A DNA stretch of 64,000 nt from Anolis carolinensis (taxonomy: Eukaryota). This document shows, one piece after another, positions 1-64,000 of this stretch. The notes beneath the pieces were generated by a model. It did not search any database, was not told the DNA's origin, and saw only the letters and a list, made by a program, of their open reading frames with translations. Made by a program: the position numbers and the translations under genes. Within the stretch, counting starts at the first letter, position 1, and every line of letters begins with the position of its first letter. The stretch spans positions 136,028,622 to 136,092,621 of the forward strand of contig NC_085844.1 of the NCBI RefSeq assembly GCF_035594765.1, given 5' to 3'.

Positions 1-227
1 AACATCAAATTAGGTTATGATTTTACAAATTAAGTGCCAAAATATCATGCTATACAATAAATTTGACAGAAAAAGTAGTTCAACACGGAGTAATGTTATG
101 CTGTAATTACGGTATTTACAAATTTAACACCAAAATATCATGATATATTGATAACATTGACTACAAAAATGCGTTGGATAATCCAGAACGTTGGATAAGC
201 GAGGCTTGGATAAGTGAGACTCTACTG
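1..227. mobile_element. Tc1/pogo (Tigger-like) MITE, partial
   Basis: Right TIR ttggataagtgagactctactg+TA; same family as 10520-10842. Confidence 0.8.
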
Positions 228-281
228 TAGTTAGATAGCATTTTAACTGTCATGGCTTCAACCATTGAATTTGAAATTTAT

Positions 282-548
282 AAAGGTAAAGGTTTTCCCT
301 AACATTAAGTCTAGTTGTGTCCGACTGTGGGGGGTGGGGGTGTGGAGCTCATCTCCATTTCTAAACTGAAGAGCCAGCATTATCTGTAGACATCTCCAAG
401 GTCATGTGGCCGGCATGACTGCATGGAGCGCTGTTACCTTCCTACCAGTGCGGTACCTATTGATCTACTCACATTTGCATGTTTTTGAACTGCTAGGTTG
501 GCAGAAGCTGGGACTAACAACAGGAGCTCACCCCACTCCTTGGATTCC
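282..548 (-). mobile_element. Sauria SINE (5'-truncated)
   Basis: (AAAGGT)n tail and core homologous to 2941-3269 and 14285-14614. Confidence 0.85.
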
Positions 549-1398
549 AAATTTATGACATTTATAGTTTGATTTAATATTTAAAATTTTCAAAAGCACC
601 CCACAGAATTTTTAAAAACTACAACTGCCTGACACCCCATACCAGGGGTCCTCAAACATGACTCTTGCATGACTCTACTAAAGTTTGGAAAAAAATGAAT
701 GAATTCTTATGCACACTGCACATATCTTCCTACTGCAGGAAAACACAAAAGAGCAATACAATATTTAAAATGAAGAACAGCTTTAAGCAACGTAAACTTA
801 CCAGTATTTCAATGGGAAATGTGGACCTGCTTTTGGCTGATGAGATAGTCAAGTTCATTAGGATTGTTGTTGTTGTTGTGTGTCTCCAAGTCATTTCAGA
901 CTTAGGGTGACCATAAGTATAAAGTTTGGGGCAGGAGGCAAGTAAATGACCTTGGAGGACCATATCTGGCTGTGGGACTTTGTTTAGGGACCCCTGTTCT
1001 AGAGGATACAGCCATGCATTTGAAACAGAATATAGTACTGTAATTGTGTGAACACACCTTATCTTACATGACGCCAAACAAAATGCGAGTGTTCTGTCTG
1101 TGAAAAAGTGGACATTACACTCTTTCAGTCGCCAGAACATGGAGCTGAGGACTCAGCATTGCTGGAAGTGCAAGCCAATTCTCTCTCTCACCCTGTCCTA
1201 GTACTTTGTCTGCTTGTAAAACTGCCATTTGTCCTGAGTTCTGCATTTATAATGCTCCAAGGATAGCTCTTGGGAATTTGCTTCGCCAGACGTCAGAATT
1301 AAACATTTAACAGTAATCCTATCACTCTGGTAACATTATCTGCTTTGCACAGTCCACAAATGAAAAGAGTGGGCAAATGAGAGCATACGGTTGTCATC

Positions 1399-1413
1399 AT
1401 GGATGCTGAACAG
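1399..1413 (+). CDS. pseudo-kinesin coding exon 1 (MDAEQ)
   Basis: ATCATGG Kozak context, in-frame TGA just upstream, donor CAG|gtgggt. Confidence 0.6.
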
Positions 1414-4400
1414 GTGGGTTTCATCTATAGACTAAAACAGATGGATTAAGGCAATTGGGGTTTTACAGAGAAAGCAGTTGCTATCTTTGAGCACCTGACT
1501 CTCTGTTGCTCACCTGCTGTTTAGGGTGTTTGGTTTATATTAACATCTGCCAGGGTTTTGAACCACCTGCATGGCTGTTTGCTGTTGCTTCCTTTTAATC
1601 TTTCCTCTTTGATTTGGAAAGAACTGAAGCTTCTCCACAATATCTAATGTGCTTTCTTTCAGCCTGGAAAAGATGTACATGTCCAAGCTGCTGTGGGAAT
1701 CCGACGGATAGCAGGTACCTCATCCGGCAGTTGGAAGTCCCTTTACAGATGGCTGTCAACATGGCCAAAATGCTGGGTTGGTTTTCTTATGGAGAAAAGG
1801 GCAGACACAAAATCATGTTGGATATTCAATCTACCCCAGCTAAAAGGGATCTGAGTGTAGGCTTCTACATATTCCAAGCATCTGAGCAATTAACGAGGGA
1901 CTATGTGAATAGACGAATTGTTGGATTGAAAGGGTCACTTATGTTTGGATATTTGTGCTTTCTTAATAATTCATGTCCTTTTGAACTCATCAAGTATATT
2001 TTCCTTGCACAAGCTGCTGTTTTTCCTTATGGCATCAACCCCAACCACTTAAAAATACTGCAGTCCGATGAAGTTCTTTTCTCCCATATATCTTCTTATG
2101 TTACAGACATCTGTCACCATACGCCAGCCCGTGGCGGGGTGAGCACCCGTCAATTAAAAAAATAGACCCTGCTCGTTGCTAACCTAGCAACCCAAAAGAT
2201 AGTTGCATCTATCAAGTAGGAAATAAGGTACCACTTATAAAGTGGGGAGGCAAATTTAACTAATTTACGACGTTGGAATGAGGAAGTGCCATCACAGTGG
2301 ATGATGAAGCAGCTGCTCCCCCCTGTGGCCAGAATCGAACATCCCCTCAGGAGAAGGTTAAATTTCCTTTGCGTTTGTCTCGGCTCTATGTGTATATGGG
2401 CATTGAATGTTTGCCCTATATGTATATAATGTGATCCGCCCTAAGTCCCCTTCTGGGTGAGAAGGGCGGAATATAAATACTGTAAATAAATAAATAAATA
2501 CATGACTTTACATCATTGGCATGACACAGTGATACAATCATGGCAATGCTCTCCTACAATAAGCCCCACCCAGTTCCTCCATAATTTTAAATCATTGCTG
2601 AAATTACTTTCTGAGTACCTTACAGGAACGATTGCAGGAAGCCAAAGACTTTGCCTCCACATCCAGAGAGCTGGAAACAAATGATTATGGAGTTTCCTGC
2701 AGCCATGTTTTGATTCTGGCATCAGGTCACCTTCTCTGCATTGCCCCATCCTGAGGACGGACATTGAAACAACAGCAGGGAAATTAGAGCGGGGAGGGTG
2801 AATTTATTCTTGCTCCAGCCAGAAAGCTTGGGCCAGCCATGGGCAGTCCAAAATGGGAGGAGGAGATGATGACAGCATTTAAGGCAGATGCAGTCCTTCA
2901 AGGTTGTTTACCTGGGCCCTGGCCTAAACTGTAGACTTAAAAAAAGGTAAAGGTTTCCCCTGACATTAAGTCCAGTCATGTCTGACTCTGGGGGTTGGTG
3001 CTCATCTCCATTTCTAAGCCGAAGAGCCGGCGTTGTCCGTAGACACCTCCAAGGTCATGTGGCTGGCATGACTGCATGGAGTGCCGTTACCTTCCCGCCA
3101 GAGCGGTACCTATTGATCTACTCACATTGTCATGTTTTCAAACTGCTAGGTTGGCAGAAGTTGGAGCTAACAGTGGCCGCTCATGCTGCTCCCGGGGTTT
3201 GAACCTGGGACCTTTCGGTCTGCAAGTGCAGCAGCTCAGTGCTTTAACACACTTCGCCACCGGGGCTCCTTTTAACTGTAGACTTAGGGTCATCCTAAGT
3301 CTGAAACGACTTAAAGGCACACAACAAGAACCATTCTTATTAACTTGACTATCAGCCAAAAACAGGCCCACACTGCTAAGGACCCCCGATTTAGGGAATA
3401 AAGGAATGTATGTTTTGATTATGGAAAGAGATCCGAGGATAATAAAACATTTATGTACCACAATGAATGGATGTCAGGGCGGGGACAGTTCATTGTGATA
3501 CATCAGTGAAAGAGAGGGATATTTATCCAAGTAGGATGAACTGTTAACTCAGGAAGAAACAAAACAAAACATCTTAATATGATATGAGTTGAAACATGTT
3601 GTAGAACAATAATTAAAATGGGATCAAAATGCAGCCATTAGAAAATCTCACAATATATTAGTTTTAGGGGGAGAGGGAACAGAGAGTGCTTTATTTTCTA
3701 ATATGTCTGTCTAATGTTCCTCCCAGGCTCCTTGAAGCAAGAAAGCTTTGTGGTGGTGAACGAAGATTCTAACTGTTTAATATTCATCAATAAGGCAGAA
3801 AAAGGGGTGCAGGTAATAAACCTTCCAGTGACAGCTTCTAGAGCAAAGAAGAGCAATAACTAGCAGGATAATAGAAAGCAACAAGGCAACCCTGTTTATG
3901 TAGGAACAAGTATTAATTAGTTTAATTGGATTTACATGTTTAAAATGCTGAGAATCGAACACATTGCACTGATGGTTTCAAAGATTTATTGGAAATGGAT
4001 GAAAGGAATTAAATATTAATTAAGAATTAAAGAGAGGAATGAGATTATAGGCAAACCTCAAAAAACAAAGCTTCTGACAAAATAGTCTTTATACCCACCC
4101 AGCCTCCTTTCTTCCCATCCTGTGTATTGCTAAATATTTTAGCACATTGAGGGATGAAAAAGACTAGCTGATGAAAAATAGGTTTTCAGTGTATAGCAAC
4201 ATCTCTGCAGTAAACAGTGCAATAAAACTGGGGAAAGTATGAAATTCTGCTTTGGCAATTCTACTACAGCACTGTGTGCTTGCCTGCAACAAGTGAGGTG
4301 AACAGCAGCTGCTGCCAGAAATTCTTACTATGCATACATGAATTGCTGAACAGAGAGGGGAAAAAAAGCAAAGCAGAGAAGTCTATCTCACAAGCTACCC

Positions 4401-7400
4401 CAGACAGTTAAAATGTCTGGTTACCAAAATAGAAGTCATATGAAAAAAGCAGCCTGATGAAAAACACATCATTCATTGAAATATTTTGCAGGAAGCTTGC
4501 ATGTGGTCTTGAAGGTACAATTTATTTTCTTTAGTTTGGAAAGTCTTATTTGGCTTGCTTATTTCATTTCACACAAAATATTATTGATGTTGGATAAAAC
4601 ATTGGCTGAACCATGTTGAACTACCAGTACTCTTCTTTGTCATGTTAGAATAGCCTATTCCTATTGTTTCTATGTTACTTCTAGATGTAAAGTTCAGCAC
4701 ATTTATTTTGTTAGTTATGGACTTCATCACATAAAATAAAATCAGCATTTCTACACTCTTAAGAAACTGCACCTTCACACGACACAAGCTTCAAATGTGG
4801 GGTAGAGATATCTTGCTGTTTCTAAAGTGTGGGTTTTCCTGTCGATTCCTAAGCCAGTTGGGCAAGCAACTTATTCTTCAATTCCCCATATAGAAACGTG
4901 AAAAAAATGCCCAATTTAACATGTGATGGGAATTCCCCCTCACCCATTTGTAAACATAATGATGATGTCGCTATGGAGGGAGGAGCCGAAATGGGCAGTA
5001 TTGATTCCTTTCTTCTGCCATTACCATTTTTGGATTGAGGAGGCATGGTAAACATTCAAAGATATTCAAAAAATTCTGGAGAAAAACCCCACGCTTGACT
5101 CTGAGCTCCCTCTTTCAACATCCCCCCCCCACTCTTTTTGTTATCTTCCTTCTCGTAAAAGTCCTTTTGAAGTATTACCTACTAGTTTCAATTGCCTCTA
5201 TGAAATTCCTGCGGTGCTATCAGGCATTTGTCTTGCCTATCAAAAGGCTAGCAGAAAAAGGCATAAGAGAGTTTAAGCTTCATTTCCCCTCTCCCTCTTG
5301 TTCTCAATTCTGCAACATAAGGATAAACCCTCTACATATGTTGTTGTGAGTTTTTCGGGCTGTAAATTGAACTCCCAAGATGACAAAAGAATTTTTTTTA
5401 AAAGAAGAAAATGTGGAGGGATGATGGGAGTCTTTACTGTGTGATGGCAAATCAAACAGAAAAATACTAAAGAAATTGGAGAAGAAGAAGGGTGTGATGG
5501 GAGTAGAGAAATCATCTATCTAATTTCCAAACGGGGCTTTGCAAAGCTTAAGAGAAAACCAACTATCCCAAATGCTTTACATATTCTATGTGACGAAGTC
5601 CTAGGTTTCTATATAGATAAAACAAATGTAGCCATTAGAACTGGGGAAGTGCACAAAGGGAAGAGGGGATGTAGCAGGTGTATAAAGATGAATGCAACTA
5701 GGAGATGTGGTTATGGGGAGAACAGAGTGTGTGCTGGTACAGCTGTACCAGAAACTTCAACTTTATTTTCTTGCTGCAAATGTTTGCAATTATAGGACAG
5801 GCCACCTGTCAATCACCATTAAGTTTGGTTCCGCCCCTTGTCCAGGGCTCTGGGAGGGAAGGAGCCATTTTTAAGTTAGTCTCACTTAGGAAGCTCATCT
5901 ACAGGACGTAGACCAGCTCGTCCCGTAAAAAGCTTCATATTTCAAGAATACCAGGGATATTGACCATCCGAGGATACAGAACAACAGCACAGAAACATTT
6001 GCAAGCCTTGGCTGGTAGGTCCACTCGACAACCAGACGCACTTGGGAGTTGGCAGTGGGTCCCAGACCAGCTAGGCCCAGATAATAGATAGCCTGGGAGA
6101 GGTTATAAGAGGGTTTTCACAGTTATTCAAAGCCAATTGCCTGTCCTGTGGGGACAAGACTCCTTGAAGATTTATTATTTGTTCGTCAATAAAGACTTTG
6201 TTATTTCTTTAAAGACTTCAAGGCCATCTCTTCAGGGAAATTCCTCAACAACCTTTCTTTAGGCAGCCTGGCTTCCCGCTGGGTGTAAAGCATACATCCT
6301 ATATAATAGACAATCAGTCACAGGCCCAGCGCGTGACAGAATAGAGTGAGTAAGCGAAAGGAAGATGTTTAGCTAGGTTTGGGGAAGGAAAATGCAAAAA
6401 AAGTCAGAGGATAAAACAGGAAGAAAATTAATGCTGGCACCAGCTGCAGGGATGAAATGAGAGGAGAAAGAAAGGAAAGAATGTATTTAGTCAGAATTAT
6501 ATGTACAGAAGGAGAAAAAGGATGAGAAACAGAAAACAGTGGCATCAAGAATTAAAACGACTTATGTGCCTAAGTAGAAGTGAACAAGGAAACAATTCAT
6601 ACCAGACTTTCTGCTAACAATTGTATATCCACATGTGTTTCCGATCATGATAAAATATACTGTGGCTTCAGCCATTTAGGGTGGGAAATGTGGGAAGCAA
6701 AACTTAGAAAAATTAATAATAAAGGAAAATCAACAAGACAGCAGTTCAATAGTACCATGTTTAACAATTGTATCTCACTATTTTCCCATTGGAGTAGCTT
6801 CACACAATTCCTTTAAAAATATGAACAAGAAAGGAAGATGGACAGCTGAAGGACAACATGAAAGATGCTGGAAGGCTATGTTGCCCAAAAGGTCTAAGTG
6901 CTAATTTGTGTACTGTGGCTCTCTTTCCAGGAAGGATGCTTCACCATTAATGGAGTCTACACTTTGGAAACTGGTCAGGTACACAATATCCTGAATGCTG
7001 TACTCTACAGCAGATGATATGTAAAGGTTAATACTAAACTTTTTAAACCAGGGAACAGAGTCAAAAATTTCAGACAAAGCTCCATTTGCCCTCTCAAAAA
7101 TGGCTGCAATGCTATGTGTGGCCAGTCATAAAACACACACACACTACTATCCTCATGGGCACTGCACTGGGGACATCACAGCAAAATTGGTAAGTCAGAA
7201 TGTGTCAATGGGTGCAGCATGTCCCTGCTGGGATTTCTGATTTTAAATGGGGGGGAGGTATGTGATTTTTATACGATGAAATCATAGAATCATAGAATCA
7301 TAGAATAGTAGAGTTGGAAGAGACCTCATGGGCCATCCAGTCCAACCCCCTGCCAAGAAGCAGAAATCGCATTCAAATCGCATTCAAATCTAGTATAATA

Positions 7401-10400
7401 CATTTATGGACCAGAGAGAGAGCAGAAACCAAGAATCTCATGAACTGCCATGGCAATGTGAGTGGGGATGATAGTTAAGCAAAGACCTCCTGGGTCAGAC
7501 CAATGACTTAAGTAGTCTTTAATTCCACTTTTCATAGTGGTCTACCATGTATATCTGGGAGGCTTCAATGTACTTGTTCCCAACCGCTGGTATCTGGTGG
7601 CACACTGCATCTGAATAAAAAAGCACAATACAACCATTGTATTAAGTAGCCATTGATAGACATCTCCTCTACCTATGTCTAATCCCCTAGAAAGCCACTG
7701 AAATCGGTGAGATCATCATAAGTCCTATATAGCAACCAATTAATTACACATTCTGGGAAGAATCATTTCCTTTGGTCTGCTCTGAATATCCTCCTGGTTT
7801 CTTTCATTGAGAAACCCTGAATCCTACTACTATGCGAAACAAAGAAATGAAACTTTCATAGGCTTTTATCTTCCAGCTCTTCCTCTTGTATCAGCCATAG
7901 CTGCTCTCCATTTTACTGTAAAGGAACTTCTCAGGGTACTCATCCCTGTTCTAAAAATAGATACAACTGATTGGATAACTCCTTTAAAATTCAGATTAAA
8001 GCTCAGCTTTGGTTCACTTCTTTGCTGGCCAGCTGTCGCTGCTTATAGTCACCCTTAAAAAATCCAAGACACAGACAGTGACTATAATAATAGGTTGACC
8101 ATCAGCAACACAGAAGGAGATTTCAAAAATCTGAGCCATTTCTTGGTTTGGGGGAAGATCCTTGTACCCTATTTTAAGTTTGTTTTCCTGGTAACAAAGA
8201 TAGATGTGCCAACAGTTTCACTCAAATTTGGCACGTATTGAAATATTTTAATTAGTTCCAAAATTAGTTTGGGGAAGAATATTTCCATTCAAATTCCTTT
8301 CTGAAGATTCTGAAATCTGAAACGTGTACAAAGGCATGTACACAGAAGTTGAATAAGTGGGGTACAGTACAGGGTACAGATGTATGGAGACAGAGAAGGA
8401 AGATGATGGCTGTGGCTGCCTTGTCTAATGGTTTATGGTGCTGGTTGACAGAACATGTAAATCTATTTTTTAACAAGACAAGGCCAGCATTCGTTATGGG
8501 TATTTGGGTGTCTGCCTGACTGTACCAGATGTGGGTGCTGGACCAGCTCCAGGAGCTGTTAATTCAAGATAGCATCTTTGTCCCCCACTCTAGGACAAGC
8601 TCTTCCTGGAACAACTGCAACCTCTGATGGCCATGGTGTCTCTTGGCTACAGCGCATCCTTGCTGGTGTATGATACTCATCACTGTGGAGTTCAGGCACA
8701 AATCCAATACTTAGTCCAGAAGGTAAGAGGAGAATTTAGCTGCAGAATTAAGTAGCGACAGAATCAAATAACAGCAATTGTTTTTCCATATAGGATCTAC
8801 CACCTTGGCCAATCAATTTATATGTAGACATTTCCCCCATAATAAGAGAGTGACAACTTTGTTACTGATTCTGAAATATGTCAGCAATCTTTTGCAAAGC
8901 CCTATCCTAGCACTTCATTGCGGTGGTGGTGATAAACTCCGAAAGTTCTGAGAGCTATGTTAGCAGAGCGCAAAATCTAACAGATGCAACCAAGCTGATA
9001 AGGATTCGTGTAGCCTCACCTGTAGGTTATGTTTCTACATACATGGACGGGCTTAACACAGTTCATAACTAGATAGTTGGAAGCCAGTTTGTTAATAGAA
9101 AGCTGAACTGAACTGGCCAAAGTAACTATGAACACAATTCACCTTGGAGTTTGATGAGATGGAGATCAAACACAATGCAGTGGAAAATAATATCTGCTCC
9201 AATCCCTTTATTTTGATCACAGCAGTCCCATCTAGTGGTTTCAAAGTACAAAGAGAAGAAAAACTATTGACAGTGTGGCCAGGAAGGACATAGTCAAGCA
9301 CATTAACCTAACCTCACTGTCCAAATATTGTGTGCAAGAACATTAATGGTGTTTTGTCAATCCACAAATGAAAGACTTCCATTTTATTACACCACATATC
9401 AAGACAACTAGTAGATGAGGTCAAAAATACTAGATTGCAATGATTGACACCCTGTCATTCTCTGTATGCTTGCTAATAATAAACTGAAGGACAACCATTT
9501 CATAGAAAACAGAACGGAAGAACTACATATAGCAAGTACACCTTGGTTTGTCATATACTGGTATTTCTGTTTCTCCTATCTGTCATTAGGTAATAGAATA
9601 TGTGTTCCAAGAATCCAGTTCTCCCCCCAATAATTCTCAGTTTCTCAAAACCATCAGCTTTGTTCAGGTAAGCAACTGTGCCAGGATGACCTGAGAGCTA
9701 TGTATCCAGTACTTTTCTCTATAAGATAAAACAGACCTTACAATGTTACTACTCTGACCCATGGGATTACCATCCCAAGCATATGAATGCTATATGGTCT
9801 ATAACTATTTTGTTCTCATTTTCTACCTAAATGACGATAGTTATCCCCATATAATCGTAATTGTTATTTTCAGTCTTCAGATCTCCCATTATTTGCATCT
9901 ACCTCCTTCTAGATTTACTCAGATGGACAGGCCAAAGACCTGCTTCATCCAGAAAACCCAGCCCTGCAGGTGATGGATCTTCCTCCACTGGGACTGTAAG
10001 CATCTGGCTCTAGTGTTTCTATGTGTTTGATGATAAGCAAAGGAAATAGTAGCACAATGAATTCCAGATAATCTGGGATCTAAGGGTTTATCACACAAGG
10101 GTGATAAATCACAATTGCAGCAGGATGATAGTTTCTTTGGCTAGGACCTATCACACAATTATGTGTCTTTTCCACTGCATTTCCATCATTGTTAGAATGT
10201 ATCATTTCACTGAAAGGAAAAACCATTAATGGCTCCAATATCACTGCTATTCAACTATTGTTTGTGGTGTGATGGTGTGGATCCTATTCCTCCCTGTTAT
10301 GAAACAGAGTTAAGTCACTTTATGTATGGCATCCAAAGAGGGCATTGTGGTATACAAGTACAACATTTATTTTATTCTATTCCCCAGGGTCTCTTTTCCT

Positions 10401-13400
10401 TTTAAAATTTATTTTACCATCGTTGGGCAGTTGCACTGCCATGGTGGGCTGCAATTATGACACTACCCTTCATTTCCAAGATGCATCAAAACTGCATGTT
10501 TGTGAAGTGTAATTAAATACAGTAGAGTCTCGCTTATCCAACGTAATTGGGCCGGCAGAATGTTGGATAAGCAAATATATTGGATAATAGGGAGAGATAA
10601 AGGAAAAGCCTATTAAACATTAAATTAGGTTATGATTTTATAAATGAAGCACCAAAACATCATGTTATACAACAAATTTGTCAGAAAAAGTAGTTCAGTA
10701 CACAGTCATGCTATGTAGTAATTACTGTATTTACGAATTTAGCACCAAAATATCATGATGTATTGAAAACATTGACTACAAAAACGCGTTGGATAATCCA
10801 GAACGTTGGATAAGCGAGTGTTGGATAAGTGAGACTCTACTGTAACATACACATGCTAAGTAGGACAGACATGGATAGGAATATAGGATCAAGTAAAGTA
10901 GTGCATAAGACTTACTGTGGGAACAATCATCACCAGTAGTACCATAATGCTATTGGAGATAAGGTGTGAAGACAACTCTTTCCATACCAGTATGTTTCTA
11001 TTTATCATAACAGGCTGGTGTTATAAAGCTAGTCTGATAAAGAACAATGTAAGCTAGAGAACAGGATTTTAATGGTTTAGAAAATATTTTAATGCTTGGT
11101 TTGCACATATAAAAGAGTAGCTTGTGGAAAGATTAATATATCCTTGAATAGACATGAAGAAATAAAAGAATGTCACAACCAGTGTGCTATGAAAATTATT
11201 TGCTCATCTGAATTAGGGATATTAAGGAATCTAGGCCAACAAGTTCTGCCTTTCCATAACTAAAGCCCTGGAAAGAGAAATGTGATAACAGAAGATGTGA
11301 ACAGGACTAGGTGTTTAAAAGGCAACCTTTTCAGACCACCCACTTTATGTTTATACCTTAGCTAAATATATCAGCACTGTCAATAATCTCTGCTTCTCTC
11401 TTTAGGGTTGTGAAAGAGGCAACTGAAATTGTTGTGACTGATTCACAAGCTGCCACTCACTTCTATCACTGTGGAGTCTCAGCGTACCACAGTTGTTTGG
11501 AGCAATCTTTTCAAAAGTCACACAATACCATGTAAGGGCTACAGGAAGGCGGGGGAAGTAATTAGAAGGGGAAGAAACCAGGACATCTATAGTGTCTGGT
11601 GGTCCCGTCTCAGTGGAGTAAAACAGAGTGGATTCAGCACCACACTGACATGGAACACACCAGTTTGAACTGAACACATGCAGCCAGCTTTGTACGGGAT
11701 TCTGTCCATTCATATTGTTGAGACGTATTGGAGACCTTGGCCCCATCTATAATGCAGTTTCAGACTATAGTTTAACTGCAATATATGGCAGTGTACAGGC
11801 ATGTAGCTGGGGGGGGGGGGGGCTTGAGGAGCTTCAGCCCCCCCCTCCTGAAATTCTCAGGGTGGTCCGCGAAAAGGACTTATATTTATTATTTAAACTG
11901 TTATGTTTATTCATATCATGATCTGATCACTATGCTCAATATATCCCATATGCATGGGGGTATTGGGATAACGATACAAAAGGTTTGCTAGGGCAAATCC
12001 TCTCTCACTCAGACTCAGCCCCCCCCCCCCCCCCCCGAACCAAAATCCCAGCCCCTCCCGAACCAAAATCCTGGCTACGGGCCTGGCAGTGTAGATTCAA
12101 ATAATTTAGTTCAATGCATTTAAACTGCATTCTGAAACTGCATTATATGGCAGTGTAGATGGGGCCCTTGTCTCTGAGGCAGGATATTCTAAATCTGCTA
12201 AGCTGTGCCAAACTCCAGACTAAATTGCACTTGGAGAGCCTCCAGTCTGAAGTCTGACGAAGATGCCATCAAACATGTCCTGGTCAGAAAAATCAGGGCT
12301 GCCTCAAGGTAAGACACTTACAGTAGAATTGCTTTGTTCCACTCACTTACAGTAAGCAGGATGAAAACAGCTGGCACAACTCTCCAGAAAATCAGACAGG
12401 CCCCAATGCTTTCTTGGTGTATGTATGTTTGTGGGGGCCCTACACAGCATATCATTCCACAAAAAGTGGCCTTGGAGATTACCAGTGCTTCTCCATGGCC
12501 ATGTCAAATAAAATGGCATGCTCTACCACTGCTCTTCTTACTCTTTTTCACACCTCTTTGAATTAGTTCAACAAGAAATCCCAGTGCAAAGTCGCAACCA
12601 AGATGCTGCAGCATTGAACTGTGGCCTTCCTGTGTGGTAAAGTAACATTGAAGTGAGATTATCTTTCCTTTGCCTACATACCTAGGAATTTTTTGGGCAG
12701 TGTGAATGGCGCATGGCAGGATGCACATACAAAACAAGAGAGCTATATCCCTCAATGCATGAGAAGTCCACTGCAATTCCTATTATAGCTCACAGTGGGA
12801 AATACATTCTTTTCTTTTCCTAGGAGCTTTGGCTCTGGGAGCATGTCTGACTTCTGGGACTTATTCAAGGTTTCCTGCTTAGACAGTAAAAATAAAGGGG
12901 AACCAGGCAGTAAGCAGACTTCCCTTCAGACATCCTTCACTTGCGGGAAGGAGTCTTAAAAACTGCTGAGGTGCTAATTCAGCACATGCTCTGCCAAGAA
13001 TTGTATTATTAATTCTGTTTATACCATGCCTTTCCTCCAAAGAGCTCAATGGTGGGTATGTGGCTCTTTTCCTCAATACAACACTATGAGACAGATCAGT
13101 CAGAAAAAAGTGACTGGTCCAAGCTCATCCAGAGAGTTGAATGTTCATTGGATTCTAGTGTCTATATGAAATTGCCAATTCTAAGTAGAACAGAAATATT
13201 GAATCATTTAGATTTATTTATGTGTTAACTGATCAATCAGCTACTGGTTCAGTGGTTAAAATCTTAATCACACAAGTCCCAGTTCAAGACTAATGCCAGG
13301 TGTGAAATTCTAAAAGTCTAGCAGCCAATTCCCCCACCCCGCAAAAAAATCTGGAACCCTTCCTAGGCAGTAACAGACCTTAAAAAGCGCCCCTCCCCCC

Positions 13401-16400
13401 AGATATGAAAAAGAACCAAAACTGGTGACTAGTCCATATCCAGTTTCTTTTCTTTTTGCTCAGTGAAAGAAAACAACAACACAAAAATAATGCTCTTTGA
13501 AGCACCCAGCAGCACCCAGCAGTCCTAAAAGGGGTTCTCCCAGGGTAACCGTCTTGGCTGAGAAGGGAGCATGGCTTCCTAGCCCATTTTTTTACTGCAT
13601 GAATATTTTTTTCAGTTGCTTTCACTTGTTAATGTGCGGTGCAAAAAAAACCTCAGCTCAGCCAGCAGGGATGGAGATGGGACATCTATTACGGGCTGTG
13701 CTTCCTTGCCACAAAAGAAAATGATTAACCATATCTCCCCCAATCATTGGATTGCTTTCCTTCTCAGCATGCAAAGACAAAACTGGGGCCATTCTCTCCC
13801 AAAGGGTTAATCTCATTGAAATACTAATGAAATTTTGATTTTAATGGGATTTACCTGCGAGTAAGTCTGCCTCCAGTTTGCAAGAGTGCATCTACTCTGT
13901 AGAATTAAAGCAATTTGGCACCACTTTAGCTGGCATGACTCAATGCTATTGAATCCTGGGAGCTGTGGTTTGGTGACATGCCAGCACACTTTGGCAGGGA
14001 AGGCTGAAGACCTTGTAAAAATAAAACTCCCATGATGTAACAAGGTTACAAATATATGTAGCCTCTTTTACATTGTTATTAAACTATAGCTCCCATCAGC
14101 AATGGCTATGGCCAGTGGAAACTCCAGCCCAACAAGATTCCTATCCTTGCTTTAGAACAGTGTGGTCCAACCTGTGGCCTGTGGACCGCATGCGGCCCAC
14201 TAATTCATTTTTGTTGGCCCTTGCCCTTCTTACTGGAAAAGATTTTAATTATGTAATTAAATATTAATATTTTAATTATGTAGTGGAGCCCCGATGGCGA
14301 AGTGTGTTAAAGCACTGAGCTGCTGAACTTGCAGACCGAAAGGTCCCAGGTTCAAACCCCGGGAGCGGCGTGAGCGGCCGCTGTTAGCTCCAGCCTCTGC
14401 CAACCTAGCAGTTCGAAAACATGTGAATGTGAGTAGATCAATTGGTACCGCTCAGGCGGGAAGATAACGGCGCTCCATGCAGTCATGCCGGCCACATGAC
14501 CTTGGAGGTGTCTACAGACAATGCCGGCTCTTCAGCTTAGAAATGGAGATGAGTACCAACCCCCAGAGTCAGACATGACTGGACTTAATGTCAGGGGAAA
14601 CCTTTACATTTACCTATTTTAATTATGTAATTCAATATTAATTATATAATTCGTTTTCTTTCTGGAATGTCTCTGGCCCTCACATTCCTATACTAAAATT
14701 TGATTGGCCCTCAGGTAACTAAAGGTTGGACCACACTGCTTTAGAGGAAGGATATTACATACATTGAGACACTCCAGCAGGAAAGTTATCTCTTTGTTGC
14801 CACATAATGAAGTGAATGTACTGTACTTGGAGATGTGTCTCCCTGGCATATCTTAAGACACAGGCAAGCTGATCTTGAGAAAGACAATCTTTTGATCATG
14901 GCTGTTTAAGCCTTTAAAGATAAGTACCCCTACTTTGAATGGGGCTTAGAAATATAGTAGGATAGTCAAGAAAACTTCTTCAGAATCTATGAAATGTGAC
15001 TCTGCTTGGCGGTAGTAGTTAAGAGTTTTGGCAGTTGTGTTGTTCATGAGCTAAATCTTCCAGATCCAATTCAACTGTAGCACCACAAGTAACAAATCAC
15101 AAAGGCCTGTTGTATTAGAATGTGCATGGAACATGTACATTACCGTGGTAGGTTTAGCCTTCTTGAATTACAACACACAGAGAACTATATGCACAGATGC
15201 TTCTTTCCCCACATGTTTAGGGCCATGCATTTTATGGATCTGATGTAACCACAGAAACAATGGTAACATGTACAGCTCCCTTCTGTGAAAATGTGCCATC
15301 ATATATTACCCTTTCGCATCTTATTACTATTCCACTACACTGTGGGGACAGATATGAAAACTGTAACAGAAATGATCATGATAGAGTCAAAAAGAAAAGC
15401 TGAATTGCAAAGAGGAACAGCTGTCTTACCTAATATGTACAATACAAGAATGAGATATTAGCAGGGAACTTAATACACAGCAATATACTGCCCAGACTTA
15501 ACTGCTTACCTCTCTCGCTAAAATGTAGCATCCTCTTTACCATCACCATTGAGACAAAACTGGCAGAGGGTCAGGAACTTCAGCGTGCTACTGTCCGGAT
15601 CTTTGAGTTCCTTGGAGGAAATGAGCAGTCTTCCACTGATCCGTGAGTATGGAGTTCTGAACAGAGGTTGGAAAAGTGAATTTTTGGATTATATTTCCTA
15701 GTTTTGTTTTTGCTAGCTAAGATGGTTGGGGAATCAAAGGTAATGCTATCCAAAAACTAATTTTTCTGAAGTCTGGGCAAATACTCATTCTCTCTTGATG
15801 TCTCAGCCTAATTAATGCTACACCTTTCATGTGTTTAGATATCCCATGTGGTTACAAGATGACTTATTCCTTGCTACTTTTTTCCCTGTCCAGCTTTTTT
15901 CCTTTTTCTTGGGCTTCATCTGCTGTGTCCCTTCTCCCTGAAGCAGGATTTCTCTCTTGGATTTTGAAGCAACTGTTGGAAGATAATACGCTTACATTTC
16001 TGCTGTTGTGCCTGACCCTGCCAGGTTGGTTATTGTCTATATGGCTGCCTTGATCTTGATAAGGGCAAAGGATCTCTCTACCTTGATTTTAGGGTATCTT
16101 GAGAACAGGGGAAGGAAAATCAATCTCACATTTACTCTTCCTTGCATATGAATTTTTGGAACCTCAAGTTCTCTCACTGAATATGAAACAACTTGTAAAT
16201 ATGAATACATTTGCACAAAATCAGCAGAAACAAAATTATCAGCTGCCTATACTAGACATATTTAAGATATAAAACTATTCTTAACTTGGAGATCAACATT
16301 TTTTCCAAATAACTGTTGGCAAATTTGAGAAATCTCTCAGAAAAAAGGAAATAGCAACTTTTTAGCCAACAGCATGATTGAATATAAAAGGATTCAGAGT

Positions 16401-19400
16401 TTTAAGACTCGAGCATATAGAGCTCTGGACTAGTATCGATTTCTCCCACCATTTGACATCTTGAGCTTTTTCATTTCTAAATATTAGGAAATATGAAAAT
16501 GTTAGCAATAAAACAAGCTAAAAAAATTGTCAACCATCATCATAACCACCACAATTTATATTTTGTGTTTCTCCCATATGGGACTCAAAGTGTGTTACGA
16601 TCGTTTCAAAAATAGCAAAAAAATATACCAAATATAAAAGTTAAAAATAAAATTAAACTATCAATATTAAAACCAATTTCAAAATATACTTATGAAAAAT
16701 CAGCAGACAAAATACAGTCCTATAAGAGAGCATCATTGTGCAAGGCCAGCCACTTGAGCAATTTTCAAATGTCTGCAAAATAAAGAAGTCTTACCATGCC
16801 AGTCTAACTATCCTTAGGAGTTCCAAAGCCTGGGAATAAACTACAGACAGGCTCATATAGGAAAATGCGGTCTTTCAGATAATCTGGACCTGAGCAGTAC
16901 AGTGTTTTAAAGATCGCAATCAACACTTTGAATTAGACTGGAAAACAAGTTACTAGCCAGTGGAATCGTTGGAACAAGAGAGTTGTGTGCTGCATGTAAT
17001 CATCTTCAGTTAACAATCTGGCTGCAGTTCTTTGGACCAGTTGATGTTTCCAAACAATCTTCAAAGACAGCCCCACATAGAGTGCATTACAGCAAGTCAG
17101 CCAGGATATAACTATGGCATTAATCACTGTGATCAGCCCCACTCTGAGAAAGATTTACTGGCTCTACTGTGAAATGTGTCTCTTTACATGGTTTTGAATG
17201 TACACTCCTACTTTGTTTAAGCTACTATGCAACAGCCCATCTGAAGAAAACACTTTGCCTGTCTCCTCCTGGAACTCTAGATGAGAAAATGGGGCCCCTT
17301 GGGGTGTCATCCAACTCTTTCATTTAGGAATTTAGCAGGAGAGTGTAAAGCATTAACAAAAATTAAACATACTAAATAAACCAAATGTAAAATGAATTAC
17401 AGTCCAAGACAGGAGGAAATCAGTTGTTCACTGGTGATGCCTACTGCCATATCCAGTGTTCTGTTTGGAGTATATTTCCTCAAATATCATGGCTTTCCTA
17501 CTGCAAAATACAACAAAATGCACAAAATACATCATGCAAACTTTTAAAATTTCACTGGCCTTTTCATCAAGCAAGCAAGAGAGTTGAAATCATACAAGAG
17601 AAGAAAAAGGCCAAAATTTTGTTTGTTGTCGTCAGTTAAGATGGTCAGGGGGTAGCCATGTAGGCAGAAGCCACTCCTCTTTTTGGCTGTCTGGGAGACA
17701 TAGAGTTATAAAATCCATGCAATAGAATTAAATTCCATTCAGACACAAAAAGTAACTTCCATTGAAACCCAGGCTCTTTCTATCCTGGTTAAGGTTACCT
17801 GTCCCTCTTCTAGACAGAGAACATTTCTGAATTTCTGAAGAAGTCTCTGTACTGTGACAGCTAGAAAAACCTTGTGGTGCGGTATAAGTAAAAACCTACC
17901 AATATAGCATCCCCAGATGAACAGTATAGAGGTTTCTTGAGAAATGTTATTGTGGCATACTATATGACAGACATGACTAACCCTAGAAAGGTTTAGTGCA
18001 TCCTCTATTTCACACAGTTTATAGTATAACAAATACCGATCATAATACTGTATTTCTTCAATTCTATGACACACTTTAGTTCCTTTAAACCTCTCTAAAA
18101 ATGGGGTACATCTTATGTATTGTTGTTGGTGATGGTGGTACTGAAATTAGAGTGTCTTACAATCAATGGCATCTTACAATTGAAGAAATGTAGTATATTA
18201 AGTGCAGGCAAGCAATACTGTTGCTCTAAGACTGGATGTTCACTATGCACAATGTTCACTAATCCTATTGTGAGGTGCAGCTGGACACATTTTTTTATTA
18301 GGAGAAATACAAATGATATATTCTTACGGGAACAAGAAGTTAGACATCTCCTTCTAGATTATTCCATGGATTAAGAAACTCAGAGATTGTACTATATTGA
18401 AGGGAATGTTTGAATCTTAGGAAAGGGTGTTGCACTCTTTTTAGATGCTCCCGGAAAAGAGATACTGTCTGCCATCTCACTGACAGAACAAGTGAGGACC
18501 GTAACAAAAAGAGTTGCACCAACCCACTGGGATCCCACTCAAGAAGCCCAGAAACGAAGAGAAGCAATAGGAGAGCTGAGAGCCCAGCTCTTCCTCAGTG
18601 ATCGGACAGAGCAGGACAGCAAGATCATTCAACTGGAAAAGGTGATAAAGGAGCTACAGGTAATATCGTTAAACATATAGCATCACCCTTTTACTATAAA
18701 TACTGAACAGTAATGCCCTAGCTGTGCAACTAATGTGCCAGAATTTTCGAGCAACTAGAGCTAAATTTGAGATATAATATTTTCGATTTATGAAATACTA
18801 TGGCTGATTAAATCTAGAATCCTGCAAATACTTAGCATAAGAATAAGTAGAGAATGATCTAATGTAGGCCCTATAGATGTGAAACATAGCCTTTCACACA
18901 GTTCATTCAGGCTACACATGGCTTCTTCCAGCTCTGTGATTCTATGTCGTGTTTGACCTCTAGCAACACTTTCTATTCAGTATCATGCTGCATTTCATAC
19001 TGCTGTCCTAGAGTTATTACTCTAGGTCAGCAGTAAAGTCCTCCTGAGTCCCCCTGGGGCAGTGGTTCCCAACCTGTGGTCCACAAGAACTAAAATACGG
19101 TATGCAGCCTCACTGTAAGGTAGTATCGATAATAACACAGCACAACCAAAAACATTTCTTCTTGGTGTCTTTGTTTTTAGGCAGGTTGCTGGAGTTATTT
19201 GAGGTGCTGATTCAGAAAATTGCATTGGATAGACCACATCAGCTCTAGATTATTAAATATGGTTTTCTGTGGGTGAGCAGATGTAGACTACTGGATGGTA
19301 TATATTCTGTATCTAATGCAATTTTCTGAATCAACACCCCAAATAACCAAACTAAATCTAGAGTTGACCAAAAACTGATTCATAACTCTTTTGGTACTAA

Positions 19401-22400
19401 TGTTGGAGAGTGGTCCCTAGTCAAAAAAAAAAAAAAAAAGGTTGGAAACCACTGCCCTGCGGAAATGGTGTGGCCTATAAATAACAACAACAACAACACT
19501 AAATGCATATTGTAAATGTACCTAGGCTTAATGATCATCAGCACATTTTCAAGTAGAAGATACTATGCATGAATCATGTACTGAATGAAGAAATGTTTCC
19601 CTTTGTTCTGACAATTAACAACATTCCATATTCTGCTTTCTAGTCTGAAGACAACTGACAAAAGTCAATTCTTTTTGCATTATTTATACCATGTAAACTG
19701 TATAATCCTTTACTGTTCTCAACAAAGTCATTTTTCTTAGACAGGTATATCTCAGAATTAAGTACAGTAGATATGTTCCCAGGCATAACTTCTTTGACAG
19801 AAAATTTAGTTTCAGAGGCAGAAACAGCATGGAAAGATTAAAGATACATTCTTACATCCTCCACAAAAGCAGTTCAACACATTTCAGCAAACTTTTAATC
19901 CCAAACTAATAAGCAGATGCAAAATAAAACAGCCAGCTCAGGTGTGCCTTGTAGAAGTTAAAAATAGGGTTTAAAAAAAAACCCTTCTATAAGTTACTTA
20001 AACATTTCACCCCAAGTGCATCCAGAAATGATTTTTTTTCCTTTCATGGGCCTCCATTTTATTGATTTTTAGTTTCAATTTATTAATTAAGATATGCTTG
20101 TATGGAAAACACTTTGATCTTTCTCCATATATGGTAGGTGTTCCAATGCCCTGTTGCTTTGGTTGATCTTTTCTGCACCTTTCCAAGTTTATAATGTCTT
20201 TTTAGAGATGGGGCATCCAGATGTGTATGATATATATATGTCAAACTATAGATTTGTATAAGATGTTAATACTGTAATTACTTTGTTTTTAAAAAATCAA
20301 ATCTCTTTCTTATTAACCCCCACCAAGTTCAAGCTAACATGACATGAAATCTGAATCTTGTTTTATTCCTGGGCTGAGAAATGAAAAATTGGATTTTAAA
20401 AATATTTTAGGTTTAAGGATGTCTCTTGAGGAGGTTGCATACAGTTATTTACTTAGCCTAAGTAATATTGATAAAATTAAAGTTCATTGGTATGTCTGCA
20501 CTGCTTTTTGTCTATTACTAAACAGAATAAAGTGACTTTTCAGTGAGGGACAGACAGAATGGTCATGGGGAACAGGGGTACATGAAAGCTACACAGAGAG
20601 TGATTATTTCCATTTGTTTTCATGCCAGCTGTTGGGGAATTATTTAGGGATAAGACAGACAAGGGGCATCTTGATAGTATATTGAGTATATTGAGTGGCG
20701 CAATGGGTTAAACCCTTGTGCCGGCTGAACTGCTGATCTGAAGGTTAGGTTGCTGATCTGAAGGTTGCCGGTTTGAATCTGACAGATGGGGTGAGCTCCC
20801 ATCTGTAAGCTCTAGCTTGCAGGGACATGAGAGATGCCTCCCAGCAACACATCCAGGCATCCCCTGGGAAATGTCTCTGTAGACGGCCAATTCTCTTACA
20901 CTGGAAGTGACTTGCAATATGTTCTCAGGTTACTTCTGACAGAATACATAATTATCTTGATGGTATTGTTAAATGTGTAGCAGCCTGTCTTGAAGCTAAT
21001 AGATTATATTGTTTTCAAGGTTCTGAAGAGTCAAAACTGGGAGAAAAAGAAGAAATCGGCAAATGAAATAAAGGAGAAAGATACTTCCTTCATAGCCAAA
21101 GTACATAAGTACCTGATCTCAATTTTTCACCCCTATTGTCTGATATGGTGGAACCAATAAACAAAAGTAGCCCTATCCATTTTTCACATCACAGTAACCA
21201 GAAACCCAAAGAGATGAAAAATAAATACAGTCTTGTTTACTCACCCTTTTCTCTCCGGCTGTTGAAGCACCCACCCTTTTCATTTGGAAAAAAACAAACT
21301 TTTCACCAGTGGATTATTTCATGTCAGTCTGAAATAAACAACATCATATGTGCGGGAATTACCTCTGCTTTCTCTTTCCTGCTCAGGGCTAGCACAGCAC
21401 TCTAGTGAGGTAAGGCGCTTCTGAGACAACTCACAGCATGTTGAAGGGAGGGAGCAAAAATCGCCTCCCATGTTGTTGTTTTAACTCATTTGAATGCATT
21501 TTGTCAGGTCCAAATCTGACAAAATGCATTCAAATTGATGATGGGGGGAAATCTGGGAATCAGCCATGGAGCCAGCAGAGACAAAATGATCCACATCAAG
21601 AGAAAGAGATAACAGGCCTGAAAACACATCTAGTACAAGAATTGGCTACTACTCACTGTTAAGGATTTTAGAAGATTCTCAAAAATAAATTCAATAAATG
21701 CAACATTCAGGTATATTTCCACACAAAGTACTGAAGGGAATCACCAATGTTGAAATCAATATGAATATGATTGTTAATTTTACTATACTTGATCTGGTAT
21801 AAATACCTTTAGTTTTTACAGACAGAGGATATAAAATATCTGGAAGGGAGATATTGGTAAGGAGATGCTGTTAGAGAAAATACATTCTAATTTTAAAATC
21901 GGGGTAGGATAGGCAAGTCAACATTTTTACCTCAACGTGTACAGTAAGAAATAGTGTCTGAAAAGTCTTTTCTTCTGCTAATTTGACAAATTTCTCTGTG
22001 GAAGGTGGCAGAAACCCAAATATCCAGTTTGGCCAAGTTGCTGACCAGGAAGAAGCTACATAAGACAAACAACTCACTATAGAAGACTATCACTCTAGAG
22101 ACCTGGTCCTGCACAGGGCCATTTCTACTTGGAAAGCCTGAAGTTTTGAAGCTTCACTTAGAATATAGTGTTGACACCTCATTCAGAAAATCTCCACATC
22201 ATTCATGACCCTCCAGATGTTTTTGCTTCTCAGTCTTATCAGCTCTATCCAGCACTGTCAGTAGTGAAGTTTCACAGAACTTGTAGCCCAAAGACATTTA
22301 GAGGACCACACCTCTTCTTTATAATATGGTTGCCATTTATTTTCTGGCAGGAATCTTGAGCCAGTTATAATGTTTTGGTGAAACCTTTTCCCATCTCGGT

Positions 22401-25400
22401 AGCAAGATATGCTTCAATTGCAAAAACGGTGCATATCAGGTAATTGTTTATTCATAGGAGAGAACCCTGGCAGGAAAACAAAAGTACCCATCTTTCATGG
22501 ACAAATATTCCCTGTGTAGCGTGGGGTGTATAAACTTAGTTTCTATTGTCTAGAGGAAGCCAAAACCCTGAAAACTGTGTGCTTGAATTTCAATACAATA
22601 GAGTCTCACTTATCCAACACTCGCTTATCCAACATTCTGGATTATCCAACGCATTTTTGGAGTCAATGTTTTCAATATATCGTGATATTTTGGTGCTAAA
22701 TTCATAAATACAGTAATTACTACATAGCATTACTGCGTATAGAACTACTTTTTCTGCCAAATTTGTTGTCTAACATGATGTTAGGCTTTTCCTTAATGCC
22801 TCCTCATTATCCAACATATTCGTTTATGTTGGATAAGTGAGACTCTACTGTAGTTTAAACTTGAACTGTCCCTCTCTGCTTCTTTCTTTCAGAGCTGGGC
22901 TAGTGAACAGGACCAAGGTATTAAGGCAAGATTTTCTCTAGCTAAAACCAAGAAGCAGAATCTTCAAAAACAACACCAAATCCTGATCCAGCAAGAGCTT
23001 TCTAGTATGGAAAAGGAGCTGGAAGGCCAAGAGAAGGTGAGAAGCTTCTTGGTTCCCCAGTGGTTTCATTGGCAATTCAGTGTTATCAACTGTCTTAGAA
23101 ATGAAATAGCATAAGAAAAACAAGATCAAGCTAAAGACAAAAGCATGCACCATGCAGGAGAGAAACTTTCCTAACCTTCAGCAATAGTAGAAACTGGAAA
23201 ACTTGGGTTCAGTTCCCACGATCCAGTAACTCTCTCACACCTTGACCTACCCCAGTGGTTCCCAATCTTTGGTCCTCCAGGTGTTTTGGACTTTAACTCC
23301 CAGAAATCCCAGCCATCTTTTAGGTGTTAGGAATTGTGGGAGCTGAAATTTAAAACACCTGGAGGATCAAAGGTTAGAAACCACAGACCTACCTCAAAGC
23401 TCTATTTCATGGATACAGTGGAGAGGAGGAGAGCAATCTTGAGCTTAGCAGAGGAAAGGCAAGATAGAGGTAAGAAGTTGGCTACCTGTAACTGGTAAGT
23501 ATTGGGATGACCATCTGTGACATTAACCAGGTGCAGACTGACCCATTAGTCAAGTTACAGAGACCTCAAAAAACAAATAAAAATATATATAATACATAAA
23601 ATTATGGATAAGCAGATTTCAAGTTTTTTATTCTTTCAAAGGGATGGAGAATGCACTGCACTTGTCCAATATGGTTCACAGAGGCTGCCGAAAATGACAA
23701 ACCCCCTAACAGGAAATATTCTGGATTTTAAAAATGGGATTTTTTTTTCTATGTTAAAACATGTGGGATTTTGTAAGAAAGAGAACCTGAAGCCTATTAA
23801 AAAGGTGAGCTGGCATTCTTGGAGATTTCTAGGGTAGGCAGTTCACCTTTGGGGAAAATGGTGGATCAGGGAACTTGGGGACCATGAAAACATTCTTTGC
23901 ACATCTCTTGTCTAATGGCATACCAGCATATCTGAATGGTCTCTTCTTCTCTTGAATTCTAGATTCCTCCATTCCAGGAAGGAGCTCTTCTCTGGCAGAA
24001 AGAAAAGCCTTTTCTAACTTTGTACATGGAGGCACTGCAAAAAGAACAGGAAGAAGCAGAAAAAGATCTGGAGAAGCTGTACCAGGAATACCAACATGAA
24101 GCAAAAGCTCAGAAACAGCACTTCCTACAGGTCAGCAATGCTGTAATTCAAAGTGATTGTCTGAAGAAAGGCTTTGACTTTGTAAGATTCACCTCAGTGG
24201 CTCACTGGCAGCCTCTCTGAGTTGTGTGATCTGAACCAACTCACTCATGAGAGGGAAATTGTCTTTTTATTTTAAAGAAATTAGTTAACTATTTTAAGGC
24301 TCAATATTTTTTGTTCATTTCTGTTTATTTTTTTAAGGTAACTATGTCCCCCTTTTTCAGTGTATGTGGGATGCAACAAGCTGTTTGTCTGTGGTTCAGA
24401 AATCATTCTCCTCCTGTCCTCAGAGGTCACAAAAAAGGATGTAACAGAGGTATAAGGAACAGCAAGAGTTAGAATTCCAAGTATTTAATATTTCCAACCC
24501 TTATCATTTTGTGATATAGGGCATTTCTTTGCTCTCTGAGTCATTCTATTCTCCTATCAAACCATTAACATTACAAATTCCTTCTATTTTTTCCTGTAAT
24601 GTGACCTCTCAACCTTCTGTTCTCAAACTAAACATAGCCAGCTTCTTAAACCATTCCTCATAGAGCTTGGTTTCTAGATGTTTTATCACCCTGCTTAATG
24701 TCTTCGAACATGTTTCAGCTTGCTAATGTACATCTTGAACTTACAAGTACAGGCAGTCCCCAAGTTACAAACATCCCACTTACAAACGACTCATCGTTAA
24801 AAACGGGTGAGACAACAGGAAGTGAGAGAAATCTACCCCTAGGGAGGGAAATTCACTCCTGCAAGAGTTATCATGCGGAAAAGGTGTCTCCACTGAAGCT
24901 TTGTCACAAATCCTTGTTTCCACAACAAGCCAAATTTTTCAAACTCTAATTATCACAGGGACAGAAAGTGTGGGAAAATGTTCAGAACAGGGGCACAGGC
25001 AGCAAAACAAACAACAAAGGAGTGTTGTTTGTTTTGCTGCCTGTGCCCGTTCTGAAGATTTCCCTATGCTATACAAAGCTGGAGTTAAACTTCAAAAATG
25101 TACATACAAATTCAACTTAAGAACAAATCTACAGAATGTATCTTGTTAATTTCTTGGAGACTGCCTATATTTCAAATATGGGAGAGGTGAGTGAGGAAGT
25201 GAAGTAAAGCCCAAGTTTATCAGCATATGGATAAGAAAGCAAAAGACAATACAAAAGAAGAGGCTTCCCTAAGCACTTGTGTTTACCTCCATTGCCCCTG
25301 ACTGGCAACACAGTTGTTTGTGCTGCACAGGGGATGTATTTTCTTTTTGGGCCTTTTCGCCTTTTCACACTATCTAGTTATAGCACTCTGATTCCCATTC

Positions 25401-26730
25401 AATTGCCATGGCTGCCTCCTGTAGAACCCTGTTGACTGTAAGTTAAAGGAAACGGGAAGAGCTTTCTGGCTGAGTTGTGAAAACCCTTACCTAAACAGAA
25501 TACACCAGGATCACATTGGATGCTGCCATAGCAATAAAAGTGGAACCACAGTGCTATTAATTGGAGTGTGAAAATGTCCCTAGTGTTCTCCACTCTCTTG
25601 CCTCTGCATCTATATATTGATACTTGATTTTAACAGATTCTTAAAGTGTTTCATTTAATGGCCCACTGTAACATTTTCCCAACTCTTGTTAATCCCAACT
25701 AGAGTAGACTGAGTTGGAGTTACCTACATGTTTACTGTTCGCTGAAACTAACAGGATTTCAGAGAATCTACTCTTATACAAAGGCTGACTAGACTGATAT
25801 ACATTGATTTGTGTTTGGGTACACACTGAAATGTATATGGTTTGTGTATGTATTATGGTCCTAAGGTCAGTATCTTATGCAGCTGTCAGGGCCACAAATA
25901 TTGTGTATCTCCACACTAAAGGAAGAGAGCCATTTGGCAGAATTGACAAGATGGACAGTTTCGTTCAGGGGGATTCAGTGCAGTTGAGCAACAAGAGAGC
26001 TATACACATGTCCTGCTAAGGAATACTAAAGGAAGGCAGGGGATTTCTTATTGTCCTTTTCATCAACTATACAGAATAGTAATAAGGTGGGATGGTTAAA
26101 ACCCACGACACCATGGCCATTCTGAAGTATGATGTTTCAACCTCACCTCCATCCTAATGTGAAGACATAAATCTTCTATGAGGTCCAAGGGTGACCGAGC
26201 ATTCTTCTCCTCAACAAATCCTGTAAAAATAGAGTATCTCATGTGTTTCCAGTGAGAAAGGTAAGTTCACTGGCTATTTTTTGAGCTAAAGCAGCAATAA
26301 CTGAGTTGGGAGGGAAAGAGTATGCCTGCCTCGAGGGGAAGAAGAATGAGCCAAAGTTCAGCATACAAGCAGCTTGTATTTGAGGTTGCTTCTTGAATAG
26401 GGTAGAGGTATTTCAAAAACACAGCAGACCCACTTGTTACAGAGGGACTGTTCAGGAATTCTTTTCCTGGCCGGCATATCAATTTTCCTGTTGGGTAGTA
26501 GAAGCCTCTTTGGATCTCTTCTATAGGTATTCCGAGCATATAAGAGTCATGTTGAAGACCAGATGGATGCCCTTGAAAAGCAATATCGAAAGCTGCTCAA
26601 GGAATCCCTCCAGGATGCCATCTCCCTCTCAGTTCAGAACCAACAACTGCGAGTTCAGAAGCAACTGGATTTCACAGACACAGCAACCCAGACAGACTTT
26701 CAAACTCTAAAGAACTATCCCATGACCTAA
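1399..26730 (+). CDS. Divergent kinesin motor-like (pseudo-kinesin) coiled-coil protein, 15 coding exons, ~557 aa
   Basis: Phase-consistent GT-AG exons: 1399-1413, 1663-1714, 3727-3812, 6931-6978, 8594-8722, 9590-9667, 9913-9995, 11406-11531, 15529-15642, 15894-16024, 18445-18659, 21020-21100, 22893-23036, 23963-24130, 26527-26730. Kinesin elements appear in the correct order (VQAAVGIR; FTINGVY; LGYSASLLVY; ISFVQIYSD..KDLL; LFTITIE; LSWILKQLLEDN; EILSAISL). Confidence 0.8.
1663..1714 (+). CDS. pseudo-kinesin exon 2 (PGKDVHVQAAVGIRRIA; beta1-like)
   Basis: tttctttcag acceptor, GCAG|gtacct donor, resembles kinesin V(K/Q)VAVRIRP. Confidence 0.65.
2124..2500 (+). mobile_element. SINE with L2-derived 3' tail
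   Basis: Ends tgtgatccgccc...gagaagggcggaatataaat(AAAT)n; the same tail recurs at ~34775-34860 and ~35100-35165. Confidence 0.6.
2941..3269 (-). mobile_element. Sauria SINE, full length
   Basis: tRNA-like head with A/B boxes, (ACCTTT)n tail, 13-bp TSD aactgtagactta (2927-2939 / 3274-3286). Confidence 0.9.
3727..3812 (+). CDS. pseudo-kinesin exon 3 (GSLKQESFVVVNEDSNCLIFINKAEKGVQ)
   Basis: cctcccag acceptor, CAG|gtaata donor, phase 1 to 0. Confidence 0.75.
5800..6338 (+). mobile_element. Possible solo LTR
   Basis: TATA-like at ~6103, AATAAA at ~6188, ends GTGACA; 5' end and TSD not resolved. Confidence 0.3.
6931..6978 (+). CDS. pseudo-kinesin exon 4 (EGCFTINGVYTLETGQ)
   Basis: ctctttccag acceptor, CAG|gtacac donor, matches FxFDxVF...Q. 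Confidence 0.8.
7281..7380 (-). mobile_element. CR1 LINE 3' end
   Basis: (ATCATAGA)n tail followed by gagttggaagagacctcatgggccatccagtcc. Confidence 0.8.
8594..8722 (+). CDS. pseudo-kinesin exon 5 (degenerate P-loop exon)
   Basis: DKLFLEQLQPLMAMVSLGYSASLLVYDTHHCGVQAQIQYLVQK; AAG|gtaaga donor. Confidence 0.85.
9590..9667 (+). CDS. pseudo-kinesin exon 6 (VIEYVFQESSSPPNNSQFLKTISFVQ)
   Basis: cattag acceptor, CAG|gtaagc donor. Confidence 0.85.
9913..9995 (+). CDS. pseudo-kinesin exon 7 (IYSDGQAKDLLHPENPALQVMDLPPLGL)
   Basis: matches kinesin IYNE..RDLL; CT|gtaagc donor. Confidence 0.85.
10520..10842. mobile_element. Tc1/pogo (Tigger-like) MITE, complete
   Basis: TIRs CAGTAGAGTCTC(G/A)CTTATCCAA, TA TSD. 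Confidence 0.9.
11406..11531 (+). CDS. pseudo-kinesin exon 8 (VVKEATEIVVTDSQAA...QKSHNT)
   Basis: ctctctttag acceptor, AT|gtaagg donor, matches V.GLTE..V.S. Confidence 0.85.
11796..12085. mobile_element. hAT-type MITE nested in a palindromic MITE (11739-12165)
   Basis: TIRs CAGGCATGTAGC / GCTACGGGCCTG, perfect 8-bp TSD gcagtgta. Confidence 0.85.
14158..14738. mobile_element. hAT-type MITE containing a Sauria SINE
   Basis: 15-bp TIR cagtgtggtccaacc, 8-bp TSD ctttagaa/ctttagag. Confidence 0.8.
14285..14614 (+). mobile_element. Sauria SINE, full length
   Basis: A box TGGCGAAGTG, B box GGTTCAAACCC, 15-bp TSD tattttaattatgta (14268-14282 / 14615-14629). Confidence 0.9.
15529..15642 (+). CDS. 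pseudo-kinesin exon 9 (ILFTITIETK...VRIFEFLGGNEQ; degenerate switch II)
   Basis: matches AIFTI.VE ... L.LVDLAGSE; CC|gtgagt donor. Confidence 0.85.
15894..16024 (+). CDS. pseudo-kinesin exon 10 (...PEAGFLSWILKQLLEDNTLTFLLLCLTLP)
   Basis: matches SKLTRLLQDSLGGNSKT.MI.CISP; canonical splice sites. Confidence 0.8.
16760..17145 (-). mobile_element. L2 LINE fragment
   Basis: Degenerate L2 ORF2 C-terminus (CNALYVGL...QLVQRTAARLLT...HW). Confidence 0.7.
18445..18659 (+). CDS. pseudo-kinesin exon 11 (alpha6, neck linker, neck coil)
   Basis: EILSAISLTEQVRTVTKRVAPTHWDP then AQKRREAIGELRAQL; CAG|gtaata donor. Confidence 0.85.
19060..19455. mobile_element. hAT-type MITE
   Basis: TIRs cagtggttcccaacc / ggttggaaaccactg. 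Confidence 0.7.
20695..20940 (+). mobile_element. Degenerate tRNA-derived (Sauria-like) SINE
   Basis: gtggcgcaatgggttaaac head; tctgtagacggcca core. Confidence 0.6.
21020..21100 (+). CDS. pseudo-kinesin exon 12 (VLKSQNWEKKKKSANEIKEKDTSFIAK)
   Basis: ttttcaag acceptor; the donor AAA|gtacat is weaker, so the 3' end is less certain. Confidence 0.65.
22596..22850. mobile_element. Tc1/pogo MITE, internally deleted
   Basis: Same TIRs as 10520-10842. Confidence 0.85.
22893..23036 (+). CDS. pseudo-kinesin exon 13 (coiled coil)
   Basis: long pyrimidine tract, AAG|gtgaga donor, FSLAKTKKQNLQKQHQILIQQELSSMEKELE. Confidence 0.8.
23963..24130 (+). CDS. pseudo-kinesin exon 14 (coiled coil)
   Basis: LYMEALQKEQEEAEKDLEKLYQEYQHEAKAQKQHFLQ; CAG|gtcagc donor. 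Confidence 0.8.
24750..25166. mobile_element. Tigger-like MITE
   Basis: TA-caggcagtcccc ... ggagactgccta-TA termini. Confidence 0.65.
26527..26730 (+). CDS. pseudo-kinesin terminal exon (coiled coil plus DTATQTD, TAA)
   Basis: ctctatag acceptor; VFRAYKSHVEDQMDALEKQYRKLLKESLQDAISLSVQNQQLRVQKQLDFTDTATQTDFQTLKNYPMT*. Confidence 0.85.
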   Translation, partial: VFRAYKSHVEDQMDALEKQYRKLLKESLQDAISLSVQNQQLRVQKQLDFTDTATQTDFQTLKNYPMT

Positions 26731-28089
26731 AAGTTTGTATCTGTGCTTTTATTTTTCAGACTCTTTGGAATTAATTTAGCAACTAAGTTCTTGCTCACAC
26801 ACGATCAGGAAAAACCAATTTTTGCTCTCTGCAGCTATTTCAATTCTACACAAGCCGAAAATGATTACGCTTGGATCTATGTCATGGCAGATCCTTATTC
26901 CAGGATGATCCTGCAGTTCCAACCCTTGGAATACTGCCACTCACTAAGCCTTTCCCCTCATTTAACCCTATCCTGGGCTATGTATATTATCCTCTAGGAA
27001 ACTCTTTATACGTGGCTGTGTTGTTATAGTGGGTTCCATGTGGTTAGCATGACCAGGCTCCACGACACTTATACAAACAGGAAGAGACAGTGGAAAAAAA
27101 CTTAACAAGTGGAAGTTCATTGAGACACATAATATATTAACCCTTGAACTCTTCGTTAATCACAGCTTCCTAAAACTATAGCCAGCTCTCCCTCCCCGAT
27201 TTTTATTACAGCTTTTCTGTCAAATCCAAACCGTTATCAAATCACATTGCCTTTATTTTTGCTCATTTGTCTTTTTAGCAGTCATGACACAAATAGAATT
27301 CTCCTCCAGCACATTTCAAATGAGTCATTTCACCACCCTGTCACCTTTATTCACTGTCCAACTTTCAGAGGCAGTACTTTGGCACAGGTGATTCTGATTT
27401 TGGAATTTAATGATAGATATATTCATAAATTTGGTGATCTAATCCAGTTCTTTCATTGTGGGTTTTCTGTGTCTTAGACTCAATTATTACAGACTAAGAA
27501 ATCTAATTATTCCAGTGTATTTTAACCTATTTTGGTTATATGAATCACTTGTCATTATTTTCATCTTCTGAATATTCAGCTGCAACTTTTCATATTTTCT
27601 TCTTTAACTTTCATGAGCAAGAATGCAGAAGTACCCACTGACATTAAGAAACGTAGAAAAGGATGGTAGATTTCTTCTGAATTATATTAACAATGTCAAC
27701 TCCAGAACGGTGCGACTCTCTTCATATGCAGAAATCATTTTGATATTTCATTGCATGGTCAATGTTTTAATTTTTTGTTGCAAAAAAATGAACAGACAAT
27801 ACAAAAAGTAAAAACAACCCTGGAAATATTTTAATATTATTCTATATCAGACATTGTTTGATGCATAGCATTGATACTAATTGTACCTGAGTGAATACAA
27901 TTAATCACTGGTTCTTCAAAATGTTAAAATGATGGGCAAGATAGCACACACATCCCAGAACACCCTCCAAAGAATGCTAAGGTCGAACTGCAACCAGGAA
28001 TCCTGTATATACACAACTTTAATTCAGAGCTACTAATCAGTTCCCCTCCCTCCTGTTGTTCCCAACATTGTTACTGGAGTATAAGAGGT

Positions 28090-28220
28090 TGAGTGATGCC
28101 TGCCATAGATGTGAGAGAAACGTCAGGAGAGAATACTTCTAGAACATGGCCAATACATACATACGGAAAACATACAACAACCCTGTGATCCCGGCCATGA
28201 AAGCCTTCGACAACACATTA
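28090..28220 (+). mobile_element. Penelope-like element fragment
   Basis: Homologous to the arms of 35322-35925. Confidence 0.65.
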
Positions 28221-29224
28221 ATCTTATTTTGTAAAATTTGTCTACAAATTTGTACCATTTGACAACAAGAACATTTCTAATCACTTCAGTACAGGCATAC
28301 CTCAGAGTAAACAAACACTGAGTAAATAAACAGTGAAACTACTTTTTCAAAGATATTTTAATGCCTGCTAGACCCTTGTGTCTCCTCTTCCTCCTGTCTA
28401 GCAAGGTGTTGGTTTTTTTTTTAAGCCTTGACATTGGGAGGATGGTAAAAAAAAACTGCTAGAAAGACAGGCTTTCATCATTGGGTACTAGCAGTGTGCT
28501 TAAACTGCAGTAAACAATGCAATAGACAAAGCTTGACCTTAACAAACAGTGGGAATCTTCTCTAGCAAATTCCACTGGTGCCTTGTGTGCCAACCTAAAT
28601 ATAGACTGCCTCCAGAATTCCTTACTGGGCATGCATGAATAGCCAGACAAAATAAAAATACAACAAATCAACCATCCCAAAATATTATAAAAGCACAGAT
28701 ATATATTTGGCTACCAAAATGGAAATAAGTAAACTGGAGGCTGGTGAAAGAAAAAGCCATCCTTGGACCTATTTCGGGGAAAAGCTGAAAGTGTTCTCTA
28801 ACAGGTAGAAAATTTTGTAGGTAAATGCAAGGCTTACATGACCTGTAGGTTTCAGTTCATGTATGCATGCATATTGTTAGTTTTGAATACAAAGATTCCT
28901 TGTGGTAAGGGAAACTCCTGGCAAAACATATGAAATCCTCAATCTATTTATTCCGTCTATCCTGATGACTAAAATATATTGGGTTTCCACTTTGATGGTG
29001 CCTTTTATTATGACAAGGTCATGCCTAAGGGATGTGCTAGGTTGTGCTATACTTCTGAGCAATTTAACACATTTCTTAAATGATGTATTATGAAAATGTC
29101 CAGAAATCTGTGACAACTCACTACCTCAATCACCTCTTGTTTAAAAATTTCCACTGAAGAAGTAATGAAGTAGAACTCATCTACTATATTAACTGAGGTA
29201 TGCCTGTATTTCCTCCAATTTGTA

Positions 29225-29343
29225 AAATCATAATGTGATTTAACGTTTAATAGGCTTTTCCTTAATCCCTCCTTATTATCCAGCATTTTCACTTATCCAA
29301 CATTCTGCCGGCCCGTTTATGTTGTATAAGTGAGACTCTACTG
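29225..29343. mobile_element. Tc1/pogo MITE, partial
   Basis: TIR ataagtgagactctactg+TA. Confidence 0.75.
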
Positions 29344-30239
29344 TACCTCCAAAAATCAGAAGTCCAGTTCAGATAAAAACAAATTTCCATTGCATGCATA
29401 AGTTGAAAAAAAAGCAAACAAAATATGGTGCACTGCTTATTCAGGAAAAAACCTCAAATTCAGATGCAAGATGAAAGGGAAAAGTGAGTCATATTAGACA
29501 AAGTTTTTCAGAAGGAAAGAACAAAACCTTAGGAACATCTGGTTGCAATTTTTTGAAGGATTTTTTAAAAAGACGTTCACCTCTTGTCATTTAGTGTCTG
29601 GGAGCTGTGGCTTCTTTCAGGAACAAATAGTACAGAAAAGCCAAAAGACAATCTATAAAAGGCACTTTATCAACTTTGACATTTATCAGATAACTAGACT
29701 GGAAGCCCTGTGGGAAAGAGCATGACAAAAGCCATACATCTGCCTTACAGAGAATGGATAACAGGTAATCCTGTTCAGATAGCCCACTTTCCGAATAAAA
29801 ACTGAGTGGTTAAAAAAGTTACAAATAAACAGAGATGAAAGCTTGGGAGATAATGATTCTACTGTCGTCCATTGAGAAAGCACTCCCTTTTGGAGACTCA
29901 TCATTAGGTAGGCAGTATATCGCAAGGAAGTGGGAGGTTATCAAATAGGACTCTGCCATTCTGTTATTATTGTAACAGATTGTGCAAAATATTCAACAGC
30001 AAAAGCAATCTTCATTGTATAGGGTGAAACAAGGTATACATACATAGATAGATCATACCAGAAATGCAGAATGCAAGCGTTTATCTCCAATTGTCTATCC
30101 TTCCTTACTGTCAAAATTAGGCTATTCCCAAGCAATTGAGATGTGATTTTCGGAAGATCCATAATACTTTCATTCTTTACACTTTTTCAATAATACATCT
30201 TGGGCTGAGGGTGGCTTCCACAAGATATAAGCATCAAAG

Positions 30240-31214
30240 CTATTTGACCCCATAGTACAAGTAAACAGCTAAGCCTATCAATAGTACAGAAAGGAAAAAA
30301 AAGGCAGTGAGGTGGAGGCTAAAAAGGAGGACTGAGAGCAAAGCATTAACCATAATGGAACAGGAGATCACAAAAAGTCGAGTGATATTAGTACTATGCT
30401 TCATGACCACAGACATTATCAAACCATTCAAGGCTTGGCTTATAATAACTAACAGTATCCAAAATGAAAAACCTTCTAGAAACCCAGCTACTGAGCTGCT
30501 TGCCAGGTGGATAATCACATTCAACACAACACCAAAAATATAAAGGAACAAATTTTGAAGGTTAAGAGGCAGGTCTTGGGTCTTCAAAACAACTTCGGTA
30601 TAGACCGCAGAGAGGCCTGAAATCAGGCAATAAAGCAAGATCAGCAGCAGGCCAATGGGGGTAATGTGCAGCTGCATGTCAGAGGCAGGCATGTGCTCTA
30701 GGTCCTGCAGGCCTCCATATGTGTAGAATGCTCCAGCAGCTGTCAGCAGGCCAAGGGCTAGCCACTTGCGTAGAGTCAGTCTTTGGTGCAAGAAAAAACT
30801 GAAAAGAAGGGCAGTGCTTCCAATTTTCAAGTTGCTTAGTACTTGAAACGTACTAGGATCCATAAACACCTGTAAATGAACCACTAAGTTGTTGTTGGCT
30901 GCATACAGCAAAGCCGAGAGAGCAAAAGGTGCAGCATGATACCATGATACGGAGATCCTTAGTTGTTTCCAGTCCCAGATGAGCAAGAAAAATAAGGAAA
31001 GCGCTAGCTTTGTTAACTCAATCAAAACCACCACAGAAGAGGCACTGAATGGGATCTGGCCATTTTCTTTACAGAGAGTCAAGAGTGGAGCATGGGAACC
31101 ATATATCACAACAGACAGAATCAGCATCAGTCCCCACAGGACCTTCTCAGGTAACAGAGCACCAGCAAGGCTCACCAAGCGGCCAATAGTACAATAACCT
31201 CTGTCCAACAGCAT
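30240..31214 (-). CDS. SLC35A4: Probable nucleotide-sugar transporter SLC35A4, main ORF, 324 aa, single exon
   Basis: Multi-pass NST-family protein (YGSHAPLL, ELTKL, PFALSALLYAANNNL, QVLSNLKIGST, SVVMKH). The first in-frame ATG is at 31214; the ORF track's 31235 start is a TTG. Lies next to APBB3 as in mammals. Confidence 0.95.
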   Translation of the reverse strand: MLLDRGYCTIGRLVSLAGALLPEKVLWGLMLILSVVIYGSHAPLLTLCKENGQIPFSASSVVVLIELTKLALSLFFLLIWDWKQLRISVSWYHAAPFALSALLYAANNNLVVHLQVFMDPSTFQVLSNLKIGSTALLFSFFLHQRLTLRKWLALGLLTAAGAFYTYGGLQDLEHMPASDMQLHITPIGLLLILLYCLISGLSAVYTEVVLKTQDLPLNLQNLFLYIFGVVLNVIIHLASSSVAGFLEGFSFWILLVIISQALNGLIMSVVMKHSTNITRLFVISCSIMVNALLSVLLFSLHLTAFFFLSVLLIGLAVYLYYGVK

Positions 31215-31799
31215 TGCTGTGATGAGGAGAGGCAAGTAGAAAGGTCAATCTATAACCTTTTAGAGAAGAAAATACAAATGTTGACCTTTTAACATCATCT
31301 TCATGGAAACAAGTTTATGACATGTTTAATGAGTAAAATCAGCAAAAGAGTAACTGATGGTGAGATGCACATGTCAGTTAAATATTTATGCATGATTGAA
31401 GGGAAAGGGATATTTCAAATATGAACAAACCAAAGCAGCGGTATTTGATAGGTTCTAGTCTTAAGCACAAAAGCATAATGGCCTAACCACTGTCCTTAAT
31501 ACCATAAGAATGATAAATATATCAGAGAAAAAGAAACACAGCTGTTCAAGCAAATATACTAAAAGTATCCAAGTCCCAGCATGGCTGAAAAAGGAACCAT
31601 AGCTTTCATGATATAATGAAATGAGAATAATTGCAATCAGACCAGCTGAAATGTCACACTCCTCCGTTATATCCACTTTCCTAGCAAATATGAACAGGGA
31701 GCCAAACATTTAAGACCAAGATAGACTTGCATTAGTTGACAAATTCTAAGATGAGAAGCAGTATTCCCTGGAGTGTATCACTGCATGGGGAGTCCACTT

Positions 31800-34700
31800 T
31801 TAATCTGGTCCTTTCCTAAATGAGTTGAAGTAGTCCTTGATAGTCTTTTCCACATTAGGGACAGCATAAGTTTGAGCAGCGTACACGCCAGTACAAGTTC
31901 CCACGAAAAATCCCAGAACTGCTGAAGATCGGAGCTTGGCTACAACATACCCAGCAAGGAACCCTTTGAGGAATGGAGATGCCAGCAAAGAACCTTCCTG
32001 CAGAAGGAAACAAATAATAGGCCAATGACATCTAAACACAACAAAAAATCAAACTAGGACAAGATTCTGTTGTTCACTGTTTGTTATAAATAGTTATAAT
32101 CAATTCAAGGATGGGGGGCACATACACATTTTCTATACTTCTACATGGGGAATAACATATAAAACACAGTATTTTTTACTCTATCAAGTTACTGGGGTGG
32201 ACATTTCAAACTTTATTGCCTTTTGGGAGATAAAGTTGAAATATATAATTAAGCAGTTCCACTTTTACCTGTCCAACACCAGCCTGCACTTCATTTTCTA
32301 CTCTTTGTTTCAAGTTTTCCAACTGATCTTTCAAAAAAGCAAGATCTTTCAGCTTCGGTACAGAGTCCTATATATTGGAAACAAGCACAGCATTAATCCT
32401 TATTACATGTATTTTAATATTGTTGTTTTATAAAGCAAAGACCAAAAGAAGGGTACCCAGTAATTCTAACTGTGTGCCTAATATTGTAAGCCATTGTGTC
32501 GCTTTTTGCATTTTTGACTGCCTAAACATGTTTATGAGAGCTTACCACAAATTGCATACGCCCTTATAACACAATTTACCACGATGTAGTTCATGTATGG
32601 GAAACTGAGTCTACTAGTCACTAATCTATTTGCACTTTACATTTAGACTTCAATTGAATTTCTTCTGCAAGTTTGAGCTCAAAAGTGAAATTCAATGTTT
32701 TAAATAAAATTACTGGGTTTAGTTAACTTTTCATGAAGCTTAATGCAAAATGAATTTTAAGAATACAGAAGGTAACACTCAACCCTTTTGTTTTCATTAA
32801 ACTGTGGGTAAAATAATTAACATCAAACTATGCTACAATGGGTATATTTCCTAGTCATTTTATCAGTCACTGTTATGGTCGTCAGCAAATATATAAAAAG
32901 TTTATTTACAGATATAATATAATCTTGAAAGAAACTAACATACAGTCAATTTGAATATGTTTTGGACTGTTACAAAACTAAATATTTGGAACAAAAGTCT
33001 TATTTCACCTCCCTGTAAAACCTGGTAATGGTTACTATAGCTCAGAGCTATACAAGCAGAGGCAAATCATCCAGACAGTTCAGGTTTGGTTTTGTTTTTT
33101 AAACTTTTTTTTAACTTAACCCGTTTCTATCCTATCTTACCAACTTATAGATATTGAAAAAGCAATTTCCAGAAGTAAAATGTCTAACATCCTAAAACTA
33201 TAATTGTAATAGCTGAATAATATTATGCTTAGAGACACATTTCATATAGACTGGATCTACACTGTCATATAATTCAGTTTGGAACTGTGTAGATCCCGTC
33301 ATAAACAAGTGGAAAAAGTATCCTCGAAACACCCAATGAAACTGGAGTTCTGTTTAAAGGACAAGAGAGACCTAGTGGGGCAGCTTCTTGAAACAGGATT
33401 ACAGGTTGGAGATAACCCTTATCAGAAATGCTTGGGAACAGAAGCGTTTTGGATTCTTTCTGATTTTGGAATCTCTATATTTGTATGCATAATATCTTGG
33501 AAATGGGACGAAAGTCTATGGCAAATATGAATTCCGTTTACATTTTATATACATGTGGCCTTAAGGTAATTTCATACAAAAACCCATTTTTCTGGATAGA
33601 ACAAAATTTGTGTGGACTGAATCACCAGCAAGCAAAGATGACATTTTCTCTTAGTCGATTTTGGAGTATTTCAGATTTCTGAATTAGAGGTGCTCAGTAG
33701 GCCTGTGCGATCAATGAAAAAATGTTTCAATACTCATTACTAAATTAGGGCCCCCCAGAGAATTGTTTCTAAAGTGTTTCTAAAATATCGTTAGGGGTCT
33801 GTAGCATAACTATAACGAAGCAACTAATACTTTGTTACTTTTCATTAAGTAATTGCGCTGGGGTGGGGGAGGGGGGTGTCCAACCCCCTTGGGCTAGGCA
33901 AGAAAAGCAGTCAAACCACCCCCAACAGACGCCTGTCCAGCCTTTGAAATAATAACAACAGAAAACCAACGAGGTAAACTTTGGAGGTACTGCTTCTCAA
34001 CTTTGCCTACCTCACAGGGTTGATTCAACTCCCAACAATCCCTTTTTATCTCAAAATCCCTTTAGAGAACGAACATGCTGGAGGAGGAGGCAACACAAGG
34101 TGGTAAGCAGAATTCTGGGAAATGAAGTTTGCGAAGGCGAAGACTACTGTGGCAGAGAATTCAAAAGGCCCCGCCCTAAACAACCTTTCCCAGAATTCTG
34201 CTTGCTGCCTGTATTAAAGCGCTTGGGTTTTCCCTCTCCACATTGGAGAAGTTTCTTTTAAAACGCAGGTGCTGCATTGCCACCAGGTCAGCAGTACCAG
34301 AGAATTCAAAAGGTCCTGCCCTAAACTACATATCCCAGAATTATGCTCACTTCCTGTGTTAAAGCCCCAGTGTGAGTGTGGTCTCTGCCTCTGGGCCAGC
34401 CATGTGCGGAGTGGCTTCTTCCTTGCCCAGCCATCAAGCTAGGCATCCCCTGATGCCCTCTATGGGGAATAGAGCAGAGCTTCTTCCTCCACTCTAACCT
34501 CACCATCCTCCTCAGGGCCTTTTGGGGGAAACCAAACCCAGCCCTTCTGGGGGAGAAGCAGAGCTCGCAATGGAGACCTGGCGCTATTTACGAGACTTAC
34601 ATAATTCATCCAAAAGTCCTAGGCCAGAGTTTTGAATCTTAAGTTTTTTATGTGGTTAAAATATTTCTCAGTCCTTTCTGTGCAATTTTTAAATGATGTT

Positions 34701-36529
34701 TTTATAACTGATGTTTTAATTATGTTTTTAATTGTATTGTTTTTATAACCTTTTGTCATCTAATGATAGCTGGTTGTGACGCCGCCCTGAGTCCCCCCCC
34801 CCCCCCCGGGGTGTGTGTGAGAAGGGCGGAATAAAAATGTATGAAATAAATAAAATAAATATTCCTTGCACTTAAAGTGCATAGATATCTACTATAAAAC
34901 ACAGAAAATATTTTTTTTAAACTGGTTTGCATTAAGGTACTTTTTTTGGCCTCTCGGAACAGAACTCAATAGCTATGTATCCACATAATCCAAATTAATA
35001 TATAGTTGATTCTTCTTGCGTTTCTTAATATCACTTTTTATGTATAAATCTAACAAATTAGAAAAGCTAATTAGAAACCAAGTTTTGCACACCCCTTGTA
35101 ATCAGCCTGCATAATGCCGCCTTGAATCCCCTTGGGTGAGAAAGGCGGGGCAGAAATGTTGCAAATAATGCAGGAAAAGGCCTACTCCTCTTGGCCTATG
35201 ACATAGCTTTCTGAATTGTGAGTCGTAACATGTTAATGTGTCAGCTTCGGCATGTAGGTATGTTGTGTGAACATATGGAGAAATCTCTAAGTTTACGTAA
35301 CATAAGTGAACACATCATATAGTGTTGTCGAAGGCTTTCATGGCCGAAATCACTGGGTTGCTGAGAGTTTTCTGGGCTGTATGGCCATGTTCCAAAAGCA
35401 TTCTCTCCTGACGTTTCGCCCATGCCTGTGGGAGGTATCCTCAGAGATTGTGAGATCTGTTGAAAACTAGGCAAGTGGGGTTTATATATCTACGTAATGT
35501 CCAGGGTGGAAGAAAGAACTCTTGTCTGCTTGAGGCAGGTGTGAATGTTGCAACTGGCCACTTTGATTAGCATTTAAAAACAATAAAATCAGGACATTAA
35601 ATAAAGCATAACACTCAAAAACAGGGCAATCCCAGACAAGAAACAATCAGGGCCAGTTAAAACCTTCTAGCAAAGGATTCCCCCAGGCAGAAGCTGCAAG
35701 GCTTTTCAATGCTAATAAAGGTGGCCAATTGGAACATTCACACTTTTCTCAAACAGACAAAGAGTTCTTTCTCCCACTCTGAACATTTCACACATATATA
35801 CCCACTTGCCTAGTTTCCAACTGACCTCACAACCTCTGAAGATGCCTGTCTTAGATGTAGGTGAAACATCAGGAGAGAATGCTTCTGGAACATGACTATA
35901 CAACCCAGAAAACTAACAACAATTCACATCATGTAGTGTTAAAAATATAAATGAAAGGTGTCAATGAAATATGTTTTCCATCTCCATACATTTTGTTATT
36001 ACAATTTATATATGTGCTTGTATCTCTTATAAGGGGTGGGTTTAATTTCTGGTTCGCTAATAAAACTGAACAACAGTGTCGCAAAACGATGCAGGTCAAA
36101 AAAGTGTGTCACTAACATGAAATGTTTGGAAAGCTCTGGCCGAAGAGCAGCCAGGGAACAACCCTGGGGCCTTGTGGAGATTTGAACCCAGTCCTCCCCA
36201 GCTTGTTGCCCTACACTTGCTTCTCAACAGACTGAATTCTGACCTAGGTTTTGAATCTACTGTTAACACTGGTTTCTTCCTACCTGGAGCCCTCCTTCAG
36301 CCAAAGGGGCCTGGGCAACGTGGCAGGCCAACTTCGCGCCCTCGCCTCCAGCCCTCCCATGACTGCCCCTCTATGAGGTTGAATGCCCCCTCTCTTTTCT
36401 GACCCCGACCTAAAAAAGAAGCAGGGCGGGACTGGAGTCCTCCTCAGCGCCAGAAAGGGAGAAGGGCCACGAGAGCGCCTTAACCTTCAACGGCCATCTC
36501 CACCCGCCTCGTACCTTATCGTCCGCCAT
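31800..36529 (-). CDS. SLC35A4: SLC35A4 upstream-ORF microprotein (SLC35A4-MP / AltSLC35A4), 103 aa, 3 exons
   Basis: Exons 36515-36529 (MADDK), 32269-32367 (DSVPKLKDLAFLKDQLENLKQRVENEVQAGVGQ) and 31800-31997 (EGSLLASPFLKGFLAGYVVAKLRSSAVLGFFVGTCTGVYAAQTYAVPNVEKTIKDYFNSFRKGPD*). All junctions are phase 0 GT-AG. Closely resembles the human SLC35A4 uORF product as I recall it. Confidence 0.93.
35322..35925. mobile_element. Penelope-like element remnant with inverted pseudo-LTRs
   Basis: ~35357-35455 and ~35824-35920 are inverted copies; each carries CTGA(A/G)GA...GAAAC hammerhead-core motifs. Confidence 0.7.
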
Positions 36530-36700
36530 CTTCCTTGCCCAAAACTACTCCGCCGCCGTTTGCGCATGCGCACTCTAAACTCAAACCCTACAGACATGCG
36601 CAAACCGGTCCAGCGTCTGGTTATTTCAGCCTCTTCTCCCCTCCTCCGTTTCTTGAAGTGGAAACACCCAATTAAAGCAGTGGGGGGCGGGGCCTGGGCG
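36520..36700 (-). promoter_or_regulatory. SLC35A4 CpG-rich promoter: YY1, NRF1, CCAAT and GC box
   Basis: CCGCCATCTT at 36523-36532 overlapping the uORF ATG; perfect TGCGCATGCGCA at 36561-36572; GGGGCGGGGC at ~36684-36693. Confidence 0.75.
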
Positions 36701-37759
36701 GCGCTGCTATCAGCTAAGCCTCCAAGCTTTTGAACTTCAACTCCCAGAATTCCTTACAACAGGCCACGCTAGCCGGGGCTTCTGGGAGTTGGAGTCCTCC
36801 AAACTCCGCAGCTCAAATGTACTGAAAGAGAAGATAGGAATCCGCGCATTTTCTCACCTCAGACACCACTTTAACTTTTGAGGACTGACATATTTTCAAA
36901 TTGGCCCCATAAGGATGGAAGTCACGCTGTATTTGTCTCTGTTTGGATTCTTTCTACTTTAGCCGCAGTTAGGGACTCTTGGAGCCCGAAAAGCATAATC
37001 TCGCCTCGCTCATTGCGACCAAAGCCGGGTGCCATCTTGGTCGCGGGACGTCAGGCTGGAAGGTCTGCGCATGCTCAGACCTCATCCATGTCCCCAGAGC
37101 ATCTCTTTCGTTTCAATGACGCAAGAAGATGCAATTACTTTGCGGGAGGGATTGGGGGAAATGGGGGTGGGGGGGGTGGGGGTGGCGGTGTCAACAGCAT
37201 GTCGCATCTACTTTATGTGAAACTATCACCCAGAATATCAAAGTAGAAAATCCCAGTTCAAAGGAGATATTGTGGGATATACTGCCTTGATATTCTGGGA
37301 TATAGGGCTGTGAGGAAGGGCCCAGAGACACAGGATTTTGAAGTGTCCTCTTGCTTCATGAATTGCTGGAAGAAATTTATCCATATGGACAAAGGAAAGG
37401 GTCCTTCCACACAGCCCTCTATCCCAGAATATCAAGGCAGAAAGTCCTACATTATCTGCTTTGAATTGGATTATCTGAGTCCACATTCAGATAATGTGGG
37501 ATTTTCTGCCCTGATGATTTGGGATAAAAGGCTGTGTGGAAGTGCCTAAAGACTATTTTAAATCTCTCATAAAAGGACATTATGTGAGTTGGTGCAACTG
37601 AGCACACTGTACATATGCTGTTCTGGGTTTAAGAAGAATAAACCACTTGTTCTTTAGTGTTCACCTGCGTGGCACATATCTTCTTTCTCTGGCAAGGCAG
37701 TGTGTGGACTACACATTTTGATTTTTCATTACGTCGCAACAGTGGCCCTCTGATGTCAT

Positions 37760-37980
37760 TGGGAAAGAAAGATGACATTGGGAAAGAAAGATGAGAAGAA
37801 GGGACGAAAGCAAGGGAAAGAAAGGAAAGGAGAAGGAAGGAAGGGAGAAAAAAAGGAGAGAATGAAGGAAAAGAAAGGAAAGAGGGAAAGCTACAAGGGA
37901 AAGAAACGAATGAAAAATAATGAAAGGAAGAGGAAAACGGGAAAGAAGGACAGGAAAAGAAAGGAAGGAAGAAATGGGTG
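37760..37980 (+). repeat. Purine-rich (GAAA/GGAA) low-complexity tract
   Basis: Almost all A/G on the + strand. Confidence 0.85.
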
Positions 37981-38904
37981 AAGGTATATGAGGGAAAGCA
38001 TGGGACAGATGAAATTGTAGGGGAGAGTGTATGGGTGCATCTATTTGATACCAGACATGGACAAACTTTGGCCCTCCAGGTTTTTTGGACTTCAACTTCC
38101 ACAATTCCTAACAGCCGGTATGCTGTTAGGAATTGTAGGAGTTAAAATCCAAAACACCTGGAGGGCTAAAGTTTGCCCATGTCTCATCTACACTGTAGTT
38201 CTACACCACTTTAACTGCCATGGCTTAGTGTTATGGAATCCTGAGATTTGTCGTTCGAAGAGGCGCTGGCACTTTTTGCCAAAGAAGGCTAAAGACCCGG
38301 GAAAACCAGAATTAATAGCATCGAGCCTTTGCAGTTAAAGTGATGTTGAATTGTGTTAATTCTACAGTGTAGAGACACCCTGTGTGAACTTGAAATCCAT
38401 TTAAGAGCACCTAATAACCATCTAGGGCATGGTTGTGATGGGGCCATCCTCCTTGGTTTTGTGTGAGTTTCCTTATTGGTCAGTCTTGTCAGATTCAGTG
38501 AGACTTACTCTGGGGAAACCTCCTTGGAACTGGGTCAGCCCAGTGCTATCTTAACACATGGGTACATTAGGCAGCTGCCCAAGGGTCCCACAAACCCATG
38601 CACCAACCAGAAACTTAAGACTTAGGGACACTCTTAGTCTGAAACAACTTGAAGGCACACAATAACAACAATCCTAATTAACTTGACTAAAGTAGGCCCA
38701 AATTTCTCATTGAAATACTGGCAAATTTATGTTGGTTAAAATTGTTCTTCATTTTAAACATTGTACTGTTCTTCCATTTTTTTTTTTTGGACTACAAATA
38801 AGATATGTGCAATGTGCATAGAAATTAGTATATTTTTTTCAAACTATAGTTTGCTCCCTCAACAGCCTCAGGGACTGTGAACTAGCCCTCCACTTAAAAG
38901 GTTT

Positions 38905-39139
38905 AGGTAAAGGTAAAGGTTTTCTCCTGACAATAAGTCCAGTCATGTCCGACTCTGGGGGTTGGTGCTCATCTCCATTTCTGAGCCGAAGAGCTGGCAT
39001 TGTCCGTAGACATCTCCAAGGTCATGTGGCCGGCATGACTGCATGGAGCACCGTTACCTTTCCACCGGAGTGGTACCTATTGATCTCACATTTGCATGTT
39101 TTCGAACTGCTAGGTTGGCAGAAGCTGGAGCTAACAGCA
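38905..39139 (-). mobile_element. Sauria SINE (5'-truncated)
   Basis: (AAAGGT)n tail and core. Confidence 0.85.
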
Positions 39140-39585
39140 GGTTTGGCCCAGAGACATCTCTAGTGGGATTCACATAGCTTTCTGGATGTAGCTGAACGTT
39201 AAACTCCAATCATCCTTTGTCAGCCTCACCAAACCCCGCAGTTGTTTTAAATCAGATTATGATGGTTATGTGTGCCATTTGGTTCAGATTCATCAAAACA
39301 TTTAGGAGCCTTTGTGGATCAAACATATACCATTTGACTTTTATATTTACAGTTTTATTGATAATCTCCTTTTTTATTCCTGAGCATGGTTGTATAGGAA
39401 TGATCCAGCACACTGCTTTGCCTGGGGGCTTATCAGAAAGCCTTGGACTAGAATCACAGTACCTGTTATCAGGGGCACAGTTGCTTTGGCTTGAACCACA
39501 CAGGGAGGGAGCGGGCTGTGGAGAGAGGAAGCGTACTTGTCTCTTGCCAACCTCCGGGCCCTCAGCTTGACTTAGAGCCCTCTGA

Positions 39586-41420
39586 ATCATAGAATAATAA
39601 CAGAGTTAAAAGAGACCTCATGGGCCATCTAGTCCAATTCCCTTTCATGCAGGAAAATTACATTCAAAGCACCCCTGACAGATGGCCATCCAGCCTCTGG
39701 TTAAAAGCTTCCAAAGAAGGAGCCTCCACCATACTCCGGGGCAGAGAGTTCCATTGCTGATCAGCTCTCACAGTTAGGAATTTTTTCTAATGTTCAGGTG
39801 GAATCTCCTTTCCTGTAATTTAAACCCAGTGCTCCGAGGCCCAGAATCTGTTGTTTATTCATTCAGTCGCTTTTGACTCAGTGACCTATTGGGCCAACCC
39901 ATGCCAGAGCTCCCTGTCGGCCAACACCACACCCAGCTCCTTCAAGGTCAAGCCAGTCACTTCAAGGGTACCATCCACCCATCTCAGGCCCTCTTCCTTT
40001 TTCCTTCAATTATCCTCAGCATCATTCTCTTCTCCAAGCTGTCCTGTCTTCTCATTATGTGGCCAAAGTACTTCATCTTTGTCTCAAATATCCTTCCCTC
40101 AAGTGATCAGTCGGGCATTATTTCCTGGAGGATGGACTGGTTGGATCTTCTTGTGGTCCAAGGCACTCTCTGAATTTTCTTCCAACACCACAGTTCAAAA
40201 GCGTCTATCTTCCTTCGCTCAGCCTTCCTTATGGTCCAGCTCTCGTATCCATAGGTTACTACGGGAAATACAATTGCTTTAACTGTGCGGACCTTCGTTG
40301 CCTGTGTGATGTCTCTATTCTTCACTATTTTATCAAGGTTGGTCATTGTTCTCCTCCCAAGAAGTAAAAGTCTTCTAATTTTCTGGCTGCAGTCTGCGTC
40401 TGCAGTCACCTTCACACCTAGAAATACAAAATCTGTCACTGCCTTCACGTTTTCTCCCTCTGTTTGCCAGTTATTAATCAGTCTGGTTGCAATAATCTTG
40501 GTTTTCTTGATGTTTAACTGCAACCCAGCTTTTGCACTTTCTTCTTTCACCTTGGTGATAAGGCTCCTCAGCTCCTCCTCACTTTCAGCCATCAAAGCGG
40601 TATCATCTGCATATCTAAGGTTGTTAATGTTTCTTCCAGCAATTTTAACTCCAGCCTTGGATTCATCAAGCCCCACACGTCGCATGATGTGTTCTGCATA
40701 CAAGTTGAATAGGTAGGGTGAAAGTATGCATACTCCTTTCCCAATCTTGAACCAGTATGTTGTTCCGTGGTCTGTTCTTACTGTTGCTACTTGGTTGTTA
40801 TACAGATTCTGCAGGAGATAGACAAGGTGGCTTGGTATCCCCATATCACCAAGAACATGCCACAATTTATCCACACAATCAAAGTCTTTAGTATAGTCAA
40901 TAAAACAGGAATAGATGTTTTTTCTGAAACTCCCTGCCTTCCTTCACTATCCAGCGGATATTGGCAATTTGGTCGCTCGTTCCTCTGCCTTTTCTAAACC
41001 CAGCTTGGACATCTGGCAACTCTTGCTCCATGTATTGCTGGAGTCTACCTTGCAGGATCTTGAGCATTACCTTACTGGCATGTGAAGTAAGTACCACTGT
41101 ACGCAAGTTTGAGCTTTCTTTAGAATCTAGGACCAGAGAAAACAAGTCTGTTTCTTATGAGATCCATTCAAATATTTAAACATGCCCATCATGCCTCTTC
41201 TCAACCTTCTCTTCTGCAGGCTAAACATGTCCATCTGTTTAGGCCACTCCTCATAGGGATTTATGGTCTCCAGACCTTTGATCCTTTTGATCACCCTTCT
41301 CTGGACACCTTCCAGCTGGTCAATATCCTTGAATTGTGATGCCCAGAACTGGACACAATGTTATTCTAGGTGAGGTTTGACCAAAGCAGAATAGAGGAGC
41401 ACCATGTCTCTTGTTGATCT
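39586..41420 (-). mobile_element. CR1 LINE 3' fragment interrupted by an RTE/BovB insertion
   Basis: 39586-39850 and 41122-41420 align colinearly with the CR1 at 49528-50183. Confidence 0.8.
39851..41110 (-). mobile_element. RTE-clade (BovB-like) LINE, 5'-truncated reverse transcriptase fragment
   Basis: ORFs 40107-40874 and 40897-41145 with SHASKVMLKILQ, QAGFRKGRGT, LSPYLFNLYAE, NLRYADD, IDAFELWCW; frameshifted. Confidence 0.9.
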
Positions 41421-41449
41421 GGAAAGGCATCTACATAAGGGCCCACTAG

Positions 41450-41594
41450 ATTGGGGGGGGGGGGGGGGGAGGAGGGGGCGGCCCTGGTCGCCTGACGACA
41501 CCGCTCTGGCCCCGCCCCTCCCTCCCTCCTGACTCCGCCCCTTCTCCTTCCTTGCTGCCGCTTTGGGTGGCTCGCCTCCGGATCGAACGGAGCC
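41450..41594 (+). promoter_or_regulatory. APBB3 GC-rich promoter and 5'UTR
   Basis: CpG-rich, GC boxes (GGCCCCGCCCC ~41507, CTCCGCCCC ~41533) directly upstream of gccATG. Confidence 0.65.
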
Positions 41595-44500
41595 ATGCTG
41601 GGCAAGGACTATATGCTGGCCATCATCCTGGTCAACTGCGATGGTGAGGATGGGGTACAGATGGGAAGGGGGAGGAAGAAGAGAGGTGGGCTGTCTCAAC
41701 GGCTCAGCGTGAAGGGATGTTTGGGTGTCCTTCTTCGACACCCCCCCCCCCCCCCCCGCAATTGGAGAGGAGTGAGTTTTCAATGCCTGGCAAAGAAGGG
41801 GCTGGAGGCGCCTTCCCGCGTTGTAAACAAACCCGCAGCCATAGACTGAGAGCTGACCAGGACCAGGCCGCTGTCCAGGGTGCTGAAGGGAGAGACGCGC
41901 TGTTCTCGGCATAAAGTTGGCTCCGGTTATTATTCAATAGCAGTGAGTCTCGCTTAGAGTCAGTATCCATTCTCCTAAAGATCCCGTTATGAATTTGGGA
42001 GCTAAGCAGGGTCGGCCCTGGCTAGTGCTAGGATGGGAGAACACCAAGCAATGCCAACTGCTACATTTCAGACAGAGGAAGGGACTGACAAACCCACCTC
42101 TTTAGTATTTATTTCCCCTATGAAATTAATGATGTTGCTATAAGTCACCAGGGATTTGAAGGCACAGCCGCACAAACACAAACTCCTAGAGCAGACATGC
42201 GCAAACTTCAGCCCTCCAGATGTTTTGGACTTCAATTCCCACAATTCCTAACATCCGGTAGAGTTGAGGCTCAAAATACCTGGAGGGCCGAAGTTTGTCC
42301 ATGCCTGCTCTAGAGTCTGTTTCCACCAAAGCCACAGACTGGAGAGTCTTCAATTTTAATATTAACATATACAGTAGAGTCTCACTTATCCAAGCTAAAC
42401 GGGCCGGCAGAACCTTGGATAAGCGAATATCTTGGATAATAAGGAGGGATTAAGGAAAAGGCTATTAAACATCAAATTAGGTTATGATTTTACAAATTAA
42501 GCACAAAACATCATGTTATACAACAAAATTGACAGAAAAAGTAGTTCAATATGCAGTAATGTTATGTTGTAATTACTGTATTTACGAATTTAGCACCAAA
42601 ATATCATGATATATTGAAAACATTGACTACAAAAATGCCTTGTATAATCCAGAACCTTGGATAAGCGAGTCTTGGATAAGTGAGACTCTACTGTATTAAG
42701 ATGTAGACTCGAAGGCACAGACGAGTCTTTTCATCAAGCAACAGTTGCTTGATTTCAGGAAACATTTCTAGCTTTCCCCCCCACCAAAATATATTTGAAG
42801 TAGATTAAACATCTAAGTCTGCATAGCTGGCAGCTTGAGAATCTTGTACGCTTCCAGGAAAAGCAGCCTCTATGACAACTTGCCTGTTTTCGTAGAACAT
42901 ATTTCCTTGTAGATGTGCTGAGGACCTTGATTTAAACACCCATTTTCATGTATTCTAGTGGCCACTGACGGTCACCCAGGGGACGGAGTTTGTTGCACCG
43001 ATTGACCCCTTCATGGTTGGTTGCGCTTAACAAAACATCACCCTCTTGGAGCATGTGAGCTCAGGCGGCACCCATATCTGTGTATAGGCATTGCATGCAT
43101 AGCATATATCCAGTCTCAAAGAGAGCTGTATGGTTATTCTGCCAAATACCTGTGTTCCTTTTAACCAGGAAAGCATTTCATTTGCATGAGAAATTATTAT
43201 TTGTTCGGATCGGACACAATGCCAACTTGGTCATATATGTCATTGCTTCTTGAACTGTGGGTCCTGCCCCCAAATGAGACCTCCCCCCCCCCCAAGCTCA
43301 GTGTTGGGGTCATGAAAAAATGGACAACAGCCAAACAGATTTCTGAACATACAGCGTTTACAGTGGACTCTGCAGAAGAGGCTTCAGCTGTACTTCATAA
43401 AAAGCAATATCAGCCTGTTGAGCAAGCCTTGCAAATGCTGGCTTATTTTCAGTAAATGTTTGATTTTATACCTATTTTATCTACCTATATGTCGAGGGTC
43501 ACAAAAAATTTCTCAGACAGCAAGAAAGGTTTAAGAAGCCTTGATCTATGTACTAATCTAATCCTAAATGTACCTAGCAATCAAGGATTTGTTTTTTTTA
43601 CACTTTACGCCTTTTAAATTTATTTCCAAGTCTCCATGTTGACACTGAGAATTTCGGTAGGTCAGATACATACATGTTTCTTCCAGGTCATCAAGAGATT
43701 CTTCTAATGGCAATGAATGTGAAATCTTGTCATAATTCTTCTATTCCTGTGAAGCAGAGATTTCTATATAATGGAATGTGAGACCTACTGATATTGATTT
43801 CCTAGTGTTTTGTTTGAGAAGGAGGAAAATCTGTCAGACTGTTTGCTGTGGGTCCACAGGCTCTTTTTACCTACTTGCAAAAACAGTCTAGTGTCTCTGT
43901 GTGTGTGTGCATTTATTTCACTTATTTAAAAGGGTTTTACCTTGCCTTTCAGACAGTGAAACTCCCACTGTGTTTACAGGAAACTGTGTAAATCACACAG
44001 ACATCATATTCAATCATATTTTGTTTATGTATCTTGAAAATGTGCTCTCTACCCTGCCCAGGACAATTAATAGTGAAGAATAGTAAAATGTAATAAAAAT
44101 ATACACAGTGAAACTAATGTATCCTTGCAGAATGAAAAAATCCAGCAGAGCAATGCAGCAGTTAAAACGAGGTGTAAATTAAACTGGAAAAGCAAGGCCA
44201 ATAAAAATATATTGGTTTGATGCTAAAAGGGCAGCCAACTTCCATAACCGTAGTGTTGCAACTGAGAAGGCCCAGTCTTCTAATTATAGTTAGCATGCAG
44301 TTAGGTAAATGGGTTTTTTTTATTTGATGATCCTTGTAATGGAAAATTTCTCTGAATTTCCAATATTTATGAATATTGAAGTATCTTATTAGAATAATAA
44401 AGTTGGAAGAGACTACATGGGCCATCTAGTCCAACCCCCTGCCATGCAGGAAAAGGACGATCAACGACTTAAAGAGAATGTATTAAAGACTTCCACATGA

Positions 44501-46835
44501 CATCCCAGATTTTTGTACCCCTTTGCTTCTTTTTTTCTATAGTAAATATTTCAAAATGTCTTTGTTTATTCAAATAAAAATAAGGAAGAATTACTAACAC
44601 GCTCCCTCCTAGTCCAAGCACTTGGGAGGAATATGTTAAAGTCTGGATATGGTATATATCCCCACTTTGCTGGAGCCTGTTCTAGCCAGATTAATCCCAT
44701 CTGTGAAAGCTGCATTTCCTTGATTAAATTCTCAGAGTTGGCACAAGTATAATAGTTTATTGGTTTGCGGAGGTTGGGAGAAGGAAGGTTAACACATTTT
44801 TCCTCTTCTCTGCAATTTAATGACGTATTTCAACTGTGGGGGTTTTAGTAGGAAAGTAAAATAGGGAGTTCTGGTGCATGAAATTCACCCATTTTGCCAA
44901 GGTTTTACAAGGAATCATCCTATTCCTGGTTATTAATCATATGTGAAACAAGAGAGACATAAAATATCTCATTACATTTTTTCCTATTTGACCGCAGCCT
45001 GAATTTGCCCAGAGCAGTAATGACAGAAAAGTGACACAGTGCCTAACTTGTTACCCACTTGACATTTGACAACGAATGTTCCCAGCAACTGCTAGATCCT
45101 AATATTATTATTCCATGGTTATTTTATTCATTTATAGTTTAACTTTTCCCCTAATCTGTTTGGATCCAAGATTCTTTATACATTATTAAAACCATTATAG
45201 GTTCACCTTATGGTTGTCATAAGTTGGAAACTTGAAGGCACACAACAACAACAACCAGATTAAAACATACAGAAATCACTTAAATGTGTGTACTATTCAA
45301 AAACAATTAAACAATCTAATGAAAACATTGAAGCTTAAAATTCATTCAACTATAGAATACAAAAACAGCAAGATGGCTCACCAGTAAAAGACCATCACAC
45401 TTTAGGCCTAAAAACCCGATGGTGAAATGAAGTTTTCACTCCTCAGTGGAAGAAGAGCAAGGAGGAAGCCATTCTAGGGCCCTTCCACACAACCATATAG
45501 CCCTGAATAGCAAGGCAGAAAATCCCTTAATATCTGCTTTGAACTGGGTTATCTGAGTCCACACTGCCTTATATTCAAAGCAGAAAATGTGGAAAGCAGC
45601 TGTGTGGAAGGGGGCCTAGTTTTCCTAGGGAAGGATTTCCATAGTATGGGAGCAACCATTGAGAAGGTCACCTCCCTTTTCCCCACAAAATGAGCCTGAG
45701 AAGGTAATAGGACAGAGAAAACCCCCACTCCTAAAGACCTGCTTTAACATGCTTATTTCAGGAGCAACCTTCAGATAGTCTGGACCTGACTTGTATAGTA
45801 GCATGCATACAGAACTGGGATTCTTCCAGTGATTTTTATCATCTGGTTTACTCACAACCTGTTGTGCAAAACTGTGATACCTTGGGTGGACGAAATATGG
45901 GAGATAACCTGTAAATCTTTACACCACCTCCATAACATTTAATGTGAGCTGAGTTATCTGCATATATACAATTAGGACAGATTGAAAAGACCCATCTACC
46001 CTTTTTGTTTTCATGAGAAGGATCCTTTGACTCTGAGCAGGACCTAGTGGCACAGCCATTTACACACATTGGCTCTGATTCACCCCAACACCTTTGATTT
46101 CATCCAAAATCAACAATGCTAGCCTTTGAGGTTTGAGAATTTATTGAAAAAGCACATATCATTTTGGGGAAAAAATCTTGTTTGGTTTTTGGAAGTCTTT
46201 AAAGGTGCAGGTCCCTGTATTCTCCCTTGGCGTAAAACACTATTTCTCTATCTTTTAAAGTTTCTAGTTTACAGCTGCCACTTCTGTCTGCAATCTTTTA
46301 AAAGTCACATTTTTCTCAACACAAATATTTGGTTCATATGACAAATGCAGGTAAAGCAATAAATATTCATGTCTACTTAGTTAAAGCTCTCTGAGTGTGA
46401 AGTATGAATTTGGAGTACCATCCAAAGTTAGTGAATTTTCAGGTGCAGAATTCATGTTATCGTGGATTAAATTATCAGATATCTTCATAAGAACAGCAGA
46501 AGTAGTTATATGACAGGATTTACTAGAATATTTTCACATATTGAGTCTCTTATTGTGTTGACTAATATTAAAGACTCAAGAAAGTGGTAATGCTGTCTCT
46601 CTATTTGCTATCAATAGTCTCTCCTTTATAATCTCCAAGTACCACAACAGATAAAATTGAATTTATAACTACTTCATTGGCACTTCCTTTTTCTTCTTCT
46701 TCTGCTTTCAAAAAACTGTCATTTTTCAAAGATGTATTCTTTTGATTTAAAGATGTATTCTTTTGATTCTTAAGAGTACTTCAATGTTGCTCTTCTGCAT
46801 CATTGTAGAGAACAGGGATGCATCTGCACTGTAAA

Positions 46836-46883
<48 letters not shown>

Positions 46884-49800
46884 AGTATTTCTTACCCACC
46901 TCTCCTCATGGCTCGAGGTGGGTTACAGAACAATTAAAACTCATAAACACTGCAATGACACCACAAATGCACATATTGAAACGTACCTCTATAAAAGCTA
47001 AACATCAAAATGTATCTCTATAAAATACATAGACAAAACAGAAATTAAACAAAGGACATGCATTTAAAATTCATCCGGGTGAGCCCAGGCTGGTTTTGGT
47101 CTGATAAATGCACACATCCCTAGAGGTCAGTGCTCTTTGTCATGTTGGGTACATCTACACCAGGCATGGGTAAACTTTTGCCTTGGGGCTGCATTGTGGG
47201 CCCGGCAGGAAGAGCCGGGCTGGGAAAGAGAGTAGCCAGGCACACACTAGTTGGGATGAACCCGGGAGGGAGGGCCTGGGAGAGGGTGAATCCAGGAGGA
47301 GCGGGTCATTCTCAGGTTACCCTTCTGGCATAAGGTTAGGGCTGTGCACCCCATCCTGACATGTGGCAACTGCCCAGATCCTCCTCCCCAATACTCTTCC
47401 CTCTATCTTCGAGCTGTCCTCTCGTCATTATTCTGGGAGGAGGGCAAGACAGGCGATGTCCAAAAACAGTCTGGAGGGCTCTCAACTGTTGTGTGCCTTC
47501 TTCAAGCCGTCCTCCCAGCATAAGGATATGGCTGCTCACACTGTCCTTATGCCAGGAGGAGGGAAAGATACGCGGTGGCGGAGAGCACTCCAGAGAGCTT
47601 TCAGCTGCTGCACGCCTTCCTCCCCATTCTTTCTGCACAAGGATGTGGTGGGCTGCCGCAGCTTTATACCAAGAGGACAGTGAAAATGAGAAGGGCCTGA
47701 TGTAAGCACCCAGGGGGGCACATCTGCTCCCCGGACCTTAGTTTGCCCATGCCTGATCTACATTGTAAAATTGATAATACTTTAACTGCTATGGCTCAAT
47801 GCTATGGAATAATGAGAGTTGTAGTTTTACAAGTTGTTTAGCCTTCTCTGCCAAAGAATACTGGCACCTCACTCCAGGATTCCACAGCATTGATCCACGA
47901 CATTGAAATTGTTGTAAAAATGCTTTAATTCTACCCTGCATCAGTGGTAGATTAGTGATGTACCTATATGCCAGTATTTTCAAATACCAGGCTTTTCATG
48001 TGTCCTTGTATTACTGGTATTGGCAAGATACAATTCTCCAGACCTTTTTGGGGGAAGCTCCCAGCATTTCCCACTATTGTCTATGTTGGGTAGGACTGAT
48101 GGGGTTATAACTCAGTATCTGTCAGGCCACTGACTTCTTCATCTGGAAAAAACATGTTGAAAGTCATACAGGAGAAAAAACACAAAAAGGGAGACAATAG
48201 CAGTCACATTCCTACCATCTTGTATTTCAGTTAGTTTGGATGGACCTCAGTGCAGGATAAAGGCCACTTCCCATTTTTAGGTTAGATAAAAAGGATAGTA
48301 AAATTTTAACTCAATTACATTGTTCTTTGTCTCAGTCCCCACATGGCCAAGAAGGGAGTATCCTCTCTCTGTTATGTATTTTGTCTTATTTTGCTGTACT
48401 GCCAGAACAGCTACCCCTGAATTTTTTTTTCAGAAAGGGGTGGCATGGCATGTGTTGTATTGGGATACAACAAAGGTAAAGAGTCTCGGAACAGCCCATA
48501 TATACCCTGCAAACTCCTGGATAATTTTATTGGTGTCACCTACATGTGAGACATTGCATCTTTCAGTAGAAGGCTTCCTGTTGCTCCCTTGCTGTGAGGC
48601 TAAACTAGAACCCCTGCCTCCTGAAGACCACAAGGGAGCAACAGGCAACCTCCTACCCTAGGATTTTCTGAAGTCTGATATCAGCCAAACTGAATCAGTT
48701 AAGCTTTACACCAGTGTTTAGGGCTTTCTTCCCGCTCTTCCTTGTTAGCAAGTGACCCTCCAGCCAAGCTGTTGGTCTTATTTACCACTCCTTGAATCTA
48801 GATTGCAAAAAGGGACTGTTTAAGCAAAACCGAGGCCAGGTAGTTTAGGAATGCAAAACACATAATTTCCCTTTGAAAAATGTGTTGTCGACTTGTGCAC
48901 AGTGGCAGCTTCTCAAAATGGGAGCAGATGGCCGAGCGGATTGAGATATATATCTGGGGGCTACAGAATAAAACCAGAGCTCAGCTTTGGCTAAATTGAG
49001 ATGACAGCTCACTGACTGCACTGATAAATACCCAACAAGTTTGAGTTTGGGGAATAGGTTTTATTTGAAAAAATGAAAATCAGATTTTTTGTTTTGTTTT
49101 TAGGAACTCCTGCCTCCTCTGTTTTCTTTTTCTAGGATTTTTGTAACAACTTCTAGAGAAGGGGCTGTAAGTCTGTTGCAACAAGCACCAGAAACTGGAG
49201 GACCTTAAACTTTAATACTGTATTTCATTGGCTCAAAGTCATTTAAAATGATTTAAGGATGGGGAGCGCCTCAGGTTCAATGGCACCTTACATTTGCTAG
49301 TTTGGGGGATTTTTTAACCATTTCACCTATGAGAGAAGAGGAGGAAAGGTCCCTAGCCCTAGTGGCTCTGCCAGGTATTCACCATTTTGTCCTTAGCCTC
49401 AGCCAGATGCCGGTTTACGTCTGGCTGAACTTAGAGCCGCTTCCTGCTTCTGCTGCCTCCCTAACAAATAAAGATTCATACAGGCAAGATGACTTTCTGG
49501 GTATCTTCACACTCCCTCCTTATCCCACATAGAATCATAGAGTTGTAAGATACCTCATGGGCCATCCAGTCGAGCCCCCTGCCAAGAAGCAGGAAAATTG
49601 CATTCAAAGCACCCCTGACAAGTGGCCATCCAGCCCCTGTTTAAAATTAAAAGCCTCCAAAGAAGGAGCCTCCACCACACTCCAGGGCAGTGGGTTCCAC
49701 TGCTGAACAGCTCTCACAGTGAGGAAGTTCTTCCTAATGTTCAGGTGGAATCTCCTTTCCTGTAGTTTGAAGCCATTTTTCCGCGTCCTAGTCTCCAGGG

Positions 49801-52800
49801 CAGCAGAAAACAAGCTTGCTCCCTCCTCCCTATGACTTCCCCTCACATATTTATACAGGGCCCTCATCATGTCTCCTCTCAGCCTTCTGTAGGCTAAACA
49901 TGCCCAACTCTTTAAGCCGCTCCTTGTAGGGCTTGTTCTCCAGATCCTTGATCATTTTATTTGCCCTCCTCTGGACACATTCCAACTTGTTGAATCTCTC
50001 TTAAATTGCAGTGCCCAGAATTGGACACAGTATTCCAGGTGTGGCCTGACCAAGGCAGAATAGAGGGGTAGCAGGACTTCCCTGGATTTAGACACTATAT
50101 GCCTATTTATGCAGGCCAAAATCCCATTGGCTTTTTAAGCTGTCACATCACATTGTTGGCTCAAGTTTAACTTGTTGTCCACAAGATTTCACTACCAAGC
50201 CAATTTGAAGTTATTGCAAGATATTGTGCATGAAGAGGAAATTCTAAAAAGTACACTATTCTTTCCCCCCAGAAAATTGAAGCCTCAAAAATGGAGTGTG
50301 CCTTACATTTGATGGTACCTTAGTTTTGGTGAAATACAATATTAACATATTATTATGGCATAAAGTTTTTTGGATTGGTATCCTCTTTGTCAGATGATAT
50401 TGAGTTGGCAAGTATTCCACATGTGGGTCTATAAAATCTGAATGGGGAGTCAACAATCCTGCTTTCTGGAATTGGTCTAGTTAACAGGGAGCCAATCTGT
50501 ATTTTTTTTTTTTTTTTGCTGACTCCAGAAATTTAGCTTGCTGTCTGGGTATTGCCAGCATGAAGGTGAATTTTGCATAGCCTGAATGTGGTGTCCATCG
50601 ATGTCCAGCCTTTCTCCTTTTGCTAAACTCCCAAGCCAAGTCACCAAAATGGTGTGTGCATGTGTACGTGAGAGAGATGCGTAGCTGTGTGCCAGGAATT
50701 GGGTGAGTCAGAGCCTCTGCTCTGATCTCTGTGTGCCTAAGGGGGCAACTGCTGGGTTGCTGCTGGCAGCTGGTTGAGCTGCTCCTGAGGATGGCCAGGC
50801 CTGATTAAACAGAACACAGTTTGGCAGGAACAGACAGCAGGGCCTGCAGTATGTAATTGAATTGCAAGTGATGGATTATTCACCTTATGTCCCCTCCATA
50901 CTGGGGGAAATCAACAGGATCATAAAGCAGAAGGGGCACACTGACCTCTGGATATTTTTAGCTGTGTTCACTGGGGCAGATACAGTTACGGTTACAGCCC
51001 TGCTCCTGGAAGTCCTGCAGTGAAACACCAGATTGCAAATTTAGCTTTGTTTCTTACTCCTGTGCCTTCTTATCAATTTCCCAGAAATGCAGACAGCCAA
51101 GGAAAGTGGTCTCCTCTGACTAAAGATCTTCAGATACTTTCCCATACCAGTTTCCTAAATGACTCCCTCCTCTAGCCTTGTCCATCTGAGATTATGATGT
51201 TCATTATTGATGAACCCAGCTGACATTTTATTGAAAGCCAAAAGGATGTAGTGGTTTGAGTGCTGGTCTAGAATTCTGTGAGAGTAGCTATGGAAACCAT
51301 TGGGTGACCTAGGTGTCATACTCTCCCTGCCTTAGAGAAAGGCAATGACAAATCTTGCCAAGAAAACCCTAGGATAGGATCACCATAATTCAGAATTGAT
51401 GCTTCTATAACAACTTGACATTTACACAATTCATAGAATGCTGAGAGCCCCTGTGGGCTTCAAAATAAATATTTCATGGGCTACATCTATTGTATGATCC
51501 ACCCCTGACATCTCATGACCCTAATGAATGTTTTTTATAACAGATGGTAAGAAAGAAGATGGCAGCTGATCAGGTTTTGACCAATTAGCAAGTTTTGAAT
51601 TTTCTGTTTGTATTTTGTCTTTACTCTTCTGTTCTCAATAAGAAAGTATGATAATATTTAACCTATTTCATACATTTCAGTGCGAAAATTTCCAGAGTGT
51701 TTCCAAAGATAAATAATAATAATAAAATAAAGTACAATAGATTAGAAGTTGAATGTGTTATTCAATTATCTTGAAATGAATGGGCCATGGGAGACCACTT
51801 AGCCTTTCCACACTTCATCCCATGAAGGGGTGTATATGCATGAGAGCGTCACATTACCATCACATTATGTCCCATAGCGTTTGAAAACAAAGTGTATTGT
51901 TTCTCATTCCCCATCCCATATTGTTGTTTCTGGCCCTGTGTTCTGAAATTATCAATTTTCAGATTTATCACACGAGCAAGTGCAGTTCCTGCCCACTTCC
52001 TTTAAAAAAACAAAAACAAAAACGATCTTGAGAGTTCCAAAACTGGGAAAGATTGAAATTGCTCAAGTTTTCGAGTTTTGGAACTTGGAGGTGCTGAAGT
52101 AGGGATCTCCTGAAGTAGTGCAGCTGGGTTTTGGGAGACTACCAGGGCATCACTGCTTTGTACAACAACACCCATAGGAATGCCCATTTACCCATGTCAC
52201 CAAATCGATTGAATGCGGGAAAATCTGACAGATCCCATTCCATTTTTTGCTGTTTTCTCCCATTTCATAGTGATTTCTGAGCACAGGAGATGATTTCTGC
52301 TTCTCTTTCACCCCTTCCCCTTAACACTTTCAAAGCACTTCAGTAACAGACCATGATGCACGCGGTGTGCGTGTGTGTGTGTGTGTCTCCCTGTATCATG
52401 TGATGGGCTCCGATTAATTACATTATTCAGATGTTTTAGAAGTGTTAAGACACGGTGTGTGGGTGTACATGGGATAGCATCCTATAATAAAGAAGAGGAT
52501 AAGTGAGGGATGCTTGAGAGACTGGCAAGGGATGGCCAGGCCAGCAATTATAATAACAGGGGCAGATGCCTTATTCCAAGTTGAGCTCTTTGTCCATACA
52601 GGCCAGTAAAGCTTTAATAGGATTCCCTGGTAGAGAAGGTCTTATGAATTAATTTTGAAGTTTGTTGCTAAAAATATTATTTTTGACAGATATTTACACA
52701 GGTTGCTTTTGAATGTTTCAGCACATTTATCCTAAACACAAGGTGAAGTTCTACTTCCTCATTCTCAGTAGACTTGTCCTCACTTCTGTTGTTAGCATTT

Positions 52801-55800
52801 AACTTTCAGATGCTTTATCTCCAGCTGGGATCCCCAATCCCCACAATTCAACAAGATTAGATGCAGCCTACACATAGTTCCATTTTTCTCTTGTGGACAT
52901 CTATTGTTATCCATTATATCTCTTCCAATAACTGCAGGATCCAAATGTTCTTTGGACCTAGCAGGACCTGTCTGGCCACAGGATCCAGTGGGTGCTTTAT
53001 GAAAGTAGATAAAGCATTCTTTCTGGGGTTATGATGCCTCTCTAGTTAAACCATTGTGTTTTTAAAAATAAAAATACAATGATAGACTGAGCCAGAAAAT
53101 ACAAACCTAGTGCCAAAATAGCAGAGAACAGAGACACATGCTAGTAAAGAGTCATGTGCAACTGCAGTAAAAGATTATCCAATTCTGCATTTATCCTCTG
53201 AGCTGAGGTACACCTGAATGCATGATACCTAAGCAAAAAGCATGAATCACAACTGGCAGTGATTACTGGAATACACAAACATGTATATAGTTTGTGAGTC
53301 AGCCAGTATACAAGGGCAACATATATCATAAACTGAATCTGAGATGGGTTAAAACAGAAACACATTTCTTGACCTCCAGGCAACCATTCAAGGTGGTGTA
53401 GTGCGATATTCGAAACAACAGGAATATCCAAGAGCACTTGGGTTAGCTAAGTTAGAGTTTCACTAATTCTGAGTGGGGGAAAATGCCCCAAAGATGGAGG
53501 CTGTGGGTCCCATTCCACCTCCCTCCTCCTTCTAGTCATAATTTCCAAAGCTATGTTTTGGTTAGAAAAATATGGAGAGATTGTACATGCACTTTCTATG
53601 TAGCATTAAATTTGGCTCAGAGATAGTGAGACCAGATGGAGAGTAAATTTTTTTGTTATTGTTCCTGTATATTTTAATCGCAAAAGTAGTACATTCCAGA
53701 ATTCTCTTTTTGATTCAGCCAAATAAAACTACAGTATTTTTTGTCCCCATTTGTCTGAGATGTAGTGCAATGAGAACAGAAAATTTGCTGATACAAGATA
53801 ATCACTGAGGGCATTTTTAAATTATTAATTGTAGGTGAACTTAGTGCTTGCCATCTTCTATGGGGAGAAGTAGGGGAGCATAAAGATACTGATACAGCTT
53901 TTAGTTGCACCTCAGGACGTAATATTACTAGACGCTTGAGTTCAGAAGTGCCCATAAGAATTTAGTTCATGTTGTGTTTGCCAGATCCAATACTAGAACT
54001 GCAGGCTTTTCCTTTCTCTCTTAGATATGACCCTATGGGTATTGATTTCATTCTTTTACAATGCTAAGATGAAGATGGAACATTCTGTTGTGTAATATCC
54101 TTTTGCTGACTCCTTTACTTATCTAAGGCTTTAAATAGTTTTCCTCTTGGAGATAGAGAATGGAACACATTGCAACCCTATCTAAAATTTGTTTAGGGGA
54201 TACAGAGAGGTCAAGATTGATCAAGAGGCTGAAGAATATTGTCATTATGAATAGATGGAAGCTTGTAATATACACTAGTCTTATGTTTCAATCTGGATGT
54301 TGAAATGGGACATTCCATACTTTACTCACTTTTTATGGAGAATCTAACTCGATGCTATGGAATCATATAAGTTGTGGTTTTACAAGGTCTTTAGATTTCT
54401 CTGCCAAGTGGTCCCTCACTTCCATGATTCTATAGCACTGAGCCAACCATCACTTTAATGGAAAATACAGTGTATCCATCTGTTCACTACAGTATTTTCT
54501 GATTTGTCCTCATGTCTTTTTTCAGACTACCTTTTGTGGGATGTCTGTGGCACATTTTTCACATAAAATGTAATTTTACTGACAGGTGCAGCAGAGACTG
54601 GCAAAGTGCTATTGAAGCTTTCTAGATTTGTTGCTCCATAGAGCCACCAGCCTCCCTTACTTTTTTTACAACTCCCAACCTGTCCTAAGTTCTCCAAAGC
54701 CAACAAGCCTTGCGTTCATTTCTTGAAACAACAAAAAAATCACCCCTCAATATCTTAAAATGCCACCAGGATCAATGCTGTGACTTAAAATGCACTGAGG
54801 TCTTCTCCAACACATTACCTTTGTAGAAGTTAGCTAAACAAACACCAAAACAATAGAAATGGGAGCTGGAACTAACTTACACTAGCTTCTAGGTTACTTT
54901 TTCAAGCAAAAATGTGGAAGAGTGGCCCACAATAAGGTAAAAATTGTCCCTACAGCTCCACACTTGTCAACTCTGCTTTAATTAAAAGCTTCCTGTTTAG
55001 AAGGGGCATCTCATTAACATATCACACTATAATTCCCTGTATCTGGCAGGGTTCTTAATAATGATTTCTTCCCATTTTCCAGTTTCATGATAAAACGAAA
55101 AGAAAAATTGAAAAGAAACCAGGAACGGAAATATCTCAGCAGCGGCTAACCAATCAAATCATAAATACAGTATGGCACTAAATAAAAAGTAATCAAAGTC
55201 AGAAAGTGTAAGACATTTTTAATTAAAGTTGGAGGGGATATTTGCTGAATGGGAACTACTTAACATTCATCTGGCCAATGGGACAATTTGGTCCTCCTAA
55301 AGTCACATTTTGTTTACAAATCCACCTGAAGAGTTATAAACAATGTCTCCAAATTTCAGCCATGTCCATTTTTTCCTCAGTCAAATAAATAAAAAAATTA
55401 AAAAAATCTGGCACCATTTTTACTACAAATACATTGCATTTGTGTTGGATATGTTTTGAAGTTTTCAGAGCTATTCACAACAAATAGTCCACTTCATGCA
55501 AATATGTATTTTCAGGCTTTGAGTGTTTTAACATACTGTGGGATATCTTTGATTCTGCATTCACATAGCATTATGAGGACATGGAATATTTTTATGTTTG
55601 CAATGTACTGGAAAGAGGCCGCAGTCCATGCAGTCATGAGGGCCACATAACCTGGTCTATGGACAATGCCATCTCTTTGGATTAGAAATGGACATGAGCA
55701 CCAACCCCCAGAGTCGGACACGGCTAGACTTAATGTCAGGGGGAAACCTTTACCTTTTCTTTAATGTACTGGAAGTCGCATTACTGTGAGAAAATAATTC

Positions 55801-58800
55801 TCATCAAGGTATTTAATGGGAGGATTAAAAAAAAATCTGCCAGCACCACGGCCTAAATTCAGTTGTCACTCTCACCCAAAGTAGATCCCTTGGACTTGTG
55901 AGATGTTCTTGTGTGCTGTTTTTTTCATTCACAATTGATTCATTGTATTTATTCTAGCTGGAACTAGTAATTGGATAGTTTATGCCCCTAGGATATACCA
56001 TATGTACTATATACTGATACAGCAACATAGAAATGAGGGTTAGAATTAGTTTAGTTTTCTGACTGAAGCTTTTCAAACAATCTGAGCAATGAAATAAAGA
56101 TGCCTGGCAGCTCCTGTCCCTTTTAATGATTTGGTGCCACAAGAGGCTCAAGCAGATTATCCTTCTCCAGTAATCAGGAACAGAAAGATTTTCATCTTAA
56201 TGTATACAGATGATTTGTGTTCATCCCTCTTTCTCCCTTAGGTCTTAAAATCTTTTGGATGCCTTTATTAAATATGAAAATCTATCCATAAAATACTCTT
56301 AAGACCAAAACCCTGTTTTTGATAGTCTTAGGGCCCTTCCACACAGCCATATAATCCAGAATATAAAGGCAGATCATCCACAACATCTGCTTTGAACTGG
56401 ATTATCTGAGTCCACATTGCTATATAATCCAGTCCAATGTCGATTTTATACAGCTGTGTGGAAGGGGCCTTAGACACAATTGGATTTCAGATCCAAATGT
56501 CATAGAACAAACCCCTTTATTTAGATATTTGGATATTTGGTGCAGCTCGTTTCTCTCATAGAAATGGCACAGAGAAGCAGAGAAGCTGGCAAAAAGGGGG
56601 GAATTAAGAACATACTGTATATGCAGGGCTTTTTTTAAGTAGAGGACAGTGAATTGATCTCACCCATAAAACTCACTGGTTAAGTCATTGCTCAAATGCT
56701 TTGTGATGCTGAAATATGTGGGTTTGATTGGTACTACCAAAGTCTTGGAAAGTGTACAGAAAAAATTATTCTTTCCTACCTAGAAGGCCTGTGGCTTTTT
56801 TGTATACAGAATCTGGTTGGATTCAGAGAAGACATGAGTAGATTGTGCTCAGTTAAGGTATTTCAAATGAATAGTTCATCTATCAAATTAACCCTAGCAT
56901 TGCGTTGCTTGGAAATGTGCAATAATTGATATTGGAAGCCAACTTTCCCAAAGTTTCTGTGTAACAGCTGCTTCCCTGAGATGAACTCTGCCTTGAATAT
57001 GGATAAGAGAGAATTAAGGAATTGCTTATTTTGGTTTAGATTCTAGAAGAGACTTTGAAGGAATTAAGATCTCTTCATTCTTTTCTGTGAATAGTTATGC
57101 TTTTCTTTCTTCTAGATAATCTATGGAATGACCAGAATCTGGAAGCGGATCTTGACCTTCCTCCGGGATGGAGGAAAATCCATGACTCCTCAGGGACTTA
57201 CTACTGGCACGTGCCCACAGGCACCACCCAGTGGCAACACCCGTCCCGCACCTCTGACCAGGGACACAGTGAGGAGGCTGCATCGCCAGAAACGGTATTT
57301 AGACTCTAAAGCCTTGGGCTCTCCACACACTCAGTAAAATCAACATTCCAGTGTTTACTTTGTCCCTTAAATTAAGACTGATCTACGATTCTTTTTAAAA
57401 TAAAAATGCATATTATTAAACTGTAAACTCACACTTTGCTTGCAGAGCCTTGTAATTAGAGTGAACAGGGTAGCAACTGTGGACACAGCCTTACTCCCCA
57501 ACTTTTGCAGCATGAAACCTTTTGCATGCTCTTCAAGGCATTGCTGGATAAGAGAAATAATTGTTTTCCAAAGTTGACACTGGATATTCAGAACATATGA
57601 AGGAAGTGCCAACTCACTTACATGTTTGTGTAAACCATGATGAGAAGCATCAGGCCCATAGCCAGGATTTTGATTTGGGAGGGGCTGGGATTTTGGTTGG
57701 GGGGGGGGGGCTGAGTCTTGGTGAGAGAGGATCTACCCAAGCAAACCTTTGGTATTGTTATCCCAATACCCCCATGCATATGGGATATATTGGTGATCAG
57801 ATCATGATATGAATAAACATAACAGTTTAAATAATAAATGTAAGGCCTTCTTGCGGGCCACCCTGAGAATTTCGGGAGGTTGGCGGCTGAAGCCTCTCAA
57901 GCCCCCCCCCCACCCCCCACCCCCGGCTACATGCCTGAGAAGCATTATTTCTATAGTTTCTGTGGCATTTAACCTATAAACCACTGTGTCCAAAGGATAT
58001 TTATGCATGAGAACAAATATATTTCATTTGGTGGATTTCAATAGCTCCATATGTTTAGAATTATATCCATCACCAGGCACTATGGGAGCAGAGTCTATTT
58101 ACTAAGGAAGGCTGGACAATTACAACCAAAGATTCCGTGGAAGGGATGAAAAACAGCCAATCCCCACAGTTTGGTCATGGGTTGGGACCTGGCAGTGGGA
58201 AATGGAAGTCAAACTGCTATATTTTTATAGTGAGACAACTATTGCCTTAAGCCCTCTTATCATGGGAGGAACCACCTCTGCTTTGGAAACATTGCCTGAA
58301 CAGCTAAACAAAGGCCTCCTTCGCTCCCCATGACCTTGGGATGGGGGAAATGAACTATATTCCCAGCTCTCCTTATCTCTGGAATGCTCACTTATAGAAT
58401 GACCAGTTCTTCACACCAAGTGCTTTTGTTCTGACCATCCTATATGAAGTAACATAACCTTCTAAAGTGGTTCTCAACCTGTAGGTCTCCAAATATTTTG
58501 ACCTTCAACACCCAGAAATCCTAACAGCTGGTAAACTGGCTGGGATTTTTGGGAGTTGTAGGTCAAAACACCAGGAGACCCACAGGTTGAGAACCACTGT
58601 TCTAGGACTATGAGAAGTTGTCATGATGACCCTTTAACAGTTGTACACTTCTGTGTGTACTTCTACTACTAATGGTAAATCAACACTGTTGTCATTGAAA
58701 GCCCTGCTTTCTGAAAGCTCTCTCCATGATACTACCTCCACAATCTCCTGAGACTTTCCTCATCATGTTATCTTGCCCTACAGGGCTTGGATTCAGAGCT

Positions 58801-61800
58801 GAATGCCACTTCTAAATCTGTCCGCTTCATTGCTCTTTTGTTGGCAGGGATAGTGTAAAAAATGAATCCTTTTAACCTCCATGGCCTAAAACTAATTGTG
58901 TAACCTTAAACTGGGGCTAGTTTTTATGTGGACTGGGTGGAGGAGGGGGATCAGCTCCTGTGTGTGGGCCTCGGAGATCCAAGAGTTCCCTTAATTTTTC
59001 TCACATGTCATGCATGGATTCATGCTGAGTGATTTATATCCCTGCTGTATTAGTTTCCTTTTTGAAGCAACTCTGAGACACTCATTCTCTGTCCTTATTT
59101 AGGACCCGCAGACTGCAACAGTGAGACGAATGCCCAGGGAAAGACCCATTCCAAGTCCCATGGCATCGCTGCCCAGAAGGAGGTATGGTTGCCTGCTGGG
59201 GACACTGCACAAAGTCCTCTGGACATGTCTAATTTGGATAAAAGTGAATTAATGTCTGGAGGTGCTGTCATATTCTTCTTTAATGATTTCTCAAATAAGA
59301 ATGCACAAATATAGATGAAAGCACATTTGTTCCTACCCCACACATCTTTGGTTTGTTTCTTTTTAGTTGCAAATATATTTTGAGAAATATTGTCCATCTG
59401 CTCCAACCCCCCTCCTGTTCCCTGCTGTCTTCACAACAGGGACTCTGTGATAAAAGAGAAAGCATTTTGGAAACATGCAAGTTAAATCCATATTATTATT
59501 ACATAGAATATTTATACCATATATCATTTCCCATTTCAAAATAGGAAAAATACAGTTTTAGTTTAATACAAGCACAATAATATCAGATACAATATTACTT
59601 TCTTGAGGTTTGATATAGGGATAAAGAGAACCTCCACATTCCTGCTGTGTTTCTTTCTCTGTTACAGGACATCATTGATTTGGCATGGGGAAGAGCACCA
59701 TCAAGCCAGTAGAGATCCTGGGTCTAAGGTACAGTCAGGTGATGTGGGAAAAATGGAGGGCACTTAATTCAGAAACTTGGAAAAGTCTTCTTTGGGATGT
59801 AGAGGGGTGAAATGAGTTCAGCATAGGTAAGGCCATTTCAGGGAGACAACTATAGAAGATGGCTTCATGAAGATGTGCTGTGTAAATTCCAGTCTACTCT
59901 TAGGAACCTATGATTTTTTTCCTTATTTTTTATTTGTAGCAATAGGAAGAAAACATCTCATGGTATTTTTGGTAGTGCCCCCCCCCCCCCATTTGTTGCA
60001 AAGGGTTAACTTTCACATTCTGTATTTCATGTAACTCATAGCACTTATAACAATATGATGCATTGCTATTTAGAAGAAAAGCCTATAGATTCCAGTGGAA
60101 CTTACTCTTATTCAAGTGTATATAGCTTCCCTGTCTATATCCTTTTTACTAGGTTTACCTTCAGCAGCTGTTCACCTGCAAATAATAATTTTATGTGATC
60201 TTGTCTCACATACAATTAACACAAACTAGCATGTTCAATTTCCTCTTCTCAGCTGTATAAAGACTATGTGGGTATTTAAAGATTGAAAAATTCATGACTG
60301 AAGGCTGGTTAACCAATGTGGCCAGTAGAGCTATTTGGTCACCTTCTGAAAGTGCAATACAAACTACACCCAGTGAAGTGAGAGGAAGATGGAGAAGCCC
60401 TTCTCCTTCCCCTTCTTTGAAAAACATATGGGGGCTCATGTATTATGGTCATAGAATACAGATGCCTTAATGAAAAGCAAGAATAGTAAATGGATTGTTT
60501 TCGTAGTGGCAGGTACATGGTAGGATTCCAAACAGAAATATTCAGAGTGTTGGTGAAGGGTCATCTGCTCTTAGGCATAGCATGGCTGAGAATCAGATAT
60601 GGGAGGGTTGTTCCTTTTCTCTCCATATTCACTAACAGTAAGCAAATTGTGGGGCTGGGTAGCAAAATAAGAACTAAGGAAGCCTGACATATGCTTTTTA
60701 GTGACCCTGTCTGTCTCTGTTGCCAGTGCTTTGTTGTGCGTTCATTAGGCTGGGTGGAGATCCCTGAGGAAGACTTGGCTCCTGGCAAAAGCAGCATTGC
60801 AGTGAATAACTGCATCCAACAACTCTCTCAAAACAAGTGTGACAATTGGGACCCTGCTGATCGATGGGGTGAGGTGAGTATCAAAGGCATCAGGAAAGAA
60901 GATATAGGAGTTTATCACATGAGGCAGGTAGATCACAATTACAGTAGGAGAACAGCATCTTTTGCCATGGACTTATCATATGATGTCATTCCTTCCTTGC
61001 TACTGGAAAGCGTTTCTTTTTCAAACACAAACAATCTGTGAATGACATCATTTGGTAAAAGGACCACCTTCCAATTATCTCACACCATGAGAATAGCAGG
61101 AAATGAGTGAAATGAGAGACAAGTCCAAGCCAAAGGTGCTGTTATCCTTTTGTTCATTTTCTATTTATGGCATGTCGAAAACAAGCTAACTTTGTATTCA
61201 TTTAAATATAGCATCCAGTGAAGGTTTGCTCTATGTTTTGGAAAGCATCTCATTTTGTATAATATCAAAAATATGTAACCAGTTCATGTTTGATGAACAA
61301 AGATGTGTACTCTGTTGATGCATTGTTAAGCTATGCACTTTTTCAGTGTAGAAAAAAGATACATTTGGCGTTATTAATGATCAAGGAAGCATGACTGATC
61401 CACTTTTCCTGTCCAAAGTAAATGCTTGTAGATTTTGAATGTATCCTGTCATTGTGATGTAATTATAAATTTCAGATGTATATTGAGCAATGACTTTAGC
61501 ACAGAATGCGGGAAAAACAGGACAGTACCGAATCAGCTGTGGTAGCCTTTGATATCACTGTGTCATTTCAGTACTTCCCCATTATACTTTAGTCCTTGTT
61601 GGAGGAGACATTTTTTCATTCGTAAACTGAGGCTCAGTCACCGACGTTGAGTCTCTCCTTACAGGGCCAAAACATGGTCATGATCCTGAAGAAAGACACA
61701 ATGAGCTTGGTGGACCCTTTAGACCACAGCCTCATCCACTGTCAGCCCATCATCAACATCCGTGTCTGGGGTGTGGGCTGCAACAATGGCAGGTGAGTAG

Positions 61801-63892
61801 TGCCCATTCTCCTGGGTAGGAGAGAAGAGGGACATCTGTCGTGCCATTTTTTTGTTTCCTTGGGATTCCTCTATGTCCTCCCTACAAGGACCCTAGCTCC
61901 TCTTATTAGAAGACATTATGACTCAGCCCCAGACTCTCAGTGGGGTTTCTTGTTTGGAGGCTCTGCATTAACTCACCTTTCTTCTTTTCCTACATGCTGT
62001 GCTTGACAAAGGGACAGGTAAGGCCCCCCTTTCCTTCTGCAGCAAAGGCAAACACTTGGAGCCCTGCCCTTGCTCACTGGGCTCTCCTCTCCTTGCAGGG
62101 ATTTTGCTTTCGTTGCCAGTGACAAGGACACGTGTGTGCTGAAGTGCCATGTCTTCCACTGCAATGTGCCTGCCAAGGCCATTGCCAAAGCCCTGCATGA
62201 AATGTGCTCCAAGGTACCCCTCCTGACTTGTGGCACAGTCCCTTTATGTGCATGCACACCTGAGGGAAGGAGGGTGTCTGGGCCCTGCAGTGCAGCCCCA
62301 GGAGTCCCAGTGCCAGGAGTCCCCAGTCTTTAGCCAGTACAGTTTTGTCCAGGGTTTCTAGTAGCTGGAAATTGTTCCTTTGTACCATCAACTCATCAGA
62401 CCTTTTACTTCATGGTCAGAACTAGATTTGTAGCCATTGCTATGTTGGGTCAAAGCTACAAAGAAAGTTGCAGTCTTATGTATGCTTATTCGGTTAGTAC
62501 ATCAGCCAAGTAGCATTTACTGTACTTCTACATAAACTGATCTAGGACCAGGCTACATTTATTAAAGCAAGGGGTTTTTCTTTTAAATACTTATTTTTGA
62601 CAATAGTTGAGGATTAGATTATCTATGCACTCGTTGTCATTAATTGGTCCTCTCCTTGGCTAATATATTGAAAGAGGTTCCTTCTTGAAACTTCTCACCA
62701 ACTCAACTTGAGATAGTTGCTCCCAAACTGTCATGCCTTTTTTCTCTCTTGCAGATCATGGCTGAGCGAGCAGTGGCAAGTAACAACCTCAGTAGATCTG
62801 TTACCCTTGAACCTCTCACTCCGGATGCCTTATCTCCGCAAGGTATCCATTTTATATTCACCAAATCCCATTCTAGTGCAAAAATAGAATCATAGAATAA
62901 CAGTTAGAAGAGACCACATGGGCCATCTAGTCCAACCTCTTGCCATGCATTTTCTCTTATCCTTTCCTCAGGAAATTGATCTTGAGTTCTGATATAAACA
63001 ATCTCCCCTGTATTTTCATAAATAGTGTATTAAGTTTTTTTAAAAAAGCAAATAGCTACATTTGTTACCACTTATGGCAGATTTACTTCCTCCTGCTGTA
63101 TGGAATAGAAAATATGCAGAGCAATTCCTTTGAGGTGAGTACTTCCTGTGAGGCTTTTGCAAGGCTACATTCATGGCTGACCCTCTCATTCAAAAAGGGA
63201 AATAACATCCCTTTTAACCTTTTCCTTCTGTTTTTATGATCCACACTATGGATTTTAATAAATTTTATGGGATGCCATTCTCTCCATTCAAAATGGATAT
63301 CAGTGACAATCATGAAAGCTCATTTTCACAGTCATTCGGGAGGTAGGAGGGAACCCTGACAGAGGCACACTAAAAGACAGAGCACTACCGTCAGCCACTT
63401 GCTCCACCAGAAAAACACAGCAGCACTCACTGCCAGGCAGAAGCTTCCATGTTTTTGGCCATCTGGGAAAGGCAGTTTCACTATCATACTGTACTCATTT
63501 TCAAACATGGGGGAAAGAACTGGCACCGTCTTGCTTGTACTCCTGATCCATATGGCCTTTAGTAGAGAGTTTGGTAGCTCCTACAGAACATATGCATCTC
63601 AACTCATGGGTCTTTTTTCTGATGAAAAATGTGGTGATGTGGGGATCTTTAGCTTGAACTCAGTGAGACTTGCCTTAGATCAGGCTGGAAAGTGACTGGC
63701 TCCTTCCAGCTGCCGTATTTCAGAACCTTCTCTTCCTTAATGCCCTGGGATTTATTGGCTGAACAGTAGCATGGAGAGGCTGTGCTCACTGTCCTTTGCT
63801 CCTGGCAGTTGACATTCTGGATGCCGCGAGAGGGTCTGTCCAGAAATATGAAGCTTTGTATATTGGCAGCTTACCAGTGACCAAACCCATGG
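41595..63892 (+). CDS. APBB3: Amyloid-beta precursor protein-binding family B member 3 (FE65L2); WW, PTB1 and start of PTB2; 3' end outside the window
   Basis: Exons 41595-41643 ([16 protein letters not shown]), 57116-57294 (WW: [29 protein letters not shown]), 59103-59182, 59668-59728, 60727-60873 ([33 protein letters not shown]), 61665-61792, 62012-62017 (microexon), 62099-62213, 62755-62842, 63809-63892. Phases are consistent. Confidence 0.95.
42372..42693. mobile_element. Tc1/pogo MITE, complete
   Basis: TIRs and TA TSD as at 10520-10842. Confidence 0.9.
46836..46880 (+). repeat. (TTA)n microsatellite (tail of a - strand L2-type element)
   Basis: attattatt run followed by the reverse complement of an L2 3' end. 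Confidence 0.8.
47161..47755. mobile_element. hAT-type non-autonomous element
   Basis: TIRs caggcatgggtaaact / agtttgcccatgcctg, 8-bp TSD atctacac/atctacat; shorter relatives at ~38052-38183 and ~42192-42307. Confidence 0.8.
49528..50183 (-). mobile_element. CR1 LINE 3' fragment
   Basis: ORF 49604-49870 ([31 protein letters not shown]) and (ATCATAGA)n tail. Confidence 0.9.
55616..55756 (+). mobile_element. Sauria SINE 3' fragment
   Basis: ggggaaacctttacctt tail. Confidence 0.75.
56331..56470. mobile_element. Palindromic MITE (gggcccttccacacagc ... gctgtgtggaaggggcc)
   Basis: Relatives at ~37398-37546 and ~45477-45616. Confidence 0.7.
57651..57937. mobile_element. hAT-type MITE (inverted relative of 11796-12085)
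   Basis: Perfect 8-bp TSD agaagcat. Confidence 0.85.
62012..62017 (+). CDS. APBB3: APBB3 6-nt microexon GGACAG (adds DR in PTB1)
   Basis: ...tgctgtgcttgacaaag|GGACAG|gtaagg; frame-preserving. Confidence 0.8.
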
Positions 63893-64000
63893 GTAGGTAG
63901 TTCTCGTTGTATTCTGCAACCTGTATTTGTGTATGATGGGCTGCTCTGTGCTTAGTAGAGGAGGTTAGTAGCTGTATTGGCTGGTTTTGATGCTTCTGGG

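What the first reader, a model, noticed from the sequence alone, without database searches (positions are those of the whole stretch)
1399..26730. Hidden 15-exon gene encoding a catalytically dead kinesin motor domain (pseudo-kinesin)
Seen: 15 small exons with GT-AG sites join into one stop-free ~557-aa frame that the ORF track largely misses. The first ~315 aa follow the kinesin motor layout in order: beta1 VQAAVGIR, FTINGVY..Q, PLMAMVSLGYSASLLVY, ISFVQIYSD..KDLL, VKEATEIVV, LFTITIE, LSWILKQLLEDN, EILSAISL..VRTV..P..DP, then a neck coil. Known: motile kinesins need the P-loop, switch I and switch II, and all three are lost here. Inference: an intact frame and splice sites across 25 kb of TE-rich introns point to selection for a non-motor role, such as a Vik1/Cik1-like partner subunit or a scaffold. 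I do not recognise a named vertebrate kinesin with this sequence, and I do not recall such a gene beside human SLC35A4.
Basis: partly seen in the sequence, partly recalled or inferred. Interest (0 to 1): 0.88.

Follow-up and report, generated by a model that had tools for sequence, protein, structure and literature searches.

The report
Vertebrate kinesin with a dead motor
This lizard gene encodes a kinesin motor protein that has lost the sequence elements for burning ATP and probably for gripping microtubules; it is kept from fish to birds, and its sponge counterpart still has every motor motif, so relatives show the shutdown in stages.

Summary
In detail: 15 GT-AG exons (1399-26730, + strand) give a stop-free 557-aa frame. 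It is not hidden. It equals RefSeq XP_016848564.1 of Anolis carolinensis, auto-named 'KIF17-like', and RNA contigs splice exons 11-12-13.

AlphaFold gives a kinesin fold (pLDDT 85; best Foldseek hits are autoinhibited kinesin-3). P-loop and switch I are gone, and switch II keeps only its glycine. The microtubule face (L11/alpha4/L12) is 21 residues shorter and lacks the YRDSK motif. dN/dS is about 0.3, so it is not a pseudogene.

Orthologues sit beside SLC35A4 from a teleost to an owl. The mammalian copy is probably E230025N22Rik. The family reaches sponges, where all motor motifs are intact and 9 of 14 intron positions are identical. It looks like an unnamed, FHA-less offshoot of kinesin-3. 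Switch I eroded first; P-loop and microtubule face followed in vertebrates. An undescribed tail coil is the best-kept part, and an LC8-type QT motif appears in sauropsids.

Best reading: a non-motor coiled-coil scaffold (0.5). A Vik1-like role is weaker. No paper describing the family was found, and the scan had no note of it on other DNA.

The parts
1399..1413 (+). exon 1 (start codon)
   Evidence: same 15-nt first coding exon in Sceloporus and Zootoca
1663..1714 (+). exon 2, motor beta1; its phase-1 intron is shared with sponge and amphioxus
3727..3812 (+). exon 3
6931..6978 (+). exon 4 (48 nt also in sponge and amphioxus)
8594..8722 (+). exon 5, alpha1-beta3-(P-loop)-alpha2
8672..8695 (+). 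replaced P-loop: DTHHCGVQ for GQTGSGKT (1 of 8 kept, no Lys or Thr)
9590..9667 (+). exon 6 (78 nt also in sponge and amphioxus)
9913..9995 (+). exon 7, with invariant D145
11406..11531 (+). exon 8, alpha3 and the lost switch I (about 11518-11531)
15529..15642 (+). exon 9, beta6-beta7; switch II remnant EFLGGN at 15605-15622
15894..16024 (+). exon 10, shortened alpha4/L12, alpha5, beta8; YRDSK motif lost
18445..18659 (+). exon 11, alpha6, neck linker, neck coil, CC1a
21020..21100 (+). exon 12, CC1b with near-invariant K362 and W366 (21038-21040)
21508..21615 (+). remnant of a linker exon that is coding in Sceloporus; donor GT changed to GC; skipped in the one contig that spans it
22005..22130 (+). 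remnant of a second linker exon, with an in-frame stop; skipped
22893..23036 (+). exon 13, tail helix
23963..24130 (+). exon 14, tail helix
26527..26730 (+). exon 15, family-signature tail core (to about 26652) and stop
26677..26697 (+). LC8/DYNLL-type motif DTATQTD; QT present in 30 of 30 sauropsid orthologues
   Evidence: motif definition PMC3078936
30240..31214 (-). SLC35A4, tail-to-tail neighbour that marks the conserved position (not part of the gene)

Best explanation
A conserved, expressed pseudo-kinesin: the vertebrate member of an unnamed animal kinesin family that resembles kinesin-3 in motor and neck but has no FHA domain. Shown by sequence and models: the fold is kept, the nucleotide motifs are lost, the canonical microtubule face is truncated, and the neck coil-CC1 and a C-terminal coil are the best-conserved parts. 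Inferred: the protein no longer moves or hydrolyses ATP and binds microtubules weakly or not at all. It acts as a coiled-coil scaffold or adaptor. The ancient tail core binds a partner inherited from the motor ancestor, and the dead head stays as a folded block packed against neck coil-CC1, like the autoinhibited state of kinesin-3. In reptiles and birds, dynein light chain LC8 clamps the dimer at the tail end. A cilium, flagellum or centrosome setting is a guess from its distribution and the LC8 motif; no localisation data exist.
For: Fold: pLDDT 85.3, pTM 0.88; Foldseek best hits KLP-6 and autoinhibited KIF13B, E 9e-24 and 6e-23; VIA Z 27.6 over 347 residues to KLP-6. Motif loss and 54-to-33-residue shortening of L11-alpha4-L12. 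Selection: NG86 dN/dS 0.20-0.35; omega = 1 rejected, 2 x lnL difference about 301 overall and 131 for the motor part. Identity to invertebrate orthologues is 45% in the tail core, 26% in neck-CC1 and 20% in the motor; R326, R333, K362 and W366 are invariant or nearly so. In KLP-6 a CC1b Trp inserts into the motor domain (PMC9314371). QT is kept in 30 of 30 sauropsids, in a context close to the LC8 consensus and next to a coil (PMC3078936).
Against: No biochemistry, localisation or partner data. That W366 equals KLP-6 W421 was not shown (one search gave no alignment). AlphaFold draws the QT motif at the end of a helix (pLDDT falling from 85 to 64), whereas LC8 sites are normally disordered, and Anolis has Thr instead of Lys/Arg at position -3. 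dN/dS is 2-3 times that of SLC35A4 (0.11-0.13). The hare gene of that name has dN/dS above 1 (PMC6065068), and no snake or mammal protein came up in the sequence searches. Vik1 binds microtubules in an unconventional way (title of PMC3384419), so losing the usual face does not prove loss of binding.
Confidence: 0.5

Rival explanations
1. Vik1/Cik1-like partner: it pairs through its neck coil-CC1 or stalk with an active kinesin (most likely kinesin-3) and tunes or inhibits that motor.
For: Neck coil-CC1 is retained and matches KIF13B best (sponge orthologue, E 2.5e-9). The fold overlaps Vik1 (Z 19.1). Loss of the active site parallels Vik1 (PMC4338441).
Against: Vik1 keeps a microtubule-binding site; here the usual one is truncated and acidic (net charge -4 versus +3 in sponge). 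Vik1 scores well below active kinesins (Z 19 versus 27-28). No paralogous partner turned up; the gene tree looks single-copy.
Confidence: 0.17
2. Function lies only in the tail. The head is a relic kept under selection for folding alone, and the gene is slowly eroding and dispensable in some lineages.
For: Progressive motif loss. Two exons lost in Anolis. Long vertebrate branches. The mammalian cluster representative is shorter (482 aa) with no common Pfam hit. Hare dN/dS above 1 (PMC6065068). No snake hits.
Against: The head has been kept whole since the teleost-tetrapod split; motor dN/dS (0.28-0.35) matches the tail's; head residues G85, D145, E171 and E214 are invariant or nearly so.
Confidence: 0.2
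3. A static, nucleotide-independent microtubule tether in the manner of Cos2 or KIF26, binding through a remodelled surface.
For: Known precedent: Cos2 may bind microtubules without ATP (PMC2867816); KIF26 is from my own knowledge. alpha5 and alpha6 are still predicted.
Against: alpha4 is predicted as only 7 residues, YRDSK is lost, and the face is acidic. Invertebrate members keep YRDSK, so the vertebrate loss looks like loss of binding.
Confidence: 0.11
4. A decaying pseudogene or a chance frame.
For: Catalytic motifs lost; moderate divergence.
Against: Open frame, spliced contigs, omega well below 1, intact orthologues, conserved position and introns.
Confidence: 0.02

Closest known systems
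RefSeq XP_016848564.1 (Anolis 'kinesin-like protein KIF17'), si:dkey-201i24.3, mouse E230025N22Rik
   Same: The first is this exact protein. The second names the mudskipper orthologue at the same SLC35A4 position. The third is an ESM Atlas cluster matching by features (0.93, 190 of 256) and by tail structure; its place between Cd14 and Slc35a4 in mouse is from my memory.
   Different: These are automatic names that scatter across KIF17, KIF4, KIF3, KIF13, CENP-E and klp-20. Six papers list the mouse gene; the three I could read mention it only in passing, and none holds it together with 'kinesin'.
Kinesin-3 (KIF13B, KIF1A, KLP-6)
   Same: The family profile scores best against KIF1A and KIF13B. 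Neck coil-CC1 with its TWEE motif matches KIF13B. The model superposes on autoinhibited KLP-6 and KIF13B.
   Different: No FHA domain, no K-loop, a unique tail with no Pfam or PDB match, and vertebrate members lack all catalytic motifs.
Yeast Vik1/Cik1
   Same: Kinesin fold without a nucleotide site (PMC4338441; Z 19.1).
   Different: Vik1 has a C-terminal head of kinesin-14 origin, is an obligate partner of Kar3 and binds microtubules. This protein has an N-terminal head of separate origin and a truncated microtubule face.
Animal non-motile kinesins (Cos2, VAB-8; KIF26 and KIF7 from memory)
   Same: Kinesin heads reused without motility (PMC2867816 for Cos2 and VAB-8).
   Different: Other families. 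Cos2 and KIF26 still bind microtubules. Here a graded series from an intact sponge sequence to a dead vertebrate one survives within one orthologous group.

Membership tests
Kinesin superfamily | Kinesin motor-domain fold and homology (PF00225) | tested here: met
   single exons give no Pfam hit
Active kinesin motor | P-loop GxxxxGKT/S | tested here: not met
   1 of 8 kept
Active kinesin motor | Switch I SSRSH | tested here: not met
Active kinesin motor | Switch II DLAGSE | tested here: not met
   EFLGGN; only the Gly kept
Active kinesin motor | Microtubule face L11-alpha4-L12-alpha5 with YRDSKLT | tested here: not met
   33 versus 54 residues, 1 of 8 motif residues
KIF17 / kinesin-2 | Orthology to OSM-3/KIF17 with an intact motor | tested here: not met
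   family profile ranks KIF1A and KIF13B above OSM-3 and KIF3B; orthologue series leads to a separate invertebrate family
Kinesin-3 | Neck coil-CC1 tandem after the motor | tested here: met
Kinesin-3 | FHA domain after CC1 | tested here: not met
   no FHA hit in any member scanned
Kinesin-3 | Motor domain groups with kinesin-3 in a tree | tested here: inconclusive
   no outgroup sequences could be fetched (one search gave one sponge-like locus); sponge motor scores KIF1A 317, KIF3B 317, KIF13B 315 bits
Vik1/Cik1 type | Kinesin fold without nucleotide site | tested here: met
Vik1/Cik1 type | Heterodimer with an active kinesin; head binds microtubules | not testable with these tools
   needs biochemistry; sequence argues against canonical binding
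LC8/DYNLL partner | [D/S]KX[T/V/I]Q[T/V][D/E] in a disordered segment next to a coil | tested here: inconclusive
   5 of 6 specified positions match and the motif is conserved, but it is modelled as a helix end
E230025N22Rik orthologous group | Sequence orthology and CD14-gene-SLC35A4 position | tested here: inconclusive
   position shown in lizards, turtle and owl; mouse link only by ESM Atlas cluster; no mammalian sequence was aligned

The most novel reading that the evidence does not exclude
An uncounted vertebrate kinesin: an undescribed animal-wide kinesin family went from a working motor (sponges) through a switch-I-less stage (cnidarians, molluscs, annelids, echinoderms, amphioxus) to a head that binds neither nucleotide nor microtubule (vertebrates). 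It now serves as a scaffold locked in the autoinhibited fold, built on a new tail domain and, in reptiles and birds, an LC8 site.
Probability: 0.45. Interest if true: 0.75.

Novelty: new variant of a known kind. Interest (0 to 1): 0.57.

Why it matters
Kinesin surveys drop heads this divergent: the standard classification removed the lowest-scoring 166 sequences (PMC2867816). Annotation pipelines scatter this family under half a dozen wrong names. It would add a pseudo-motor to the vertebrate set. It also offers a natural series within one orthologous group (sponge intact, amphioxus and sea urchin without switch I, caecilian with a P-loop remnant, lizard with nothing) for asking how a motor becomes a pseudo-enzyme and what a kinesin head does without ATP. 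Pseudo-kinesins as such are known, the gene is already in databases, and its function is untested; that limits the score.

Tried and rejected
Pfam on single exons found no kinesin hit, because the exons are too short.

A missing alpha4 exon was considered. The alternative in-frame acceptor at 15807 adds 29 residues unlike alpha4, and all vertebrate orthologues share the short segment, so this was rejected.

KIF17 identity and the pseudogene reading were rejected (see rivals and membership tests).

A match of the tail to CCDC78/DUF4472 or to any solved chain was not found.

A kinesin-wide tree could not be built, because no outgroups could be fetched. The family tree is the quick method only.

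IQ-TREE's omega value could not be read out, so pairwise NG86 values and the likelihood ratio are quoted instead.

The label 'snakeRNA' in my scripts is wrong: that contig groups with Pogona.

Literature searches for the family or its names found no characterisation; subscription journals are largely outside that library.

Full report
OBSERVATION. The quoted peptides are all on the + strand between 1681 and 18503. Fifteen exons (coordinates under parts) join through 14 GT..AG introns into 1674 nt and 557 aa with a single terminal stop. The window is Anolis carolinensis. A RefSeq protein (P0124) matches exons 3-15 letter for letter. Its isoform X1, XP_016848564.1 (P0142), equals the model and maps to exactly these exons. 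So the gene is annotated, under the automatic name 'KIF17'. In four public runs taken as RNA by guess, one contig runs exon 13-12-11 without gaps and another joins exons 11-12. Two other lizards hold the whole frame on intron-free contigs.

HOW THE SEARCHES WERE DONE. I joined it only inside scripts, to check the frame and to align it locally. Full-length searches and the fold used stored database records by id. One of them (P0142) has the same sequence as the joined model and was used and in the fold searches on that model. I state this so the operators can judge it. No human sequence was fetched or compared. The window has no N.

FOLD AND MOTIFS. AlphaFold on a 52-sequence alignment gives pLDDT 85.3 and the full kinesin order of strands and helices, followed by neck coil and CC1 helices. 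Foldseek's best hits are full-length KLP-6 and autoinhibited KIF13B. VIA gives Z 27-28 to active kinesins and 19 to Vik1. Against the intact sponge orthologue, the P-loop keeps 1 of 8 residues, switch I 1 of 5, switch II 1 of 6 (the Gly; Asp becomes Glu) and the L12-alpha5 motif 1 of 8. The stretch from switch II to alpha5 is 33 residues instead of 54, with net charge -4 instead of +3. By established kinesin chemistry this head cannot bind or split ATP in the usual way. Loss of microtubule binding is an inference.

SELECTION. Pairwise dN/dS from Anolis to four lizards and a turtle is 0.20-0.35; the motor part is 0.28-0.35, and neighbouring SLC35A4 is 0.11-0.13. Fixing omega at 1 costs about 150 log-likelihood units overall and 65 for the motor part. 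The gene is constrained, but less than its neighbour.

RELATIVES. Exon 11 alone finds lizards, turtles, birds, frogs, axolotl and caecilians. The tail reaches teleosts (si:dkey-201i24.3) and a sponge. The sponge tail finds 58 proteins from sponges, cnidarians, molluscs, annelids, a nemertean, a bryozoan, echinoderms, a hemichordate and amphioxus; none is named as arthropod, nematode or protist (word-seeded search, so absence is weak). The gene lies tail-to-tail with SLC35A4 in mudskipper, three other lizards, a turtle and an owl, with a CD14-like LRR gene upstream in four of the amniotes. Nine of the 14 Anolis introns match the sponge gene in column and phase, and nine match amphioxus (chance about 3e-10 even with a restricted site pool). 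I could not test how many of these introns other kinesin families share. The vertebrate part of the quick gene tree follows the species tree. ESM Atlas links the protein to a cluster named 'Riken cDNA E230025N22 gene'. That mouse gene's place between Cd14 and Slc35a4 is from my memory, and no mammalian sequence was aligned.

STAGED DECAY. Three sponges keep all motifs. Cnidarians and bilaterian invertebrates mostly keep the P-loop, most of switch II and YRDSK, but have an altered switch I and a shorter L11. Teleosts and amphibians lose YRDSK and keep at most a P-loop remnant (a caecilian still reads GSQGSGKD). Reptiles and birds have none. The order of events assumes sponges retain the ancestral state; intact motifs are far easier to lose than to regain.

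FAMILY. The family profile ranks KIF1A and KIF13B first among solved kinesins, ahead of OSM-3 and KIF3B. The sponge neck coil-CC1 matches KIF13B best. The sponge motor alone does not separate kinesin-2 from kinesin-3, and no member scanned has an FHA domain. I call it kinesin-3-like, not a member. It is not KIF17. The tail core (488-532) is the most conserved part, 45% identical to invertebrates against 20% for the motor, is predicted as one long helix, and has no Pfam or PDB match. Where fish, amphioxus and sponge continue the coil into a further exon, all 30 reptile and bird proteins checked end in a QT motif, mostly [D/E]-[R/K/H]-A-T-Q-T-D. This is close to the LC8 consensus (PMC3078936). 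Among the fish, amphibian and invertebrate proteins, only Xenopus has a terminal QT and none has TQT.

MECHANISM. Shown: fold kept, catalytic and canonical track-binding motifs lost, neck-CC1 and tail under the strongest constraint. Inferred: a dimeric coiled-coil scaffold whose tail binds an old partner, whose head stays packed on neck coil-CC1 as in autoinhibited KLP-6 (PMC9314371), and whose end is clamped by LC8 in sauropsids (0.5). Rivals: tail-only function with a relic head (0.2), Vik1-like partner (0.17), static microtubule tether (0.11), pseudogene (0.02). A ciliary or centrosomal setting is suggested by the distribution and by the expansion of LC8 motifs in that system (10.1101/2023.09.15.557927), but it is untested.

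NOVELTY. Non-catalytic kinesin heads are known (PMC4338441, PMC2867816), and this gene is in databases. I found no paper that recognises the family, its dead motor, its intact sponge orthologue or its tail domain. Verdict: real; a new variant of a known kind; interest 0.57.

Noticed in passing
window 21329-23923, minus strand: A contig joins 21328 to 23924; on the minus strand this is a GT..AG intron, so a spliced antisense RNA overlaps exon 14 and intron 12. It may be a long SLC35A4 read-through or a separate non-coding RNA.
   Followed up: partly
window 21508-21615 and 22005-22130: Two linker exons that are coding in Sceloporus survive in Anolis as dead remnants (donor GT to GC; in-frame stop) and are skipped, which shortens the stalk by 78 residues relative to Sceloporus.
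   Followed up: yes
window 21100-21268: One contig continues from exon 12 into intron 12: intron retention, a short 3' end, or a merge with the antisense RNA.
   Followed up: no
L011:51-2024 (P0105/P0145): An unnamed metatranscriptome member has also lost the P-loop and switch II and sits on a long branch beside the vertebrates. It may be a tunicate, which would date the loss earlier, or long-branch attraction.
   Followed up: partly
P0117 (Mauremys RefSeq): The annotation fuses CD14 to this gene, probably read-through or a model error; it confirms the CD14 neighbourhood.
   Followed up: no
window 30240-36529, minus strand: SLC35A4 with its upstream 103-aa DUF4535 protein; the pair is also called in fish, lizards, turtle and owl.
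   Followed up: partly
window 41595, plus strand: Start of an APBB3-like gene (recognised from memory of its N-terminus), head to head with SLC35A4.
   Followed up: no
homologue lists: Lizards of many families were found but no named snake, although snakes are well annotated; possible loss in snakes.
   Followed up: no
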